A stretch of 64,000 nucleotides of DNA from a virus: the IMG/VR virus record IMGVR_UViG_3300032285_003860; one strand, 5' to 3'. Positions 1-64,000 of this stretch are shown piece after piece (the stretch's first letter is position 1; the number at the start of each line of letters is the position of its first letter). The notes beneath the pieces are model-generated. The model did not search any database. It was not told the DNA's origin and saw only the letters and a list, made by a program, of their open reading frames with translations. Both the position numbers and the translations under genes were made by a program.

Positions 1-49
1 CCCCGAATTTATGAAAAAATTTTTGGATTGGAGACCAGCGGCACGGCGC

Positions 50-376
50 GGGGGGTCTTTTATAGATCTCCCCTTGAGTTTCGGTCAAATCTAATTATAT
101 TAAATTATAATTATAATTACATCATATTAAAATCTTAAAATCCCCTATTGTTTCTAATATCACTTAAAATCATCTGGGAGAAAAAATCAGAAGGGGTCCA
201 TATTTCCAAAGTAAATTCTAATTATATTAAATTATATTAAAGATACTATATTATTCTTATACTGTATATCATCATATTAAATTACAAACCATCTCTCTTC
301 ATCTAGTCTTTAATAAAATATAAATAAATAATAATATATTAATATTTGTATCTGATGTATAGGCACGACCCCCCCC
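50..376. repeat. AT-rich non-coding region with 20-bp direct repeat and G/C-run inverted ends (candidate origin or packaging-initiation region)
   Basis: TCTAATTATATTAAATTATA at 90-109 and 217-236; ATATTAAA core five times (97,124,224,234,274); GGGGGGTC (50-57) is the reverse complement of GACCCCCC (367-374); no ORF before 495. Confidence 0.55.
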
Positions 377-469
377 ATTTTTAAAAAATAAAAGCAAAAT
401 CAAAAAAAATCAAAATCATTCGGGTAAAAAAATCCACGGGGGCTTTTATTTTCTAAAGTATTTTCCCTG

Positions 470-476
470 GTGTAAT
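470..476 (+). promoter_or_regulatory. GTGTAAT candidate late promoter
   Basis: recurrent intergenic motif, 25 nt before ATG 495. Confidence 0.7.
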
Positions 477-494
477 ATAAGATAAGATAAAATT

Positions 495-776
495 ATGTAT
501 TTTACAGGAACATTTCAGGATTATGAGAACAGGTTGCATCAATTTGCTTCTACCCCAGGTTCAGGAGAAACTGGAGTTCAGGCGTTTAGTGGTTTCAATC
601 AATTTATAATTGAAGGTTCAGGGTATTTGGCGGCAGGGTATACTGGGTTTTCTGGAACCATGATTACAGGAATGGGATACAAATGGGAGCGCGAAGCCAG
701 ATTATCCTACTATAGACTCAGTGGTGATGGCGCCCTTTTAGCAAGATCTTTACTTTCCACGGGAATCATCATATAA
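495..776 (+). CDS. small Ser/Thr-Gly-rich hypothetical (probable virion) protein
   Basis: 93 aa ORF after GTGTAAT motif; 10 of 15 Gly preceded by S/T like the structural proteins. Confidence 0.7.
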   Translation: MYFTGTFQDYENRLHQFASTPGSGETGVQAFSGFNQFIIEGSGYLAAGYTGFSGTMITGMGYKWEREARLSYYRLSGDGALLARSLLSTGIII

Positions 777-784
777 TAAATAAC

Positions 785-1258
785 ATGAAAAAAATCTTTA
801 TCTTATATGTATTGTTGGTTACCACTTTGTTTTGCAATGCAGGTCAATGGACCAATTATCCTGTTGCTACAACTTTAGCTGGCACAGAAACATTTTTATT
901 TGGTACAGCAACAAATAATCAATTGATTGTTGCCACCAACATGGCCAGTCAATTGGCAATATTTAGTTGTCATTTAACGACTTCCACCGCCACAAGCGGA
1001 ACAGTTACTGCCGTAACAAATTATCAAAGCGAAACCATTTATCTCTCTAATAGTTCAACAATTTCATCAATTACAATTGCTTTGCCCACAACAACAATAA
1101 TTGGACAAATTTTTCGCATACATTCTAAAGCTGCAGTTACAACTTTGAGCGTCACTGGCACTTCATTTGCAGATTCCGCAGTTACATCATTAACTGCAGG
1201 TCAAACAATTGGTTACCAAGCTCAAAATGCTTCAGGAGCCTATATCAGAATTCAATAA
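785..1258 (+). CDS. signal-peptide-bearing Thr-rich fibre-like protein
   Basis: MKKIFILYVLLVTTLFCNA N-terminus; C-terminal ITIALPTTTIIGQIFRIHS beta-rich segment resembling phage fibre domains. Confidence 0.65.
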   Translation: MKKIFILYVLLVTTLFCNAGQWTNYPVATTLAGTETFLFGTATNNQLIVATNMASQLAIFSCHLTTSTATSGTVTAVTNYQSETIYLSNSSTISSITIALPTTTIIGQIFRIHSKAAVTTLSVTGTSFADSAVTSLTAGQTIGYQAQNASGAYIRIQ

Positions 1259-1278
1259 ATACTTTATGCTATCTAAAT

Positions 1279-1324
1279 GCCAAGTCTCACCCTGAGTTAA
1301 GGATGAAGCTTGGCTTTCTTTTTT
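1279..1324 (+). terminator. bulged hairpin plus U-tract directly before phoH start
   Basis: GCCAAG(1279-84)...CTTGGC(1309-14) stem with inner TCA.CCT/AGG.TGA pairing, then TTTCTTTTTT. Confidence 0.5.
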
Positions 1325-2068
1325 ATGAGTAAAAAACACAAAAACAAAAACAAAAACATTCCTCAAAAAGACCTTAGCCCAGTTGTGCCACAAAACTCCA
1401 AAATTAAAAGCGAGTTGCACATTTCTGAACGACAATTAAATGAAAAACAAAAACAATTTTTAGAAATTGCCCTCAATAAAGAAACTAAAATGATTTTTAT
1501 TTCTGGCCCCGCCGGAACATCAAAAACATTCCTTGCTGTCCTTGCCTCATTAAAGCTTTTAAATCAAAGAAAAATGAGCGACATCATTTATCTGCGCAGC
1601 GCAGTTGAGAGCAGCGATGCAAAATTAGGATACTTGCCTGGAGAGACCGCCGATAAACTTGCTCCCTACATGCAACCCCTGCTTGACAAATTGGGAGAAT
1701 TTCTTAGCAAAGCAGAAATTGAAGACCTCAAAAAGTCTGGCAGAATAGACAGTGTTCCAATTGGTTTTTTAAGAGGTCTCAGTTGGAACGCCAAATGCAT
1801 CATTGCTGATGAAGCGCAGAACTGCACCCAAAAAGAACTGGTCACTCTTATAACCAGAACTGGTGAGTTTAGTAAAGTATTTATCTTGGGTGACCCTGAG
1901 CAAAGTGATATTGGCTCAAAGAGTGGTTTCATAAAACTAATGAACATCTTTGATGATGAAGATAGCCGCAAAAATGGCATCTTTACATTTAGATTTACAG
2001 AAGAAGATATTGTTAGAAGCGGTCTTGTTAAGTTTATTATCAAGAAGATAAAAAACCTATCGACTTGA
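1325..2068 (+). CDS. phoH: PhoH-family ATPase
   Basis: GPAGTSKT Walker A, R-SAVE...LGYLPG, FLRG, IIADEAQN, TRTGE, GDPEQSD, EDIVRSGLV motifs; ATG 1325 preferred over TTG 1310. Confidence 0.95.
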   Translation: MSKKHKNKNKNIPQKDLSPVVPQNSKIKSELHISERQLNEKQKQFLEIALNKETKMIFISGPAGTSKTFLAVLASLKLLNQRKMSDIIYLRSAVESSDAKLGYLPGETADKLAPYMQPLLDKLGEFLSKAEIEDLKKSGRIDSVPIGFLRGLSWNAKCIIADEAQNCTQKELVTLITRTGEFSKVFILGDPEQSDIGSKSGFIKLMNIFDDEDSRKNGIFTFRFTEEDIVRSGLVKFIIKKIKNLST

Positions 2069-2495
2069 GCCAACTTTCAATTGGGTAGAATCTGGGCACT
2101 CCTCTTTTAACAGAAAGAATGTACTTGATTCTATCCTCTTTGTTCTCTTTGATAAACTCAAACATGTCAGTCTTTTGTCTTAAAGCAACAAAGTCAAAGC
2201 TCACCCCATTGTAATCTGGATGCGGCGGTTTATAAGCATTATCTTTTAATGATTTATTAACATCCTCTTTATCCGAAATATATACATGATTCCATAAGAC
2301 GCACATATTGTCATTCATATAATAATAGCCCTTGTATTTGCCTATATTCTCATATACCCTATCTAATATTTCATTAAAGTTATTTTCCCTTGCTAAAAAT
2401 TCACTGTCTGGGTGATATTTAATAAGCAATTCTTGGCATTTAACAAAGAAGTCCACCTTTTGTTCTGGCGTTAGTGATAGAAATAGTTGCGGCAT
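2040..2495 (-). CDS. hypothetical protein
   Basis: 151 aa ORF of normal composition filling the gap; 29-bp 3' overlap with phoH. Confidence 0.7.
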   Translation of the reverse strand: MPQLFLSLTPEQKVDFFVKCQELLIKYHPDSEFLARENNFNEILDRVYENIGKYKGYYYMNDNMCVLWNHVYISDKEDVNKSLKDNAYKPPHPDYNGVSFDFVALRQKTDMFEFIKENKEDRIKYILSVKRGVPRFYPIESWLKSIGFLSS

Positions 2496-2562
2496 ATGTA
2501 TGTGTATTAAAAAATATAATTAAATTTAATTATTTACTATACAATATATTAAACATTTCAAT

Positions 2563-3003
2563 ATGAATATCATTAATAAATTTTGCCACAACTGCGGAGT
2601 AAAATTGATACCCACCGCAAAGTTTTGTGGAGAATGCGGAACTTCTCAGGCATCTTTGGCTTCAAAACCACCTGAACCCGCCAAGCCACCACAGAAAAAG
2701 CAAAATCAATCATTTGAACCATTTGTTGCTCGTCGTAATGGCAACAGCGATGATGACGATGATGATGATAGTTACATTGACCATATTGACCATTTAAATA
2801 TATCAATATCTTCATTGGATGTTGATTTGGGTCCGCAAGGCAAACCAATAAAAGAAACATTTGCTGGAGTAATGTCTCATGGAGCTCAAATGGGTCAGCA
2901 CGCAGATTCATTTATCAGGCAGGTGGTTGATACAGGTCCAATTGATCAACAAGCATTTCTAAAACAGTTTCAGCAAGAGGCTGGTACTTTAAGAAATAAA
3001 TAA
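2563..3003 (+). CDS. zinc-ribbon domain protein
   Basis: N-terminal CHNCG...AKFCGECG; acidic poly-Asp tract. Confidence 0.8.
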   Translation: MNIINKFCHNCGVKLIPTAKFCGECGTSQASLASKPPEPAKPPQKKQNQSFEPFVARRNGNSDDDDDDDSYIDHIDHLNISISSLDVDLGPQGKPIKETFAGVMSHGAQMGQHADSFIRQVVDTGPIDQQAFLKQFQQEAGTLRNK

Positions 3004-3006
3004 TCC

Positions 3007-3687
3007 ATGACAAAAATTAAAAGGCCCAGGTTTGAGGATAGCCTTCCTTTAATCAATCAGGAAATAGCAAAGAGAAAATCTAAATGGAGTTTGTCATCAA
3101 TTGCTTGGATGGACTATGACGATGTATCCCAGATAATAAGAATACATATTCATCAAAAATGGAAACAATACAATCCAGAAAAACCATTGCAGCCTTGGAT
3201 TGGAATGATTATAACCAATCAAATCAGAAACTTAGTCAGAAATCATTATACAAATTATGCTCGCCCTTGTTTAAGATGTGACGCCGCAATAGATACAGAT
3301 GGTTGTAAAATTTATAAAGAACAATGTGAATCCTGCCCACTCTATGCTCATTGGAAAAAGAATAAACAACCTGCAAATTTTGTTAAACTGCCACTCTCAA
3401 TAGAAAATCATTCTCACGAAATACAAGAAATCTCCGAGCAATCAAGTTATTCACGAGATGATGAAAATAAATTGCACATCATAATGAAAAAGATTCTAAA
3501 AGCTGTAGAATATCAAGTTTACAAAGGTTTGTATATTGACCATAAAGAAGAATCTGATGTTGCTAAAAAGCTTGGCTTCATTTCCAATGAAAAAGGTCGC
3601 GCCCCAGGATACAGGCAACTAAAAAATATTCAAAAGTCTATTATTAATAAGGCTAAAAAATATATGAAAGAAGAGGGGCTAAATTAA
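3007..3687 (+). CDS. phage sigma-70/ECF-like sigma factor with Cys-rich insert (candidate late sigma)
   Basis: region-2-like DYDDVSQIIRIHIHQKWKQYNPEKPLQPWIGMIITNQIRNLVR; region-4-like EYQVYKGLYIDHKEESDVAKKLG; CLRC..C..C..C between them. Confidence 0.7.
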   Translation: MTKIKRPRFEDSLPLINQEIAKRKSKWSLSSIAWMDYDDVSQIIRIHIHQKWKQYNPEKPLQPWIGMIITNQIRNLVRNHYTNYARPCLRCDAAIDTDGCKIYKEQCESCPLYAHWKKNKQPANFVKLPLSIENHSHEIQEISEQSSYSRDDENKLHIIMKKILKAVEYQVYKGLYIDHKEESDVAKKLGFISNEKGRAPGYRQLKNIQKSIINKAKKYMKEEGLN

Positions 3688-3688
3688 T

Positions 3689-4792
3689 ATGGAAACAGTG
3701 CAAGAGGCATTAACTCCAGAACAAGAAAAACAAGTTTTAGATCTCTGGAATAAAAACCCCAACAGTCCGCCAGGATTAAAAGAATTGACTCAAGGAATTT
3801 TTGGCGGCGAATATGATGGCAGAAGCTGGCAGGGCAGAGTTATTAAAGCTTTCCTTGCAAAATGTAATTTAAAAGCAAAAGCTTCTAGCGATTATTCACC
3901 CAAAACTCAAGAAGTTATTTTAACAGAAGATCATAAGCAATATATTATCAATAATGCCTCTACAATGACTTCTTTGGACATGGCTAAGATATTGTTCAAT
4001 AACAATAATTTAACAAACCTCAATGCTGAAACTCGCGTAGTTAATGAATTTACAAAAACTTTGGATGGCAGAGTAGTTTACAATCAAGCGCAAAACGAAG
4101 ATGTCCCCACTGAAAATTATCAACCTCCTGCAACAATTGATAAGGTTTTAAGGAGAGTCAATAAGTATGTCAATTCTACCCTAGATAAAGAAAAGTTAAA
4201 TGCAAAACAAAAAAAGGGTTTAGAAATGTTGATTAATTATCTTCATACCTACAGATTCATTAGACAAATGAATACTTTTGAAAGTCAAGAAGATAGGAAT
4301 CTTTGCGAAGACTCTTTTATCCGTTACACCTACGATAAACCAGATTTAACACAAGAAGAAATTGACCAATATATTGAATTGTCAAATCAGACTGTGCGTA
4401 GCTTTAGCATCAAAAGAAGAAGTGAGTTGATGCAGGCAAGACTAGAAGAATTTACTACTGCTGATCCAGAGTCAATGAAAGTTTCCATGGGATTGGTAGA
4501 AGCAATTGGTAAAGCTGGAACAGAGTATGACCAATGTTTGAAACGATGCAATGACCTTCTTGATGATCTTAAAGAAAAAAGAAGTACCCGCCTTTCCAAA
4601 CAGATAAAAGAAAATGCTTCTATTTTAAATCTTGTTGAAGATTGGCGCAATGAAGAACAGCGTTTAAAAATGCTTAAACTGGGAGAGTTAGAGCAGGTTG
4701 CCATAGCAAACGAAGTTGAAAAACTCACAAGCATGGCAGAAATCAAAGCAAGAATTTTGGGTTTAGACAGGGATTCTATTTTATATGGATAA
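3689..4792 (+). CDS. hypothetical helical/coiled-coil protein (possible small terminase or packaging factor)
   Basis: 367 aa; HTH-like N-terminal segments, long C-terminal coiled coil; two genes upstream of terL in an overlapping chain. Confidence 0.5.
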   Translation: METVQEALTPEQEKQVLDLWNKNPNSPPGLKELTQGIFGGEYDGRSWQGRVIKAFLAKCNLKAKASSDYSPKTQEVILTEDHKQYIINNASTMTSLDMAKILFNNNNLTNLNAETRVVNEFTKTLDGRVVYNQAQNEDVPTENYQPPATIDKVLRRVNKYVNSTLDKEKLNAKQKKGLEMLINYLHTYRFIRQMNTFESQEDRNLCEDSFIRYTYDKPDLTQEEIDQYIELSNQTVRSFSIKRRSELMQARLEEFTTADPESMKVSMGLVEAIGKAGTEYDQCLKRCNDLLDDLKEKRSTRLSKQIKENASILNLVEDWRNEEQRLKMLKLGELEQVAIANEVEKLTSMAEIKARILGLDRDSILYG

Positions 4793-5708
4793 TATTATTT
4801 GCAAAGTTTGCGATAGAAAATTTGATAATGATAGCGGTCTTCATAAACATTTGAAGACCCATAAGATGACTCAGGCAGAATACTATCAAAAATTTTATCC
4901 TAGACGAGATAGATCTAATGGATCACTAATTAAATATAAAAATAAAGAATTTTATTTTAGTGCAGAATTTAATTCTAAAAATAATTTAAAAGCATGGTTA
5001 GATTCTGTTGCGCCTATAACTGGAGAAATTTATACCAAAAATTTCCTTTTAAAAAGAAAAGAAAAAAAAGGTTTAGTTTATGCACCCACTCAAATTGAAT
5101 TGAGAACATTAATGGTTCCTGGAATTAAATATATTAACGAAAAATTTGGTGACTACAATCAATTTTGTGAAAAATTAGGATTTAAAGTTCGTTTTCCAAA
5201 AAAAGAATTAGATCAAAAAGATTTCAAAGATATTTCTAAAAAAGTAATATTTGCCGATTCAAGAGAGCAAAATCCATTGGACTTTGACAATACTACTAGA
5301 ACAAAAGGCATGAGTTTTGGAGATTATAGAATGGCTAATTCTAATATCTATATTGAACGTAAAAGCCTTGGGGATGCATGGGGAACATTATCTGGTGGAA
5401 TAGAAAGATTTGAAAGAGAAATTATTAGAGCCAAGGAGGCTGGAGCTTATTTAATCATATTAGTAGAGAGTTCGTTTGATTCATTAGAGAAGTTCCCAAC
5501 CCAAAGACAGGTTTATGGTAAAATTAAAATACCCATAGAGTTTATTCATCACAACATTAGAGATTTATTGCAGAAGCATGAATGTATTCAATTTCTCTTT
5601 GTAAGAAATAGGGATGAAGCAAGTAGAATCATTCAAAAAATATTCTCTGCCGATGAGCAAGTAAAACAAGTTGATCTTCAATATTTATATGATATAGGAG
5701 AATTATGA
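4785..5708 (+). CDS. C2H2 zinc finger plus ERCC4/XPF-type nuclease
   Basis: CKVC...HLKTH; DSREQ, GDY, IERKSLGD, ERFEREI, YLIILVE motifs. Confidence 0.85.
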   Translation: MDNIICKVCDRKFDNDSGLHKHLKTHKMTQAEYYQKFYPRRDRSNGSLIKYKNKEFYFSAEFNSKNNLKAWLDSVAPITGEIYTKNFLLKRKEKKGLVYAPTQIELRTLMVPGIKYINEKFGDYNQFCEKLGFKVRFPKKELDQKDFKDISKKVIFADSREQNPLDFDNTTRTKGMSFGDYRMANSNIYIERKSLGDAWGTLSGGIERFEREIIRAKEAGAYLIILVESSFDSLEKFPTQRQVYGKIKIPIEFIHHNIRDLLQKHECIQFLFVRNRDEASRIIQKIFSADEQVKQVDLQYLYDIGEL

Positions 5709-7546
5709 GCTGGCATTCTCCCGAAAAATATAAAGTTCCAGTAGAAGATGTAAATAAAATCTTCTTAGATTTAAAAGGCGAATTGGAGCCAAAAGAAGCA
5801 AGAATTACTCTTGCTAGATTTCTTCACCGCAATCTTGGTTTAACTACAGAATTATTGACTGGAGTTAAATTATATCCTGACCAAATTATAAATATTAAGG
5901 GAATGATGCAGAGTAATTTTACTCTTTGTGTCTGGGGGCGCGGTCTTGGTAAAACATTTTCAGCGGCGATGTTTTGTATATTGCAAACCATCTTTTATCC
6001 AGGATCAAATATCCTTATTGCTGGACCAACATTTAGAACTGCTCGTTTTATCTTTAATCACATTGAAAAAATATGTGACAGCCATGATGCCCAATTACTT
6101 TTTCAAGCAATGGGAGTAAAAAGTAAAAGAAATGACGAATTTAGATGGAAAATTAATGGAGGTGAGATTGTTGCCATTCCGCTTAATGGAGAAAAGATTC
6201 GCGGTTTCCGTGCCAACATATTAATTATTGACGAGTTCCTTTTGATGAATGAGGATTTAGTCGAAAAAGTATTGATGCCATTTCTTTTGGCTCCTCAAGA
6301 CATTAAAGAGCGTCAAATTATCAGAGCAAAAGAAACAGAGCTTATTCGTAGAGGAGTTTTAAAAGAAGAAGATAGGATGGAGTTCTCTAATAAAGCTAAA
6401 CTGATTGCGCTTTCTTCAGCAAGTTATACTTGCGAATTTCTTTATAAAAAGTATGATGAATTTGTTAAACAAATCTATTCTCCAGAGATATCAGAGAATG
6501 GAGCCAAATACTTTGTAAGTCAAATGGCTTGGGATGCAATTCCTCTTGACCGCGTGGACAAGAATATTATTAAACAAGCCCAAAGCAATGAATCAAATGC
6601 TGCCACATTCAAGAGAGAATATGGTGCCCAATTTATTGATGGGTCAGACAGTTATTTTTCAATGAAGAAAATGATTGAATGTACCGTCCCAGATGGAGAG
6701 ACTCCAACGCTTTTACTCCAAGGTAAAAAAGATAAAAAATATATCTTAGCCATTGACCCCAACTTCTCTAACTCTGCCACTGCTGACCATTTTGGTATGT
6801 GCGTCATAGAATTAGATGAGGAACCAGGAAGGATTGGTGGAACGGTTGTTCATAACTATGCCAAAGCTGGTAAAGACCTAAAAGATCATATTAATTATTT
6901 TTATTACATATATAGTAATTTTAATATTGACCTAATTATTATTGACTATGCTGGTTATCAATTCATTGAATCTGCTAATGAAAGTGAATTGTTTAGGAAA
7001 GATGGTATAGAAATTAAAGTATTTGAATTTTATGCTGAAAAAGATGGGGCAGAATTAGAAGATCAATTAAAATTAGCAAGAAAGGGCTACAATAAACAAA
7101 TGCATAAGATTGCTTTTACCCAATATTTTACATCAGACTTTATCAGAAAAGGAAATGAATGGCTACAAGGATGCATTGACTATAAAAAGATTTGGTTTGG
7201 TGGCGGCATAAAAGCTGATGGCTCATCATTTGAAAAAGCTGTTTCTGCAAATGTTGATTTAAATTTAATAGATGAAGAAAGCGTCTCCGACTTGATTGAT
7301 ACCCAAGAAATCTTGCTCAAAAATACAAAATATGAGTGCGCTTCTATTGAAGTAAAAACCACAGCAAAGGGTACCCAAAGCTTTGATTTACCACAAATAA
7401 TGAAAAGAGACAATACATCAACAAGAATGAGGCGCGACTCCTATACTGCCCTTATGCTTGGTTGCTGGGGAATGAAATGTTATTATGACATTACCAGATG
7501 TCCACAAGAAGAAAATAACTCTACTTTTGAACCAGTGCTTCTTTAA
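5705..7546 (+). CDS. terL: terminase large subunit
   Basis: LYPDQ adenine-binding motif, GRGLGKT Walker A, ILIIDE Walker B, LSSA motif III, RNase H-like LAIDP / IIIDYAG / RRDSYTAL. Confidence 0.93.
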   Translation: MSWHSPEKYKVPVEDVNKIFLDLKGELEPKEARITLARFLHRNLGLTTELLTGVKLYPDQIINIKGMMQSNFTLCVWGRGLGKTFSAAMFCILQTIFYPGSNILIAGPTFRTARFIFNHIEKICDSHDAQLLFQAMGVKSKRNDEFRWKINGGEIVAIPLNGEKIRGFRANILIIDEFLLMNEDLVEKVLMPFLLAPQDIKERQIIRAKETELIRRGVLKEEDRMEFSNKAKLIALSSASYTCEFLYKKYDEFVKQIYSPEISENGAKYFVSQMAWDAIPLDRVDKNIIKQAQSNESNAATFKREYGAQFIDGSDSYFSMKKMIECTVPDGETPTLLLQGKKDKKYILAIDPNFSNSATADHFGMCVIELDEEPGRIGGTVVHNYAKAGKDLKDHINYFYYIYSNFNIDLIIIDYAGYQFIESANESELFRKDGIEIKVFEFYAEKDGAELEDQLKLARKGYNKQMHKIAFTQYFTSDFIRKGNEWLQGCIDYKKIWFGGGIKADGSSFEKAVSANVDLNLIDEESVSDLIDTQEILLKNTKYECASIEVKTTAKGTQSFDLPQIMKRDNTSTRMRRDSYTALMLGCWGMKCYYDITRCPQEENNSTFEPVLL

Positions 7547-7558
7547 TTAATATTAAAA

Positions 7559-7565
7559 GTGTAAT
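7559..7565 (+). promoter_or_regulatory. GTGTAAT candidate late promoter
   Basis: 20 nt before ATG 7579. Confidence 0.72.
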
Positions 7566-7578
7566 TATTCTTTAGGAT

Positions 7579-10020
7579 ATGGCATTTGATTCAACAATTA
7601 GAGTAAGGCAGATAAACCAAACAGAACTTTCGGGTTTTGTTGTTGGTGTTGTACCCTCTTCTTCTTATCTTTTATCTGGCAATATTACTCCATCTGGTAG
7701 CGGAATTTATAGCTTAGGTTCATCAACAAATTATTATAAAAATGTTTATTCAAATGCTATTACACTCCCTTCTGGTAGCGGAATTCAAATTGGAAGCTCT
7801 TTCCTTACTGCTTATAGTTCTGGTGGGGCCGGAGTTGTTCAAATAGATGGATATAAGATTACATCTTCTGGAAACTTTATTTCAATTCAGGGGCCGCAGG
7901 GTATTCAAGGGCCAAGTGGAGCAACAGGAATAACGGGTCCAACTGGCACAAGCGTTACTGGGGCATCCTACAATTCATCAAATTATCAGCTGACTCTTTA
8001 TTTTAATAATAGCACTTCTTCCGTACTTGATATTCCTCCATTAACTGGGGCAACAGGCGTTTCCCTTACTGGATTTTATCAAAGCGGTAATTATATATAT
8101 CCTCAATTTGATAATTATCAACCTCTTGGTGCACCCGTCCAACTGATTGCTGGTCCACAAGGACCACCAGGGTCCATTAATTTATATTTTAATTCAGGAT
8201 CCAATGTTCCCTCTTATCCAAAAGTAAATTTTCCAAGTGGGGTAACTGTTGATAGTTATTATGTTGGAACCATTAATCCTCCTATATCTTTAATGAGGGG
8301 AATGGCGTATACAATTGATGCCAGTGGATTAAGTACTCATAGAATTACTCAATCGGATATTGATATTTTAACTGGTTTATTTTTTACTGGAAGCGCGGTA
8401 CCATTCAATGTTGGAGATTATTTAAACTATTATACTGATCCTACAAATGGTACAGGATATTGGAGAATGGTATTTTTTCCAAATGCAACCGCAACTGGTT
8501 ATTATGACACTTCTACAAGCCCGACTTTATTTAACAATATAGAAAATACTAATAGCGAAGTTTATTATAGTACTTTGCAAAATAATGCTGCAAGAACAAA
8601 GATTTCATTTACAACCAATTTTACAGCCTTAAGTAATTATAAATATGGTTTTGCTCTTTATTCCCTTGGTGGAGATACAACTTTAGATTATCTTGTTACT
8701 TATCCAACTGGATATGCAATTGTTTGTGGAGATGTAAATGTTTCTTCTGGTATTGGACCAATTGGTCCAGTTGGTCCATCGGGGGCACAAGGACCCTCTG
8801 GTTTACAAGGTCCAAGTGGTGCAACAGGAATTGGCGTAGGAATTTATTCTTCCCAATATCAACAAGTTGGTACTAATGCTTATCAGTTAAGATTTTTAAA
8901 AACAGACGGTAACTATACAAATTGGGTTCCTCTGCCAAGCGGTGGGCCTTCTGGAGTAGATGGCCCTCAAGGTCCTCCAGGATCTTTAACAAATTATTTT
9001 TCTGGAGAATTTAATCCCGCCCTTGATTATGGAGTCAACTCCACAATATCTTATATTGGTTCTACATATATAAATACAGGCCCTTCTGCTTTGGGAATTT
9101 ATCCTCCTTCTGCACCTTGGCAATTACTTGCCAAATCTGGTGCAATCGGTGCAACAGGAGCTTCTGGAATAGCTGACCGATATAGTTCAAGCTTTTATGT
9201 AATTTCTGGTTTTCCAACGGGAACGGGGTCCTACGCTAACAATATAACTGGTATAACCGTAAATGGTTCAGGATTAAGTGGGACTGGAGCAAGATTTCAA
9301 ACTGGTCAAATTGTTTCTTTTAGAAATAGTGGATTAATTGGATATTCTTATACGCCTTATCAGAATATCGTTATTGCATCAAATACCTATGCTGGTACTT
9401 ATTGCTGGGGGCAAGTAAACTCATATAATTCTACTAGTGGCATTTTGAGTTTTACTGTTCAATCTGGTGGAACGGGCATAGTTAATACTACTGTTTCTGG
9501 AGGTTATTTTTTATGGTATAATTATGGTAATGCCACTATAAACCTTGGGGCAAATTTAATGACTGGTGCGCCAGGTCCTGTTGGTCCACAAGGTCCTGTG
9601 GGACCATCTGGTCAACCATCATTATTAAGATATACTAGTGATTATATATTAAATTTTAATGGAAATTATGATTCAGTTGTTTTGCAACCTTCTGGATTGG
9701 ATATTTTTAATTTGATAATTACTGGACAGTTTAATGCAGGTGCACACCAGCCTATAATAAATTTTGATTTTAGTAATTTCTATACTGGAAAATCTATAAT
9801 AATGAAGGTAAGGAATAGTGGAGTAAATTATAGCGATATCGCTGATCCGCCGTTATTTTCATTTACTGGTAATGCAACAGGTATCAGATGGCCAGCAGAC
9901 CAATACTCTTTTCCTAACAATGGATATGTGTATATCTATACAATAATAAGATTCCCTGATGATAACGGGGTAACGGGATTGTTTGGAACATATTCTAATC
10001 CCTATACCTACAATAGGTAA
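7579..10020 (+). CDS. collagen-repeat fibre protein with FDSTIR N-terminal module
   Basis: several Gly-X-Y runs (GPQGIQGPSGATG etc.) separated by beta-rich domains. Confidence 0.85.
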   Translation: MAFDSTIRVRQINQTELSGFVVGVVPSSSYLLSGNITPSGSGIYSLGSSTNYYKNVYSNAITLPSGSGIQIGSSFLTAYSSGGAGVVQIDGYKITSSGNFISIQGPQGIQGPSGATGITGPTGTSVTGASYNSSNYQLTLYFNNSTSSVLDIPPLTGATGVSLTGFYQSGNYIYPQFDNYQPLGAPVQLIAGPQGPPGSINLYFNSGSNVPSYPKVNFPSGVTVDSYYVGTINPPISLMRGMAYTIDASGLSTHRITQSDIDILTGLFFTGSAVPFNVGDYLNYYTDPTNGTGYWRMVFFPNATATGYYDTSTSPTLFNNIENTNSEVYYSTLQNNAARTKISFTTNFTALSNYKYGFALYSLGGDTTLDYLVTYPTGYAIVCGDVNVSSGIGPIGPVGPSGAQGPSGLQGPSGATGIGVGIYSSQYQQVGTNAYQLRFLKTDGNYTNWVPLPSGGPSGVDGPQGPPGSLTNYFSGEFNPALDYGVNSTISYIGSTYINTGPSALGIYPPSAPWQLLAKSGAIGATGASGIADRYSSSFYVISGFPTGTGSYANNITGITVNGSGLSGTGARFQTGQIVSFRNSGLIGYSYTPYQNIVIASNTYAGTYCWGQVNSYNSTSGILSFTVQSGGTGIVNTTVSGGYFLWYNYGNATINLGANLMTGAPGPVGPQGPVGPSGQPSLLRYTSDYILNFNGNYDSVVLQPSGLDIFNLIITGQFNAGAHQPIINFDFSNFYTGKSIIMKVRNSGVNYSDIADPPLFSFTGNATGIRWPADQYSFPNNGYVYIYTIIRFPDDNGVTGLFGTYSNPYTYNR

Positions 10021-10031
10021 TTGAAGATTTT

Positions 10032-12158
10032 ATGAAAAAAAAGAATAAAAAGATAGATAATTTGCAAATGACCGGATCTCACGGGGGCGAATCATCTATT
10101 GAAACAAAGAAAACAACAAAAAAGAATAAAAGCTCTGCCTCTTTGCCTGAAATGGTTTCTGAAGCTTCTGCTTCTTCATCTGGGGGCATGAGAAGAGATA
10201 TTGCTGGGAGCATAGAAAGAACAGATAGATTTGTTAATATTGATAATGGACTTGTTCCATTTAGAAATTCGAATGCGATTTATGGTCCTGCTAGTTCAAC
10301 TGTTGACATTCGTGATGCAGTTATTCTTTGTCAAAAATGCTATTGGAACTATGCTCTTTTTCGTAACATCATTGATTTGATGACAGAATTTTCCGTAGAT
10401 GATATTTACTACAAAGGTGGAAGCAAACAGTCTCGTTCTTTTTTTCAAGCTTTATTTTCAAAAATTAATATTTGGGACCTGCAAGACAAATTTTTTAGAG
10501 AATACTATCGCAGCGGAAATGTATTCATTTATCGTTTTGACGCAGATGTAGAAACAAAAGATATTAAAAAGCTTGTTCAGAGTGTTGCTTCCAAAAAGGA
10601 ATTTGGAGATCCAGTTATGGATCAAAACCAACCTTTATTAACTAATAAAAATAAAATTAAAGGAGATCCTGCTCTTGATAACGGCGACCAGATGGGATAT
10701 CCAACTGGTTATCCAAAAGGTCAAAGCGGCAATAATAATCCATTACTCGATGATACTCCAATGAAGTTGGAGGTGGAGCCAATGAAGATGCCAGCAAGAT
10801 ATATTATCTTAAATCCTGCTGACATTAATATGTTGGGTACAGCAAATTTCTCTTATGGTATTTATTATAAAGTTTTGACGGAGTATGAAGTTTCAAGACT
10901 TCGCAATCTTCAAACAGAAGAGGATATCGAAGTATTTAATAGTTTACCTAAATTCACTCAAGATCAAATTAAAGCTGGTGTTCGTAGCGTTTATATTCCT
11001 CTTGATACTAAAAAAGTAAAAATTGTTTTCTACAAGAAACAAGACTATGAACCTTTTGCTGTGCCAATGGGTTATCCAGTATTAGAAGATATTAATGCAA
11101 AAATTGAAATGCGTCGTATTGATATGGCTATCACCAGAACAATGCAACAAATTGTTCTTCTTGTTACGGCTGGAACAGAGCCTGATAAGGGTGGCATCAA
11201 TCAAAAAAACTTAGATGCTTTAAAGGGTATCTTTGCAAATCAATCCGTTGGAAGAGTATTGGTTGCAGACTATACTACAAAAGCAGAATTTGTTGTTCCG
11301 AAAATTGCAGAACTTCTTGATCCAAAAAAATATGAGATTATTGATAAAGATATTAACATTGGATTAAATAACGTATTCATGGGCGGGGAAAAGTTTGCAA
11401 ACCAACAAAACAAAATGGATATATTTGTTAAGCGTTTGGAGCAAGCAAAGATGGCGTTTTTGAATAACTTTTTAATTCCAGAGATAAAAAGAATTTCTAA
11501 ATCTCTTGGTTTTAAAAATTGTCCTACTCCATATTACGATGATCAAAACTTCATTGACGATGTATCTTATACCAAGATTTATTCTCATTTGATTGATATT
11601 GGTATTCTTACTCCCGAACAAGGAATTGAAGCGATTCAAACCAATCGTCTGCCAGAAGCTGATGCAGATGAAATGGAAGAGAGACAAAGAAATTATAAAA
11701 AATTAAGGGATCAAGGATTATATACTCCGTTAATTGGCGGACAAAAACAGCAAGAGGCTGGTCGTCCACAAGGTTCAACAGGTATTCCACAATCAACCAA
11801 AAAGATTTCTCCCATTGGTTCAAAAGCCAGCGAAGAAAAGCCAAAGACAAACTTTAGTTTAATGAAGTTAAAAGATAATATGATTCTTTCTCAGGGTATT
11901 GAAAAAGAAATTTCAAGCTTTTTAAAGAAAAAATATAAAATCAAAAAACTTTCAGAATCTCAAGCATCTGTGGCAAATGATATTCTCAATGTTATTTTGG
12001 CTAATGAAGAGCCCGAAAATTGGGAAAAAACCGTGCAAGAATATTGCGAAAATCCCATTGATAAAAATCAATCAAGAGTAAATAAAGTTCTTGCCGTTGG
12101 AGCAGAACATCAGGTTGATACTTATATGGCTGGATTGCTATATTCTAGCAGAATATAA
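10032..12158 (+). CDS. portal protein
   Basis: 708 aa, downstream of terL; FRNIIDLMTEFS and FFREYYRSGNVFIY portal-like helices, PFAVPMGYPVL, C-terminal GRPQG. Confidence 0.8.
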   Translation: MKKKNKKIDNLQMTGSHGGESSIETKKTTKKNKSSASLPEMVSEASASSSGGMRRDIAGSIERTDRFVNIDNGLVPFRNSNAIYGPASSTVDIRDAVILCQKCYWNYALFRNIIDLMTEFSVDDIYYKGGSKQSRSFFQALFSKINIWDLQDKFFREYYRSGNVFIYRFDADVETKDIKKLVQSVASKKEFGDPVMDQNQPLLTNKNKIKGDPALDNGDQMGYPTGYPKGQSGNNNPLLDDTPMKLEVEPMKMPARYIILNPADINMLGTANFSYGIYYKVLTEYEVSRLRNLQTEEDIEVFNSLPKFTQDQIKAGVRSVYIPLDTKKVKIVFYKKQDYEPFAVPMGYPVLEDINAKIEMRRIDMAITRTMQQIVLLVTAGTEPDKGGINQKNLDALKGIFANQSVGRVLVADYTTKAEFVVPKIAELLDPKKYEIIDKDINIGLNNVFMGGEKFANQQNKMDIFVKRLEQAKMAFLNNFLIPEIKRISKSLGFKNCPTPYYDDQNFIDDVSYTKIYSHLIDIGILTPEQGIEAIQTNRLPEADADEMEERQRNYKKLRDQGLYTPLIGGQKQQEAGRPQGSTGIPQSTKKISPIGSKASEEKPKTNFSLMKLKDNMILSQGIEKEISSFLKKKYKIKKLSESQASVANDILNVILANEEPENWEKTVQEYCENPIDKNQSRVNKVLAVGAEHQVDTYMAGLLYSSRI

Positions 12159-12161
12159 AAA

Positions 12162-12911
12162 ATGTCCTTTGGAACTTTTGGTTTATTTAACTTTTTCCAA
12201 CAACCCAAAACTGGAAAAACTCCACAACCAACTAGTTTAACAAACGAAGACATTGCCGCAATTGTTGCTGGTACAAATCATGGTGGGGCAGTGGCTGATT
12301 TTAATTGGCCATTTCCCTATGTACTCACCAATACTCCAGCAATTATCATATCTAATCAAGCCAATCCTCGTATTCCATTATATTCAGATAGTTATCTTGG
12401 CTTAAGATATGCAAAAATTAGTAATGACTTTTCTGGATCTTTTTATAAAGATTACGAATACGCAAATATTTCTTCTGATTTTCGTGGAATTTTTTGGCCA
12501 AATGGTGATGGAACACAAACCGCTCAAATTAATTTTTCTGGTTATGTAACTGGTTCTCCGTTTGATAATTACCAAAATTACATGATTCTTTCTGGAGATA
12601 TTGTTTCATCGGCACCAGATTCTCCAAATCAATATTTTGTCTTTTCTGGAGATTTTGTTAGTGGTCAGCCAGATGCAAATTTATTAAATACAATTGTTTC
12701 AGGATCTTTTTCTGGTATTCAATTTGACCAATCAAGTATTTTTTCATCATTAAGTGGTTCGTTTTATCCAGTTAATCAAGATAAAGCTAATATTTTATAT
12801 AATTTGTCTAGTTTTTCAGTAAAATACAATACAGAACTATTACAGCTTTCTGGTCAAGATGATTGTAATATCTATTATAATCTTTATGGATTTACTGTTA
12901 GCCAAAGATAA
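12162..12911 (+). CDS. putative virion protein with imperfect ~18-aa (F/L)SG repeats
   Basis: periodic FSG/LSG...D pattern; located in head module. Confidence 0.6.
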   Translation: MSFGTFGLFNFFQQPKTGKTPQPTSLTNEDIAAIVAGTNHGGAVADFNWPFPYVLTNTPAIIISNQANPRIPLYSDSYLGLRYAKISNDFSGSFYKDYEYANISSDFRGIFWPNGDGTQTAQINFSGYVTGSPFDNYQNYMILSGDIVSSAPDSPNQYFVFSGDFVSGQPDANLLNTIVSGSFSGIQFDQSSIFSSLSGSFYPVNQDKANILYNLSSFSVKYNTELLQLSGQDDCNIYYNLYGFTVSQR

Positions 12912-12920
12912 TTATAATAA

Positions 12921-12927
12921 GTGTAAT
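12921..12927 (+). promoter_or_regulatory. GTGTAAT candidate late promoter
   Basis: 14 nt before ATG 12935. Confidence 0.72.
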
Positions 12928-12934
12928 AAAAATA

Positions 12935-15628
12935 ATGAAATCAAGTTTAAATTGTGGAATAAAGGGTGCTTATAAGGTAGATTTATATAAAGGCGCTGGA
13001 AAAAACAGAGAATTTGTAGAAACTACCGAATGGTTTGACAATGATATTACCAACGTCGGGCTAAATTACCCATATTATTATCCATTTGCAAGTTGTTTCA
13101 TGTTTTTGTCTTTGGGTTCTGGGGCAGGTGGAAACAATGGAAACAGACAAAATTCTACAGGTTTAAATTTACCAAACAAAGGTTTTCCAGTTTTTAGCAA
13201 TATATATACAGGAGTTCCTCCAGCAGGTTACCCCACTGGAACTTATATTCAAAGCGGTCAATATATTGGATGGCAAGGTTATGAAATTGGTGGAGTTCAT
13301 AACGGCGGAAATTCAACAACAAGTTTAGCACAATCAACTTGCGGAACAAAATTTACTCCAAGTGGTATTAATTTTTATAGAGGTTGGACTATTCCTACTG
13401 GGGCGCAGCCAACCGAAGGAGCAGAAACTATTGCTGATCCAAATGGATTAGTTATACAGGGATTGATGGTGTCTCCTTCTAGTGGTACAGATGCAACAGG
13501 AAAATATGCATTTAGTCTTGTGGACAGAAGCATTACTATTCCAAGTGGATATACTGCAACAATTACTTATAATCTAAGTTTAAATTTTCAAGATTACGCA
13601 AATTCATATACATTCTTTTCTGGAATTTATGGAGGAGCCAATGGATATTTTAATACTGGAAATGCCTATTCTGGAATCAATAATTCGGAGCTTTCATTAT
13701 TGTCGGGATGGAGCAAACTTTCTGGTTTTTATAGAATGCTTTTCCCAGGCATAAACTTTGTTAATTATTGGGGAGGAGTCGAATCTTCTTCTGATAGAGG
13801 AAATGAATTAGAGCCTTATATTATACAATGTTTAAAGACTTGTTTTTATTTGTCGCCAGACATTGCGCAATTTGCCGTTAATAAATTTGGTCCACAAAAT
13901 CCAACTTATTTAACTGGAGAATCTCAAGCATATAATTCAAATGGCCTTGCTGGAAATTATTTTGAATCTGTATCAACAGCTCAAAATAATGGACAAGATG
14001 CTTCTTTACAATTGGATAGCGATGCAACTGCTGGAACAGTTTTTGGTACCCCAAATGATTATTATTATAATATAAAATCTTTAGCCCAGACAGCAAAAAT
14101 TTATCCAAATCTTCCTGCTAAAAATATAAGATTAACAAATACAACAGACATAGCTAATTATTCTGGATCAGTTGCCACTGGATCAAATGGTTCTGCATTG
14201 TTTTACAATAAAACATTCCTCAATGCAAGAAGCGCCTCAATTGATTTTGCAACGCCAGGAAAAAACGGATTCAATGATTCGTTGTATCCTAATTATGGAA
14301 ATATTTCAGTGTACTCTTCAATGTTAAGAAGAACTCCAATTCCTGTTGGAGGAGTATTGGCTAATACGGGGACTTCTGATGCAAATCCAAAAAGAGATAA
14401 AAAAATAACTAAATCTGCTTTATTTTCTCCCATTCAATCTTTGGGATATAATAGTAGGTTTTCAAGTTTAACATTAGGATACGGTTTACCACAAATTAAT
14501 TCTATACCATCAATTTATCCATATGTGGATTTTCTTTTCTTGGATTCTTCTGGTAGAGCAGCAGATATGCCTCACTATCGTTTGATTCCTGATATATATT
14601 TAACAAATCGCGGAACAGGAGTAGCTCAAGCAATTTTCTCTATCACAGGATCAGATGGTAAACAAATAAATTCTGCAAATAGATTTTCTAAAGCTTATGC
14701 TTTCATGGGTACAGGAGTAGATTATAATTCTTCTGGAATAGATATTATTAATAATTCAATGATTAATAGTAATAGTATTCTAGATACAAATAGTAGTTTT
14801 GTGCCTCCTGGTGCAAAACCTACTGGTTATCTTTTTCCTGGTCAAGTAATAAATTCAAACGTTAGCGGAAGCAACTCTTTTAATAATTATACTGGTTGGG
14901 GCGCAGTTTATGGTGTCGTTGGAAGTTCTGGATTTTATCAAAGTTTATATGATGCGTGTTTAATTGATTACGCTGCAAAACCTTGGCAAAATGGAAACTG
15001 GAGCGGATTCTCTGGAGACAATGGATTAAATTCTTATCCAAATGAAACTGGGGATCAATCAAAATTATTCTGGCCAATTAAACAAAGTGGAATTGGGTTA
15101 GCTATTTCTGGAATGCAATATTATTCACCTTATTTTAATACGATATTAAGCGATCCAAATGATGATTATGTTATAAAATCTGGGGCACAATATTTATTTG
15201 ATGTCACCGGAAGCAATGGGGCGTCTTTAATTGGGACGGCAAGCGTTTTTTCCGCTGTATTTCAAAGCGGGACAAAAGGTATAACTATTGCTTCGCTTGG
15301 TAATCCTATTACTGGATACGCTTTACGTTATCCAAGTTTTGCCGCATTAACTGGCTCCGGTTTAAACGCTATACAAATTTCTGCATTCAATAGTGGATCA
15401 TATAATATTTCTCCAACTAGATGGTCAAAACCATCAGGGGTAATTCATCATGTTGAATCACTTAAAATTGGTTCATCGCAAACTGGATATAGATTGTTAC
15501 CAAATTATGCTCTTCCAAACAATAATCAAGTTAATAATTATTCTCCTGTTATAGGCGGGGCATATCCTGCGTTGAGTATGCAAAATGGATTGCAAGTTTA
15601 TTTTGACTTCATTTGGTCTGGAGCATGA
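12935..15628 (+). CDS. large putative virion protein (paralogue of downstream gene)
   Basis: 897 aa, G/S/N/T/Y rich; N-terminus W.DN.ITN.G..YPY...FA.CF.FLS.GSG shared with next gene. Confidence 0.7.
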   Translation: MKSSLNCGIKGAYKVDLYKGAGKNREFVETTEWFDNDITNVGLNYPYYYPFASCFMFLSLGSGAGGNNGNRQNSTGLNLPNKGFPVFSNIYTGVPPAGYPTGTYIQSGQYIGWQGYEIGGVHNGGNSTTSLAQSTCGTKFTPSGINFYRGWTIPTGAQPTEGAETIADPNGLVIQGLMVSPSSGTDATGKYAFSLVDRSITIPSGYTATITYNLSLNFQDYANSYTFFSGIYGGANGYFNTGNAYSGINNSELSLLSGWSKLSGFYRMLFPGINFVNYWGGVESSSDRGNELEPYIIQCLKTCFYLSPDIAQFAVNKFGPQNPTYLTGESQAYNSNGLAGNYFESVSTAQNNGQDASLQLDSDATAGTVFGTPNDYYYNIKSLAQTAKIYPNLPAKNIRLTNTTDIANYSGSVATGSNGSALFYNKTFLNARSASIDFATPGKNGFNDSLYPNYGNISVYSSMLRRTPIPVGGVLANTGTSDANPKRDKKITKSALFSPIQSLGYNSRFSSLTLGYGLPQINSIPSIYPYVDFLFLDSSGRAADMPHYRLIPDIYLTNRGTGVAQAIFSITGSDGKQINSANRFSKAYAFMGTGVDYNSSGIDIINNSMINSNSILDTNSSFVPPGAKPTGYLFPGQVINSNVSGSNSFNNYTGWGAVYGVVGSSGFYQSLYDACLIDYAAKPWQNGNWSGFSGDNGLNSYPNETGDQSKLFWPIKQSGIGLAISGMQYYSPYFNTILSDPNDDYVIKSGAQYLFDVTGSNGASLIGTASVFSAVFQSGTKGITIASLGNPITGYALRYPSFAALTGSGLNAIQISAFNSGSYNISPTRWSKPSGVIHHVESLKIGSSQTGYRLLPNYALPNNNQVNNYSPVIGGAYPALSMQNGLQVYFDFIWSGA

Positions 15629-15629
15629 T

Positions 15630-17318
15630 ATGTATTCAAGGAATTTAAAACTCCATGGTCAATTCAAATTTGAGCTTTATGATTTAAATAAAAATTTAAT
15701 AAAGTCTTCCGATTGGATTGATAATTTTATAACAAATAGCGGAGTATCTTATCCTTATAGTTTTGCATTTGCCGACTGTTTTCGTTTCTTGAGCGTGGGT
15801 AGTGGAACAACGCAAAATTCCGTTAATGCATCTTCTCCTCTTGTTATTCCAGTGACTACTGGATTATCAATTCCAATTCCAAAATATTCATACATTGGAA
15901 GCAGAACAGGCTTATCTGATCCCTCTTCGAGTAATTATTCTAGCTGCGGATTTTTAGAAAATCCAAGCGGAGTAACTCTTATGAGACAATGGACTTTGCC
16001 AGACAATAAAGGAAGTTATTTTACTGGAGCAGATTCTTTTTATGAATTTATGGTAAGCCCAGGAAGACCATATGTCACTGGGTTATTAGGAAGAAAATTT
16101 TGTGGCTGCGAAGATTTTGATAATTATGCTACGGGATTAGATTGCTCTACAGTTCCACAATATTATAGATGGGCATCTAATTATTACAAAACAAATAATC
16201 CATCGGCAAAACAAAAATTAAAAATGTGTGATGCAGACAAGGCATTTGCACGAGTAAAATTAGATGCGCCATTTAATGTTGTTGAGAATAGTGTTTTAAA
16301 TATAGCTTATCAATTAAATGTAATTGTTGATACAGGTATAAATTTTAGCACACTATCTGGACCAAATAATTTAGTTGACCCAAATTGGAATTCTAATTTA
16401 AATTTATATAGTCGAATTTGTCAAATGGGCGTTAAATTAATAAATGATGGCACGCAAAGCTCCAAAGGCCCAACAAATCAAGATAGATTGCAGCACTATG
16501 ATTATACTGGATATAACACTGCTGACAATGAAGAGAAATATAGTTTCCTTCACGAATATGGAGAATCTTTTATTCCTCCATTGGGAATGGGATTGGAGCC
16601 ATCTAATATATATTTAAACGCAGTAAATACAAATACCCAAATGTATCTTGCTGATGATAATAGACAATTTTTAGTTAGTTCTTCGGGAGGACCCATTAAA
16701 AATACAGGAGACTATGCTCCTTGGAATAATTCAAAACCAAGTATATATCCAATAAATAGTGGGCTAATGGGATTCTTTAATAATAATAGAGATATTATTT
16801 TTGATACAAGTTATTGGAATAACTATGTTAATAATTTTAATATAAGAAGAGGTTCGGGTACTTCTCCATCAACTGGAAATGTAGCAATTTCTATTAATGC
16901 AAGCGGTAATTATTACGACGCAAGAACTCAATCCATTCCAACTTTTAGCACCTCCGGAACAAGAGGAGCAAATGTTCTTTATTCTTATATTTTTGACAGC
17001 TATGCTGGTGCAAAACCGTTGTACACAAAAAATATAGTTGTTGCTTACAAAGAATTGGATCTTTCTTCATTATCAATAGATTCTGACCCAAACTCTTTGA
17101 TACCATTTTTTGATTCAATTTTATCGGGAACAGGAACAGCTTTTATACCAAATATTGTAACTGGAATAGTTACAGGTGTCCCATCTGCAAGCGCATATAT
17201 TTCTGGAAGCAATAACCAAGATTATTATTATGTATCTAATGCTTCTGCAAGTGCATATCCAAAATTTTCGAGTTTATTAGGTTGGTCTGTTCCTTGTGAA
17301 GGAGCAAATGGTTGTTAA
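15630..17318 (+). CDS. putative virion protein (paralogue of upstream gene)
   Basis: start moved to ATG 15630, right after the upstream stop; shares N-terminal domain with 12935. Confidence 0.7.
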   Translation: MYSRNLKLHGQFKFELYDLNKNLIKSSDWIDNFITNSGVSYPYSFAFADCFRFLSVGSGTTQNSVNASSPLVIPVTTGLSIPIPKYSYIGSRTGLSDPSSSNYSSCGFLENPSGVTLMRQWTLPDNKGSYFTGADSFYEFMVSPGRPYVTGLLGRKFCGCEDFDNYATGLDCSTVPQYYRWASNYYKTNNPSAKQKLKMCDADKAFARVKLDAPFNVVENSVLNIAYQLNVIVDTGINFSTLSGPNNLVDPNWNSNLNLYSRICQMGVKLINDGTQSSKGPTNQDRLQHYDYTGYNTADNEEKYSFLHEYGESFIPPLGMGLEPSNIYLNAVNTNTQMYLADDNRQFLVSSSGGPIKNTGDYAPWNNSKPSIYPINSGLMGFFNNNRDIIFDTSYWNNYVNNFNIRRGSGTSPSTGNVAISINASGNYYDARTQSIPTFSTSGTRGANVLYSYIFDSYAGAKPLYTKNIVVAYKELDLSSLSIDSDPNSLIPFFDSILSGTGTAFIPNIVTGIVTGVPSASAYISGSNNQDYYYVSNASASAYPKFSSLLGWSVPCEGANGC

Positions 17319-17334
17319 TTTTTCTAATTTTTAA

Positions 17335-17341
17335 GTGTAAT
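17335..17341 (+). promoter_or_regulatory. GTGTAAT candidate late promoter
   Basis: 14 nt before ATG 17349. Confidence 0.72.
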
Positions 17342-17348
17342 TTTAATT

Positions 17349-17654
17349 ATGAATAAAACAGATAACGAAATAGATTTAATTGGTAATTTTAAAATAACGG
17401 CGAGCGATTCTGAGACTCCCATAACAATGGCTAAATCTCAATTGGCTGCAATTGCTGCAAAATCAGACAAGATTTTAGAAGCCTTGAATAAAATCCCAGG
17501 AGTAGAAGAAAAAATCAATGAGCCATGGTTATTTGCCAAAATTACTATTGCCGAGAATTACGTTAATACAGTTCTTAGTTATTTAATGTATCATGGTGAA
17601 GACCAGCATAAAGAATTTCATAATTTGCCAACTACTGAAGACAAAAAAGTGTAA
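17349..17654 (+). CDS. small helical protein, possible internal head protein
   Basis: MAKSQL...WLFAKITIAENYV..V..YL helical hairpin; directly before protease. Confidence 0.6.
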   Translation: MNKTDNEIDLIGNFKITASDSETPITMAKSQLAAIAAKSDKILEALNKIPGVEEKINEPWLFAKITIAENYVNTVLSYLMYHGEDQHKEFHNLPTTEDKKV

Positions 17655-17655
17655 T
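17649..17655 (+). promoter_or_regulatory. GTGTAAT candidate late promoter overlapping upstream stop codon
   Basis: 16 nt before ATG 17665; reads GTG TAA in the upstream gene. Confidence 0.68.
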
Positions 17656-17664
17656 TAATAAGGT

Positions 17665-19257
17665 ATGCTGACCAAAAAATTACCATTTTTAAGTAGTTTT
17701 TCTTCTGTTATTAAGCCAATGGTTTCAGAGGAAAAGGATAAGTTACTTGCTATCGCTTCTTTGCAAGAATTAAAAAATTTTATTCCAGACATTGACACAG
17801 AAAAACATATTGATTTGTTACCTATTGCTTTTGATGCGTGCGTAATCAATCGTCCAAATAAAAATGGAGATATGATTGATACTGAAACAGCATTGGCTAT
17901 TTATAAAAACTTTGTTAATAAATTTATTGATACAGAACATAATCGTCAAAAAGTTATTGGCGTAATCCTCTCTGCCTCACTTAGCGAATTTGGAACAAAT
18001 CGTCTTCTTGCAGAGCAAGAAGTTATTGGTACAAAAGAACCATTCAATATTACTTTGGGCGGCATTCTTTGGAAGGCTGTCAATGGAGACTTGTGCGATT
18101 TAGTAGAAGATTCAAATGACCCAACCTCAACCAATTACATGGCTGTTTCGGCCAGTTGGGAATTGGGTTTTTCTGATTATGACATTGCAGAAATGGGACA
18201 AGGAGAAAAGAATTTTATAACAGCAAGAATATTAACTGCTCCTGATGAAATAGAAGGGGTAAGAAAATATTTAAAAGCTCTTGGTGGTTCAGGGGTAAAA
18301 GATGGAAAATGCTATTACCGTATGCCCAAAAAAGATGTTATTCCAATGGGTATTGGCTTAACAGAAAAACCTGCGGCAGAAGTAAAAGGCGTTGCAATTG
18401 TGCAAGAAAATGTAGAAAAAGCCCCAGAAAAAACTCCAGAGATTTTGCCCCAAGAAGAGCAAAAAACTCTCGAAAATGCTTCAATCAAAGAAGAAAAAGT
18501 GGAAATTATTTCTGAAAGTAAAGAAATCATTTCACAAATGCAAGAAAATAATGTAAAAAAGGAAAGAGAATATAATATGAAAATTACGTCTATACAAGAT
18601 ATTACCGACGAAAATTTGAAACAGTGCAATGCTTCTGTTATTACAGATTTCATTGCTTCTGAACTCAAAAAGGCCAGCGAATCTTTCTCAGCCGAAAAAG
18701 CTGAAAAAGAAAATATGCTTCAAAAATTGCAAGCTCAACACGATGAGTTGAACAAAAATGTTTGTGACATGAAAGCCACCATGGAAGCTCTTTCAAAAGA
18801 AAAGAAAGACCGCGAAGACATGGACACTTTCAATGCTCGCATGAGTGACGCTTGTGCCAAATATGATTTCCCACAAGATGTTGCTAAAGTCGTTGCAGAT
18901 GATTTAAAGTCTTGCGCTGATGACAATATGTATGCTGCTTGGCAAGCCAAGGCAGACACTCTTTTCCGCCCTTACTTGAAGAAAGCCAAAGCTGAAGATA
19001 TGGCTGAAGCTTCTGCTTCTAAAATTGAAGAAGTTAAAGAAGAGAAGGCTGATGCTAAACAAGAAGAGACCAAAGCTTCTGAAGAAGTTAAAGAAGTTGC
19101 TAAAGAAGAGACGATTGCTTCTATCGTTGAAGAAGCCTTAGACAATTCTAAGCAAGAAAAAGCCAGTATGCCCAATTCTTCAAGTGCTAGTGCACCTGGA
19201 TTAAAGGAAAAGTTCAAGCAAGCTTTTGCTGAAGAAAATTTTATTGTTAGATTATAA
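17665..19257 (+). CDS. prohead protease-scaffold fusion
   Basis: N-terminal globular domain with NKNGD, DTEH (His) and VSASWEL (Ser); C-terminal acidic E/K/A coiled coil; between portal and capsid genes. Confidence 0.8.
   Translation: MLTKKLPFLSSFSSVIKPMVSEEKDKLLAIASLQELKNFIPDIDTEKHIDLLPIAFDACVINRPNKNGDMIDTETALAIYKNFVNKFIDTEHNRQKVIGVILSASLSEFGTNRLLAEQEVIGTKEPFNITLGGILWKAVNGDLCDLVEDSNDPTSTNYMAVSASWELGFSDYDIAEMGQGEKNFITARILTAPDEIEGVRKYLKALGGSGVKDGKCYYRMPKKDVIPMGIGLTEKPAAEVKGVAIVQENVEKAPEKTPEILPQEEQKTLENASIKEEKVEIISESKEIISQMQENNVKKEREYNMKITSIQDITDENLKQCNASVITDFIASELKKASESFSAEKAEKENMLQKLQAQHDELNKNVCDMKATMEALSKEKKDREDMDTFNARMSDACAKYDFPQDVAKVVADDLKSCADDNMYAAWQAKADTLFRPYLKKAKAEDMAEASASKIEEVKEEKADAKQEETKASEEVKEVAKEETIASIVEEALDNSKQEKASMPNSSSASAPGLKEKFKQAFAEENFIVRL
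18577..19257 (+). CDS. putative nested in-frame scaffolding protein (226 aa)
   Basis: in-frame Met305 preceded by ATGTAAAAAAGGAAAGAGAATATAAT; downstream part is purely coiled coil. Confidence 0.5.
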   Translation: MKITSIQDITDENLKQCNASVITDFIASELKKASESFSAEKAEKENMLQKLQAQHDELNKNVCDMKATMEALSKEKKDREDMDTFNARMSDACAKYDFPQDVAKVVADDLKSCADDNMYAAWQAKADTLFRPYLKKAKAEDMAEASASKIEEVKEEKADAKQEETKASEEVKEVAKEETIASIVEEALDNSKQEKASMPNSSSASAPGLKEKFKQAFAEENFIVRL

Positions 19258-19277
19258 ACAAAAAAAAAGGATAAATT

Positions 19278-19883
19278 ATGCCACTATTAAGACCATTCAG
19301 AGATTACAGCGAGAAAGATGTTTTGAACATCTATACATTCTCGGGACAGACCAGCACCTCCCAAATCATCAACAGGGGTACCCTTGTTCAAGTTGTTGGG
19401 CAGGGCTTCAGAAATGATAATGATCCCGTTAACATTATCGGAACTTACGGCGATTTCTCCGTAAATAACGTTCAAGCGTTGCGTTACGGAACACCAGCCC
19501 AAGTGACCTATTACGGCACTGGCACTGGCGCTGCTGCGACAAGCGGTGGTTTCCCTGGAGAATATCCACTCGGACTCACATTGTTTGATGTTCGTGAACT
19601 TGATGAAAACTTGATTCCTCTCAAGTATAATCCTCGCAAAGCTGCTGAATTGGAAGCCTGTATTTCAGGACAATCTGTTCCAGTTGTTGTGAGAGGCACA
19701 TTCCTCTACAGCGGTTTGACTGGTTCATTCAATGGTGGCGCTCCTATTTATGGCGCTGCAAATGGTACGATTACTGCACAACCCTTATCTTCTGGTACAA
19801 CAATCGTTTCTACCAAAGTTGGTATCGCCCTTGGTGCTACTGGGGTAGACGGATCTGCACTCATTCGCTTGACGTTGAACTAA
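19278..19883 (+). CDS. capsid decoration/cement protein
   Basis: 201 aa immediately before MCP; GQSVPVVVRG...VGIALG beta-tulip-like pattern; highly expressed-type codon bias. Confidence 0.65.
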   Translation: MPLLRPFRDYSEKDVLNIYTFSGQTSTSQIINRGTLVQVVGQGFRNDNDPVNIIGTYGDFSVNNVQALRYGTPAQVTYYGTGTGAAATSGGFPGEYPLGLTLFDVRELDENLIPLKYNPRKAAELEACISGQSVPVVVRGTFLYSGLTGSFNGGAPIYGAANGTITAQPLSSGTTIVSTKVGIALGATGVDGSALIRLTLN

Positions 19884-19918
19884 TTATAGGATTATAAAGA
19901 CAAAGGAGAAAATTATTT

Positions 19919-21151
19919 ATGGAAATTAAATTAAAAAATACACCAGAACAGGTTGAGCTTATCAAGGCGATGGGTTCAAAAAATTCACAAGTTGCTCGTG
20001 AAGCAACTGAAGCCATTGCGGCTTTTTTAGCCCCAGTCATCAAGAAAGTTCTTTTGACTGCTGGCACAGCTTCAACGGTTTATCGTGACGTTGAATTCGA
20101 CGAAGATTCGGATCCTTCAATCCCATTGGATCTCTTCTACAATGAAGGTGCTGGATATGTCACCGTTTGGAGTCAATCCCAAGCTGGTGGTCTTCCAACC
20201 TCTCAAGTTGAAGGCATGAAGGAAGTTAAGTTTGGTACTTACCGTCTTGACTCTGCCGTTTCTTTCAACAAGAAATATGCCCGTAAGAGCCGCTTGGACG
20301 TTGTTTCCAAGGCTATTGAGCGTATGGTTAACGAAGTTTTGACCAAGCAAGAAAAGAATGCTTGGGCGGTTATTCTCAAAGCTCTCGCTGAAGCCTATAC
20401 CCCAGTTTATGCTGGTGGTCAGGTTGCTCAGACTACATACGGTCATACAATTAACAGTGCCGCCAAGGGCGTATTTACTCTTGCTGACTTGAACAATCTT
20501 ATTGTTCGCATCAAGAGAATCAATGAGTCATACAGCGGAAACACCCCAATTCAGCCATACTCACATGGTATCACTGATTTGTATGTTTCTCCTGAAGTGA
20601 AATCCAACATTCGTGCATTTGCTTACAATCCAATTGCTACTAACCAAGTGGTTACTGCTAGTGCTTCTACTCCATCCTATGATGCTGGTTGGGCTGCTAC
20701 TCAGTACCTCAGCGATAACCTCCGTGATGAGGTTTTCAAACAAGCTGGTTTACAGAGCATTTATGGAGTGAACATTGTTGAATTAGTCGAATTCGGTAAC
20801 AGTCAGAAGTATAACACATTGTTTACCGCTTTTGCTAACTCAACTCAGGGCAATCCTGCTGGATACCTCACAAATGGTTCTTCCACTCAGTATGCCTCTA
20901 CTCAAACAACTGCTACATGGGTTAGCTCTGCCTCTTCGCAAATTTGCGTAGGTATCGACAATACTCGTGGCGCTTATGTTCGTCCCGTGTCTGTGCAGGC
21001 TGAATCCGGTGGCACATTCTCTGTGCTCCCAGACGGTCAGTTTGATATGTATGGTTCACGCGTTCAGAAGGTCGGATTCTACGGGTTCCTCGAAGAAGGC
21101 CGCGTCTGTTTGGATGCTCGTTCTACAGTTGGTATCGTTATCAGCAACTAA
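19919..21151 (+). CDS. major capsid protein (HK97 fold expected)
   Basis: 410 aa; synteny after protease/decoration; AAAGGAG RBS; strong C-ending codon bias; followed by intrinsic terminator. Confidence 0.85.
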   Translation: MEIKLKNTPEQVELIKAMGSKNSQVAREATEAIAAFLAPVIKKVLLTAGTASTVYRDVEFDEDSDPSIPLDLFYNEGAGYVTVWSQSQAGGLPTSQVEGMKEVKFGTYRLDSAVSFNKKYARKSRLDVVSKAIERMVNEVLTKQEKNAWAVILKALAEAYTPVYAGGQVAQTTYGHTINSAAKGVFTLADLNNLIVRIKRINESYSGNTPIQPYSHGITDLYVSPEVKSNIRAFAYNPIATNQVVTASASTPSYDAGWAATQYLSDNLRDEVFKQAGLQSIYGVNIVELVEFGNSQKYNTLFTAFANSTQGNPAGYLTNGSSTQYASTQTTATWVSSASSQICVGIDNTRGAYVRPVSVQAESGGTFSVLPDGQFDMYGSRVQKVGFYGFLEEGRVCLDARSTVGIVISN

Positions 21152-21171
21152 TTGCTGTAATCTAATAAATC

Positions 21172-21202
21172 AAACGGAAGGCCAAAAGCCTTCCGTTTTT
21201 TT
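21172..21202 (+). terminator. rho-independent terminator after MCP
   Basis: AAACGGAAGGC-CAAAA-GCCTTCCGTTT then T-run. Confidence 0.9.
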
Positions 21203-21234
21203 GTTTTTATATATTATATATTTTTTATTTTAAG

Positions 21235-21243
21235 TGATATAAT
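21235..21243 (+). promoter_or_regulatory. extended -10 (TGnTATAAT) host-type promoter candidate
   Basis: TGATATAAT between the terminator and ATG 21269. Confidence 0.4.
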
Positions 21244-21268
21244 ACAATATATAAATCAATTAATATTT

Positions 21269-21619
21269 ATGCCCAAAAAATTAAAAAAATTAGAAACACT
21301 CAAGCAGACTCACGCAAAAGAAGAAACACAGCAGATTACTTCTCTTGATGAAGTGTGGGGATACAATAGAAATTCTCGCTATCAAACAATTGACGAAGCA
21401 ACTTATGAAAGTTCTTTAAAAGAGATGACCCGTTCTGATTTGGAAAATCATGCTCGCGCATTGGGCAGCATCATTGTAGAAGACTCTTCAAGAATTAGAA
21501 GTGAGTTGATGAAATTATTTCGTGCTTATGTTTTGTCTTTAAAGAAGCCTGCTCCTTCAACTGCTTCAAGAATAAAAGTTACTCCAGAAGTTCAAAAGAT
21601 TTTAAATGAAGCTCGCTAA
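21269..21619 (+). CDS. small basic protein with Rho-N/HeH-like helix pair
   Basis: LKEMTRSDLENHARALG motif; follows MCP. Confidence 0.55.
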   Translation: MPKKLKKLETLKQTHAKEETQQITSLDEVWGYNRNSRYQTIDEATYESSLKEMTRSDLENHARALGSIIVEDSSRIRSELMKLFRAYVLSLKKPAPSTASRIKVTPEVQKILNEAR

Positions 21620-21644
21620 TTGTATAATTATTTTTTGCTGATAT

Positions 21645-21651
21645 GTGTAAT
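21645..21651 (+). promoter_or_regulatory. GTGTAAT candidate late promoter
   Basis: 15 nt before ATG 21660. Confidence 0.72.
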
Positions 21652-21659
21652 AATACTAT

Positions 21660-24600
21660 ATGTCAGCATTTGATTCGACGATAAGGCTAAGGCAAGCAAA
21701 CCAACCTGAATTTTCTGGATACACTGTTCAAATTATCCAGAATTATCTTTCTGGTAATCCGCCCATTCCCTCTACTGGAGTTCTTTCTGGTGTATTTTAT
21801 CCATTAGTTACTAACCCAAGCGGTTTTGTAACGAGCTCGCAGACAGGAGTATTTAAAACTCAAACAGATTTAAATAGTCTCTATACTCAAATTCTTTATT
21901 ATGTTGGTGAGAATTATTATCCAGATTCAAATCCAAGTGGTTATATAAATAGCGCCAATATTAGTGGGATTAGTGGTAATTTAAATAATATAGTTTATAC
22001 AACAGGAAATCAAACAATTTCTGGAATTAAAACTTTTGCAACAGGAATAAATGTAAATGGTGATATTACAATCAATAGTAATTATTTAAGGGGCATTAAT
22101 AGCAGTAATTATATTCAATTAGATGATGGTGGGGAAAATCTTAATTTACGCTCATTTAATGATATAAATATTAGTACTGATTCCGCTGGTGAAGGCGGTA
22201 TTTATTTTAATCTTTGGGATAACGATGCATCTTATTTTTTTAATTATAATGGTGATTTTGGTAATGCAACTAGTCCCGCAAATGCTAAAAATTGGATTGG
22301 CTATGATTATTTCTTGGCTGGAACAACTCAAACTAATAATAATGGAAATTCTTGGGTTTGTGCAAACTTTGGAAATTTTGGCATTGGAAACTCATCGCCT
22401 CAATATAAATTAGATGTTTATGGAAATCTTCATACATTAAATGAAATTGTTGCGGGTGGAGATATTATTGCGGGTGGAAATATAATTGGAAGTGGCAATA
22501 CTACTTTAGATTTAATAAATGTAAATCGAATTGTCGGGCCAAACGCTTCTCAATTATCAATAGACAATGTATCTAGCGCTTCCGCTACATTCATGACTGG
22601 AGTTAGTAATGCCCCATGGGCTTATAAAGCAACTGGAGCAAATTATCTATTTAAAATTTACGCATATAAATACGCTAATGATAATACAAGAGTATATTCT
22701 GCTTCATCTTATAATCTTTCAATTAATCCAGGAACTAGTCAACAAAGTGGTTGGTTTGATATAGAAATAAATCCAGTAAATAATGCAGCTGGTTATAAAG
22801 TAGTTGTTACTGATCCAACTTTTGGAGCAACAGGGAATTACTATTTAGATGTTAATAATACATCAATATATCTTGGAACAATTGACCCAGGTTCCTATCC
22901 TCCAGGCTATTATGTGCCACCTGGTTATGATTATTTTAATAATACAAGCTATCAATCACAAAGCCCAATGATTGTATCTCCAAGTTTTCTTTATTATTCG
23001 ACTGGAAATCTTCAATTTTATAGTAAAAATTTATATTTTAAAGATTCTAAATTTGGTATAAATACATATTCTCCTCAATATTTATTAGATGTAAATGGTT
23101 CTGGAAATTTTAGGAGTGGATTGTATGTAAGTGGAATTGCAGTTTTAACAGGGGTTCCTCCTGTAACAGTTACAAATGCAGTTTATACAACTGGAAACCA
23201 AAGTATTTCTGGAATCAAAACTTTTTTAACTGGCATGATTGTGAGTGGGTCTTTGATCCAAGGAAATGGCAATATTGCGAGTGGTCTTTATTCCCACGCA
23301 GAAGGATCTGCTACAATTGCAAGTGGACAATATTCTCATGCCGAAGGTGGAACAACAATTACCAAGGGACCATACAGTCACGCAGAAGGAGTATACTCAA
23401 TTGCTTCTGGATATGGTTCTCATGCTGAAGGATTTACTACCATATCCTCTGGGGCCTATTCTCATGCAGAAGGCTGGTTAGCAATTTCAAGCGGAGATTA
23501 TTCTCATGCAGAAGGATATGGCACATTTTCAGTTGGTTTTGCTTCCCATGCAGAAGGTTCAAATAATTATTCAAGGGGCGCAACATCTCATGCTGAAGGT
23601 GGAGGAACAACGGCATTTGGGCAAAGCTCTCATTCAGAAGGCACATATACATATGCAAGTGGGGTTTCTTCTCACGCAGAAGGAAATAATACATTTGCTA
23701 TTGGTCAAAATTCACACTCAGAAGGAATTAGTACAACTGCAAATGGATCAGTTTCTCATGCAGAGGGCGATAGTACAGAAGCAAATGGATATGGCTCTCA
23801 TGCAGAAGGTATTTCGACAGTTGCAAATGGAAATTCTTCTCATTCTGAAGGAGGATATAACTTTGCAAATGGAGAGGAGTCTCATGCAGAAGGCGACTCC
23901 AACTTCGCAGTTGGATTTGCCTCTCACGCAGAAGGTTCATATACATATGCAAATGGAGATTATTCTCATTCTGAAGGAAGTTTTACGCAAGCAAACGGAA
24001 CACAATCTCATTCAGAAGGGTATTCTACATATGCATATAAAGATGAATCTCATTCAGAAGGATTTGTAACAACTGCTTCTGGACTTTATTCACATGCAGA
24101 AGGTATTTATACTATAACTATCGGAGCTGGGTCTCATGCAGAAGGCATTTCGACAATTGCTTCTGGAAATTACCAACATGTTGGTGGAAAATTTAATACC
24201 CCTGATATTACTTCATTATTAATAATTGGCAATGGTACTGGAACCAGTGCTCGATCAAATATTTTAACTGTTGACTCTAATGGATTAAATGTTTATGGCT
24301 CTGGTAATTTTACAGGGGGCCTTTATATAAATGGAATACCAGTCTCTACTGGGGGATCATCTTCTTCTGCCGCAGGAGTTTCTCAATTAAATACATTAAC
24401 TGGAAATTTGTCAATCATAGGAGTGAGTGGAGTATCTGTTTATATAAGTGGAACCAATGGAATAATTGTTTCCGGAAACTTTAATACTGGATCTTTTGTT
24501 ACAACTGGTCAAACTGGTAATTTCGTTACAACAAGCCAGACTGGAGTTTTTGCAACGAGTGCCAATTTAATTTCTACTGGATCAAATTTACAAGGTCAAA

Positions 24601-26390
24601 TTTCAAGCCTTAGTGGAACACTCACAGGAAATTATGTTCTAACAACAACTGCTACTGGCATTAGCGGAACATTAACTACATCCATTGCGTCAACTGGCTC
24701 TAATCTTCAGGGGCAGATTAATAGTTTAAGTGGCAAAGTTGTTTTTATAACTGGCAATCAAACAATTTCGGGGATTAAAACTTTTGCGGGTACTGGAATT
24801 TTTAATAATAGTGTCGGTATTGGTACTGCAACACCAGTTTATCCACTTCATATTCAGACTCCAGGAGTTGGTGGCATATTTGGAGCTTATCCTACTATAG
24901 CTCTCCTTGGTAATTCTAAGAATGCAAATATTCATATTAATGGAGATGGTAGTGTTGGAAGTCGCAATGCAGCTTCATTAACATTAGCTGCAAGAGCACA
25001 AGATGAATCTGGTCCTTATGGATACTATTTAGGTACAGATAACGATGGTAAGTTTCGTATTAGCCAGATGACTACTGTAGATGAAGCAGGATATACAGCA
25101 GCCAAAGATGCTGGAGTTGCAGGCTCATTAACTCTCGATACCGCCGGCAATCTTGGCATAGGTAATACTTCTCCAGCTTATACTTTAGATGTTAATGGTG
25201 CAATTGGTACTTCAAATCTTGTTGGTGGTGGGAGTTATTTAAATTTTAATGATTCTACTACTGATCAATATGGGAAAACTCCAACTTTAAAGTTTAATAT
25301 TTTAAATAGTATAATTTTTGATGCTGGACAAGATGCAGGATATGGCGATATTATATTGAATACTAGTTCGTCATCAAATAAAAGAGTTGGTATTGGAACT
25401 GCTTCTCCAGAACAAACTCTACATATCTATGGCGCAGTCCTTATCGAAGGCAACACTACCCCAAGAATTTATGCCAAATCTAATGACGGTGGCAATAGTT
25501 TAGTATTTAATAGATATGGTGGTCAAGAAAGCTATGCTTTATATTTTGGAGAAATGGCTGACACGGGGCCTGATATTTTTAGAACTCAAGGTGGTATTTA
25601 TTTTGGATGTCAACCTGATGATAGTTCGCAAAAAGGATTATTCGTTTCTGCTGCTACCGCAGGAAATGATAGAAAAATTGGTGTTAACTTTACCGGTAAT
25701 GCAGCTTTAAATTATACCCTAGATGTAAATGGTTCAGGAAATTTCAGGAGTGGATTGTATGTTAGTGGCATATCAGTTTTAACGGGTTCCACAAGTTCTT
25801 TTGCAACAAGCGCAAATTTAATCTTAACAGGTTCAAATTTACAAAGTCAAATCACTAGTTTAAGTGGACAAGTTGTCTATACAACTGGTAACCAAACAAT
25901 TTCTGGAGTTAAAGCTTTTATCTCTCGTCCAACTGTTAATGGCACAGGAGTATTATTAAGTGGTGAAGCATCTGCTGCCACAGTTTCAAATGTGGTCTAT
26001 ACCACTGGCAATACTACGCAAACGATCAGCGGAAATTTAACTGTTACTGGTCATTTCTCTGCTAATACAAAATCTTTCTTGATTGATCACCCAACACAAG
26101 TTGGGAAAAAATTACAATACGGCGTTCTTGAGGGTCCAGAACATTCTGTTTATTTGAGAGGTAAAACAAATAATAGCTTTATTCAATTCCCCAATTATTG
26201 GAGCGGATTGGTAGATCAAAATTCTATAACTGTGTCCCTCACCCCAATTGGTAATTATCAAAAACTTTTCGTTGAAGAAGTTAATATTTCTGGAGTAAAA
26301 GTTGGTAAAAATTATTTTGAAGACATCAATTATTATTATCATATATTTGCAGAAAGAAAAGATGTTCCCAAATTGGAGGTTGAGATTTAA
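21660..26390 (+). CDS. long fibre/adhesin protein with FDSTIR anchor, YadA-head-like SHAEG repeats and C-terminal chaperone-like domain
   Basis: 1576 aa; GIG/GIN..P.Y.LDV fibre repeats; 21x SH(A/S)EG; C-terminal KSFLIDHPT...LQYGVLEGPE...RG...AERKD. Confidence 0.85.
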   Translation: MSAFDSTIRLRQANQPEFSGYTVQIIQNYLSGNPPIPSTGVLSGVFYPLVTNPSGFVTSSQTGVFKTQTDLNSLYTQILYYVGENYYPDSNPSGYINSANISGISGNLNNIVYTTGNQTISGIKTFATGINVNGDITINSNYLRGINSSNYIQLDDGGENLNLRSFNDINISTDSAGEGGIYFNLWDNDASYFFNYNGDFGNATSPANAKNWIGYDYFLAGTTQTNNNGNSWVCANFGNFGIGNSSPQYKLDVYGNLHTLNEIVAGGDIIAGGNIIGSGNTTLDLINVNRIVGPNASQLSIDNVSSASATFMTGVSNAPWAYKATGANYLFKIYAYKYANDNTRVYSASSYNLSINPGTSQQSGWFDIEINPVNNAAGYKVVVTDPTFGATGNYYLDVNNTSIYLGTIDPGSYPPGYYVPPGYDYFNNTSYQSQSPMIVSPSFLYYSTGNLQFYSKNLYFKDSKFGINTYSPQYLLDVNGSGNFRSGLYVSGIAVLTGVPPVTVTNAVYTTGNQSISGIKTFLTGMIVSGSLIQGNGNIASGLYSHAEGSATIASGQYSHAEGGTTITKGPYSHAEGVYSIASGYGSHAEGFTTISSGAYSHAEGWLAISSGDYSHAEGYGTFSVGFASHAEGSNNYSRGATSHAEGGGTTAFGQSSHSEGTYTYASGVSSHAEGNNTFAIGQNSHSEGISTTANGSVSHAEGDSTEANGYGSHAEGISTVANGNSSHSEGGYNFANGEESHAEGDSNFAVGFASHAEGSYTYANGDYSHSEGSFTQANGTQSHSEGYSTYAYKDESHSEGFVTTASGLYSHAEGIYTITIGAGSHAEGISTIASGNYQHVGGKFNTPDITSLLIIGNGTGTSARSNILTVDSNGLNVYGSGNFTGGLYINGIPVSTGGSSSSAAGVSQLNTLTGNLSIIGVSGVSVYISGTNGIIVSGNFNTGSFVTTGQTGNFVTTSQTGVFATSANLISTGSNLQGQISSLSGTLTGNYVLTTTATGISGTLTTSIASTGSNLQGQINSLSGKVVFITGNQTISGIKTFAGTGIFNNSVGIGTATPVYPLHIQTPGVGGIFGAYPTIALLGNSKNANIHINGDGSVGSRNAASLTLAARAQDESGPYGYYLGTDNDGKFRISQMTTVDEAGYTAAKDAGVAGSLTLDTAGNLGIGNTSPAYTLDVNGAIGTSNLVGGGSYLNFNDSTTDQYGKTPTLKFNILNSIIFDAGQDAGYGDIILNTSSSSNKRVGIGTASPEQTLHIYGAVLIEGNTTPRIYAKSNDGGNSLVFNRYGGQESYALYFGEMADTGPDIFRTQGGIYFGCQPDDSSQKGLFVSAATAGNDRKIGVNFTGNAALNYTLDVNGSGNFRSGLYVSGISVLTGSTSSFATSANLILTGSNLQSQITSLSGQVVYTTGNQTISGVKAFISRPTVNGTGVLLSGEASAATVSNVVYTTGNTTQTISGNLTVTGHFSANTKSFLIDHPTQVGKKLQYGVLEGPEHSVYLRGKTNNSFIQFPNYWSGLVDQNSITVSLTPIGNYQKLFVEEVNISGVKVGKNYFEDINYYYHIFAERKDVPKLEVEI
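23292..24146 (+). repeat. coding tandem repeat, 21 x 42 nt (14-aa SH[AS]EG units)
   Basis: first core at 23292, last at 24132, exactly 20 x 42 nt apart. Confidence 0.92.
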
Positions 26391-26391
26391 T

Positions 26392-27102
26392 ATGTCAATT
26401 TCTCGTGGACCGAAAATTGTTAAAGATGGGTTAGTGTTGTGTGTTGATGCGGCTGACTATAATTCATATGTTCCAACTGGAACACTTTGGAAAGATTTAA
26501 CACCAAACAATTCAAATGGAGTTTTTTCTGGCACCGCATTGCTTCCAACTTATAATTCAAACAATAAAGGCAATATTCAGATAAATGGCTCAGGTAGCTG
26601 CATCAATTTTGGTAGTGCTCTTAATTTTACGGGTGGGGGATTTTCATTTAATCAATGGTCATATTTTACAACTTTAAGTGGCACGGTATCTGGGCAAAAT
26701 AGCCCTTTGTTTTGGAAGGGCCTTTTTAATTCCAATGGTTATTATTTTTCACTAAATACCAATGGCAATTTAATATATAACTCATATCAAGCTGGAGCAT
26801 CACAACAGACAAATATAAATAATAATACAATACGCACTGGCACTTGGTATAATATATCAGTCACCTCATCAGGTTCTAGCGTGAGAATTTATCTAAATGG
26901 TGTTGATAGGACTGTTACCGCAGGCACTCACATAAATCCAGCATCAAGCTCCAGTCCTTTTTTATTAGGACAATATGGTTCACCTGCCTCATTTAATTCA
27001 AGCGGTTCATTTGCTATGTTTGCAGCATATAATAAAGCATTGAGCCCCGTTGAAGTTTTACAAAATTATAATGCTTTAAAAGGGAGATTCAATTTAACAT
27101 GA
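26392..27102 (+). CDS. LamG/concanavalin-A-like lectin protein 1
   Basis: GP.IV.DGLVL..DAAD..SY N-terminus, WYNI.VT...IYLNG, AYN.AL...EVLQNYNA.KGRF C-terminus; start moved to ATG 26392. Confidence 0.8.
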   Translation: MSISRGPKIVKDGLVLCVDAADYNSYVPTGTLWKDLTPNNSNGVFSGTALLPTYNSNNKGNIQINGSGSCINFGSALNFTGGGFSFNQWSYFTTLSGTVSGQNSPLFWKGLFNSNGYYFSLNTNGNLIYNSYQAGASQQTNINNNTIRTGTWYNISVTSSGSSVRIYLNGVDRTVTAGTHINPASSSSPFLLGQYGSPASFNSSGSFAMFAAYNKALSPVEVLQNYNALKGRFNLT

Positions 27103-27734
27103 GATATGGACCTTCAATAGTTAGAAATGGGTTGGTATTATGCTTGGATGCTGCCGATAGGAGTTCTTATTCTGGAAGTGGAACAAGATGGACGGATTTA
27201 AGTGGAAATAACAATCATGCAACATTAACTAATTCTCCAACAATAGTTAATAATGTTATGCGTTTTGGTGGAACCAGTTATGCAACTGCAGCCAGTTTAA
27301 ATTTAAGCTCAGGACAATCTACAGTAATTTCAGCGGTCAGATATTATAATGGAGGACTATATCAACGAACTATTAGTAGTCAATCTACCAATTGGTTACT
27401 TGGGCATTATAGTGGTAACGTTTTGGCTTGTTTTCAAAATGGCTGGTTATACAATCCTACGGGAGGACTTGATTTCAATTGGAGAATTTATGCAAGTACT
27501 GGCAATACTGCTGCTAATTCTTGGGCATTTTTCTCAAATGGAGCTTTGATTGTGAGAGGTGGCATTACTGGCGGTCAAGGACCAAACGGAATAGTAATTG
27601 GTAGGTCAGGAATTTATACTGGAGAAATATCTACTTGTGAATGCGGATTTGTATTAGCATATAACAGGGTATTGACTGATGCTGAAATATTACAGACCTA
27701 TAATGCTTTAAAGGGAAGATTTCAATTGTTATGA
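27099..27734 (+). CDS. LamG/concanavalin-A-like lectin protein 2
   Basis: same conserved termini, divergent core; ATGA coupling to upstream gene. Confidence 0.8.
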   Translation: MRYGPSIVRNGLVLCLDAADRSSYSGSGTRWTDLSGNNNHATLTNSPTIVNNVMRFGGTSYATAASLNLSSGQSTVISAVRYYNGGLYQRTISSQSTNWLLGHYSGNVLACFQNGWLYNPTGGLDFNWRIYASTGNTAANSWAFFSNGALIVRGGITGGQGPNGIVIGRSGIYTGEISTCECGFVLAYNRVLTDAEILQTYNALKGRFQLL

Positions 27735-28405
27735 GCGGCAGAACTGGGCCCAACATTGTTCGCAATGGTTTAATTTTTGAACTTGATGCTGCTGATAAAA
27801 ACAGCTATCCTGACGCTGGAACATTATGGAGAAATTTGGCTTCAAGTACAAATAATGGAACTTTAACAAATGGCCCAGTCTATACCAGCGCCAATAATGG
27901 GGCAATTATTTTCGATGGGCTTGATGACCAAGTGCTAATTTCTCCAACTATTTCTGTGCCAAGCAACTATACAATACAAGCTTGGTATTGGAAAAGTTCT
28001 TTGACTTCATTTGATCCAATATTAGTTGATTCAAATAGTGCTGATGGATTTTGGATAGAAACTAATCCATCTACTAGATTGTCGGTTTACGCAAATGTAG
28101 GAAGTCTCAATATTATTGGCAATCAAATTTTATCATTAAATAAATGGTATAATATTTGTTTGACTATAACAAATTCAGGATCTGCTTATACTATAAACAT
28201 GTATATTAATGGCGTTTTAGATAAAACATATACTGGCGCGGGTTCTACTACAACTTCATTTACTGCTGATTCTATAGGTGGAGATGGCGTTGGAGATGTA
28301 ATGAATGGAAAAATAGCTTGCAATCTTGCTTATAGCCGCGCATTAACCCAATCAGAAATTTTACAAAATTATAATGCAACCAAGGGCAGATTTAATTTAC
28401 AATAA
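27731..28405 (+). CDS. LamG/concanavalin-A-like lectin protein 3
   Basis: same conserved termini; FDGLDD, WYNICLT, MYING; ATGA coupling. Confidence 0.8.
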   Translation: MSGRTGPNIVRNGLIFELDAADKNSYPDAGTLWRNLASSTNNGTLTNGPVYTSANNGAIIFDGLDDQVLISPTISVPSNYTIQAWYWKSSLTSFDPILVDSNSADGFWIETNPSTRLSVYANVGSLNIIGNQILSLNKWYNICLTITNSGSAYTINMYINGVLDKTYTGAGSTTTSFTADSIGGDGVGDVMNGKIACNLAYSRALTQSEILQNYNATKGRFNLQ

Positions 28406-28410
28406 AATAT

Positions 28411-28668
28411 ATGTACCAAAAAAGACAATTTATGATCTTTAATGTTTCTGAACTAGAAACAATTGATTTTAGCGAGGTATTAGAGTCTTCTGCCGAAACA
28501 GTAAGAAAAAGCGTTGATGGGACCAAAACATTTGTTAAATGGGAGTCTGAAGATGACTCTATACCCCCTTCAGTAGATATTTTATTAACAAAAGAAGGGC
28601 CATATACTTATGATGAGATAGTTAGTATTTTAGCAACCAGTGAATGGTCACGCCGTAATACAGTGTAA
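28411..28668 (+). CDS. small acidic phage protein (possible fibre assembly factor)
   Basis: 85 aa; IDFSEVLE...RKSVDGTKTFVKWE...GPYTY.EI..IL...EW. Confidence 0.6.
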   Translation: MYQKRQFMIFNVSELETIDFSEVLESSAETVRKSVDGTKTFVKWESEDDSIPPSVDILLTKEGPYTYDEIVSILATSEWSRRNTV

Positions 28669-28669
28669 T
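28663..28669 (+). promoter_or_regulatory. GTGTAAT candidate late promoter overlapping upstream stop codon
   Basis: 16 nt before ATG 28679; reads GTG TAA in the upstream gene. Confidence 0.68.
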
Positions 28670-28678
28670 TAAATTTAT

Positions 28679-29905
28679 ATGTCAAATATTGTCTTATATC
28701 CAAGCTCAGGGATTTTGGAGTTTAATACAGGTGTCGCAGGGCAGTCTGTATTAGATGCCTCTTTAAGCGGCGCATCACGCTTAACTTTTAATAGCGGCGA
28801 AATTAATTTGACAAATTATGCAACTGGTAATTTAAATAGATTTACTATAGACGGATCCCAAGGCAGACTTTTTCTAATTGATGACCAATTATCGGGTAGC
28901 TTGTTTAGCGTTAATACAATTGCTGGATTGCCAGTAGTAGAAGCATTTAGTGATAATACAGTAACTTTAGGGCAGTATAATAGATATGATTTAGTTGTTA
29001 CTGGAAATGCAGTTGGAATGGGAGCTCTTCCAGATACAGGATCACAAAAATTATGCATATCTTTAAGCGGCGTAACTCCTTATGTTTTGCCAAGTAATCC
29101 ATTATCCGTGGTTGGTAGCGGAAACTCTTATGTTCAAATTAATATTCAAAATCGTGCAACTGGAAATAATGCTTCTGCAGATTTAATTATTACAGCAAGT
29201 AATGGTACAGATTCTATTAACTATCTTGATCTTGGAATCAATAACCCTGGATACAATCAAGCAGCATATGGCGCTAATACTGGAAATGATGGATATTTAT
29301 ATGTTAATGGTGGTGGTTTAACAATTGGCACTCAAACTTCTGGAACTTCAGTAGAAATTCATGCTGGTGGCACAACAGATCCTGATCAAGTTGCTAATTT
29401 TAACGCTACGGGAACTTGGATTAAAGGAACCATCGTTCTTTCCGGAAATACCAGAGTTGTTGGCAATATAAATTCTAATACTAATTATAATGCTAGCGTT
29501 GCATTAACTGGCAATCAATCAATAACTGGTACTGTTGATAACAATGTATCTTTTGCTATTAAGAATGATCCTAATAGTTGGTGGACAAGTGGCACAAGAA
29601 GACTTACTCCTAATGTTTCTGGATATTATCATGTGGATTATCAAGCAGCGTGGGCGCAGGGCACAACTGGTGTGGGAAACCAAAACAATATTCAAATATT
29701 AAAAAACTTAAATACTGTATCAATTTATCAACAACCAATTAATAATTCAACCGTGAATACATTTTTAAAGACTTTTGCAATTGTTAATATGAATGGGTCA
29801 TCAGATTATTTAACTTTTAGTGCTTATTCCAGCAACAATCCACAATCACTTATTGGAGATTCCCTTGGTAGTTATACAAAAGTAGATATATTTAAAATTA
29901 ATTAA
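28679..29905 (+). CDS. fibre protein with C-terminal C1q/TNF-like domain
   Basis: LFSVNTIAGLPVVEAFSD module; C-terminal RLTPNVSGYYHV...VNMNGSSDYL. Confidence 0.65.
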   Translation: MSNIVLYPSSGILEFNTGVAGQSVLDASLSGASRLTFNSGEINLTNYATGNLNRFTIDGSQGRLFLIDDQLSGSLFSVNTIAGLPVVEAFSDNTVTLGQYNRYDLVVTGNAVGMGALPDTGSQKLCISLSGVTPYVLPSNPLSVVGSGNSYVQINIQNRATGNNASADLIITASNGTDSINYLDLGINNPGYNQAAYGANTGNDGYLYVNGGGLTIGTQTSGTSVEIHAGGTTDPDQVANFNATGTWIKGTIVLSGNTRVVGNINSNTNYNASVALTGNQSITGTVDNNVSFAIKNDPNSWWTSGTRRLTPNVSGYYHVDYQAAWAQGTTGVGNQNNIQILKNLNTVSIYQQPINNSTVNTFLKTFAIVNMNGSSDYLTFSAYSSNNPQSLIGDSLGSYTKVDIFKIN

Positions 29906-29907
29906 AA

Positions 29908-30456
29908 ATGTCATCATTTGATAGCACAATTAGATTAAGGCAGCTCAATTCTTCTGAATTGTCTGGATATATTTCTTTGGTTTGCCAAAGTTTATTATCG
30001 GGCGTCACAGGCATTCAAACTGGAAATTTAACTGGCGCATTTTATCCTTTAAATGGTAATCCTAGTGGATTTGTAGTTTCTGGTCAAACTGGGATCTTTA
30101 TGACCCAGTCAAATTTAGATAGTCTTTATTCTCAAACAATTTCATATGTTGCTGCGAATTATTATCCAGTTTCAAATCCAAGCGGATATATTTCTAGCGC
30201 TACCATTCCTGCAATTTTATCTTTTGTTACAGGATGTTCAAGCGGGGCAAGTAGCGAATTTATTCCTTTTTATTCTGGCGGCGCTCCATATACTTTTTCA
30301 AATACCCCAAAAGTAGTTTGTTCATTTCAAAATGCAGTAGATTCTAACATTTATTTTACTTCTATAGGAAATATTTTACCATATGGATTTTATATAAATT
30401 ATAGCCAGCCAATTGCGCAGAATGGATATTATTTAAATGTCGTTTCAACATTATAA
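29908..30456 (+). CDS. short fibre with FDSTIR N-terminal module
   Basis: first ~95 aa align with the 21660 protein; short C-terminal FSNTPKVV beta domain. Confidence 0.75.
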   Translation: MSSFDSTIRLRQLNSSELSGYISLVCQSLLSGVTGIQTGNLTGAFYPLNGNPSGFVVSGQTGIFMTQSNLDSLYSQTISYVAANYYPVSNPSGYISSATIPAILSFVTGCSSGASSEFIPFYSGGAPYTFSNTPKVVCSFQNAVDSNIYFTSIGNILPYGFYINYSQPIAQNGYYLNVVSTL

Positions 30457-30459
30457 CCT

Positions 30460-32187
30460 ATGACAAGTTTATTCCAAAATGCAAAAATAGGCATCATTGA
30501 TACAAGTGGTCAAATTATTAATAGTACCAGTGGCAATGTATCTTTTGCCGCTAGACCATTTGTAAATGGAACTGGACTTTTATTAAGCGGCGAAGCTGCG
30601 CCTTCTGGAATTTATGGTTCTCAATGGACCACAACTGGATCAAAAATTTATTATAATTCAGGCAATATTGGTATAAATAATTCTAATCCACTTTATAAAT
30701 TAGACATCTCTGGAACAATTGGAAACAGTAATGGCGGTCTTGATTTTGCAACTTCTGGCATTCAATTATTAGTTACTGGAGGCACAAATAGCGGAGTAAA
30801 TACTGGCATAATTGGTATCTGGATTTCTGGGGTTTCGCCCAGTATACCAAATCCCTATACTGGCGCGCCGCAAATAGGTTGGATTGCTCAATTCCCAAAT
30901 GATTTAACATTGCCAAATAGAATAGCTAGAGTAACTGGTAGCGAATTTGCCAATACGTCATATTGGAGAATATACTTTGATTCTTCTTTTGTAATTAGCT
31001 ATCCACACACATACTACTCTAATCCAAATGTTAATATTATTCCTTATGGCGGTGGAAACGTTGGCATAGCAAATAATAATCCTCAATATACTCTTGATGT
31101 GAGTGGAATGGGTAATTTTTCAAGTGGATTGTATGTTAATAGAAATCCTGTATCAACTGGGGAACCAATCGCCATTTCTTTAAGCGGCAGTGTTGTATTA
31201 TTAACTGGCAGGCAAAATGTGACAGGAGCTAAAACTTTTAATGATGCAGTTATTTTAAGTGGAACAGCGGGATCCAATTCAATTATTCTTTCTGGAAATG
31301 GAACTGCCGTTTTTTCTAATGGAGCTGGGGCTTATTCAAATTTTTTACCAGGAGTATTTACTGTAAATGATAATGCGGGCAGCATTCTTTCATTTGGTAA
31401 TACTGCGGGCGGAGGGAGTCTTAGTGTTCAATCTGATGCAACTTTTTCAAAACGTCCAATTGTAAATGGAACAGGAGTATTACTAGTTGGAGAGGCAGTA
31501 AGTCAGTGGGGATCATATGGTAGCGCGATTTATTATGACGCTGGATCTGTTGGCATCAATACTAGCACTCCAAGTTTTGATTTAGATGTAAATGGAACAA
31601 TTGGCAATAGTAATGGTCCAGTACAAATCACTGCTTATTCTAGCAGTAATATAGATTTATATGCTAGTTCTGATATTATAACTTTTTCTTCTGCCGATGG
31701 TGATGCTGGAGCTTTAACTTTTGCATTATATAGTCTAGCCACTCAAGTGACTTCTCATGCGGGATTAGAATTATATGCTGGAGATGTTCATGGTTATAAC
31801 ACTGTTCTTTATGGTGGAGTTAATGAAGATGGTGCCGGTGGCAATGTTGTAATTTCTGCTGGTGATGGATCAACAGTTAATGGCAATATTCAATTATTAA
31901 GCACCGTTGGAATAAATACTTCTTCTCCTTCTGCATCTTATGCTCTTGATGTCAATGGTGATATATATTGCAACGGAAAAATAACTGCAGTTGGCGGCGT
32001 TGATCCGCCCTATGTTTTATTTGACTTAAACACAAGACAATCTGTCAAAACAAGAGTCTTGGCAGAAGTACCCATTGATAAACAATCTGGGGCAGCACAA
32101 TTTTGGAACTTAGATACAAAAAAGATGGAAGTCTATATTGCATCCGAAGACAAATTTTATGACTTGAATGGTAATTTATTACAATAG
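30460..32187 (+). CDS. fibre protein
   Basis: RP.VNGTG.LL.GEA x2, GIN...P...LDV.G repeats, C-terminal DPPYVLFD domain. Confidence 0.75.
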   Translation: MTSLFQNAKIGIIDTSGQIINSTSGNVSFAARPFVNGTGLLLSGEAAPSGIYGSQWTTTGSKIYYNSGNIGINNSNPLYKLDISGTIGNSNGGLDFATSGIQLLVTGGTNSGVNTGIIGIWISGVSPSIPNPYTGAPQIGWIAQFPNDLTLPNRIARVTGSEFANTSYWRIYFDSSFVISYPHTYYSNPNVNIIPYGGGNVGIANNNPQYTLDVSGMGNFSSGLYVNRNPVSTGEPIAISLSGSVVLLTGRQNVTGAKTFNDAVILSGTAGSNSIILSGNGTAVFSNGAGAYSNFLPGVFTVNDNAGSILSFGNTAGGGSLSVQSDATFSKRPIVNGTGVLLVGEAVSQWGSYGSAIYYDAGSVGINTSTPSFDLDVNGTIGNSNGPVQITAYSSSNIDLYASSDIITFSSADGDAGALTFALYSLATQVTSHAGLELYAGDVHGYNTVLYGGVNEDGAGGNVVISAGDGSTVNGNIQLLSTVGINTSSPSASYALDVNGDIYCNGKITAVGGVDPPYVLFDLNTRQSVKTRVLAEVPIDKQSGAAQFWNLDTKKMEVYIASEDKFYDLNGNLLQ

Positions 32188-32214
32188 GAATCTTATTTAT
32201 TAAAAAATTAAATT

Positions 32215-32221
32215 GTGTAAT
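32215..32221 (+). promoter_or_regulatory. GTGTAAT candidate late promoter
   Basis: 18 nt before ATG 32233. Confidence 0.72.
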
Positions 32222-32232
32222 ATAATAATATT

Positions 32233-32484
32233 ATGAACATTGAACCAAAAATAGTAACAGATACAAAAACCGTCACCTCATCATTCTCACTCTCTAAATT
32301 GAATGATTCTCATGTGACCATGGATGACCCAATGAGAAAAACATTGAGAATTCAGTTGGTTGAGGCTATGCCACCCCAAAACGTAATCATTTCTGGTGAA
32401 GAATATGATTCTTTGGGTCAATGGACTGATGAATCATTGAGCGCCTTTCTGGTCGCTAAATATGGTCTTGTAGCCGCTTCCTAA
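32233..32484 (+). CDS. small hypothetical protein (possible fibre chaperone)
   Basis: 83 aa ORF with own promoter motif; GEEYDSLGQWTDE. Confidence 0.65.
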   Translation: MNIEPKIVTDTKTVTSSFSLSKLNDSHVTMDDPMRKTLRIQLVEAMPPQNVIISGEEYDSLGQWTDESLSAFLVAKYGLVAAS

Positions 32485-32521
32485 GTCTTTTAAAATATTA
32501 GAAAAACAATATCCATTTGCC

Positions 32522-32528
32522 GTGTAAT
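32522..32528 (+). promoter_or_regulatory. GTGTAAT candidate late promoter
   Basis: 15 nt before ATG 32537. Confidence 0.72.
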
Positions 32529-32536
32529 ATACTTAT

Positions 32537-32899
32537 ATGGCAAATGTATATGATATTTCAATAGATCAAGGCTCCAGTTTAAACTTAACCTTAACAGCGA
32601 CAGACTCGGCTGGGGCTTATTTAAATCTCTCTGGATATGCTGCCAGAGGCAAGATTAAGTATGGTTATGGTTCTACCGGTTATTTGCTTGATATCAATCC
32701 CACAGTTGATTCCAGTTACGTTAGCGGATTAATTAATATCTCTCTTAGTGCAACCAGTACTTCTCTGCTTCCCATCACAAAAGCAGTCTATGACATAGAA
32801 GTTTATACTACGGGAACAATTGGAGCAATTGCCAGTGGCTATACTTTTAAAGTACTAAAGGGATATGCCAATGTTTCCCCAGAAGTAACAACAAGTTAA
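32537..32899 (+). CDS. virion adaptor protein (BppU-N/Ig-like)
   Basis: YDISIDQGS...NLSGY.A..KIK...I.LSA..T..L....VYDIE pattern typical of phage fibre-attachment domains. Confidence 0.65.
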   Translation: MANVYDISIDQGSSLNLTLTATDSAGAYLNLSGYAARGKIKYGYGSTGYLLDINPTVDSSYVSGLINISLSATSTSLLPITKAVYDIEVYTTGTIGAIASGYTFKVLKGYANVSPEVTTS

Positions 32900-32903
32900 A
32901 CTT

Positions 32904-34751
32904 ATGGCTGATATTAACGTGACAGTTCAGGATAATCCACTTAACATTACTGTTAATACCAATCCTAATGTTTTTATCTCTGCTGCAACTGCTGGAGTGC
33001 AAGGACCAGCAGGTTCACAAGGGGCTTCTGGAGTTGCAGGACAATTAATTAGTTTAAATAGTTTAACGGGATATGTTAACCTTACTGGACTTGGCAACAT
33101 CTCTATAACAACTGGAAGTAGTTTAATTTATATTTCTGGCGCAACTGGAAACTTTTACCCAATCAACAATCCAAGTGGATATACTGCAACTGGATTTGTT
33201 ACGGGCATAAGCGGTTATTTACAAAATCAAATAACATCTTTAAGTGGGACACTAACTGGTAATTATGTTTTAAATTCTTCTACCGGCGTTTTTGCCACAA
33301 GTGCAAATTTGATTTCAACTGGCTCTAATCTTCAAAATCAGATTAATTCTTTGAGCGGAACCTTAACTGGCAATTACGTTTTAAAATCCGCCACAGGAGT
33401 ATTTGTAACAACTGGACAAACTGGAGTTTTTGCCACTTCAGCCAATCTTATATCAACGGGTTCAAATTTACAAGGTCAAATCTCAAGCCTTAGTGGAACT
33501 TTAACTGGTAATTATGTATTAACAAATACTGCAACAGGAATTAGCGGCACATTAGCCTCATCTATTGCATCAACTGGTTCAAACTTACAGGGGCAAATAA
33601 ATTCGTTGAGTGGTACATTGACAGGAAATTACGTATTAAATTCTAGTACTGGAATATTTGTTACAACAGGTCAGACAGGCAGCTTTATAACAGCTAATCA
33701 AACTGGCAACTCAAATACTTTGGGTGGACAATCAGGTTCATATTATTTAAATTATGCAAATATGACTGGTTCTATAAATGGGACTGGTTCATTTGTTACA
33801 GCAAGTCAAACTGGCCAATTTTATCCAAATTCAAATCCATCTGGATATATTACTGGATTTAATTCTGGCATTTACGTTCAAACTGGACAAACTGGAAACT
33901 TTATAACTACAAGTCAGACTGGACAATTTTATGCTAATTCAAATCCAAGTGGATATATTGGTTCGGCAGGATTATCTGGATATGTGACAACAGGTCAAAC
34001 AGGTAATTTTGTGACCACAAGTCAGACTGGGCAGTTTTACGCCAATTCAAATCCTTCTGGTTATATTACGGGGGTAAATCTTTCAAGCTATATTACTACT
34101 GGACAAACTGGAGTTTTTGCCACTAGTGCTAATTTAATCCTAACGGGTTCAAATCTTCAAGGACAAATATCTTCTTTAAGTGGAACTTTGACTGGGAATT
34201 ATGTTTTAATTTCAACCTCAACAGGAATTAGTGGAATTTTATCTTCTTCTATTGCTTCAACGGGGTCGAATTTACAAGGGCAAATTAATTCATTAAGTGG
34301 AACTTTGACGGGAAATTATGTTTTAAAATCTTCTACTGGCGTATTTGTTACTACAGGTCAAACTGGGGCTTTTTATCCAAGAAGTAATCCATCTGGTTTC
34401 ATCTCTGGTTATCAAAATGCCCAAGGATGGATTGGCGTCACTCAATCTCCAACATATTTTAATATAGACTCGCCCAATATTGGCAACTCTTATACGACTT
34501 TTGGAATTGGAGCTTCTCAAGATGTTTCTATATATCCAAATAGAAATTTATTATTAGGTCCTGTTGGTAAAGTGGGCATTCAAAATTCTAATCCAGTATA
34601 TGATTTAGATGTAATTGGTTCGGGTAATTTTAGTAGTAAACTTTCTGTTTCTGGCAGCATTTATACTAATAGTGGATTCCAGCTATATGATGCTGGTTTG
34701 GGCAGGATTGTCACAATCACTTGCTTTAATGGAATATTGAGCGTCAATTAG
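32904..34751 (+). CDS. repetitive fibre shaft protein
   Basis: STGSNLQGQI.SLSGTLTGNYVL, TGQTG.F.T and FY..SNPSGY repeats; short collagen run. Confidence 0.8.
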   Translation: MADINVTVQDNPLNITVNTNPNVFISAATAGVQGPAGSQGASGVAGQLISLNSLTGYVNLTGLGNISITTGSSLIYISGATGNFYPINNPSGYTATGFVTGISGYLQNQITSLSGTLTGNYVLNSSTGVFATSANLISTGSNLQNQINSLSGTLTGNYVLKSATGVFVTTGQTGVFATSANLISTGSNLQGQISSLSGTLTGNYVLTNTATGISGTLASSIASTGSNLQGQINSLSGTLTGNYVLNSSTGIFVTTGQTGSFITANQTGNSNTLGGQSGSYYLNYANMTGSINGTGSFVTASQTGQFYPNSNPSGYITGFNSGIYVQTGQTGNFITTSQTGQFYANSNPSGYIGSAGLSGYVTTGQTGNFVTTSQTGQFYANSNPSGYITGVNLSSYITTGQTGVFATSANLILTGSNLQGQISSLSGTLTGNYVLISTSTGISGILSSSIASTGSNLQGQINSLSGTLTGNYVLKSSTGVFVTTGQTGAFYPRSNPSGFISGYQNAQGWIGVTQSPTYFNIDSPNIGNSYTTFGIGASQDVSIYPNRNLLLGPVGKVGIQNSNPVYDLDVIGSGNFSSKLSVSGSIYTNSGFQLYDAGLGRIVTITCFNGILSVN

Positions 34752-34763
34752 TTATAATAAATT

Positions 34764-35930
34764 ATGAAAAAATGGTTTTTAACAGTTTTTTTGGTGATGA
34801 CGGCATTTTTATTAAATGCTCAATATAGTCCTATAACCATCAATCCAAGTGGTAATGTGGTAAATACAAATGCTACTATAACATTTTCTAATTATTCTTT
34901 TTTTAAGACCAATGTATATTTTGGCGGTAATACTTACACGACCAATCATGCTTATGACGCATCTGGTAATCTGCTAGATCCACAGGCTAATGAGTACGTG
35001 ACTGCATCATTTGTTCGAAGCATTTTGAATAATGGTCAGTTCTTATATGGCACTCCAAACGCTACAAATAATATAGGATTTACTAATTATGATGGTACGA
35101 CAAACACAATAGCTTTGCTGTTTGGGACGACGGCTCCGACCAATTACAGTAAACAATTCTCCAACTTTGTGGCTGGTACATATTGGGCATCAGTCATCTC
35201 TACGAATACCTTTCAGTCCGTGTCTGGTCCATATGTGAATGACATATATGTCAATCTTGACTCCGATAAAGCAAATCCGAATCCTATTCCTACATTCACA
35301 ATGATGCCAGACATCTATGCGACCTATGACAGAACCAATCTGATACTGCTTGCCGCCGGCTCTGCACAATCAATTGTCTATCACGATACGAATCTATACA
35401 CGTGGATTCAATCTTCTCCGCAATATACATCTACAAATGCGGCTGGATTTTACATCGTCAGACGCGTGAAGTGCGATTCATTTACAGTTGGTGGTGGTAA
35501 TGGCAAGCCCATCATCAACGTATTTGGTGGATCAAACTACATCACATCCGTTTCATTTAGTACGCCAGTCGTCATCAATGCAAACTACTACGGCGCATTT
35601 ACTGGCACTCATATTGGAGATGGTTCAGCATTAACAAATCTTAACCCAGCAAATTTAATTTTTAATGCTACTACACAAACAACAGCGGTATTAAATTTTA
35701 ATTTAAATGAGATTGCCATTACCAACAATATTACATTCACTTCAGCCACTGGAGTTGCATCAAATGGGTATGCTAAATATATTGGCGCAACTGTTTTTGG
35801 CACTGGTATTACTGTTGCTTGGCCTCAAATTTGGAGCCCAAACAACACCAATTTAGTAGTGCTAACAAATGGCATTGTGGCTTTTAAATGCTTTGGAACC
35901 AATGTGTTTGCAGCTCCTTATCAGCCATGA
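34764..35930 (+). CDS. signal-peptide-bearing Thr-Asn-rich fibre-like protein
   Basis: MKKWFLTVFLVMTAFLLNA-Q; 16 TN dipeptides; FTG..IGDGSALTNL fibre motif. Confidence 0.7.
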   Translation: MKKWFLTVFLVMTAFLLNAQYSPITINPSGNVVNTNATITFSNYSFFKTNVYFGGNTYTTNHAYDASGNLLDPQANEYVTASFVRSILNNGQFLYGTPNATNNIGFTNYDGTTNTIALLFGTTAPTNYSKQFSNFVAGTYWASVISTNTFQSVSGPYVNDIYVNLDSDKANPNPIPTFTMMPDIYATYDRTNLILLAAGSAQSIVYHDTNLYTWIQSSPQYTSTNAAGFYIVRRVKCDSFTVGGGNGKPIINVFGGSNYITSVSFSTPVVINANYYGAFTGTHIGDGSALTNLNPANLIFNATTQTTAVLNFNLNEIAITNNITFTSATGVASNGYAKYIGATVFGTGITVAWPQIWSPNNTNLVVLTNGIVAFKCFGTNVFAAPYQP

Positions 35931-36739
35931 AAAATATAATTTTAATTTTATTGCTGGTTTGCAATTGCGCATATTCACAAAGCGCATTTTCTTTTCGTAA
36001 TGCAGCATTTGTAGGAGCATTAAAGCCTAAAGCAAAATCTGGAAATACTCTGCTTACTTCATTGTTTTCTTATTGGAAGTTAGACGAGACTGGAACATAT
36101 GGCGCAAGAGCTGATTCATCTGCAAATCACGTAGATTTAGATGCACCTAATGGCGCTGATTATTCAGCTGGCTTAATAAACTATGCATATTATTGTCCAG
36201 AAAATAATGATGGTTATTTAATAAACGTTGATTCAGTTGGTCAAAATATATATGGCGCTAGTGAATTTACAATTTCTTTTTGGGTTAATTGGTCATTGGG
36301 GCCAAGTGAATATGATGCTCAAGGCATAATTTCGATAGGAGAAGGATTTTGTATACAAGCAAGACCTTATGACGGGGCATATAGTTTTTTTTGTAGAACT
36401 GCAGATCCTCAAGCAGATTCTAATTATTATATAAGTTATAATTTTGGATCTGCTAATTTTAATTCTTGGGATCATGTTGTTGTAACTAGGTCATTAGATG
36501 GATATTTAAGGTTTTATGTAAATAATAGTTTAACTGATACAATACCTATAAGTGGTGCCATCCAAGGGAATCCATATGATATATTTTCAAGCAGTGATAT
36601 TATTCTGGGAAGATTAGTATATGGATATCCATTATATGGTAGTATCGACGAGTTCGGAGTTTGGACGAGAGCGTTGACAAGCTTGGAAGTAGAATCTTTA
36701 TATAATGGTGGAAACGGAAAACCTTTTAATACATTTTAA
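35927..36739 (+). CDS. signal-peptide-bearing LamG lectin protein
   Basis: start moved to ATGA overlap at 35927 (MKNIILILLLVCNCAYS-Q); YWKLDE, FTISFWV, WDHVVVT, GSIDEFGVWTRALT..EV..LYN. Confidence 0.8.
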   Translation: MKNIILILLLVCNCAYSQSAFSFRNAAFVGALKPKAKSGNTLLTSLFSYWKLDETGTYGARADSSANHVDLDAPNGADYSAGLINYAYYCPENNDGYLINVDSVGQNIYGASEFTISFWVNWSLGPSEYDAQGIISIGEGFCIQARPYDGAYSFFCRTADPQADSNYYISYNFGSANFNSWDHVVVTRSLDGYLRFYVNNSLTDTIPISGAIQGNPYDIFSSSDIILGRLVYGYPLYGSIDEFGVWTRALTSLEVESLYNGGNGKPFNTF

Positions 36740-36742
36740 TTT

Positions 36743-37030
36743 ATGAAAAAATCAATTATCGCTATCGGTCTCGCTTTGGCGGGAGTTATTCACGCGCAGG
36801 ACGCAACTAATGTCCCGTCTGCAAGTTCTATTATTGTAACAACTAGAACTAACATTGTTACCATAGTTCAGCCCATTCAATTAACTACTGAACAAATGGC
36901 TGGAATCATCACTGCTGTTCAAGCAGGTGGCATCAGCGCAAATATACCTATCACTACTGACAATCTTCAGGGCGTTAATGTCCGTAAAAACCCTGCCGGT
37001 GGATATACTGTTTATATTCAGGTAAAATAA
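36743..37030 (+). CDS. small signal-peptide-bearing protein
   Basis: MKKSIIAIGLALAGVIHA-Q. Confidence 0.7.
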   Translation: MKKSIIAIGLALAGVIHAQDATNVPSASSIIVTTRTNIVTIVQPIQLTTEQMAGIITAVQAGGISANIPITTDNLQGVNVRKNPAGGYTVYIQVK

Positions 37031-37077
37031 TTAAACTACTTGAAATATCGCCATAGTAAGCCATTGGTCTTATAAAA

Positions 37078-37084
37078 GTGTAAT
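37078..37084 (+). promoter_or_regulatory. GTGTAAT candidate late promoter
   Basis: 15 nt before ATG 37093. Confidence 0.72.
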
Positions 37085-37092
37085 CTATATAT

Positions 37093-37602
37093 ATGAAAGT
37101 CGTTGATATTGCCAATGAAATTTACTTAGAAAATGCTTCTCCAAGCGATACAAGCATTTCCTCAATTGCTTTTTGGATTCGCTCTAGCGTGGGCAAGTTA
37201 AATAATTTAATTTATGAGAGTTTTGTTGTGGACGCTGCCTCTTTAGAGATTGTGGATGGTTCTGGAAAAGAGATTTCTACTCTTGCTGCCGCTATCATAA
37301 AAATGATGTATAAAGTCTATAGAATAGACTTAGACATTCGCAGCAATATGTCTTCTCTTACAAATGACACTGTTTTAGAAGCAGTAGATGAAAATTTTAA
37401 AATCAAAAGAATCAATCGCAGCGAAGTATTAAAAACTCTTGCAACATTAAAAAAAGATTCATTAAAAGAATTAACTGACATTGTTCATTATTATCGCAGT
37501 TATAATGGTGTGCCCGACGCAATTAATGGCGATGATACTCAATGGGGTTATTATCCAGGCACTTCAACTCAATACGTCAGAAGCGTGGTTGGTCCAGTAT
37601 AA
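37093..37602 (+). CDS. putative head-tail adaptor
   Basis: 169 aa, helical; first of four neck-sized genes before the tail tube (synteny). Confidence 0.5.
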   Translation: MKVVDIANEIYLENASPSDTSISSIAFWIRSSVGKLNNLIYESFVVDAASLEIVDGSGKEISTLAAAIIKMMYKVYRIDLDIRSNMSSLTNDTVLEAVDENFKIKRINRSEVLKTLATLKKDSLKELTDIVHYYRSYNGVPDAINGDDTQWGYYPGTSTQYVRSVVGPV

Positions 37603-37610
37603 TTAAATTT

Positions 37611-38072
37611 ATGGCAGGATTAATATCTAGCTCCGAAATGCAGATTGTTAGTGGATTGTATGATGATACTTTTAATACATTCCAAAGGAATATTGTTGTT
37701 TACAAAGAGCCAATTAAAAATGCCATAGTTAGCAGAACCAATCCTAATAACCCAAATCTTTTTGGTTTTGGTGATGCGCAAGTTGAAACTCAATATACTT
37801 ATACGCCAATAAGCGGCGTTTTCCCCGCAATTGTTAGATATGTTTCAAAAAATAACATTGGTAAATCTGAAATGATGATGGATACCAACGCATTTGTTCC
37901 TGTTGGAGAAGTAAAAATAAAAGTTAAACCAGATTGTTATAACTTTATAGAAAGCGGCACAACAGACAAAATTACTTTTGATAATAGAGATTTTTATTTT
38001 GTTGGAAAAGCTCAAGCAATGCCGTTTCTTGGAAATCTCTTTTATACCTATCAATTGAAGCCAAAGCCGTAA
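37611..38072 (+). CDS. putative head-closure protein
   Basis: start moved to ATG 37611; beta-rich, size and synteny. Confidence 0.5.
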   Translation: MAGLISSSEMQIVSGLYDDTFNTFQRNIVVYKEPIKNAIVSRTNPNNPNLFGFGDAQVETQYTYTPISGVFPAIVRYVSKNNIGKSEMMMDTNAFVPVGEVKIKVKPDCYNFIESGTTDKITFDNRDFYFVGKAQAMPFLGNLFYTYQLKPKP

Positions 38073-38088
38073 CATATAATGAATTATT

Positions 38089-38724
38089 ATGGCACGAGTA
38101 TCTCTTAATATTGATTATAAAGTCATTGAGAAAAAATTTTATAGAGAAGCAGGTAAATTGCAATCAGTAATGGCAAAAGCCAAAACAATTGCCAATAGGA
38201 ACTTCAGAAGAATTCATCAAGCTCTATTGGATGAATTTGAAGAGCATGATATTACTCAAGAATTAAGGGCTGGTCCAAATCCCGACGAAAATCCAAGTGG
38301 AACTCTAGGTTCAATGAGCGGCAATCTATTTTCGTTTTTGGGATTTGGTGGCGGCACAGATCCAACAAAAGAATTACGCGCCCTATTAATGAATATAAAT
38401 TTAGGCAGGGGTTATTATTCAAATGGCACAGTTTCTTTTGCTGTAAGAGATATTCCAACTAAAAATAAAATTATTGATGCCACAAGAATGGTTTGGGGCA
38501 ATCAAACAAGCTGGGCTTTTGCTGTTGAAACAGGAGAATTTAGCGGAGATGCAGAATTAAGCCATTTCATTTTTAAAACTTGGGCGGGTTCCCGTTCAGG
38601 CACAGGATTTCAACTCAAGGGAATTGAATATACTGAAGAAAGCTTTGTTCCAAAACAATATATTTCTGAAATGCTTAGAAAATTTAAAGAAAGAGTTGGT
38701 AATTATCAATATGCTTCTAGGTGA
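38089..38724 (+). CDS. putative neck/tail-completion protein
   Basis: basic 211 aa; WAFAVETG and P..YIS.ML..F pattern; synteny. Confidence 0.45.
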   Translation: MARVSLNIDYKVIEKKFYREAGKLQSVMAKAKTIANRNFRRIHQALLDEFEEHDITQELRAGPNPDENPSGTLGSMSGNLFSFLGFGGGTDPTKELRALLMNINLGRGYYSNGTVSFAVRDIPTKNKIIDATRMVWGNQTSWAFAVETGEFSGDAELSHFIFKTWAGSRSGTGFQLKGIEYTEESFVPKQYISEMLRKFKERVGNYQYASR

Positions 38725-38731
38725 GTGTAAT
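38725..38731 (+). promoter_or_regulatory. GTGTAAT candidate late promoter
   Basis: immediately after upstream stop; 14 nt before ATG 38739 and 57 nt before TTG 38782. Confidence 0.7.
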
Positions 38732-38738
38732 AAATGAT

Positions 38739-38816
38739 ATGGATACAGGAATTTTTACAATAAAATATAAGGAGGTTTCAATTGATTCCACAGCTAGACA
38801 ACCAAATATTAAGTAA
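38739..38816 (+). CDS. 25-aa upstream ORF overlapping the next gene's RBS and start
   Basis: MDTGIFTIKYKEVSIDSTARQPNIK*; ATG at the usual 14-nt spacing from the promoter motif. Confidence 0.35.
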   Translation: MDTGIFTIKYKEVSIDSTARQPNIK

Positions 38817-39615
38817 TTTATTATTATTTGTAGATTATCAGGTTCAAAGACAGGGCTCTAGTTTTAGTAATAAAACAGGGCTATTCTACCCTGCAAATCG
38901 CACTATAAATGGCTTAACGACCTATACTTGTGCCTATAAACAGCTTTGTAATGATACCTCCATAAGTGGGGCAACAGTAATGTCTGGGGTTTATATCAAT
39001 GGCAATTATACCCCCGTTGGCACAAGCGGCTTATATGCCATAAATCACTATCAAGGGGCAATACATTTTTCATCTCCTCCTGCCTCAAATGCCGTTATAA
39101 GTGGTAGTTTTGCTGTTAAAGATATGGCAGTATATTTATCTGACCAGCCTGATTATAAGATAATATTTGAGGGTAAATACCAGTCCAATCCTAAATATGG
39201 TGACGTGCCATCTGGTATGCCATTAGATGTAAGTGTTGCTCCTGGGATATTTCTTGTGCCCAAAAATCAAGAAAATAGACCTTTTTCTTTTGCTGGTATT
39301 GATGATAATTACAATCGCGTTAGAGCAATCGTTGTCACAGATAGCGTTTATCAAAGGGTCGCAGTATCTAATATTTTAAAGAATTTGAGACTAAAACCAT
39401 TGCCATTGGCCACCTCTACGCCATTTGATTATCTTGGAAATATTACTGGTCAAAATGCCTATAATTATACTGGATTACCATTTGCTTCAAATATTTCTCC
39501 AATAATTATGACCGCAAAAGCAATTGAAATACCCCAAAAAGCAGAATATGTTGATATTTACAAACAATTTTGCATGGTAGATTTTGAAATATCTACTTGG
39601 GCAGGACACATGTAG
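38782..39615 (+). CDS. putative tail terminator / neck protein
   Basis: TTG start with AAGGAGG at 38769-38775; directly before tail tube. Confidence 0.5.
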   Translation: MIPQLDNQILSNLLLFVDYQVQRQGSSFSNKTGLFYPANRTINGLTTYTCAYKQLCNDTSISGATVMSGVYINGNYTPVGTSGLYAINHYQGAIHFSSPPASNAVISGSFAVKDMAVYLSDQPDYKIIFEGKYQSNPKYGDVPSGMPLDVSVAPGIFLVPKNQENRPFSFAGIDDNYNRVRAIVVTDSVYQRVAVSNILKNLRLKPLPLATSTPFDYLGNITGQNAYNYTGLPFASNISPIIMTAKAIEIPQKAEYVDIYKQFCMVDFEISTWAGHM

Positions 39616-39702
39616 GATTCATTTTTTTTTCACGAAACAACTAAAAAAATGTATTAATATTCAGAAGTTAAAATCATTTTTTAAACAAAGGAAAAAATTT
39701 AT

Positions 39703-40608
39703 ATGGCCACAATACCAAGAATAGTATATTTTGCACAGACAGTGACAATCAATTCTCCATCTGCTGGAACACTTACTCTTCCAATCAGTTCGGCGAATAT
39801 TGAAGTATCAAGACCAATTGAAGCGATCAGCACTTTCGGAAAGTTTTCTTCCTTAAATACTGCTCAAACCAATTTGACTACTTGCAAGAGCACTTTAAAG
39901 GGATATTTAGGGTCTGCATCGGGGGGCATATCTGGATTTACTGCCTCATTCTTAAATAATTTAATCACGGACACGAAAGCCAGCAGCGGTGCATCTATTA
40001 CTGTTTCTCCTGGTGGTTTTGCTATGACTGGTATTCTTACAAGTCTTGGCATCGACATTTCGATGGGTGGTTTTGGTATGATTGATTTAGGATTTGCCGG
40101 TATTGGTAACCCATCAATTACTGCTCCAACTACTACTTATGCTGCTGATCCTGTTAGTTCATATGCGATTTCTCCAATTACTACAATGAGTATCGGAACT
40201 GGTGGTGGATTAGCTAATACTTATGCTACTTCAATTAAATTTTCTTATGATTTGCCAAGTGATACACTCTCTGCTCTTGGAGATAATCCTAATGCAACTC
40301 AAGGAAATTTAACCAGTCAGATGGCTACAAAGCCTCCTTATAAAGCAACAATTAATGTTGAAGGACATGGTGTTGATCCAACAAAACTTGATACTAATTT
40401 TGCTGCCGCTGTTTATGGTATTGGTGATATTGGAGTTGCTCTTCCCAATGCTAAAGTTAGTGCTCGTTCAGTAAATAACGCTGCCGGACAGGTCAGCGAA
40501 TCATTTGCTTATACAATTGAAGATACGACTGCCACACTTACGACAGTTTCTCTTGGAGCTTATAGCCAAAATGGCAATACTCAAACAAGCCCAACTTACG
40601 GAGCTTAA
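39703..40608 (+). CDS. major tail (tube) protein
   Basis: 301 aa, T/S/A/G rich with apparent two-fold internal domain; AAAGGA RBS; followed by terminator, chaperone-like genes and tape measure. Confidence 0.7.
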   Translation: MATIPRIVYFAQTVTINSPSAGTLTLPISSANIEVSRPIEAISTFGKFSSLNTAQTNLTTCKSTLKGYLGSASGGISGFTASFLNNLITDTKASSGASITVSPGGFAMTGILTSLGIDISMGGFGMIDLGFAGIGNPSITAPTTTYAADPVSSYAISPITTMSIGTGGGLANTYATSIKFSYDLPSDTLSALGDNPNATQGNLTSQMATKPPYKATINVEGHGVDPTKLDTNFAAAVYGIGDIGVALPNAKVSARSVNNAAGQVSESFAYTIEDTTATLTTVSLGAYSQNGNTQTSPTYGA

Positions 40609-40625
40609 TTCTAATTACAAATCAC

Positions 40626-40657
40626 AAACCCTGGCTTCGGCCAGGGTTTTTTTGTTT
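40626..40657 (+). terminator. rho-independent terminator after tail tube
   Basis: AAACCCTGGC-TTCG-GCCAGGGTTT plus T-run (UUCG tetraloop). Confidence 0.92.
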
Positions 40658-40674
40658 CTATGTATCTTTTTCTT

Positions 40675-40681
40675 GTGTAAC
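40675..40681 (+). promoter_or_regulatory. GTGTAAC variant late promoter
   Basis: after terminator, 30 nt before ATG 40705, with AAAGGA RBS in between. Confidence 0.6.
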
Positions 40682-40704
40682 TACATTTAAGGGAAAGGAA
40701 CATT

Positions 40705-41052
40705 ATGAATACACCAGAGAGTAAACTTATTGCCATAACTTGCGATAAAGAAATAACGAATCTTTATAAAGACTTCTTAGAAATCATTGAAGACCTTCAA
40801 AAAGACCATTCTATTATGGTCGAAAAAATAAAAGAAAAATACGGTGAAGAATATGCTGAAAACATCAATTATTTTAAACCCGTCAAATACGATCAAATTA
40901 GAAAAAGAGTGCTTGATCACGGCAATGAATGCAATAGAAGTTTGTTAAATTTTCTTGGATTTTTTGATTCAACAATCAATATAGAAAAATTAAATAAAGA
41001 AAAAGTAGTTTATAAAAAAACCATTGTTTCTCCTCCTTTCTACATAGAATAA
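40705..41052 (+). CDS. hypothetical protein (tail assembly region)
   Basis: 115 aa helical ORF. Confidence 0.7.
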   Translation: MNTPESKLIAITCDKEITNLYKDFLEIIEDLQKDHSIMVEKIKEKYGEEYAENINYFKPVKYDQIRKRVLDHGNECNRSLLNFLGFFDSTINIEKLNKEKVVYKKTIVSPPFYIE

Positions 41053-41068
41053 TAATAAGAATAAAATT

Positions 41069-41953
41069 ATGGAAAAAGTAAAATATCTTTATGAATCAAC
41101 CGTCCAAAAGACTATTGAAGAAAAAGTGACCGAAAAAAGACAGGAAAATGGTCAAGAAATTGAAGTTTCAAAAACCGTTAAAACCAAAAAGCCCTTTAAA
41201 ATTGCGGTACTAAAGCCTGATAGAAAAAAGTTTAAAGAGGCAGAAATTTTCTACGCCAAAACACTTTCTCATTATTTGAAAGAGGGTCTTCTTCCATATT
41301 CTCTTGTTTCAAAAAGATACATGAATGATGGTGGGCCATTGAGTGACGACGAAAAGAAGTTTATTAATACTCTCAGAGAAAAGTATACAGAAATTCAAGA
41401 AGAATATTTTTCTATGCCTTCGGAATTAACTGAGGCCCATAACAAAAGACGCGCAGAAATTCTTTTAGAAATGACTGACATCAACAAGATTCTTAATGAA
41501 ATTCAAAATAATTATGCTGAATTATTTGACAATACTGCCGAATCCAAGAGTAAAAATGATACTATTGAATGGTGGATTTTGAACTTGAGTTATGCTGATG
41601 AAGATGGAAATGGTCTCAAGCCTTTTTATGGCGAAGAAGATTTCCAATCTAAAATGAAAAAGTTGGAAGCTCATGAAGCTAAAGATGACCCTTTTATTAA
41701 CGAAGTAATAAAAAAGCTTTCTTATTTTATTAGCTTCTGGTATGCCAGCAAATCACAAATCAAAGACGAAGATTTTAAATCTGCGGAAGAACATTATAAC
41801 CAAAATGTTACAACTTATCTTCAAGACGAAGATATTGCTGCCGCCACAGAAACAAAACCGGCAGAATCTGTTGCTCCCCCCACGCCAATTGTTGAATCAG
41901 TTGCTGTTGCCGCCGTTGAAACTCCTATTGAAGTTGCCTCAACGCAATCCTGA
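41069..41953 (+). CDS. putative tail assembly chaperone
   Basis: charged helical protein between tube and tape measure. Confidence 0.5.
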   Translation: MEKVKYLYESTVQKTIEEKVTEKRQENGQEIEVSKTVKTKKPFKIAVLKPDRKKFKEAEIFYAKTLSHYLKEGLLPYSLVSKRYMNDGGPLSDDEKKFINTLREKYTEIQEEYFSMPSELTEAHNKRRAEILLEMTDINKILNEIQNNYAELFDNTAESKSKNDTIEWWILNLSYADEDGNGLKPFYGEEDFQSKMKKLEAHEAKDDPFINEVIKKLSYFISFWYASKSQIKDEDFKSAEEHYNQNVTTYLQDEDIAAATETKPAESVAPPTPIVESVAVAAVETPIEVASTQS

Positions 41954-41959
41954 TAAAAT

Positions 41960-42823
41960 GTGGAATCGTTTAGAGAATATAAAGTTTCAGAAATAGATGA
42001 ATTAAAACTCATCTATTATGAAATTATTCACGGCAGTAGTTTTGAACCAGACATTAATCTATATATAAAACATTTTTCAGAATTAGAATCATTTCTTATT
42101 TTAAAAAAAAGAACAGAACTGTTTCATTTCTATTCTAAAGAAGGCGTACCGCATGAATTAGAATTGCTCAAAAATGCCATAGCTACAGAAGAATGGTCAG
42201 AAGAAAAAGAAAACAAAATTCTTGAATTTAAATATTTAATTTCTGACAACGAAAAAAATATTCATAATATTATACCTGAGCAACGTGCTCCCATTCAAAA
42301 AATCATTGATAATACAAAAGTACAGCTTAATGAAATGCTTTTTGATAGAAAAGGCATATTGGGCAGAAGCATAGAAGATCTTATTGATGATGATATAGAA
42401 GATTACTTATCCTATCTTTCTTTTTTTAAAGACGAACCCTGTACAATTCCATATTTATCAGATTATGAAGAATTTCAAAAACTTGAAATGTCTGAAATTA
42501 ATAAATTTAATATTAGTCTGGGAAAGACATATAAGAAATTTTCTGAAGAAAACATTAAAAAAATAGCCTGCTTACCTTTCTTTTTAAACAAATTTTCCTA
42601 TTCAAAAGAAAGAATTGATGGATTTTTAGGTAAACCAATCAATTCATTGACCAACAACCAAACCTCTTTATTTTCACTAGGGGTAAGAAATTTAAACGTT
42701 TTATCCCATGCAAAGGGTAGTCCTCCCGATGTATCTCTTGAAGCCAAACCCTTGGATGTTTTAAAATGGTATGATATACAGCATTCCATTATGATTGCCA
42801 AGCAAAATCAATCTGATTCTTAA
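41960..42823 (+). CDS. putative tail assembly chaperone 2
   Basis: GTG start; directly precedes tape measure; helical with coiled-coil centre. Confidence 0.5.
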   Translation: MESFREYKVSEIDELKLIYYEIIHGSSFEPDINLYIKHFSELESFLILKKRTELFHFYSKEGVPHELELLKNAIATEEWSEEKENKILEFKYLISDNEKNIHNIIPEQRAPIQKIIDNTKVQLNEMLFDRKGILGRSIEDLIDDDIEDYLSYLSFFKDEPCTIPYLSDYEEFQKLEMSEINKFNISLGKTYKKFSEENIKKIACLPFFLNKFSYSKERIDGFLGKPINSLTNNQTSLFSLGVRNLNVLSHAKGSPPDVSLEAKPLDVLKWYDIQHSIMIAKQNQSDS

Positions 42824-42842
42824 TTGTTTAATCTAAAAAATA

Positions 42843-42849
42843 GTGTAAT
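42843..42849 (+). promoter_or_regulatory. GTGTAAT candidate late promoter
   Basis: 37 nt before ATG 42880. Confidence 0.68.
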
Positions 42850-42879
42850 TACTATTGTTAATTAACAAAGAATAAGATT

Positions 42880-45800
42880 ATGGAAGATAATTTAGGCCAG
42901 GTAAAGGTATTAATAACTCCAGTAATTGATCAATCAAGACTTGATTCTGGGATAACGGATGCTGCTGAAAAAATGGCAGCACGTTTTGACAAAGCCTTTA
43001 CTGGTAGAGGTCAACCACTTGGAAGAATAACTGGCAAAGTTACAGAGTTTGAAAAATCAATGGAAGCGGCAAATGCCCGCGTTATTGCTTTCGGCGCTTC
43101 TGCTGGTGGTATTTATCTTGTTAAATCTGCGTTTGATAAATTAGTATCTTCAACAATTGATGTAGAAAAAAATCTCACAAATATTAATATGATTTTGGGC
43201 TTGGGAAGTTCCAGCCTAAAAACTTTTTCCGCAGAAATGTTCAAAGCTGCCTCTGCTTCTGGACAAACATTTGAGACTGCTAGTAAAGTTGCCCTTGAAT
43301 TTGCTCGTCACGGTGTAAGCGCGGTAGAAACCTCAAAAAGAATGAGTTCTGCAATGCAGTTAATGAGAATTTCTGGTTTGGATGCAGGAGAATCCGTTGA
43401 TGTATTAACTGCTTCAATTAACTCTTTTAATAAAGAAGCCTTGACATCTGCTGATGTTGTAAACAGACTCACTGCTGTTGATACAAAATTTGCCGTTAGC
43501 GCCCAAGATTTAGCAAAGGCAATTGAACGCGTAGGTTCAACTGCTGCTGAAGCTGGGATACAATTTAATCAATTATTAGGCTTTGTTACTGCTGCTCAGA
43601 CGCAAACTTCTCGTGGTGGCGCAGTTATTGGTAACGCTTTTAAATCAATCTTTACAAGACTAGCTCGTCCAGAAGTGCTCTCTGATTTGCAAGCCGTAGG
43701 CGTAACAACAAAAGATGCTGCTGGGCAAATTTTGCCAATGGTCCAAATCATGAAAAATTTGGCTTCCCAATATAGTCATCTTGGTGCAGCTCAAAAATCA
43801 TTCATATCTGAAACTGTTGGCGGTGTTTATCAAGTCAACATTCTCAAGGCATCTTTAGCAGATTTAGGAAATGGAATTACTATTTTTGATAAAGTTGCCG
43901 CCACTGCCGCAAATTCTGCAGGGGTTGTTGATAAAAGAATGGCTCAATTAAATGAGACAATTTCTTCTAAATTAAATGTTTCTGCAAATCAATTAACTGA
44001 ATTATTTTCTAACTTGGGTAATGTTTCTTTCGGTGGAAACATGAAAAAGGGTCTTGATAGCGTAAATAGTCAATTGGACTTTGTAAAACGTCAATTGGCC
44101 GATTTTTCAGAAGATGATACTTTTGGACAATCATTTGGTAAAACAATTGGCAGAGGATTGGCTGATGCATTTGGTAATATTTTATCTGGACCAGGGCTTC
44201 AAATTGGAGCGATGTTGTTGACTAAAGTCGTTGTAGGTCTTGGTAAGTTTGCAATTGACGCAGGTAAAAATATGATGGGCATGACTGATGCCTTAAAAGC
44301 GCAGCAGGGACTTTTATCTAGCGTGGGTAATTTTTTACAAAATCATAAAACTTTATTAGCAGAGCTTGAGTCTGGTCAAATAAGCATAAATGAAGTGACT
44401 GAACTTTATTTAGCAGACCTCGGAAAAGAAGAAGCGCATTTCGCTGCAATGGCCAGATACCAAAGAGAAATTGCTAGTTTGGCTCGACCATCTTTAAGCG
44501 CAGAAGCATTTGCGGAGTCCAAAACAAAAGGTGCTTCAGCAGGATATATTCCCGCTTTCGCACAAGAAGAAAGAGATGCCAGATCAAAAGGGGCATCTCC
44601 CAGCGTTAGAGCAATGTTTGGTCCAAATATCCCTGGGATTGGTCCAACAATTATTAATAGTGAAGAAGTTGTAAAACAAAATTATGGTGGATCTGGACAG
44701 CCAGCAATACTTCGTACTTATGGACCCCCTGGACCAACAAAACTTTCAGGAGGACTTGTTCCAAATTTAGCAAATATTTTAGGAACAATATCTGTTGAAG
44801 GAATAAGATACCAAAAGCCTGATAAAAAATCATTTCAAGATTTTGATTACCCATTTATAGATTTATTGTCAATGATTCAAGGGCAATATGGCAGACAAAT
44901 TCTCCCAATTTCTGCCAAATCTGGAATAGAAGCTGTATCAAAAGTTGGTCATCCAGGAAATTGGAATATAAGAGGATTTAACAAGCCTGGAGCAATTGCA
45001 AATTATCTTCAAGAATTATCTCGCCCAGAAATGTTTGTACAAGAAAGTTCTGAGCGTTTAAGGCATATAAGATCAAGTAAAGAAGTTTTTAAAAATCGTT
45101 TTATAAATCAAATTGGTGCGTATAATACTCAAGGTTTTGAAAATTTAGAATTTTTAAATCCAGTTGTATTTGGGGCAAAAGAGAAGGGCCAGGAAATATA
45201 TCATCAGATGCAAAAACAACCATTGTTATCTTCTGCTGAAGAATTTCCCGCAATAAAATCGGCAAGAAATTTTCCTTGGTATAGAGGAGGAAAATCTTTT
45301 TCTCCTACAACTATGGTTGAAAACGAAAATATTATTCGCGGTCCAAAAACATATGGCGCATGGTACGAAGATTATATTCAAAAATTTTTAAAAGCTCATC
45401 CAGATATTCTTTCGTTAATTGGTCCAGGAATGACTACAGAAAGCCAGGCTCAATTAAATCAATTATTAAGAAATTTTTCTAAAGATTACGAAGGAGAAGA
45501 GAGATTTTTTGAAGAAAAGTATATAAAGAAATCTGGTGGACACATTCCAAACTTTGGAAAAATAATTAGCAAAGGTGGTTCTGATCTTGATCTTTCTGAA
45601 GATGGAACATTAAAAATACATTATCTCGCTTCATCTATTTCTAACAACGTTTTTCCCGAACTTCTTGAAGCATTAAATTCTGGAGAAATAACAAAAATAG
45701 ATGGAGGAACAATTGTCGGCCCCAAAGTTCCAAATTTAATTCATCATTTATCAAAGCTTTTACCAAAGTTAAGAAAAATAAATCCAAAAATACCCAGTTC

Positions 45801-48800
45801 TATTCCAATAACTGGTTATTTTACTCCTAACGATTTATATCGTAATGCTTTCAGAAATAGGGGCGAAATGGTAACGCGCAATGTTTTGGATTCAGAACAT
45901 CAAAAAAAATTAAAGGAGCTTGCTTCTAGTCAAGGATTAAGAATTGTAAAAACCGGTAGTTATACTCGTTTTGTTAAAAAAGAAGACAAAAATGATTTCA
46001 ACACTGCTTATGAAGTTAAAGTTCCTGGAGAAAGATCTCCAAGATATGGTCTTTTTACAGAAGAAGATATACAAGGAATATTCCCTCAAGCAACATTTAC
46101 TCCAAAAACGCAAAGAGATCTATTTTCTAGTAATACAACCGCCAGAAAAGATCTTACGCAATTAAGAGCTGCTGTCAAAGCGATGGCTGGCGCAAACAGA
46201 CAAAATGTAGAAGATAGATTTGGTAGAGAATATATTGAATTATCAAAAGTTTATCCTCGCGGATTGGCTTCGGGATATAATCCTATTGCCGATGCATTTA
46301 GCAGAGAGAATTCTCCAACTGCAAAGCTTGGTTTTTCTTCAAGAGTTAAAAGTTCTGGAAATCCTGGTGGAGCATTAGTTTATGATTCTTCTTATCAAAA
46401 TGGTCCAGAAGATGCAATCAGACAACATCTTATGTCTGGAAGACCAGACGTAGTAAATGCTGGTACGCCTAATGAAAAAATTCCAAACTTTGCAATGGAT
46501 ATGTCTGCTATTTCAAGCATTGCTCTTGGCGCAATGCAAGGCACAGGACTATCAGACTGGACATCTAAAAAGATGCCTGAAATTTCTTATGGCTTTGATA
46601 AAATGCAACATGCAGTTGGTACTGCCACCGAAAAATTGTTGTTGATGCAAAAACAGTTGGAAGCAGGTCAAAATGTAAAATATGGTGGTCAATCATATGC
46701 ACCAGATCAATCAATAGAATTAACAAATGCATTTAAAAAAGCTTTTGATGAAAAATTTAAAGGCAAAGGTTTTCAATTTGGTACATCTCAAGAAGAATTA
46801 AAATCTCAGCAAGCGGCCTATATTCCTTATATTCAAAAAATACAAGAAAAAGAACAAGGAATTCGTTCTCGTGGATTTGCTGCAAGCATGATTGCCCCCG
46901 CAGTTGGGGGAATTGTTTCTCAGGGGCTTCAAGCTGGTGGGTATCTCAATGCTTCAAAAGCTGTGTCAGCATTAACAGATAGCGCCACAATGGCTGCTCA
47001 ATTCATGATAGCTTTTCCAAACAGAGTTGGAACAGCACTTTCTGGTGCAGTAATGGCTTCTGGTGTTTCTAATGCTCTTAATGAAATGGTTTATAAAACC
47101 GGCACTTTAGAAAGAGCATTTGATTTAACAAGTACAAGATTAGAAAAAACTGCTTCAGCAGTAAATACAATCAATCAAAGTTATGATGCACTTGATTCTG
47201 CATTAAAATCTGGATCAATAAGTACTAGTCAGTTAGTTGCACTTCAAAGAAATTTAGCAAAATCTTATTCAGAATTGGGTGCAGTAAAAGGTGGCGGAGC
47301 AATTGTCGCCGCAATGAAAGGTGCTGGCACAGCCGAAGCAAGAGCAACGGCTGGGGCAGAAGCAGTCGATGCATTACAAAATGAAAGAAATAAAAGTTCA
47401 TTTCAATTAGCTTTTGCAAAACAACAACAAGCTCGTTCTGAATTTGGAATTAATTTTGGAAAAGGAGCGCAAGGAAATCTTACTCCAAGAAATAGACAAG
47501 AACAAATTGAAAATATAGAATTAATGCGTAGTGCTGCATCAAATATTCAAGGTGAATTTATTACTGCCCAAAGTAAAAAGGGTGGAAACGCAGAATTGGT
47601 ACAAAGAATGGCTACAGGAGTAATTTCTAGGTCAGATGTTGAAACAATTAAAAAAGGGGCAAAAGAAACAGAATCCTATAAAGACTTAGAAAAGGCTGAC
47701 CCAAAAGCTGCGGCTGCTGTAATCGAAGAATTAAATAGACAACTTCAAGAGGTTGCTATACCTGATGACCAAATTTCAGCATATAAAGAAAGTCTTGCAA
47801 AATTAAAAAGTCTTCAAATTCAAGAAGTTTATTTGCGCCAAAACTATAATCAGTCTCTGCAAAATAAATTGCAAAGCGGTTCAATTGCTTCTGCGATGGC
47901 CAATACCAAAAATATATATGGTATTCAAAGCAAGGGAATACAAGAGGGTTACGAGTATTCTAAAAAAGAAAAAGGATTGGGATTAGAAGCTCTATACACT
48001 GGTGAGCAGTCAATGATTTTAAAGAGGGGAAAAGAAGAACAAGCTCATATCGCAGAACAAACTAGTCTCAAAGCTCAGGCTGTTAAAGCTCAAGGTGGAG
48101 CAGAAATTGGTTCTTTAATTAGCGGAGAGATTGGAAAATTCATTTCTTCATCTTTGGGAACGGCGGAAGCTTCTGGAAAAACTGGTACGGTGCAGCCAAG
48201 TGAAGCATTGAGTAAAGCAACAGAATATCTTGGCGCCAGACAAAAAGAATTTTCTGGAGCAGGAGGGGCAGAAAAGTTGTTTGAATTACAACAAAAAGCT
48301 ACATCACCAGATGAATTTGCTAAAAGTTATCTTGGAGAATTTAAAGACTTTCAAGCTGGTACTGGGGGAAAAGGTACAGAAGCAGATTACAAAACTTTAC
48401 TCAGTCAAATTTCAACAATGTCGGCGGGAGATATAAATGAAAAAATGCTCAAAACTCTCCTTGATATTCAAAAAGTTGATGAAGAAGGTAACGCACAGCA
48501 AAAAGAAAGCTCTGATCAAATGATTGCTGCCATTGCCGCTTCTAAGTTTAAAGAAGCTGCTGGCCAATTAGGAGGAACAGGAATTTTAGATAGAAATACC
48601 TTTCGTCAACAACGCAGAGAAATAAGAAGAGCAGAATCTAAATTGCGCTCAAGAGATGCCGGAGTAAGAGGCGAAGGGGCAGCAAGATTATTGGCTGCAA
48701 TTCCAGAAAGTCAAAGAGATTATAATGACCCATATATTAAAAAATTATATGATGCTGCCTCTGGAGGCATAGCAAGTAGACAAGCTCGTACATTACAAGG

Positions 48801-50472
48801 AACTGGCATTGGAAAATATATGGTCTCTGGCGCCGAAGCTGGTCAAGCTGCAATTTTTGAAAGATTTAAAGGCACAAATCTTCCTATTCCAAAATCAGTC
48901 AAAGAGGGATTAGAGCAGATGAAAAAAGGCCAAGGCGTAAATCCAGAATTCGACGCCGCTTTAAAAAAATCCGCAAAATCTCTTAAACTCTCTACAGATG
49001 CTGTTGATGCTTTTGCGACTAAAATTAATTCTTTTAATTCTGCCATTGATATTGGTCAAAAAACAGGAGCTATTGCGCAAAACAAAGCCGAACAAGATCA
49101 AGTTAAAGCAGAAATGGAAAAACAAAAGGGTGAGTTACCTGCTGGCACAGCAAAGTCTAGCGAAGCAATTCTTCCCATAACAGATAGTCTTATTACAAGA
49201 TATGGTCAAGATACCGTTCGTCTTTTGACTGATATTTTGGGGGCAATGATTGCTTTGCGCATACTTGGCGGCAAAGGAGCAATTAGTGAAGTTGGTGCAG
49301 GAATTGCTGCTGGTGGTAGAAAAGTAATGGGCGGTATAAAAAGTATTGGTAGAGCTTTTGGTATTGGCGCAGCAGCAGAAGGCTCTGTTGCAGCAGGGGG
49401 CGCTATTGCAACAGAGGCTGTCACAGCGGCAAAGGGGACAATTAAAGTAGATCTCGCCGCTCAACAGGCAAAAGCCTTGGAAAAACAAATGGCTTATATC
49501 CCAGAATCTTTTGGAGGTCCAAAAGCTCCAGGTCCATCTTTCGGGGAAGTTTTGCCAGGAGAATTAACTCATCTTGAACCAACTTCACAACTTAAACCAC
49601 AATTTAAACCTGGTGTTCCCGTAACTGATGCAGAAATAAATTCTGCTTTAAATGCAGGAAGAGAATCTGGAAGACAAGCGGCGAGCACAAGTAGAGCCAT
49701 TGCCGCCACGGAACAGGCAGCAAAGACTGCCAGCGAAGCTTCTAAAGCTGGTAAAGTATTGGGTATGGGAGCAAAAGTTGGAAAATTTGTAGGGGGTAGT
49801 CCACTTTTAGGAGATTTAGTAGACGTTGCTTCTATTGGTGCAGGAGCCATCTCTGGAGGAGGAAATATATCCGAAACAATGGGCGACATGATGTTAGAAT
49901 CTGCAAAAGAAAGAGTTAATAAACCTGGTGGACATATGGGCGGTGACTTTTTGGCTGGTATGACCGTAAGAGGAATGACCAGTTCTTTCTTAGCTAAAGA
50001 TGTTAGTAAAATGCAAGAAGGCGAAGGTGGCATAAATAGATTAGAAAATGCCATAAAAATGAAAGAATTGATAAAATCTCAAGGTGGCAACATTAAAAAC
50101 GCTGAATTATTTAGCCCAGATTTTAGAAAAAATTTATTAAATCCAGAATGGCAGCAGTCTCATGGTCTTGCCCCTCATTTGGATAAATCTGGTGGCATTG
50201 TTGCTCCAACTGGCGCAGCAATTCCAACTGGAGACGCTGCTGCCAAAGCCACAGGACAAAAACCAGAGTCAGAGGCTTCTAAAACAGAGAAAAAGCCAGC
50301 AGAACCACAAAAGGTTGATGTTAAAATGAGTGCGGAGCCATTGCATGTAAATGTTACTGTTACCGATGAAAATGGTAAAAAGATACAAGAAATGCAGCAA
50401 CAAATTGTTCAGTTCAAGCAAAAACTAGAAGAAGTAACTGGAAATAAAACTCCAGCGGCTATAACTAAATAA
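42880..50472 (+). CDS. tail tape measure protein with internal globular inserts
   Basis: 2530 aa, Ala/Gly-rich helical; TP901-type core (EFARHG, FAVSAQDLAKAIERVGSTA, GAVIGNAFKSIFTRL). Confidence 0.92.
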   Translation: MEDNLGQVKVLITPVIDQSRLDSGITDAAEKMAARFDKAFTGRGQPLGRITGKVTEFEKSMEAANARVIAFGASAGGIYLVKSAFDKLVSSTIDVEKNLTNINMILGLGSSSLKTFSAEMFKAASASGQTFETASKVALEFARHGVSAVETSKRMSSAMQLMRISGLDAGESVDVLTASINSFNKEALTSADVVNRLTAVDTKFAVSAQDLAKAIERVGSTAAEAGIQFNQLLGFVTAAQTQTSRGGAVIGNAFKSIFTRLARPEVLSDLQAVGVTTKDAAGQILPMVQIMKNLASQYSHLGAAQKSFISETVGGVYQVNILKASLADLGNGITIFDKVAATAANSAGVVDKRMAQLNETISSKLNVSANQLTELFSNLGNVSFGGNMKKGLDSVNSQLDFVKRQLADFSEDDTFGQSFGKTIGRGLADAFGNILSGPGLQIGAMLLTKVVVGLGKFAIDAGKNMMGMTDALKAQQGLLSSVGNFLQNHKTLLAELESGQISINEVTELYLADLGKEEAHFAAMARYQREIASLARPSLSAEAFAESKTKGASAGYIPAFAQEERDARSKGASPSVRAMFGPNIPGIGPTIINSEEVVKQNYGGSGQPAILRTYGPPGPTKLSGGLVPNLANILGTISVEGIRYQKPDKKSFQDFDYPFIDLLSMIQGQYGRQILPISAKSGIEAVSKVGHPGNWNIRGFNKPGAIANYLQELSRPEMFVQESSERLRHIRSSKEVFKNRFINQIGAYNTQGFENLEFLNPVVFGAKEKGQEIYHQMQKQPLLSSAEEFPAIKSARNFPWYRGGKSFSPTTMVENENIIRGPKTYGAWYEDYIQKFLKAHPDILSLIGPGMTTESQAQLNQLLRNFSKDYEGEERFFEEKYIKKSGGHIPNFGKIISKGGSDLDLSEDGTLKIHYLASSISNNVFPELLEALNSGEITKIDGGTIVGPKVPNLIHHLSKLLPKLRKINPKIPSSIPITGYFTPNDLYRNAFRNRGEMVTRNVLDSEHQKKLKELASSQGLRIVKTGSYTRFVKKEDKNDFNTAYEVKVPGERSPRYGLFTEEDIQGIFPQATFTPKTQRDLFSSNTTARKDLTQLRAAVKAMAGANRQNVEDRFGREYIELSKVYPRGLASGYNPIADAFSRENSPTAKLGFSSRVKSSGNPGGALVYDSSYQNGPEDAIRQHLMSGRPDVVNAGTPNEKIPNFAMDMSAISSIALGAMQGTGLSDWTSKKMPEISYGFDKMQHAVGTATEKLLLMQKQLEAGQNVKYGGQSYAPDQSIELTNAFKKAFDEKFKGKGFQFGTSQEELKSQQAAYIPYIQKIQEKEQGIRSRGFAASMIAPAVGGIVSQGLQAGGYLNASKAVSALTDSATMAAQFMIAFPNRVGTALSGAVMASGVSNALNEMVYKTGTLERAFDLTSTRLEKTASAVNTINQSYDALDSALKSGSISTSQLVALQRNLAKSYSELGAVKGGGAIVAAMKGAGTAEARATAGAEAVDALQNERNKSSFQLAFAKQQQARSEFGINFGKGAQGNLTPRNRQEQIENIELMRSAASNIQGEFITAQSKKGGNAELVQRMATGVISRSDVETIKKGAKETESYKDLEKADPKAAAAVIEELNRQLQEVAIPDDQISAYKESLAKLKSLQIQEVYLRQNYNQSLQNKLQSGSIASAMANTKNIYGIQSKGIQEGYEYSKKEKGLGLEALYTGEQSMILKRGKEEQAHIAEQTSLKAQAVKAQGGAEIGSLISGEIGKFISSSLGTAEASGKTGTVQPSEALSKATEYLGARQKEFSGAGGAEKLFELQQKATSPDEFAKSYLGEFKDFQAGTGGKGTEADYKTLLSQISTMSAGDINEKMLKTLLDIQKVDEEGNAQQKESSDQMIAAIAASKFKEAAGQLGGTGILDRNTFRQQRREIRRAESKLRSRDAGVRGEGAARLLAAIPESQRDYNDPYIKKLYDAASGGIASRQARTLQGTGIGKYMVSGAEAGQAAIFERFKGTNLPIPKSVKEGLEQMKKGQGVNPEFDAALKKSAKSLKLSTDAVDAFATKINSFNSAIDIGQKTGAIAQNKAEQDQVKAEMEKQKGELPAGTAKSSEAILPITDSLITRYGQDTVRLLTDILGAMIALRILGGKGAISEVGAGIAAGGRKVMGGIKSIGRAFGIGAAAEGSVAAGGAIATEAVTAAKGTIKVDLAAQQAKALEKQMAYIPESFGGPKAPGPSFGEVLPGELTHLEPTSQLKPQFKPGVPVTDAEINSALNAGRESGRQAASTSRAIAATEQAAKTASEASKAGKVLGMGAKVGKFVGGSPLLGDLVDVASIGAGAISGGGNISETMGDMMLESAKERVNKPGGHMGGDFLAGMTVRGMTSSFLAKDVSKMQEGEGGINRLENAIKMKELIKSQGGNIKNAELFSPDFRKNLLNPEWQQSHGLAPHLDKSGGIVAPTGAAIPTGDAAAKATGQKPESEASKTEKKPAEPQKVDVKMSAEPLHVNVTVTDENGKKIQEMQQQIVQFKQKLEEVTGNKTPAAITK

Positions 50473-50490
50473 GTATTATAATATAATTAT

Positions 50491-52323
50491 ATGGCAAATT
50501 TTGTAGGTTTAATAACTGGCACACTGGGATACGAAAAAAGGAAAGAGTTTTTCGGTAATGCCCTTATGCTCAGGGAGGTTGACACATACAACTATGAAAT
50601 TTATAGCACTGATTTTGCCACCCAAAATGCAGATGTAATTCAAAATAAAATACAGCAGCAATTTTCTAGTGTTTATTCTGGAGATGTTAATGTTAAAGTA
50701 TTTAATACTCAAAACACTTATCAATTTCCTAGCGATAGCTTAAGAGCTTCAAGATTTTCGGTAACCGTTGAAATTAAATTGCCATACGCCAATTTATCCA
50801 GTGACTTTACTGAATTGGCTGGAAATTATTACAAGGGTTTAGATTCAACATTCTTTACTAACTATGGCAAATATTTGTTGGATTTTAAAGAAGATTTTAC
50901 CTTTGCTACAAATGCAAATGGAAATAGAGAATTTGGACATAATGTTTCTTTTGGATTACAAACTGGTTGGTCAGGAGTCAATTCTCAAGCAGGAAGAAAA
51001 TCTTATGCGCAGCAAGTAGTTAGCGGCATCTTTAGTCAAGACAAAAATACCACATTTGGTATAGATACAATGGTTGGTAATGTTCTTTATGTCGGGGACA
51101 GTGGAGTGTTTAGAAATTACTTTTCAGAATCTTATGACTTGATGAAAAACTCTTATAGTTTTTCAAGAAAAAGAGAGCAATTGCCCATTGATTCAACAAA
51201 TTCCATTTATAATCTTAATTATGCAATTAATTTAAATACAGATGGTACTGTTGATGTTTCAGAGAAAGCTTCCACAATGGCAAAGATTAGTTTCAATTCC
51301 GCAAAGACTGATTTTGATAATTTTTATACTGGGTCATATGGTCGCTGTAATGTTATGTTTAATAAATTTTATAATTCAAACATTATGCTGCAAGACACGC
51401 AGTATTCCACCTATGGAATAAATGCTGTTTCTGGGTTAATAAATTCTCCTTTAAAATTAACAAGATTTTACGACACAAATAGTATGCAGTTAAATTATGA
51501 TGTCACTTATACCAACAACCCAAACTATTCTGGGCCAGGAACAATACAATCAGAAACTCTTGAATTTAATATTGATAAATATAATAAAGTCGAGGTTTCT
51601 CATGCCTTTGATTTTATATCTAATAGGATTACGGGCAGCGCCGCAACATTTTCTAGTTTAATTAATTCTGCTATTTCATCAACTGGACCAACAGTAAGTG
51701 GGTATTATAGCTCAAATTTTTCTAATATCAATACAATTTTCCCAAAAATTAATTTAATTAAAAGCACGGCGAGTTATCCAAATATCAAAACAAAAGCAAT
51801 GGCCAAGTTTGAATATAGTAACAATCCCACTTATTTTGTTACATATAATGGCATAGTTTTTAAAATTTTAGATTATGATATTGAAAAGAAATCTCCCCCA
51901 GATTTAATTAAAGAATATAAAATTGTTAATCGCCCCACTAAAAAGTCAGTAATGACTTATGAATATCAATCAGAAAGGGGTATATTGTCGGTCAGCGTAA
52001 AAGCTTCAATTGGCAAACAAAATAATCAATTTTATCCAAACACTAATGGGACTTTTTCGCCATTGAATGATGATTCAAATAGTAATAATTTGCAACTATA
52101 TCAATATTTAAATGCCCTTTATCAATACGCTGGACAATTGTTCCTGGCTCAATTTGGCAATCCAACGGTGGCATTTAATTGGTTTATTTCTGATTCTAGT
52201 TATTCTTTTAGTTCTGAAGGCGAATTAATGGTAAAAATAGATTATAATTATACATTAAAGAAGAGATCCAATGTTTTACAAAGCAATCAAAGGCCCACCA
52301 CAGTCCCAGTAGGTGGTTATTAA
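50491..52323 (+). CDS. putative distal tail / tail-tip protein
   Basis: beta-rich 610 aa directly after tape measure. Confidence 0.55.
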   Translation: MANFVGLITGTLGYEKRKEFFGNALMLREVDTYNYEIYSTDFATQNADVIQNKIQQQFSSVYSGDVNVKVFNTQNTYQFPSDSLRASRFSVTVEIKLPYANLSSDFTELAGNYYKGLDSTFFTNYGKYLLDFKEDFTFATNANGNREFGHNVSFGLQTGWSGVNSQAGRKSYAQQVVSGIFSQDKNTTFGIDTMVGNVLYVGDSGVFRNYFSESYDLMKNSYSFSRKREQLPIDSTNSIYNLNYAINLNTDGTVDVSEKASTMAKISFNSAKTDFDNFYTGSYGRCNVMFNKFYNSNIMLQDTQYSTYGINAVSGLINSPLKLTRFYDTNSMQLNYDVTYTNNPNYSGPGTIQSETLEFNIDKYNKVEVSHAFDFISNRITGSAATFSSLINSAISSTGPTVSGYYSSNFSNINTIFPKINLIKSTASYPNIKTKAMAKFEYSNNPTYFVTYNGIVFKILDYDIEKKSPPDLIKEYKIVNRPTKKSVMTYEYQSERGILSVSVKASIGKQNNQFYPNTNGTFSPLNDDSNSNNLQLYQYLNALYQYAGQLFLAQFGNPTVAFNWFISDSSYSFSSEGELMVKIDYNYTLKKRSNVLQSNQRPTTVPVGGY

Positions 52324-52326
52324 TTT

Positions 52327-53991
52327 ATGACAAACAGTATAACAGTATCATATAATGGCACAGCTTTAAATCCAACGCCATTAATTAATTATTCAAAAAC
52401 GCCAATTAATTTTGGTTATATCTATGGATACAATACAGATATAACTTTAGATGGTCTTTATTCTGGTATATTAACCACTGGAGCAACAATATCTGCTTTA
52501 ACAACCATATTTGCAAATCAATTTAAAACGTTGAGCGTTGATACAGACACAACTACAAATCTTTATAAGTGGGATAATGTAACTGTTGATTCTATATCAA
52601 TTGATCCGAACCCCTATTACTCAGGCAGCTTTGTCAAATATTCTATTAAATTAAAATCTTATGATTTCCCTAGTGGGGTTATCGACCCTTCGAATGAATA
52701 TTCTTTTACCCAAAATGATGATGGAACAGTAAATGTTAATCATAAAATTAGCGCAAGAGGCGTAAGAAATAATGTTGGCGCATTTGCAAATGCAATCGCT
52801 TTTGTTGGTCAGTTTACTGGAAGAGACCCATATTCAAATTGTGCTCCTTATTTTGTTCCAAATGGGAGCGGGGTATTATTAAGCTCTTCAGAAAGTATAA
52901 ATCGCGCAGAAGGCATATATAGCGTTAACGAAGTTTATAAATATATAACTGGAGACACAACAAGTCCTTATTTTCATACTACCAATTTAAGTATTGATGA
53001 TAGCATTGAAGCAGATTTTAGAAAAATAAGTTACGAGTTAAAAATACAGGGCTCACCAATATCAAAAAATTTAGAAAACGTTATTTCTACTTTAAATTAT
53101 GATCTTCAGTCAGACATTGGAGATGAGTTTGGGTTTGATGTTTCTAACTGGGTCAAAGATACTTATTCTGCTACCATTGATTCTGGTTCAGCATCAATTG
53201 ATATAAAAGTTGGTTACATTTCTGGTGCATCAATAAAAACTGGATTTTTTGATTATGATGTGGTTTGGGATAATGACAGACTAACAAATACAGAAAACTG
53301 GAAAGTAAATGGGGACTTTAGATGTTTTGGACCATTAGAATATAAAAGAAATCAATTGGATAAATTTAAAACGGCTAATAATATAAATTTATCGGGAAAT
53401 GACGCTTGGCGTCCTTATTTATCTGGATTAATAACTTCTTCTCCAATTTATTCGACATTGCATGACTCTTTTAAGAGGTTGTCTTATAATTCCAAAGTTG
53501 TCGTAGACGAAAATCAAAAATTAGCCACATTAAGATTGTCTTTGGAATTAAATGCATCATATGAACCCGCAGGCACTTCTGATTTAAGATATTCTTTAGA
53601 AGGCTCTCCATCAAAGTGGATATATGAATTACTCCCTTCTGCAAATATTGAAGGTTCTTTTGTTATTCAAGACTTACAGTTGCAAACACAGCCAAAACAA
53701 AAATTTACAATTTCAGCAAAAACATATAATAAAGATGCCGCCGCCTCGACTATCTATGGATATATGGGTGGATTAACTTCAACATATGTAAATTCTGGCA
53801 CAGATACAGATGTGGGCGCATTTTTAATTGATGAAAATTTACGCACTGGCGTTTATGATGTTTCTTTGTCTAAAGAATTTTTAGGAAATGATAATGCCTC
53901 AATTTCTTCTACTTTGTTAAAATTGCAGGCAATTGGTACATATTCTGGAACTGTTGCAGTTCGTCCTGGAGGATATAATTTTGGTTATTAA
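52327..53991 (+). CDS. putative tail-tip protein, paralogue-like to upstream gene
   Basis: N.DGTV.V and SES motifs shared with 50491. Confidence 0.55.
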   Translation: MTNSITVSYNGTALNPTPLINYSKTPINFGYIYGYNTDITLDGLYSGILTTGATISALTTIFANQFKTLSVDTDTTTNLYKWDNVTVDSISIDPNPYYSGSFVKYSIKLKSYDFPSGVIDPSNEYSFTQNDDGTVNVNHKISARGVRNNVGAFANAIAFVGQFTGRDPYSNCAPYFVPNGSGVLLSSSESINRAEGIYSVNEVYKYITGDTTSPYFHTTNLSIDDSIEADFRKISYELKIQGSPISKNLENVISTLNYDLQSDIGDEFGFDVSNWVKDTYSATIDSGSASIDIKVGYISGASIKTGFFDYDVVWDNDRLTNTENWKVNGDFRCFGPLEYKRNQLDKFKTANNINLSGNDAWRPYLSGLITSSPIYSTLHDSFKRLSYNSKVVVDENQKLATLRLSLELNASYEPAGTSDLRYSLEGSPSKWIYELLPSANIEGSFVIQDLQLQTQPKQKFTISAKTYNKDAAASTIYGYMGGLTSTYVNSGTDTDVGAFLIDENLRTGVYDVSLSKEFLGNDNASISSTLLKLQAIGTYSGTVAVRPGGYNFGY

Positions 53992-53998
53992 GTGTAAT
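53992..53998 (+). promoter_or_regulatory. GTGTAAT candidate late promoter
   Basis: immediately after stop; 30 nt before ATG 54022 with AAAGGA RBS. Confidence 0.72.
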
Positions 53999-54021
53999 TA
54001 ATCATATTAGGACAAAGGAAA

Positions 54022-55818
54022 ATGAATACCAACTCTTTTTTAACTTGCTTAAATGCAGCGGGAGTAAACACAGGAATTTCCATTCTTGGTTTATATTCAT
54101 TTTCTAGTGGTACCCCTTCACTAGTTTATAATCAAGTATATACAACTGGATTAAACTTATATAATGGTTCTCCTTATGCCCCATCTTTGCCATTAATTTT
54201 TGTTGGCACAGGCAATCAAACTAGCGGCAGTTTTTCAAAAAAACAACCTTATCAAATAGGTACAGGTATACCCAGTATTTTTTCTACAATTTTTTCTTTA
54301 AACTATAGTGGATGTTTAAATAATCAGGGGAGCAATTATTTACTTGCTTCAACAGTTTTTGATTATAATAGTTCTACTTCTGGGGTTTCGCTAGGAATCA
54401 CTCCTTCTAATAGGCTTTTTTTCAATACCAAGAATTATTCATATACTTTACCACAAGAAATTGGAATTGGAGATTTTGCTTGTTTTAGCGTTCAAGATAA
54501 TAGATTTGTGAATATTGGATTAATGAATTTAAGAGATAATTCATATACTCAAAAATTTTATGACGCTGGGAGCGGAGCATTAGATTCTTCTCAATTATTT
54601 ATCGGAGGAATGAAAAATTATCCTCCCAATTTTACTGGATACTCTGGCGTTATAAAAGATATATATTTATTTAGCGGTAATCTATCAAATCAATTTATAA
54701 GTAATTGTGTAGACTGTTCATTTGCCACCGGCTCATCTTATTCATCTTTAACCTCTGGATATAGTTCTGCCAAAATAACGGGGTCTTATTGGACTGGTAT
54801 TTATGAAACTGGCATAACAGGTTATCAAACTGTTTCCACCTCATACATAAAACAAGATGGAACTTCTGGCACCCTATATATTAATTCTGGATTAACTGGA
54901 AATATTTTATCGTATTATGGTCTTACTCCTCAAATTCAAAATGTCCAGTACAACCTTACTGGAACAGGAATTTCAATTCAATATGATACAGGAACAAGAG
55001 CAGGTTATTCAACTTTTGATTTATATATTCAACAGGGTCTTGTTTCTGGGGATGTAGTAGAAGTTTATACTTATCCCGTCAACAACTCTAATATTGAGTT
55101 GTCTATATTTAATAATTTATATCCAATTGTAAGTGGTGAGGCGCAGATATATGGCAATGGTCTTGCAGAAACCTCTGGGGTAGATTATACTGTTGCTTTT
55201 AATAATGTAATTAATGGTTTTGACAACAATGATGTCCTTTTGTATGACATTTATCCTGTAACTTTTACAATGCCTTATCAAAGCGGGTATGTTTCCACTG
55301 GTGTTTCTGGTTCTGGTTATATTTTAATTACTGGCATTAGTGGTATAAATTTGAATTCGGGATTTAACTATGATTTTTACCTAAATGGTCAAAAAATGAT
55401 TAGCGGCTTAAATTATACTTCTAGTGGATCCACTTTAAGGGTTTCTGGCAATGATTTATCCGACATTAATGACCCATATCAAGATTATCTTGAGGCCAAA
55501 TTTATACCCATTTATTCTGGTTTTTTAAGAAAACTTTACCAAATATCTGGAAGTCAGTACTATATTAGCGGAATTTTAGGGTTTAATCAACAAATCTGGG
55601 TTAATGGTCTTAGACAGAGGCTCAATATTGATTATTATAAATATAGCAGATGTAGGTTCTGTTCTGGTGATTTTAATGACCCTAATTATTCATTTAATTT
55701 ATATAATAATGTATCAAGTACACTAGATTTATTTAATCTATATGACCTAGATTCTATAGTTTTTGGTTTTGATGGACAGCCACTCTTAGATACAAGTGGG
55801 CAGTTTATTTATTTTTAA
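54022..55818 (+). CDS. tail-tip protein, degenerate LamG-like N-terminus and NG...DY repeats
   Basis: LFIGG...YSGVIKDIYLFS; YGNGLAETSGVDY, YLNGQKMISGLNY, WVNGLRQRLNIDY. Confidence 0.6.
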   Translation: MNTNSFLTCLNAAGVNTGISILGLYSFSSGTPSLVYNQVYTTGLNLYNGSPYAPSLPLIFVGTGNQTSGSFSKKQPYQIGTGIPSIFSTIFSLNYSGCLNNQGSNYLLASTVFDYNSSTSGVSLGITPSNRLFFNTKNYSYTLPQEIGIGDFACFSVQDNRFVNIGLMNLRDNSYTQKFYDAGSGALDSSQLFIGGMKNYPPNFTGYSGVIKDIYLFSGNLSNQFISNCVDCSFATGSSYSSLTSGYSSAKITGSYWTGIYETGITGYQTVSTSYIKQDGTSGTLYINSGLTGNILSYYGLTPQIQNVQYNLTGTGISIQYDTGTRAGYSTFDLYIQQGLVSGDVVEVYTYPVNNSNIELSIFNNLYPIVSGEAQIYGNGLAETSGVDYTVAFNNVINGFDNNDVLLYDIYPVTFTMPYQSGYVSTGVSGSGYILITGISGINLNSGFNYDFYLNGQKMISGLNYTSSGSTLRVSGNDLSDINDPYQDYLEAKFIPIYSGFLRKLYQISGSQYYISGILGFNQQIWVNGLRQRLNIDYYKYSRCRFCSGDFNDPNYSFNLYNNVSSTLDLFNLYDLDSIVFGFDGQPLLDTSGQFIYF

Positions 55819-55828
55819 TAATTAATAT

Positions 55829-58800
55829 ATGATTCAAGTTTTACAAGGAGTAAAGGTTACGCCAAAAGGCTCTAAAAATCGTTTTTTGAGTGATGCCAAA
55901 TGGAAGCAGCAATCATATGCTTTCGGGGGATGGATTTATGATGTGTCTACTGAATTAAATTTCAGTACAAGCCCCACAGAAATTCAAATGCATGTCGCTT
56001 TGGAGACCTCTTCTTTTTCTCAATCTGCCGCTTTTTTTGACATCAATCAGGGGGATTTGAATTGTAGCGCCGACATAGGCGGGGCATCAAATGAAAGAAC
56101 TTTTGATATAGATTTAGATGGACTTGTTTTTTCTGACTTTCTTTTGTATTCCTATGATATTTCAATAGACGCTGGTCAAAAAATTCTTCATGTTGTTTTC
56201 AAAGACCATTCTCTTATTCTTGATAAAATTTATGTAGGATTATTTAGAAAAGAAGGTTTTACTTTCCCTCATTTTGCCAGTTCGATTATTCAAATGCCGA
56301 TGAGATGTCAGACCTGTCAATATGACAGCAGTGTCGTAAGTGGCACGGGTGTTGTTTCCAGAGATATTGGTTATGCTTCTTATGCTGGTATGAATGGAAA
56401 GGTTTATGATGGATTTTCAAATGTTTATTATGGAGATGGAAATGTTTATGATTCTTGGAATAAATTAATTAAATTTTCAAATAATCAAGGGGCATCTCCT
56501 GGAGCTTTTGGTACATTTGATTTAAATGGTGGATATTTAATTCTTGGCTCTGAAAGCGCAACAACTGAAAGATGCAATAGCTCTCCTGATGTTACTTATA
56601 GTTTCATTGAATTACTTGCATCTCTCAAAAGCAATGGTTTAGCTTTTAAAGGGGCATTTCCTAGTGGATATGCAGATTCAGATTCGTTATATAGAAAAAA
56701 CTATAATGGTCCATTAAGAAATGTTTTAGAAAATTGGTGTTCAGATTTGGGTTATACATTTTATTGCAGTGGCAAAACTTTCATTGGCGTTAATTTAAAA
56801 AACCCTATTGATATTAGTAATTTGACAGGGATTGCCGACCCAACAAGCACGCTTGGCCAAGGATTCCAGATTAATTATGGTGGCAATACAAATGGCACCG
56901 CTATTCTTTCGATGAATAGTAAGGTTTCCCTTGATGGAACATTTAAACAATCTGTTGTGGTAGAAAATGACTATCCTATCCAAGAAAAGCAAACAAGCAA
57001 AACTGTTAAAAAATATATTGGTATAACTCCATTACATCCCATTTCTTTAAATGAAATAAATCAGGCTCAAATTAGTGATATTAATGTCTATGGGACTCCA
57101 TTCTATAGAAGCGCTTATGATACTGATTGTTTTGACAAACAATTTACTGCTGGTGGTCCAGCAACAATAGAAAACTCTGCTTGGTATCTTAATTTTGCTA
57201 GATTAGATGGCAGAAGCTATGGCGATGTTGACGCGGCAATTGCGCTAACAAATTATAATTCTTCTTTAAGAGATATGTTTGTCGCTCAAAGAGCTTTGCG
57301 TAATGTAAGTTATGGCGCAAACACCGTATTAAGATATCAAAATGGAGAGCCTGTTACTGATGCAAATGGCGTCATATTGTATGATTCTTTAGCTAATCCA
57401 TATTGCGTTGCAAATTTTAATGCCCTTGGAATGTTCCCAGTTTTGGAAATAACTGACCCACAATTCAAAACAGATATTTTATCAGATAACATTACTAATG
57501 CAGAAAAAGATGGTTTATCCAATCTGAACATTGATCAACAGTATTATAGAGTTTTCTTGGGTTATTATTTTCCTGATTATAAAGAAGATATAATAAATTG
57601 GGAAAAAGCGGCAGCAGATTCAATGTATAAATATGGTGCTGTAACGCGTGGAACTTTGACAACTTTCCCATTCGTGTCTGGAAATATTTTAGATGATATT
57701 TCTCCAACGGTTGGATTTTATGGTCAAAATGGTCTAGTTTATACAAGATTGGAAAATTCTTTTGACCCATCAACAGATAGATATCAAGATGTTAAAACTT
57801 TTCCAAATCCAGATGTTTTTATTGGTTCTGGATATGTAAAATCACTTTCTCAAGGCACCTATTATAGAAATAATTCAAGTTATACTTCATTTATCCCTCC
57901 TGGTTATAGCGATTACCCTGGAAGAGTTCCGACTGGATTATGGATTGCTTCACTAGATAATCCTTGGGGTACAACTCAAGAAGATTTTAATAGGCAATTA
58001 ACAATGCAGCTAACTGATGTTTGCGCGCAAAACTATAGCATTTCTCAAAGCGCCCAAGAACAGCTTACTCAAACAGATAGACAAAACCAAGATTGGAGAT
58101 TGGAAGATTTTCTTCCTATTGCCAATCCAGACTTAGAAAAGGTGGATGATTTAATTAGAACGCTTGTATACGATGGGTATAATATAGACACCTTTCCAGA
58201 TGAAGTTGTAACGACTTATGTTGATATTCACCGTATTCAAAAGAAGCACTGCAAAAAACTTCATGTTTTAATCATTCCCGATACCATTACTCATCCAAAT
58301 ATCTACGCACAATTTAATGCAAGACCAATTAATAAAATTAATCCAATTGCTTTAAAAACTTATAAACAAAGATTATATGAGACTGATTTAAAGAAATTTA
58401 CAACGGAAACGCCAAGTATTTGTAGCTTAAGTCTTCTTGATGAAATGTGCAGAAATCTATTAACTGGTGCACAAGGGTCAAATTATACGCTTCAAGGTTT
58501 TAATTTTCCTTCTACTCAAGCAAATGGCTGCGTTCTTTTGGAAAATAAAAATAATCCATTTTTTTATGGATTTCAAAATGATACATTATATCGCCCCAAT
58601 TCAAGGAGCTTAGATATTTATATCCAAAAAAATCCCAATAAAGAATTTTCCATGCCCACAGACGTGAATGGAGATATTTATTTTTCTGACTTAGATGGAA
58701 CTGTTGTTTTGCAAGATGGGTCATTGAATACATCCATTATTTATCCTGTGCAGCCAAATTCACAACAATATGCTGGATTTGGATATGGATCTCAGGCAAA

Positions 58801-59308
58801 CTATTCTGGAGTATTATCTACTACGATATTAGAAGAATATCGTATTCCAAAATTAACAAATATATATGGGTCTCCAGTAAATACCACTGGAAATAATACA
58901 ATTAAGCAAAAAATGATTCATACTCCAGTTGATGATACATTGCAACCTCAATTGGATCCAAATTCAAATAAAGCCACTCCATATATTACGGTCATTTCTG
59001 GAGGAGGATATTCCAATATTGTTACTACTCCACAACAATATTATAATTTAATCTCTGGTATCAATAATTACAATCTTGATGTCCCAACTAAAACAATTGA
59101 TTTAAGTTTAGCTGGTTCTCCAAGATTTTTCCCATCTGCATTTTTACCTTATTTGACTCCTTCTAATGGTTTAATCAGTATAAAATTAAGCGTAGGGGAA
59201 AATGGTGTAAAAACTGATATGACTTTTTCTGATAGACCAAAGCAATTGCCGACTGAAGAAGCAATCTTAAATAAGATTGGACCAAGGATAAAAGGAGTTT
59301 ATAACTAA
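55829..59308 (+). CDS. putative baseplate hub / central tail-tip protein
   Basis: 1159 aa; LRNVLENWCSDLGYTFY hub-like segment; position. Confidence 0.55.
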   Translation: MIQVLQGVKVTPKGSKNRFLSDAKWKQQSYAFGGWIYDVSTELNFSTSPTEIQMHVALETSSFSQSAAFFDINQGDLNCSADIGGASNERTFDIDLDGLVFSDFLLYSYDISIDAGQKILHVVFKDHSLILDKIYVGLFRKEGFTFPHFASSIIQMPMRCQTCQYDSSVVSGTGVVSRDIGYASYAGMNGKVYDGFSNVYYGDGNVYDSWNKLIKFSNNQGASPGAFGTFDLNGGYLILGSESATTERCNSSPDVTYSFIELLASLKSNGLAFKGAFPSGYADSDSLYRKNYNGPLRNVLENWCSDLGYTFYCSGKTFIGVNLKNPIDISNLTGIADPTSTLGQGFQINYGGNTNGTAILSMNSKVSLDGTFKQSVVVENDYPIQEKQTSKTVKKYIGITPLHPISLNEINQAQISDINVYGTPFYRSAYDTDCFDKQFTAGGPATIENSAWYLNFARLDGRSYGDVDAAIALTNYNSSLRDMFVAQRALRNVSYGANTVLRYQNGEPVTDANGVILYDSLANPYCVANFNALGMFPVLEITDPQFKTDILSDNITNAEKDGLSNLNIDQQYYRVFLGYYFPDYKEDIINWEKAAADSMYKYGAVTRGTLTTFPFVSGNILDDISPTVGFYGQNGLVYTRLENSFDPSTDRYQDVKTFPNPDVFIGSGYVKSLSQGTYYRNNSSYTSFIPPGYSDYPGRVPTGLWIASLDNPWGTTQEDFNRQLTMQLTDVCAQNYSISQSAQEQLTQTDRQNQDWRLEDFLPIANPDLEKVDDLIRTLVYDGYNIDTFPDEVVTTYVDIHRIQKKHCKKLHVLIIPDTITHPNIYAQFNARPINKINPIALKTYKQRLYETDLKKFTTETPSICSLSLLDEMCRNLLTGAQGSNYTLQGFNFPSTQANGCVLLENKNNPFFYGFQNDTLYRPNSRSLDIYIQKNPNKEFSMPTDVNGDIYFSDLDGTVVLQDGSLNTSIIYPVQPNSQQYAGFGYGSQANYSGVLSTTILEEYRIPKLTNIYGSPVNTTGNNTIKQKMIHTPVDDTLQPQLDPNSNKATPYITVISGGGYSNIVTTPQQYYNLISGINNYNLDVPTKTIDLSLAGSPRFFPSAFLPYLTPSNGLISIKLSVGENGVKTDMTFSDRPKQLPTEEAILNKIGPRIKGVYN

Positions 59309-61185
59309 TGACGCTTACTGGTACAAATTATCTTTATTTGCCACAAGTTAATGGATTTTCTTTTAACTTGTATAATATAACTTTGTCAGATTTTAATAAT
59401 CCGGTGACATTCTCTTTTATTGATAAAAACTCTAACTCCTTTTCTTTTCAATTTTTAAGTGGATATATCTACGATAATTCTGGAAAAATCATTTCTTCTT
59501 GTAATTTGTCGGATTATCAAGTTATAAATGGCTATGTCGGTAATAATACTTTGGATTATCAAATAAATGGCATATTTAATCAAATACCAGTTTCTTTTTC
59601 AAACTTAAATAAATTAACTATTTCATCTAATTCAACGGTAGTAAATTGCGACGTTTCTATCAACTCGAATCCTATAAATTACTCTGTATCTTTCCCAAGT
59701 ACATATAATGTTAGCGGGCAGTTAGTTGGGGTAATAAATTCTGATACAAATTTCGCTGTTTATAATCCAAGTTTATTATTTTATAATAATTCATTTCAAT
59801 TGTTGACCCCGCCGCCAAATGTTTTTATAATTAATTCTGGCTCTAATAATTTTCCGCTTCAAGATGTTGACCCAGTTAGCGTAAGCTATTTAAATACATT
59901 TTTATTGGGTCTTACTTCTTCTTTTGGAGATATTGGTGGTAAGTTCTATTCTAATCGACAAGTTTATGCAACTAATTTATTAACTTTGTCTGATTACGAT
60001 TCAAATGTTTATTACCAAGATTCTTTATTTAATGGTAGTTGGAGTGGAAATTCATTTTCTTATAGCGATAACGCATTGAATTATAATTTTTCTTTTAATA
60101 CTATTTATGGGGACATTTTTGGAGACAGTTTGCCATCCATTGTTTCTATTAAATATGAATCATTATATCCTGTTGATAATTCTACATATATTTCTTCTTA
60201 TGTTACAGGTTTTAATTTAACAAATAGTGGATTGTATTCTGGCGCTGCCCCAAGCGCCTCATTTACCAATTATTATTATGTTACAGGATTAGAAAAGGCA
60301 AATGAAAGTTTTCTATTCAGTTCTGGATGTTCAAGTCAAATTTTGACTACTTTTTCTGGAGGGTCACCTAGTGGTAATGCTAGTGGTTATTTGAATCTTG
60401 TTAATGTTTATTTAAGTGGTATATATGGTTCTGGAGTTAAAAATTACAAAGCTGTTTCAAGTTATTCCGCTTTAAGTAGTGGTTCTGGGTATAAATATTC
60501 TCCAAGTATTATTTTAGCAACAGGAGGTTCGTGTTATAGTTTACCAGATTATTCTGGCGTGGAACTTGGTCAATTTAAAAAGATTAGTGGATCTGGCTCG
60601 TTGCTTTCTCAGGCTGGTGGACTCTACGGAGAAGTTTTAACAACTGGAATCACTGGTTCTGGAGGGGCGGTAACAGGATATAGAGTCACGGGATTAAATA
60701 TTACAAATATAGGTTATGGATATGGATCTAGTTATCCTCCTTTTGTATCCTTTATAAGGAGCACTGGTGACTCTTTAACTAGTAACGCTTCTGGAACTTT
60801 ATCATATAAATCTACTGGATTATATAATTTTACTGGATTTTGGAATGCAGCTGTTGGATCTTCTACTTTGCCAATTTATTCTTCAAGTGGCAAAAATTAT
60901 TATTCTGGGAATTTTCAATTAGGTCAATTTCAAAATTATATAAATTTAGCAGTGGGAGTTTCTGGATTGGATAATACTTATCCTGTGACGGGTCTTTTAA
61001 CTGTATATTTATCAGATGGTTTTACAGGTATCAGTACTCAAAAATTAATATTTCAATCTAGATCTTTTAATTCTTATACCGGCGCGCTTTTACCAAATCC
61101 ATCTTTAATTAGTTATACTCCTCCGCCAGATTTGAGTGGAGTATTCCAACAAACCCAATTACTGTCTCAAACAATTTATTTCTAA
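59308..61185 (+). CDS. putative tail protein
   Basis: VTG..ITN.G.GY...P.V.F repeats; TAATG coupling. Confidence 0.6.
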   Translation: MTLTGTNYLYLPQVNGFSFNLYNITLSDFNNPVTFSFIDKNSNSFSFQFLSGYIYDNSGKIISSCNLSDYQVINGYVGNNTLDYQINGIFNQIPVSFSNLNKLTISSNSTVVNCDVSINSNPINYSVSFPSTYNVSGQLVGVINSDTNFAVYNPSLLFYNNSFQLLTPPPNVFIINSGSNNFPLQDVDPVSVSYLNTFLLGLTSSFGDIGGKFYSNRQVYATNLLTLSDYDSNVYYQDSLFNGSWSGNSFSYSDNALNYNFSFNTIYGDIFGDSLPSIVSIKYESLYPVDNSTYISSYVTGFNLTNSGLYSGAAPSASFTNYYYVTGLEKANESFLFSSGCSSQILTTFSGGSPSGNASGYLNLVNVYLSGIYGSGVKNYKAVSSYSALSSGSGYKYSPSIILATGGSCYSLPDYSGVELGQFKKISGSGSLLSQAGGLYGEVLTTGITGSGGAVTGYRVTGLNITNIGYGYGSSYPPFVSFIRSTGDSLTSNASGTLSYKSTGLYNFTGFWNAAVGSSTLPIYSSSGKNYYSGNFQLGQFQNYINLAVGVSGLDNTYPVTGLLTVYLSDGFTGISTQKLIFQSRSFNSYTGALLPNPSLISYTPPPDLSGVFQQTQLLSQTIYF

Positions 61186-61190
61186 AACCT

Positions 61191-62147
61191 ATGGCAGACA
61201 CAAAAAGCTTGGCTTACGCAAAACAAACAAAGAAAAATGTAGATAGTTTGAATACTAACTCTCTCATTACTGCCACTGTTATTGCCAATTATGGCGATCC
61301 AGGGCTTGATGAAGATTATTATTTTGATATTTTAAGTAGATATGTAATATGTGTTATAGAATCTTCCAATAGATTAATTACTGCTAATGGATGGGCAAAT
61401 GGAAAGAGTTTAATTGTTGTAAAAAGACCAGAAAGCCTATGGATAAATTATCAAGGTGGATTCCTCAACGACGTAGCCACGCAACAAAGAATAGATTATA
61501 ATTTAAATACAAATGTCGGTCCAGCAGGTAATTATGCTACAAATGTTATACCAAGAATCAATTATCCTTATCAAATGGGTGAAACAATTCAGGTTAGAAG
61601 ACTGACTCCAACTGTATCTTCTTTGGTTCAAAATAATTATCAAAAGTTTTTTTATTCACAGTGCACCAATAGCATAACTGATACAAGATATAAAAATTAT
61701 GGAATTTGGCATGAACAAGGAATGGGTACTCTTTCTTATTATTCGTCCGACCAACAAGCAAAAATAACAGAAAAAACCTTGGCAAATATAGCTGGTTATC
61801 CAAATTATTTTGATATTCGCCTCAATAAATATCAATATGAGGCATTTATGCTTACAAAGTATCCCGAATTGACAAAAAGTTTAACTCCATTCTTTTTAAG
61901 CAAAACAACTCCAAATCAAGCATATAAAACTTATCAAGGCGGCTATCTTTTCTTTCAAAATGAATTTATTGCAATAAATAGAGTTTTATATGAAGATGTA
62001 AACGCTGGACCTTTAACAAAACAAAGATTAAGCGTTGATAGTTGTATACCGCTTATCGTTACCACGCCAAATTCATTTTCTGTGCCAAGCACAAGGGCAA
62101 CAGCAACGATAAGTTATACGCCTACATATATAACAAAAAGTAATTAA
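61191..62147 (+). CDS. hypothetical protein, last gene of late block
   Basis: 318 aa ORF. Confidence 0.7.
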   Translation: MADTKSLAYAKQTKKNVDSLNTNSLITATVIANYGDPGLDEDYYFDILSRYVICVIESSNRLITANGWANGKSLIVVKRPESLWINYQGGFLNDVATQQRIDYNLNTNVGPAGNYATNVIPRINYPYQMGETIQVRRLTPTVSSLVQNNYQKFFYSQCTNSITDTRYKNYGIWHEQGMGTLSYYSSDQQAKITEKTLANIAGYPNYFDIRLNKYQYEAFMLTKYPELTKSLTPFFLSKTTPNQAYKTYQGGYLFFQNEFIAINRVLYEDVNAGPLTKQRLSVDSCIPLIVTTPNSFSVPSTRATATISYTPTYITKSN

Positions 62148-62885
62148 TTACTTCTTTTTAGATGCGGCTTTCTTTTTAATTCTTTCAATTAATTCAAATT
62201 GCTTGAATTTAGGAATATCAGAGACTGATTTTAGATCTTGCGCTCCATCAAACTTTTCTTCAATTAGCTTCTCTTTTATCTTTTCAAAAGTTACGGAATT
62301 TGCTGCCATTACTTCTTTTAAAAGGGAGCTTGAAGAATCCTGCGCTTCAGTATCTTGAGATGGAGAACCGCCAATTTCTTCTTGAGAGACGATATTGATA
62401 CGAAGAAAGTTTCTTACGCAACGAACAAAAGCTCTATTTTCAGCAATTGGACCCAGATAATTCTTTGCAAAACTAGTTGTATTATATGGGCTTGCATCTC
62501 CTATACTAGTAAATTTAATAATTCTCCCCTCTGTTTCAAAATTTGGAATCCAACTCATGGTGCAGGTCGCAATAACATAATCAGAAGCGGGAGAACTGGT
62601 TGTATATTCCACAGAATTATATCCCCTGATTTGAGCTAATTCTTTGATTCCCGCAAGAAGAATCATCAAATCTTTGTCTTCTAGACCTTCAATGGTCTTT
62701 GGAACAGGCTTATTATATCTTTCAAAGTTGAGCTTATTTGGGACAAGATGCTTGGGATTAATCATCTTTCTCCAGTCAATCAAATCGTCTGGACCATAGA
62801 CGTAATTAATTGCGGGGCTACAGATTAGACCATATTCATTTCTTGAAATGATCTTATTTGGAATACAGGTATTTTTTTCGCTCAT
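62148..62885 (-). CDS. putative ssDNA-annealing/recombination protein (Rad52/Sak-like)
   Basis: ILLAGIKELA..RG, GDA...N, IAENRAFVRCVRNFLRI resemble the phage Rad52-like AETRA..RA.R helix. Confidence 0.45.
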   Translation of the reverse strand: MSEKNTCIPNKIISRNEYGLICSPAINYVYGPDDLIDWRKMINPKHLVPNKLNFERYNKPVPKTIEGLEDKDLMILLAGIKELAQIRGYNSVEYTTSSPASDYVIATCTMSWIPNFETEGRIIKFTSIGDASPYNTTSFAKNYLGPIAENRAFVRCVRNFLRINIVSQEEIGGSPSQDTEAQDSSSSLLKEVMAANSVTFEKIKEKLIEEKFDGAQDLKSVSDIPKFKQFELIERIKKKAASKKK

Positions 62886-62915
62886 ATTAAAAGACTAAAC
62901 AAAATTTAAAAAATG

Positions 62916-64000
62916 TCAAGCGGTTAATTTGACGATTGTAAAAAAATCTAAATTATCCCAAAAAGAAGGAGAATCTATAACTTTTTGATATTCAAAATTA
63001 TTTTTGGCAACGATGTTATTTTCTACTGCCGCCAAGCTGTAATAAAGCTGACCATTTGCTGCCACTGTTTTAGCAGAACGGTAATAAAGAGAGTCTTTTT
63101 CTTTCTTTAATTCTTCTATTTTTTCTTTGCTTGGCTTTTCTATTGGATTTATCGTGCCAAAAGAATAATATTTTATTTTTAATTTTTCTATTTTGTCTTG
63201 TTCGAGGTCTGAAATTAGAATAAGCTTCAATCCTTCATCCCTGAGCTTCTTTAAAAAATCCAACTGATCTGTTTCGGTAATTTTAAAAACTAAATTTACA
63301 ATGTTCTGCTTAAATTGTTTTAATAAATTAATATTGACTGGCTTATCCATTATTAAAAAAGATTTTTTATATTGAGCTAATTGGTAACTAAGGCTTTCGT
63401 CGTCACAATTTACATCGGCACGAATTTCAACTATTGCTTCTGTGTTAAAAATGGCGTTTTTATGATTTGGTAGAGATTCTTGTATTGAAAAATGAGAATA
63501 TTTATTTCCAGTAAAGACTGTCTTAAATGGAATTTTAAAATCAATATTTAATTTCTCTAAAATTAAGTTTGCTATTTCTTCTGGATTGATTAAATTAATG
63601 GACTTTGGATTTTCTTGTTCGTTGAAGGATGGCTTTTTATTTTCGGTCCTTAAAAAACTTTCAAAAACAAATTGATTATTTTTTTCTCCAAAAAATGGTC
63701 CATTATTATTAGCGTAAGATACTGTGCTGATACTAACAATGGGCTTATTCTCTGCGCCAGCAATCTGGGATTCAATTCCATTGACGCCAAAAAATAATAA
63801 TGATTTTTCCATTAAATAAGCCATCTGATTTATGGATGCTTTTCCGCACAAATTAATAACTCCTCCATAATTAATGGAATCTGCGTTACCAAGTTGTAAA
63901 ATCTTTATATTATGTTCTTCTAATTTTGGCGACAGGCAATTAATCACATCTTGCCAATAAGAATAGTCTTTTGCTGGAATTTTATTTTCTGGGCGAAAAA
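62916..64000 (-). CDS. GT-B glycosyltransferase family 9-like protein (5' end outside window)
   Basis: frame is open to the edge (FRPENKIPAKDYSYWQDVI...); ILQLG, NLCGKASINQMAYLMEKSLLFFGVNG...IAGAENKPIVSI matches the GT9 C-terminal lobe pattern. Confidence 0.65.
   Translation of the reverse strand, partial: FRPENKIPAKDYSYWQDVINCLSPKLEEHNIKILQLGNADSINYGGVINLCGKASINQMAYLMEKSLLFFGVNGIESQIAGAENKPIVSISTVSYANNNGPFFGEKNNQFVFESFLRTENKKPSFNEQENPKSINLINPEEIANLILEKLNIDFKIPFKTVFTGNKYSHFSIQESLPNHKNAIFNTEAIVEIRADVNCDDESLSYQLAQYKKSFLIMDKPVNINLLKQFKQNIVNLVFKITETDQLDFLKKLRDEGLKLILISDLEQDKIEKLKIKYYSFGTINPIEKPSKEKIEELKKEKDSLYYRSAKTVAANGQLYYSLAAVENNIVAKNNFEYQKVIDSPSFWDNLDFFTIVKLTA

Follow-up and report, generated by a model that had tools for sequence, protein, structure and literature searches.

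The heptamer GTGTAAT recurs just upstream of gene starts in the 64,000-nucleotide stretch of viral DNA analyzed here (the window), which is part of the >110-kb genome of an uncultured tailed phage. Sequence comparisons support its role as a single-box signal that is conserved, strand specific, and placed directly ahead of virion genes. We consider it probable that GTGTAAT is a one-box promoter that is read by the sigma factor encoded at 3007 to 3687 and that it yields mRNAs with little or no leader. GTGTAAT (family core, GTGTA) would then be a single-element, -10-type promoter of virion genes and other middle/late genes.

Placement of GTGTAAT in the window

An earlier note on this DNA had listed GTGTAA(T/C) ahead of 14 start codons. 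GTGTAAT is present on the plus strand at 13 of these positions, and GTGTAAC is present at the other (40675). All 13 plus-strand copies of GTGTAAT are followed by a plus-strand gene start within 45 nt. The zone thus defined ahead of gene starts covers 3.3% of the 64,000 nucleotides (binomial P, 5.6e-20), and the single plus-strand GTGTAAC also lies <50 nt upstream of such a start. Among all 7-mers, GTGTAAT is the most enriched in this upstream zone, and AGTGTAA falls within it in 9 of 9 cases. The overall count of GTGTAAY on both strands of the whole window is unremarkable (16 versus 11.6 expected). In the late block, 11 of the 14 gaps of at least 21 nt contain the motif. When the motif was set against coding DNA, as the note had proposed, the upstream enrichment was strong, whereas the coding depletion was marginal: GTGTAAT occurs 0 times in plus-strand coding sequence compared with a mean of 6.6 for words of the same composition, and 10 of 210 such words likewise occur 0 times. 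There are two intragenic plus-strand GTGTAA words, at 43313 (GTGTAAG) and 59205 (GTGTAAA), rather than the one that had been reported.

The copies described here are all on the plus strand. The first (470 to 476) lies 18 nt before ATG 495, which opens a 93-aa gene followed by 785 and phoH (1310). It is the first plus-strand signal past a strand switch, a layout that was checked in a sister genome (91% identical DNA), which also served as the source of the early and replication region. The copy at 7559 to 7565 is located just past TerL, 13 nt before ATG 7579 (an 813-aa tail-fiber-like protein). Those at 12921 to 12927 and 17335 to 17341 each lie 7 nt before an ATG (12935, 897 aa; 17349, 101 aa) without a Shine-Dalgarno (SD) sequence. 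The copies at 17649 to 17655 and 28663 to 28669 each stand 9 nt before an ATG (17665, 530 aa; 28679, 408 aa); here, as had been noticed, GTG-TAA forms the last codon and stop of the upstream gene (17349 to 17654 and 28411 to 28668, respectively). A spacer of 8 nt is found at 21645 to 21651 (ATG 21660; a 1576-aa BppL_N/YadA-repeat protein), 32522 to 32528 (ATG 32537; 120 aa), and 37078 to 37084 (ATG 37093; 169 aa), and one of 11 nt is found at 32215 to 32221 (ATG 32233; 83 aa). Inverted repeats flank the copies at 21645 and 32522.

The remaining copies have longer spacers. At 38725 to 38731, where the motif abuts the stop codon at 38724, the ATG found 7 nt on begins an open reading frame of just 25 codons. 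The gene behind this copy probably starts at TTG 38782 after AGGAGG, giving a 50-nt leader. GTGTAAC (40675 to 40681) is 25 nt downstream of a strong plus-strand intrinsic terminator (40626 to 40649; a 10-bp stem with 6 GC and a T-run) and 23 nt before ATG 40705 (115 aa), with an SD-like AAGGA. The copy at 42843 to 42849 lies 30 nt before ATG 42880 (a 2530-aa tape-measure protein), and that at 53992 to 53998 abuts the stop codon at 53991 and lies 23 nt before ATG 54022 (598 aa), with an SD-like AGGA/AAGGAAA. The motif also precedes nonstructural genes, namely, the phoH unit (470) and two genes in the nucleotide-metabolism region of the sister genome; therefore, middle/late is a safer label than late.

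Two of the proposed weak variants fared differently. GTGTATT (2502 to 2508; 54 nt before ATG 2563, in a divergent gap) is supported by relatives, 9 to 10 of 12 of which keep the GTGTA core while positions 6 and 7 vary. ATGTAAA at 18551 is unsupported, as it lies inside a coding sequence and ATGTAWW words are frequent in coding sequence. The reported lack of a common -35 element was confirmed on 63 nonredundant sites: between 45 and 15 nt ahead of the motif, every position carried <0.13 bit of information, and no word was enriched.

The motif contains TAA, which is a real stop codon at two copies. This invites the reading that GTGTAAT is a compositional artifact of TAA stops and AT-rich gaps or a DNA signal unrelated to transcription (a strand-specific nick site or a primase or methylase site). 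However, TAA is used as a stop in only 2 of 14 cases, neither ATGTAAT nor the motif read backward is associated with gene starts, and the sharp 7- to 11-nt spacing to ATG and gene-matched orientation tie the motif to gene expression. In addition, an unbiased upstream word search of the unrelated phage phiCD211 did not return the motif and ranked SD words first. We regard this reading as highly improbable.

Conservation of the motif in related genomes

At three orthologous gaps, comparison of up to 16 loci showed that the motif is preserved despite changes in the flanks and spacing. The 470 copy is present upstream of orthologues in 8 loci, the 7559 copy is retained in 16 (as GTGTATT in L007 and L009), and the 12921 copy also is kept in relatives, in which motif orientation matches gene direction. 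The same unbiased word search placed GTGTAAT first or near first in three genomes (G002, G003, and G005). The top word was GTGTAA or GTGTAT in L048, L049, and L050, and GTGTAA ranked fourth in L051. Across contigs with a homologue of the 3007-3687 sigma factor, upstream GTGTAA (GTGTAT in one) topped most of those tested, down to 41% sigma identity.

The motif and the sigma gene co-occur in every relative examined with enough sequence. This is not independent evidence of pairing, because all sigma-bearing contigs belong to one viral clade in which the synteny sigma-g3689-nuclease-TerL is conserved. No change in the motif that tracks a change in the sigma factor was seen among the relatives compared. 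All members of the clade are uncultured.

A phage-encoded sigma factor as candidate reader of GTGTAAT

The plus-strand gene at 3007 to 3687 encodes a 226-aa protein comprised of a sigma2 domain (residues ~3 to 84), a Cys-rich linker, and a sigma4 domain (residues ~148 to 226). Its earlier assignment as a sigma factor with this layout holds, as the Pfam region 2 match and the predicted fold agree. Sigma70_r2 (PF04542) matches residues 34 to 80 with 26.1 bits (cutoff, 24) and is annotated on most of 120 listed among 341 homologues. Structure prediction, another of the proposed checks, recovered both domains (AF2 model; pLDDT 74). Residues 3 to 84 match RpoE (5uxx_C; Z 8.3, rmsd 2.4, 76 aa), and the sigma2 part also matches the SigR N-terminal fragment, the SigC Pribnow-box domain, and the SigE NTD (8b3z; TM 0.65). 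Residues 144 to 226 match 3mzy_A (Z 9.5), SigD4, and sigmaE region 4 on -35 DNA (2h27_D; Z 8.1), and nearly all entries in the match lists are sigma factors. The Pfam region 4 model did not match, and sigma4 was recognized by its fold. A tblastn search of 50,697 deposited phage records returned no match, and no PHROG was assigned. The linker contains five Cys residues (C88, C91, C100, C107, and C110), all conserved, and may bind zinc.

The most invariant segment of the sigma family is a polar helix, ITNQIRNLxRNxYxNY (residues 69 to 84), located at the position of the -10-recognition helix of phiEco32 gp36. Host core RNA polymerase carrying this sigma factor would bind GTGTAAT via the sigma2 domain, with this helix as the likely reader, while the -35 box would go unused and sigma4 would probably just dock on the beta-flap. 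A one-box mechanism does not follow from the missing -35 conservation by itself, because gp36 contacts the -35 region specifically (PMC12276001). The note had called the protein a cognate late sigma; its identity as a sigma factor and its travelling with the motif stand, whereas late timing and cognate pairing are what we infer.

The promoter might instead be read by another factor, such as a second phage sigma or polymerase-binding factor whose gene lies beyond the window, an alternative sigma of the host, or host sigma70 remodelled by a phage protein. The genome extends past the window, one relative (G003) has two further sigma-like (Sigma70_r2) genes, phylogeny confounds the joint occurrence of sigma and motif, and a single substitution separates TGTAAT from TATAAT. 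Against this, the Cys-rich sigma is the sole Sigma70_r2 gene in four of the five relatives scanned (G001, G002, G005, and G008), all of which bear the motif, and the invariant helix parallels the invariant GTGTA core. No RNA polymerase-like Pfam match was found among the proteins tested. Sigma70 needs an A at -11. In GTGTAAT a G replaces this essential base, and the extended -10 register lacks a T at -7; both features argue against plain sigma70. We consider another reader unlikely and favor the 3007-3687 sigma factor.

Directly upstream of the sigma gene is a plus-strand gene (2563 to 3003) for an acidic 146-aa protein with an N-terminal zinc ribbon (Pfam Zn_Ribbon_1; 29.6 bits). It adjoins the sigma gene where sigma identity is at least 67% and was not detected in more distant relatives. 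Its position makes it a possible partner of the sigma factor and a purely positional candidate for a cofactor of the gp79 type, which displaces host sigma4 and stabilizes the phage sigma. No clear host-type promoter for the sigma operon was found. A TAnAAT -10-like block, conserved in relatives and without a -35, lies nearer ATG 2563 than the 2502 motif does. The weak GTGTAWW copy upstream of this operon suggests positive feedback.

Spacing between the motif and the start codon

At 8 of the 14 sites, the motif lies 7 to 11 nt from the start codon. These starts are all ATG, and none has a well-spaced SD sequence; several of the long-spacer sites have their own SD-like AAGGA or AGGAGG. This geometry, absent from the earlier note, is the most informative feature. 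In ~0.6 Mb of sequence, 75 of 111 GTGTAAT copies are followed within 60 nt by an ATG that opens an ORF (controls, 15 to 25%). The distances peak at 7 to 11 nt and never fall below 7 nt; in these genomes, the -10-to-ATG distance of host-type promoters peaks at 6 to 7 nt. The sister genome has 34 matches to the sigma70-type pattern TTGACW-N16-18-TAnnnT, nearly all in its early/replication part, whereas the plus strand of the window has none. In 23 of these 34, an ATG lies 5 to 9 nt past the -10 box, compared with a background of 12%. Because its spacing matches this -10-to-ATG geometry, GTGTAAT can be placed at the -10 position of leaderless-type promoters.

Judging from the spacing, GTGTAAT promoters probably make leaderless mRNAs. 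DNA would melt a few bases downstream of the motif, and transcription would start 7 to 9 nt past it. At about half of the sites, the start would be the A of ATG or 1 to 3 nt earlier, giving leaderless or near-leaderless mRNAs, while the rest would have leaders of 11 to 50 nt. Early and replication genes would rely on strong TTGACW-N17-TAnnnT promoters of the host type that share this geometry, so the sigma factor would switch polymerase between the two promoter classes.

A signal acting in RNA, either an endonuclease processing site or an SD-replacing translation signal, would also be strand specific and near start codons; good SD sequences are missing from most genes here, and processing 7 to 9 nt before AUG likewise would yield near-leaderless mRNAs. 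The spacing of 7 to 50 nt and the presence of SD sequences at long-spacer sites are unlike a ribosome-binding signal, however, and copies after the terminator (40675) or strand switches (470 and 2502) would have little or no upstream sense RNA. Moreover, the geometry mirrors that of the early -10 boxes, and the 14 sites gave neither a common RNA structure (mean z, -0.6) nor an Rfam match. An RNA signal therefore appears improbable, and a promoter is preferred.

Leaderless mRNAs are common in mycobacteria and other Actinomycetota, Deinococcus-Thermus, and archaea (PMC4633059). GTGTAAT sites resemble such systems in having a -10 box that would place the start at the A of AUG, with no SD and only ATG. 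They differ in that leaderless transcription is deduced here from spacing alone, in a phage of 35% GC, and in that the geometry spans both host-type and phage-type promoters.

Comparison with known promoter systems

Among known systems, the nearest is that of phiEco32 gp36, which reads tAATGTAtA (AATGTA centered at -11.5) at middle/late promoters, recognizes -11G specifically, and starts transcription 6 to 8 bp downstream (PMC8948821, PMC12276001). Both proteins are two-domain phage sigmas of ~215 to 226 aa (sigma2-like NTD, long linker, and sigma4-like CTD), and our model matches gp36 in both domains (9m7y_F; Z 7.0); no sequence homology was detectable (hhalign with a 46-sequence profile; probability 0.07, E 0.69). 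Both promoters have one conserved box with a TGTA core and a G where sigma70 needs -11A, although the register here is deduced from the 7- to 9-nt ATG spacing, compared with TGTA at -12 to -9 for gp36. The specificity, earlier described as new, is thus not wholly so, as the TGTA core is common to gp36 promoters (PMC12276001, PMC8948821). The differences are that a G, not A, precedes TGTA (ATGTAAT is not enriched), that the linker has five conserved Cys residues, that no counterpart of the cofactor gp79 was recognized, that the promoters abut start codons, and that no -35 conservation was seen, whereas gp36 contacts specific -35-region bases (PMC12276001).

Like T4 gp55, which acts at TATAAATA late promoters, the 3007-3687 protein would redirect host core polymerase to a single -10-type box at virion genes, and its sigma2 part matches a gp55-containing complex (7d7d_F; Z 7.1). 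gp55 is sigma2 only and depends on gp33 and on gp45, the sliding clamp (PMC2988020). Here the box is different, clamp coupling is not evident, and sigma4 is retained, which sets the protein apart from gp55-type late sigmas. A one-box phage-sigma promoter in this clade would add a new version to the strategy already described for phiEco32 and T4. Salmonella phage 7-11 also encodes a divergent sigma, gp47, with its own GTAA-containing consensus upstream of late genes, GTAAtg-N16-aCTA (PMC8948821); those promoters are bipartite, whereas a single box is conserved here.

More tentatively, these phages may be an uncultured aquatic clade with a near-fully leaderless early and late program, a sigma absent from the phages searched, and a zinc-ribbon-like module replacing sigma3/3.2, a combination that we consider less likely than not. 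If so, host-sigma70 early promoters and phage-sigma GTGTAAT promoters would both start transcription at AUG, and the zinc-ribbon-like linker might read the upstream GTG as a substitute for an extended -10 or dock on polymerase.

Group 4 (ECF) sigmas share the minimal sigma2-linker-sigma4 layout. ECF promoters are bipartite (-35 AAC and -10 CGT types), and ECF genes usually are paired with an anti-sigma. ECF membership was rejected, as there was no Sigma70_ECF or r4_2 Pfam match, no -35 at the 63 sites, and no recognizable anti-sigma; to our knowledge, a Cys-rich zinc-ribbon-like linker is not a usual ECF feature. The profile match to CnrH region 2 was weak. The best full-length fold matches of the model are ECF sigmas (SigL 6dv9_F, Z 9.1; SigH; SigE), so the protein appears ECF-like by predicted fold only.

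Placement of GTGTAAT in the window

Counted over both strands of the window, GTGTAAY is unremarkable, with 16 occurrences observed and 11.6 expected. Its placement is extreme. All 14 plus-strand copies lie within or bordering gaps directly upstream of plus-strand genes, as the earlier note had stated, and no other 7-mer was as enriched as GTGTAAT in the 45 nt upstream of gene starts (13/13; binomial P = 5.6e-20). The overlapping word AGTGTAA was upstream of a gene start in 9/9 cases. The motif is present in 11 of the 14 late-block gaps of at least 21 nt, and two more copies (17649 and 28663) are formed by the last codon and stop of the upstream gene, GTG TAA, an arrangement that the note had correctly described. 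The common -35 element that it reported to be missing was indeed not seen: across 63 non-redundant sites, positions 45 through 15 nt before the motif each contained less than 0.13 bit of conservation, and no word was enriched there.

Other details needed revision. A single plus-strand GTGTAA had been reported within coding sequence, at 43313; there are two, the second at 59205, and in both the seventh base is neither T nor C. GTGTAAT itself occurs 0 times in plus-strand coding sequence against a mean of 6.6 for words of the same composition, and 10 of 210 such words also are absent. The depletion in coding sequence is thus marginal and suggestive only. Among the weaker variants proposed, that at 2502 stands, its GTGTA core being conserved in relatives; the ATGTA-type words lack support. 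Because words of the ATGTAAT type are frequent within genes, the first G belongs to the signal.

GTGTAAT as a probable promoter rather than an RNA signal

A conserved word this close to start codons could act in the RNA, as a signal for processing or for ribosome binding, or in the DNA, as a promoter. The copy at 40675 follows a strong intrinsic terminator by 25 nt, and those at 470 and 2502 come after strand switches, a position at which no upstream sense transcript is available for processing. The distance from motif to ATG reaches 50 nt, and the long leaders carry their own Shine-Dalgarno (SD) sequences. No common RNA structure was found over the 14 motif sites (mean z of -0.6), and these sites matched no Rfam family. 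Taken together, these observations favor a DNA promoter, and we consider it very probable that GTGTAAT is one. Literature searches for a phage promoter with the sequence GTGTAAT or GTGTAA returned nothing relevant.

A terminator also had been suspected upstream of 470; folding did not support it, and it was rejected. Inverted repeats surround the motif and start codon at 21637-21670 and 32513-32550 (RNA fold z of -3.6 and -5.9, respectively). Such repeats would sequester the start codon in transcripts reading through from upstream, whereas RNAs initiated at the motif would escape this.

Spacing to the start codon and proposed leaderless transcripts

At eight sites in the window the motif is 7, 7, 9, 8, 9, 8, 8, and 11 nt from the start codon, which is ATG in 8/8 cases and has a well-placed SD in 0/8. 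The remaining sites have leaders of 13 to 50 nt, three of them with AAGGA or AGGAGG. Over approximately 0.6 Mb of sequence from the window and its relatives, 75 of 111 GTGTAAT words have, within 60 nt, an ATG that opens an ORF of 50 or more codons; spacings cluster at 7 to 11 nt, with a sharp lower limit at 7. For control words, only 15 to 25% have such an ATG, and the spacing is flat.

The sister genome G001 (an IMG/VR contig with 91% DNA identity to the window), which reaches approximately 50 kb further upstream than the window, was used as an internal standard. Its upstream part encodes ThyX, a DNA ligase, a GHKL ATPase, a clamp-loader-like AAA protein, UvdE, and a block of small minus-strand ORFs and is the early and replication region. 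TTGACW-N16-18-TAnnnT has 34 near-consensus matches in G001, nearly all co-oriented with genes and many with a TG extended -10; almost all lie in the early/replication region (approximately 1-47000), and the plus strand of the window has 0 matches. In 23 of the 34, an ORF-opening ATG is found 5 to 9 nt after the -10 hexamer (mode, 6) versus a background of 12%, indicating that start codons habitually sit at the transcription start expected of canonical promoters. Relative to start codons, GTGTAAT is positioned like these -10 boxes, approximately 1 to 3 nt further upstream. The case for GTGTAAT as a -10-type element, and for many transcripts being leaderless or having leaders of 1 to 3 nt, draws mainly on this match in geometry. 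We infer the leaderless reading from geometry alone, and it is moderately likely that about half of the motif sites give rise to leaderless or near-leaderless transcripts. The canonical promoters suggest, in addition, that early genes are leaderless genome-wide in a phage of 35 to 38% GC. If confirmed, this would indicate leaderless translation as a genome-wide phage strategy.

A 25-codon ORF (38739-38816) begins 7 nt downstream of the motif copy at 38725 and extends across the TTG start of the next gene (38782; AGGAGG SD); it may be a leaderless upstream ORF.

The sigma protein encoded at 3007-3687

The note had paired the motif with the 226-amino-acid product of 3007-3687, read as a sigma factor with region 2, a Cys-rich insert, and region 4, and this description was upheld. 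The protein scores 26.1 bits against Sigma70_r2 (cutoff, 24). An AlphaFold model based on an alignment of 46 sequences had a mean pLDDT of 74, with the linker weakest. Nearly all Foldseek matches of this model in PDB and BFVD were sigma factors, with weak whole-chain E-values. An exhaustive structural scan of the model assigned residues 3-84 to a predicted sigma2 domain (5uxx_C; Z = 8.3, rmsd of 2.4) and residues 144-226 to a predicted sigma4 domain (3mzy_A, Z = 9.5; sigmaE region 4 on DNA, Z = 8.1); full-length matches were ECF sigmas. Between the domains are C88, C91, C100, C107, and C110, four of them invariant and one 90% conserved. Since these conserved cysteines accompany a small hairpin in the model, the linker looks like a zinc ribbon or knuckle.

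The family is large and nearly all unnamed, with 341 homologues at 90% clustering in a set of 5.8 billion proteins. ESM Atlas clusters holding the protein are 100% viral, and at least 17 language-model-similar clusters have 50 or more members. It belongs to no PHROG, and tblastn found no match among 50,697 deposited phage genomes.

Comparison with known phage sigma factors

The closest analogy is with phiEco32, whose middle and late promoters have one conserved box, tAATGTAtA, with AATGTA centered at -11.5 and starts 6 to 8 bp downstream; its sigma factor gp36 stacks on -12T and -11G, reads -11G specifically, and also touches bases of the -35 region, assisted by gp79 (PMC8948821, PMC12276001). 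Alignment on TGTA puts GTGTAAT at -13 to -7, which fits the spacing in the window. The required base upstream of TGTA is not the same, however, and gp36 has no detectable sequence homology to the window sigma, for which no gp79-like factor is known and whose linker, unlike gp36, carries a Cys cluster. The model matched gp36 over both domains (9m7y_F; Z = 7.0). Within the family, invariance is highest in the last sigma2 helix and the residues that follow (Q72, N75, R78, N79, N83, R86, P87, and C88). The sole hhalign segment, which is nonsignificant, pairs this helix with the gp36 helix bearing the -10-reading residues Y83, R84, W90, S91, S94, and N95 (PMC12276001).

T4 gp55 is a sigma2-only, clamp-dependent factor (PMC2988020). 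The model matched the gp55-containing complex over sigma2 only (7d7d_F; Z = 7.1), whereas the window sigma has a predicted sigma4 domain as well. The promoter of phage 7-11 gp47 is bipartite (PMC8948821), in contrast to the window motif, where no conserved -35 was seen over the 63 sites. The window protein is therefore best classed as a phage sigma that probably has its own -10-type promoter, outside the gp36, gp55, and ECF families. Taken as a whole, the result is solid, widespread, and testable; its mechanism, analogous to that of known systems, is reached by inference.

The class is widespread in environmental phages and, if confirmed, would follow T4 gp55 and phiEco32 gp36 as a third well-defined kind of phage sigma that uses a one-box promoter. 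It would offer natural systems for studying sigma reading of G at -11 and the role of a zinc module in the sigma2-sigma4 linker. Transcription units and temporal classes could also be called automatically in many uncultured phages whose proteins are mostly unannotatable, and the GTGTAAT promoter would be a compact 7-bp orthogonal part.

Conservation of the motif and its pairing with the sigma

Relatives encoding a sigma-like protein were fetched from IMG/VR (25 loci; 45 to 99% identity) and from MAG contigs (8; 36 to 53%). GTGTAA(T/A) is kept in most loci upstream of orthologues of the genes at 495, 7579, and 12935, with varying flanks and distances to the ATG, and GTGTATT replaces it at some sites in L007, L009, and the L014 group. 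An unbiased word search ranked GTGTAAT first to third in G002 (100 kb), G003 (124 kb), and G005 (56 kb), the last with a sigma only 45% identical to that of the window. In the MAG-binned contigs L048, L049, and L050 (sigma identity of 41 to 48%), GTGTAA, or GTGTAT in L049, came first, and GTGTAA was fourth in L051 (42%). The short or divergent contigs G004 and L053 gave no clear signal. The strand of the motif switches with gene orientation in relatives. Applied to the large, unrelated phage phiCD211, whose terminase is distantly similar, the same method yielded SD words, and GTGTAA was not enriched (1/22).

The word ACACACA, enriched in G003, proved to be one (AC)n run rather than a motif. 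This run, of approximately 14 units, lies directly upstream of the ATG of a minus-strand gene (L029, approximately 2490-2540) and may be a slippage-prone tract that affects expression.

The sigma gene is the first of a sigma-g3689-nuclease-TerL module (3007-7546 in the window) whose order is kept in all relatives, down to 36% sigma identity; g3689 (367 amino acids) may be the small terminase. This synteny indicates that all sigma carriers are one viral clade, so the co-occurrence of motif and sigma is a clade trait and not independent evidence. Covariation offered nothing usable, as the GTGTA core stays unchanged even at 41% sigma identity, with relaxation confined to positions 6 and 7. The Cys-rich sigma is the sole Sigma70_r2 ORF in G001, G002, G005, and G008; G003 has two more, at 116177-116344 (plus strand) and 109501-109710 (minus strand), in open frames of 180 and 210 amino acids. 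We consider it likely that GTGTAAT is read by the 3007-3687 sigma.

The sigma operon

Directly upstream of the sigma gene is a 146-amino-acid protein (2563-3003) with an N-terminal zinc ribbon and an acidic poly-Asp stretch. It is present in this position in all relatives with at least 67% sigma identity, evolves fast (32 to 56% identity), and is a candidate sigma partner or anti-sigma70. The divergent gap 5' of this operon (2496-2562 and the orthologous gaps of L002-L014) keeps the GTGTA core just past the start of the opposing gene, with variable positions 6 and 7; the strong GTGTAAT is never present. A TAnAAT block without a -35 is kept closer to the ATG. From this arrangement, the operon may combine weak host-dependent expression with positive feedback or autoregulation.

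Gene content and kinship of the window

The window (35% GC) is nearly entirely a single plus-strand phage gene block. Recognizable products are PhoH (1310), the zinc-ribbon protein (2563), the Sigma70_r2 protein (3007), an ERCC4-like nuclease with an N-terminal C2H2 finger (4785), the large terminase TerL (5705), a collagen-repeat tail-fiber-like protein (7579), a 1,576-amino-acid BppL_N/YadA-repeat protein (21660), and a 2,530-amino-acid tape-measure protein (42880); most remaining proteins matched neither Pfam nor PHROGs. Megablast with 20 kb of the window found no deposited phage, and TerL matches among deposited phages, from Clostridioides and Bacillus phages, reached only 25% identity. 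The MAG bins holding sigma homologues are scattered among Flavobacteriales, Pseudomonadales, Cellvibrionaceae, and Halobacteriovorax; they look like misbinned phage contigs, and their taxonomy was rejected as a clue to the host.

A strong bidirectional terminator lies at 21172-21198, 3' of the probable capsid operon, and the gene at 21269 has a host-type extended -10, TGaTATAAT, in front of it instead of GTGTAAT. Same-strand overlaps of 43 to 89 nt occur in the tail region (15585-15628, 26302-26390, 35888-35930, and 37542-37602) and may reflect miscalled starts or programmed frameshifts, e.g., in a possible tail chaperone pair at 37093/37542. Paralogous genes stand in tandem at 26302-28668 (starts at 26302, 27099, 27731, and 28411), with a common, conserved C-terminal coding motif immediately ahead of each next start.

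Follow-up and report, generated by a model that had tools for sequence, protein, structure and literature searches.

The window, a 64-kb stretch of viral DNA, carries on its plus strand a single ORF of 2530 aa (42880..50472, +) that, judged by its sequence, is a TP901-type tape measure protein (TMP). The Pfam family PhageMin_Tail (PF10145) matches aa 123-311 (E 2.8e-25, 89.8 bits, cut-off 33.2) and nine PHROG tape-measure families match the N-terminal 500 aa; these matches mark aa 1-552 as the N-terminal TMP core (42880..44535, +). The C-terminal remainder (aa 1206-2530; 46495..50472, +) was delimited by its composition, rich in Ala, Gly and charged residues and poor in Pro and aromatic residues, and on this basis the long region is presumably helical. 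Between the two lies a non-helical cassette (aa 553-1205) of four distinct modules, module A, cargo 1, cargo 2 and module B, with copies of a short motif between them. An earlier note on this DNA had set the middle of the TMP apart from its Ala-rich sides, and the composition agrees: aa 601-1100 contain 3-7% Ala, 6-13% aromatic residues and 4-9% Pro, whereas most flanking 100-aa windows contain 10-21% Ala, 2-7% aromatic residues and 0-3% Pro. There is no Cys among the 2530 aa.

Two genes of ~290 aa each lie directly upstream of the TMP gene (41069..42823, +) and were aligned across 11 loci each. They occupy the usual position of the tail assembly chaperones and are kept with the TMP in all related loci, and neither had a match in PHROGs, Pfam or PDB, profiles included. 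Of the 11 related loci that we fetched, 10 keep the gene order and the TMP position, L009 being atypical. The neighbouring genes of the window TMP matched no known family, and a weak downstream Phage_min_tail match was seen only in L003 and L006. The cassette had no nucleotide or protein match among GenBank phages, and because the N-terminal core matches there only the TP901 cores of Bacillus and Lactococcus phages, at ~25% identity, there is no cultured relative. Searching IMG/VR with the core returned only the contig of L001, a phage ~90% identical to that of the window.

The junction motif

Across the family, the motif has the consensus A-x-G-[FY]-[IV]-P-N-F-A. All five strings that the earlier note had picked out lie in frame in the TMP ORF, at the positions it gave. 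Copy 1, SAGYIPAFA (aa 553; 44536..44562, +), has Ala in place of Asn and precedes module A as its first motif in the alignment. Copy 2, SGGLVPNLA (aa 623; 44746..44772, +), is predicted to be disordered (pLDDT 30-37), and copy 3, SGGHIPNFG (aa 885; 45532..45558, +), is where the window and L001 differ by the indel of a 242-aa module. Copy 5, IPNFA (aa 1201; 46480..46494, +), ends the cassette, as placed by the module B alignment. The fourth string, ASGYNPIA, is present but is not the diverged copy it had been taken for: alignment with relatives shows a remnant, ASG, from which the 5-aa core F-V-P-N-F has been deleted, and 'NPIA' belongs to the N-terminus of module B, which follows it (remnant and module B together at aa 1130; 46267..46479, +). 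Thus none of the five copies is a perfect consensus, copy 1 having Ala for Asn, copy 4 lacking the core and copy 5 lacking G-[FY], and the junction function may be relaxed in the lineage of the window.

The imperfection of the individual copies would fit a chance or low-complexity similarity within a long Gly/Pro-rich protein, an explanation to which we give practically no credence. Three definitions of the motif pattern gave 3, 4 and 2 matches in the TMP against shuffled means of 0.007, 0.039 and 0.002, and with every definition all 5000 shuffles fell short of the observed count. In a six-frame translation of the window the motif was confined to the TMP ORF, except for one LLPNYA in another ORF, which is roughly the chance expectation. 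The motif also recurs in register in hundreds of related proteins, and shuffles and recurrence together refute a chance origin. At least 130 related metagenomic TMPs have 2-9 copies each; counted per protein, there are 2-9 copies in 17 full-length giant relatives and 1-8 in 118 further proteins that bear module B. Across 94 instances in 20 giant TMPs, Pro is invariant (94/94), Gly is found in 87, Asn in 79 and Phe in 73, so that Asn is substituted in 15 of the 94 copies, including copy 1 of the window.

The copies use all four codons of Pro, Gly and Ala and both codons of Asn, even within one gene. Since synonymous codons drift freely in this way, the constraint acts on the protein. The motif is shown to be conserved at the protein level and to delimit modules, the same short peptide standing at successive domain boundaries of the window TMP and its relatives. 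The earlier proposal of a recombination joint holds in part. The DNA that the copies have in common amounts to a microhomology of only ~10-14 nt, so the joint is better read as a permissive module boundary, at which indels do occur, than as a dedicated recombination sequence, with which the freely varying codons disagree.

Short linear binding motifs typically show this combination of constraint on the protein and disorder, the latter seen here in monomer models. The motif may thus be a docking or packing element in a TMP that stays in one piece, with the tail tube lumen, the upstream chaperone-like proteins or neighbouring TMP chains as partners and with the modules kept in register or unfolded. 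The two unusually large (~290-aa) genes in chaperone position, which accompany the TMP in all related loci, fit such docking as well. We nevertheless consider docking in an intact TMP rather unlikely, as a repeated identical junction between unrelated domains is the classic layout of a polyprotein.

Modules of the cassette

Module A (44563..44745, +) is a small conserved domain that follows the TMP core in relatives. An alignment of 13 sequences shows an invariant Glu in an N-x-x-E element, and AlphaFold predicts one helix and four short strands (pLDDT 56-82), the motif that follows being disordered. Module B has near-invariant R-E and N-P-x-G elements in the alignment with relatives and is 96% identical to that of L001 (dN/dS 0.09). 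A profile search with module B matched at least 396 proteins, and among the 120 matches listed most are annotated as TMP or contain PF10145. The earlier note had seen here two ~60-aa Gly/Pro modules; two conserved modules of ~60-75 aa do exist, but they differ from each other, and hhalign aligns only the motif. For the same reason we rejected modules A and B as paralogues, although they fell into one BLAST cluster, a linkage that arises because one segment contains both. PDB sequence searches with the profiles of modules A and B gave no match, and a fold search with a model of module A and cargo 1 gave only generic helix matches, to the C-terminal helix of the model.

Cargo 1 (253 aa; 44773..45531, +) is an orphan. 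An exhaustive phmmer search of 1.84 billion representatives gave no match, and its sole relative is the copy in L001 (86% identity, dN/dS 0.27); the AlphaFold model, with a pLDDT of ~30, was uninformative. Cargo 2 (236 aa; 45559..46266, +) belongs to a family of modules of which all 13 copies, in 11 proteins, lie within TMPs, and no stand-alone homologue of 96-511 aa was found. AlphaFold predicts an alpha/beta globular domain (pLDDT 74.7, pTM 0.61) with both terminal motifs below pLDDT 50, so that cargo 2, as had been suspected, does not resemble extended helix. No fold match rose above noise (Foldseek E > 0.03; VIA Z <= 4.3), and no hydrolase was listed above noise in that search. Weak, scattered likenesses to STAS, metallo-beta-lactamase and ClpP/SppA folds (Z 3.5-4.3, Foldseek E > 0.03) were left uninterpreted. 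The family alignment contains no invariant residue of catalytic type. It does contain an invariant loop, G-P-[KR]-[IV]-P-N-L, that resembles the motif and would suit the docking explanation.

The two cargos matched nothing in Pfam, NCBIfam, PADLOC, PHROGs, PDB sequences or known folds, and the ESM Atlas offered no usable lead for either. No conflict-type enzymatic domain was detected in the window cassette with Pfam, NCBIfam and PADLOC, and no peptidoglycan hydrolase domain in the window TMP with Pfam, NCBIfam and PDB sequences. Between the window and L001, dN/dS is 0.25 in cargo 2, and the cargos (0.25-0.27) thus exceed the flanks (0.05-0.14), which range from 0.05 in the N-terminal core (97.8% identity) to 0.14 in the C-terminal remainder. 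These ratios argue that both cargos are functional but faster-evolving, purifying selection acting on them less strongly than on the flanks.

Exchange of modules between relatives

Compared with the window, L001 has one extra module of 242 aa, placed exactly at motif 3. At the DNA level the window tracks the left motif flank of L001 as far as GGTGGA and its right motif flank from TTTGG onward, and the cross-over of the indel falls inside the motif codons. We made the same comparison in four further pairs of near-identical TMPs. One of these independent indels, that of P0023/P0026, begins and ends within the motif; those of P0099/P0112, P0074/P0085 and P0034/P0067 are delimited by a motif copy or lie next to one. 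Among 127 TMP pairs with N-terminal cores at least 75% identical, 39 differ in the architecture of the cassette. Six other giant TMPs have cores 58-62% identical to that of the window, and homologous regions after the cassette (25-32% identity to the C-terminal remainder), and carry different cargo sets between them. This is the domain swapping that the earlier note had proposed to look for among related TMPs. The linker acts as a point of module exchange, and the inserts are non-TMP modules bracketed by its repeats, as that note had held. Gain, loss and replacement of modules at the motif between close relatives support the reading of an evolutionarily exchangeable cargo set, with the motif as the joint of the exchangeable cassette.

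The 336 segments between motifs fell into 50 BLAST clusters, 36 of them singletons, and are mostly unrelated to one another. The only Pfam-recognised domains between motifs in relatives are a staphylococcal-type nuclease (SNase), which lies between two motifs in P0010, and DUF7178; below the threshold there were hints of a kinase (E 0.11) and of a region related to cytidylyltransferases (E 0.019). The extra module of L001 and the cassette pieces matched nothing in Pfam, PHROGs, NCBIfam and PADLOC. The commonest cargo of relatives (76 segments) is absent from the window. By eye it shows the elements E ... D-F-D ... [ED]-x-K, reminiscent of PD-(D/E)xK nucleases; searches, including a PDB profile search, did not support this likeness, which we note as a lead only.

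The diversity of the cargo also bears on whether the modules are parts of the tail itself. They may serve envelope penetration or TMP structure, as wall-degrading, membrane-inserting or receptor-proximal parts, with the motif merely a tolerated linker between them. Muralytic domains embedded in TMPs are well established (TM4, T5 Pb2 and phiIPLA35, through references given in PMC12617516), and module B is near-universal in the family and strongly conserved, as for a core TMP function. Two family members even carry GH19 chitinase-like and VanY domains; all junction motifs found in them lie in the first 100 residues, and these hydrolase domains of ~200 aa must therefore sit C-terminal to the cassette and not between motifs, where SNase and DUF7178 are the domains recognised by Pfam. 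A tolerated linker would not hold G, P, N and F near-invariant in proteins as divergent as these while its codons drift, and 36 singleton cargo clusters would not be expected of a fixed structural role. We regard a purely structural or penetrative role as improbable.

Possible roles and related systems

TMPs enter the host envelope before any other phage protein, yet have been treated mainly as rulers and channel formers. We think it probable that the protein described here is in addition a polyvalent TMP, in which a motif-bounded, exchangeable cassette carries cargo that is delivered at the start of infection, the motif serving as a processing/release or docking element. The TP901-type core and the long C-terminal region would enclose a cassette (aa 553-1205) of independently folding modules, the conserved A and B with two cargos between them, and a short, intrinsically disordered junction motif would mark each boundary. 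At the start of infection the cargo would be delivered to the host envelope or cytoplasm; we infer this delivery from the identity of the carrier, since TMPs exit the tail before the DNA does and gpH, the TMP of lambda, undergoes proteolytic processing. Any effector or anti-defence function of the cargo is putative. The motif would most likely be the point at which processing or release takes place, much as in polyproteins, and otherwise a docking element for carrying non-helical modules in the tail. Three folded domains of 250 aa (six in Ur-lambda) would, by an estimate from general tube dimensions, exceed the lumen of a siphovirus tail tube, which counts against this reading.

More specifically, and tentatively, the motif may be a true processing site, self-cleaving at the near-invariant Asn-Phe bond or cut by a dedicated protease of phage or host. 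The TMP would then be a polyprotein that passes down the tail and, before the DNA, discharges into the host a fast-swapping set of effectors particular to each lineage, nucleases and many unknown folds included. If so, and we hold this wider reading with equal reserve, a large clade of uncultured siphoviruses would possess polyvalent proteins borne in the tail, a counterpart of those packaged in the head, with a junction that is portable and could be used for loading new cargo. Asn-dependent self-cleavage is known from nodavirus and tetravirus capsid proteins (N|A and N|F), FlhB/EscU (N|PTH) and autotransporters. Like these proteins and viral polyproteins, the window TMP repeats a short conserved junction between domains that are unrelated, and in its consensus a near-invariant Asn precedes Phe; unlike in the self-cleavers, Asn is replaced in a minority of copies. 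No cognate protease was recognised in the TMP or in the conserved upstream genes, a result that speaks against processing and suits docking.

We found no earlier description of the motif strings, of TMP cargo or of polyvalent TMPs in the open-access literature, and the swappable-cargo architecture is apparently widespread and undescribed. If delivery holds true, phages would pre-load proteins for the very start of infection by two routes, in the tail as well as in the head, and dozens of module families without known fold or function would become candidates for host takeover or counter-defence. If the junction is a processing or loading signal, it could be used as a tool to study how a tail tube transports globular domains. 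The motif and module B together would make a simple sequence signature for finding such families in metagenomes.

Among known systems, TMPs are ejected from the tail, and that of lambda, gpH, is cut proteolytically within a Gly-rich region as the tail matures, after which it spans the envelope (PMC12617516). Its conversion to gpH* is a single C-terminal cleavage whose exact site is not yet determined. The window TMP would share processing with gpH, which has neither cargo modules nor a repeated motif; cleavage at the motif is putative here. TMPs with embedded enzymatic motifs, namely motif 3 of mycobacteriophage TM4, T5 Pb2 and the phiIPLA35 muramidase, resemble it in carrying non-helical functional domains within a TMP that is expelled at infection. 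These TMPs, cited in PMC12617516 (refs 56 and 59), have one or two peptidoglycan hydrolase domains and are not known to have a repeated junction motif, whereas the window TMP has a motif-bounded array of unrelated modules, with turnover between close relatives and no hydrolase detected. The Sle1-type TMP-related effectors of actinobacterial contractile injection systems (PMC13277306) likewise present diverse domains on a reconfigurable TMP-derived scaffold; they differ in having a single C-terminal functional domain, in serving an injection system and not a phage tail, and in that no junction motif is reported for them.

A further related concept is that of the polyvalent proteins of phages and conjugative elements (Iyer, Burroughs, Anand, de Souza and Aravind, 2017; PMC5512222), in a paper from which the words 'tape measure' and 'linker' are absent. 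Like these, the window TMP is a large, presumably virion-associated polypeptide with many unrelated, rapidly shuffled domains, here four modules in the window and 50 clusters with indels and replacements in the family. Polyvalent proteins are packaged in the head or delivered by conjugation, whereas the carrier here is the TMP, with a conserved junction peptide at every boundary. Their processing into units has been proposed, with a zincin-like peptidase domain as the agent (PMC5512222). This processing metallopeptidase (MPTase) has no counterpart in the window TMP, where a pattern scan found neither HExxH nor HDxxH and Pfam gave no peptidase family match. HExxH strings were seen in the TMPs of some relatives.

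The tape measure protein and its cassette

The window, a segment of a divergent phage genome of ~34% GC, belongs to a larger contig of at least 163 kb, and its long ORFs lie nearly all on the plus strand. The ORF at 42880-50472 (+) encodes a tape measure protein (TMP) of 2530 aa, which is devoid of cysteine. Its PhageMin_Tail/TP901 tape-measure core was recognised at aa 123-311 (Pfam, E 2.8e-25), and none of its nine PHROG tape-measure matches reached beyond the first ~500 residues. Between aa ~600 and ~1100 the composition changes abruptly, to 3-7% Ala, 6-13% aromatics and 4-9% Pro, against 10-21%, 2-7% and 0-3%, respectively, in most flanking 100-aa windows. These counts bear out the compositional contrast between the middle of the TMP and both its sides that had been described in an earlier note.

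The middle of the TMP, aa 553-1205, is a cassette punctuated by a junction motif and encoded throughout on the plus strand. Motif 1 (aa 553-561, with Ala in place of Asn) is followed by module A (aa 562-622), motif 2 (aa 623-631), cargo 1 (aa 632-884), motif 3 (aa 885-893), cargo 2 (aa 894-1129), the remnant of motif 4 and then module B (aa 1130-1200), and motif 5 (aa 1201-1205). Modules A and B are both conserved across the family in alignments, and hhalign found them alike in the motif only. The five strings listed in the earlier note as related motifs are all located exactly where it placed them, but ASGYNPIA should not be counted as a diverged copy: the module-B alignment showed that five core residues were deleted in the window lineage, and that NPIA is part of module B. 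The motif copies of the window are all somewhat degenerate. They are not there by chance, as the window TMP contains 3, 4 or 2 copies under three pattern definitions, compared with means of 0.007-0.039 in shuffled sequences, and these counts were reached in none of 5000 shuffles for any definition. Within the window the motif is restricted to the TMP ORF, except for one LLPNYA, at about the frequency expected by chance, in G-Y-R-L-L-P-N-Y-A at 15494 (ORF 12935-15628, 897 aa, in the head-gene region).

Gene order around the TMP was the same in 10 of the 11 related loci that were fetched, with two genes of ~250-340 aa, the TMP and then large tail genes. In the window the two upstream genes (41069-42823) encode ~290 aa each and occupy the tail-chaperone position, and they are conserved at all the related loci; this is about twice the usual size of a tail chaperone, and neither gene had a match in Pfam, PHROGs or PDB.

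Module turnover and constraint at the motif

The cassette is modular, with turnover of its modules at the motif or beside it. The TMP of a ~90%-identical sister phage (IMG/VR contig L001, 2765 aa) shares with that of the window an N-terminal TP901-type part (N-core) that is 97.8% identical and a C-terminal region that is 89% identical. It carries an additional 242 aa, comprising one module and one motif copy, exactly at motif 3 of the window. The window DNA tracks the left L001 junction as far as the Gly codons and the right one from the Phe-Gly codons on, with an 11-nt identity common to both junctions. The extra module (L001:11000-11725) is an orphan: Pfam, NCBIfam and PADLOC gave no match, and none of the 139 family proteins examined is related to it. 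Independent near-identical pairs of related proteins also support the proposed exchange of modules at the linker: the indel of 277 aa between P0023 and P0026 begins and ends inside the motif, and the 111-aa gap between P0099 and P0112 starts at a motif copy and has another just beyond its end. For P0074/P0085 and P0034/P0067 the alignment breaks the extra module into pieces, with motif copies at its outer edges.

More generally, cassette architecture differed in 39 of 127 pairs with N-cores at least 75% identical, by an automated motif-based parse that mis-scored the window/L001 pair and was confirmed in four of five pairs checked by alignment. Six TMPs of the window sub-clade combine homologous N-cores (58-62% identity) and C-terminal regions (25-32%) with entirely different cargo, ranging in size from none to more than 1000 aa. 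Clustering of 336 inter-motif segments yielded 50 clusters, 36 of them singletons.

The earlier note had termed the linker a cleavage or recombination joint. Modules are indeed exchanged there, but we do not take the motif for a dedicated recombination sequence: its codons are free and the motif copies have only ~10-14 nt of DNA in common. Among 24 perfect copies, drawn from 10 genes, Gly, Pro and Ala are each encoded by all four of their codons and Asn and Phe by both of theirs, with variation even inside a single gene, and conservation therefore acts on the peptide and not on the DNA. In our reading the motif is a functional element of the protein, and the boundaries that it marks are also the only ones where recombinants stay viable. 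Comparison with L001 gave dN/dS values of 0.05 for the N-core, 0.11 for module A, 0.09 for module B and 0.14 for the C-terminal region, versus 0.27 for cargo 1 and 0.25 for cargo 2. Both cargos are thus selected coding sequence that evolves faster than its frame.

Distribution of the architecture and nature of the cargo

When aa 553-1205 were searched exhaustively with phmmer against 1.84 billion representatives, 18 proteins matched, 15 of which are giant TMPs (1900-3900 aa) and three shorter proteins or fragments. Across 17 full-length TMPs there were 2-9 motif copies per protein, and 94 copies yielded the logo A-x-G-[FY]-[IV]-P-N-F-A (G in 87, P in 94, N in 79 and F in 73 of the 94). Where the N-terminus of a giant TMP is complete, its first copy is located within aa 540-630, just past the core, and the array mostly closes with a module B of ~70-80 aa and a final copy. 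With a module-B profile, no fewer than 396 proteins, 164-2000 aa in length, were retrieved (E <= 1e-3) from JGI, ENA, Logan, NCBI and TARA assemblies. Of the 120 matches listed, about two-thirds carried PF10145 or a TP901 tape-measure name, the rest being mostly unannotated and often from short contigs, and the 118 readable proteins had 1-8 motif copies each. The architecture is found widely among uncultured phages, many of which come from aquatic (JGI, TARA) assemblies; nucleotide and protein comparisons revealed no counterpart of the cassette in any cultured phage. On one related contig that carries no TMP core (L009:2-8553, logan SRR27444652_18), three consecutive ORFs totalling more than 2800 aa contain 13 or more junction motifs, perhaps as an extreme case of a multi-cargo array; a TMP divided over several genes, or interrupted by frameshifts, would be one possible origin.

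The cargo-2 model, built from 12 aligned sequences, shows a compact alpha/beta fold (mean pLDDT 74.7, pTM 0.61) with both terminal motifs disordered (pLDDT <50). Cargo 2 is therefore not an extended TMP helix, in line with the globular cargo domains proposed in the earlier note. Module A was predicted to form a small helix-plus-sheet unit (pLDDT 56-82) followed by a disordered motif, and the model of cargo 1, built from two sequences only, is uninformative as to fold (pLDDT ~30). Neither cargo could be assigned using Pfam, PDB sequences, NCBIfam, PADLOC and ESM Atlas, and the cargo-2 model had no match above noise among solved and viral predicted structures. The sole relative of cargo 1, among the family proteins and the 1.84 billion representatives, is in L001. 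The cargo-2 family comprises 13 copies in 11 proteins, and a search for stand-alone homologues of 96-511 aa found none. Its invariant loop, G-P-[KR]-[IV]-P-[ND]-L (window 45715-45738), resembles the junction motif and shares with motif 2 an exact 12-nt DNA repeat (44758-44769 = 45727-45738).

A Pfam scan of 37 family TMPs and fragments, including the window TMP, recognised only two domains between motifs: P0010 has a staphylococcal nuclease domain at aa 662-755, flanked by motifs at 628 and 829, and P0014 has DUF7178. Sub-threshold protein kinase and cytidylyltransferase-related matches in relatives agree with strings seen by eye, and we do not count them as evidence. Two family members have GH19 and VanY domains; all their motifs fall within the first 100 residues, and these domains are therefore placed after the cassette and not between motifs.

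Possible roles of the junction motif

TMPs are expelled from the tail before the DNA and span the envelope, and cleavage of a TMP is known for gpH, which yields gpH* (PMC12617516). If this TMP behaves likewise, the modules would be expected to reach the host as infection begins, and an analogy with polyproteins and polyvalent proteins (PMC5512222) suggests, tentatively, that the motif may be a site of their processing or release. Its conservation is that of a peptide, and it is disordered. More speculatively, the protein might cleave itself at the conserved Asn-Phe bond, an analogy being offered by tetravirus and nodavirus capsids and by FlhB/EscU. A protease was looked for and none was found: the window TMP lacks HExxH, the conserved upstream genes have no family match, and the putative prohead protease gene at 17665-19257 matched no protease family. 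The degenerate state of the window's own copies also weighs on any strong claim, as does the difficulty of fitting three copies of folded 250-aa domains, or six as in Ur-lambda (PMC12617516), into a tail tube. The main rival, which we consider rather unlikely, is that the motif is a docking or packing peptide that lets the tube carry non-helical modules. Disorder of the motif and its constraint as a peptide fit that role.

We found no description of the motif strings or of TMP cargo in the open-access literature, and a survey of polyvalent proteins mentions neither tape measures nor a linker (PMC5512222). The nearest published ideas are muralytic motifs embedded in TMPs, polyvalent proteins packaged in the head, and the TMP-derived Sle1 effectors of actinobacterial contractile injection systems.

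The C-terminal half of one related TMP, P0016, contains at aa 1825-2262 (L010:8473-9786) a second complete cassette of module A, cargo and module B, and thus the whole cassette can duplicate or transpose as one unit. An element absent from the window TMP, D-D-V-P-A-M-L-x-G-G-E-Y-V-x-N-x-x-A-V, is repeated in the C-terminal parts of P0004, P0007, P0008 and P0010. It resembles both the junction motif and the N-x-x-E element of module A, and G-G-x-[IV]-P-K-[FY]-A variants flank it close to the C-terminus in several of the relatives.
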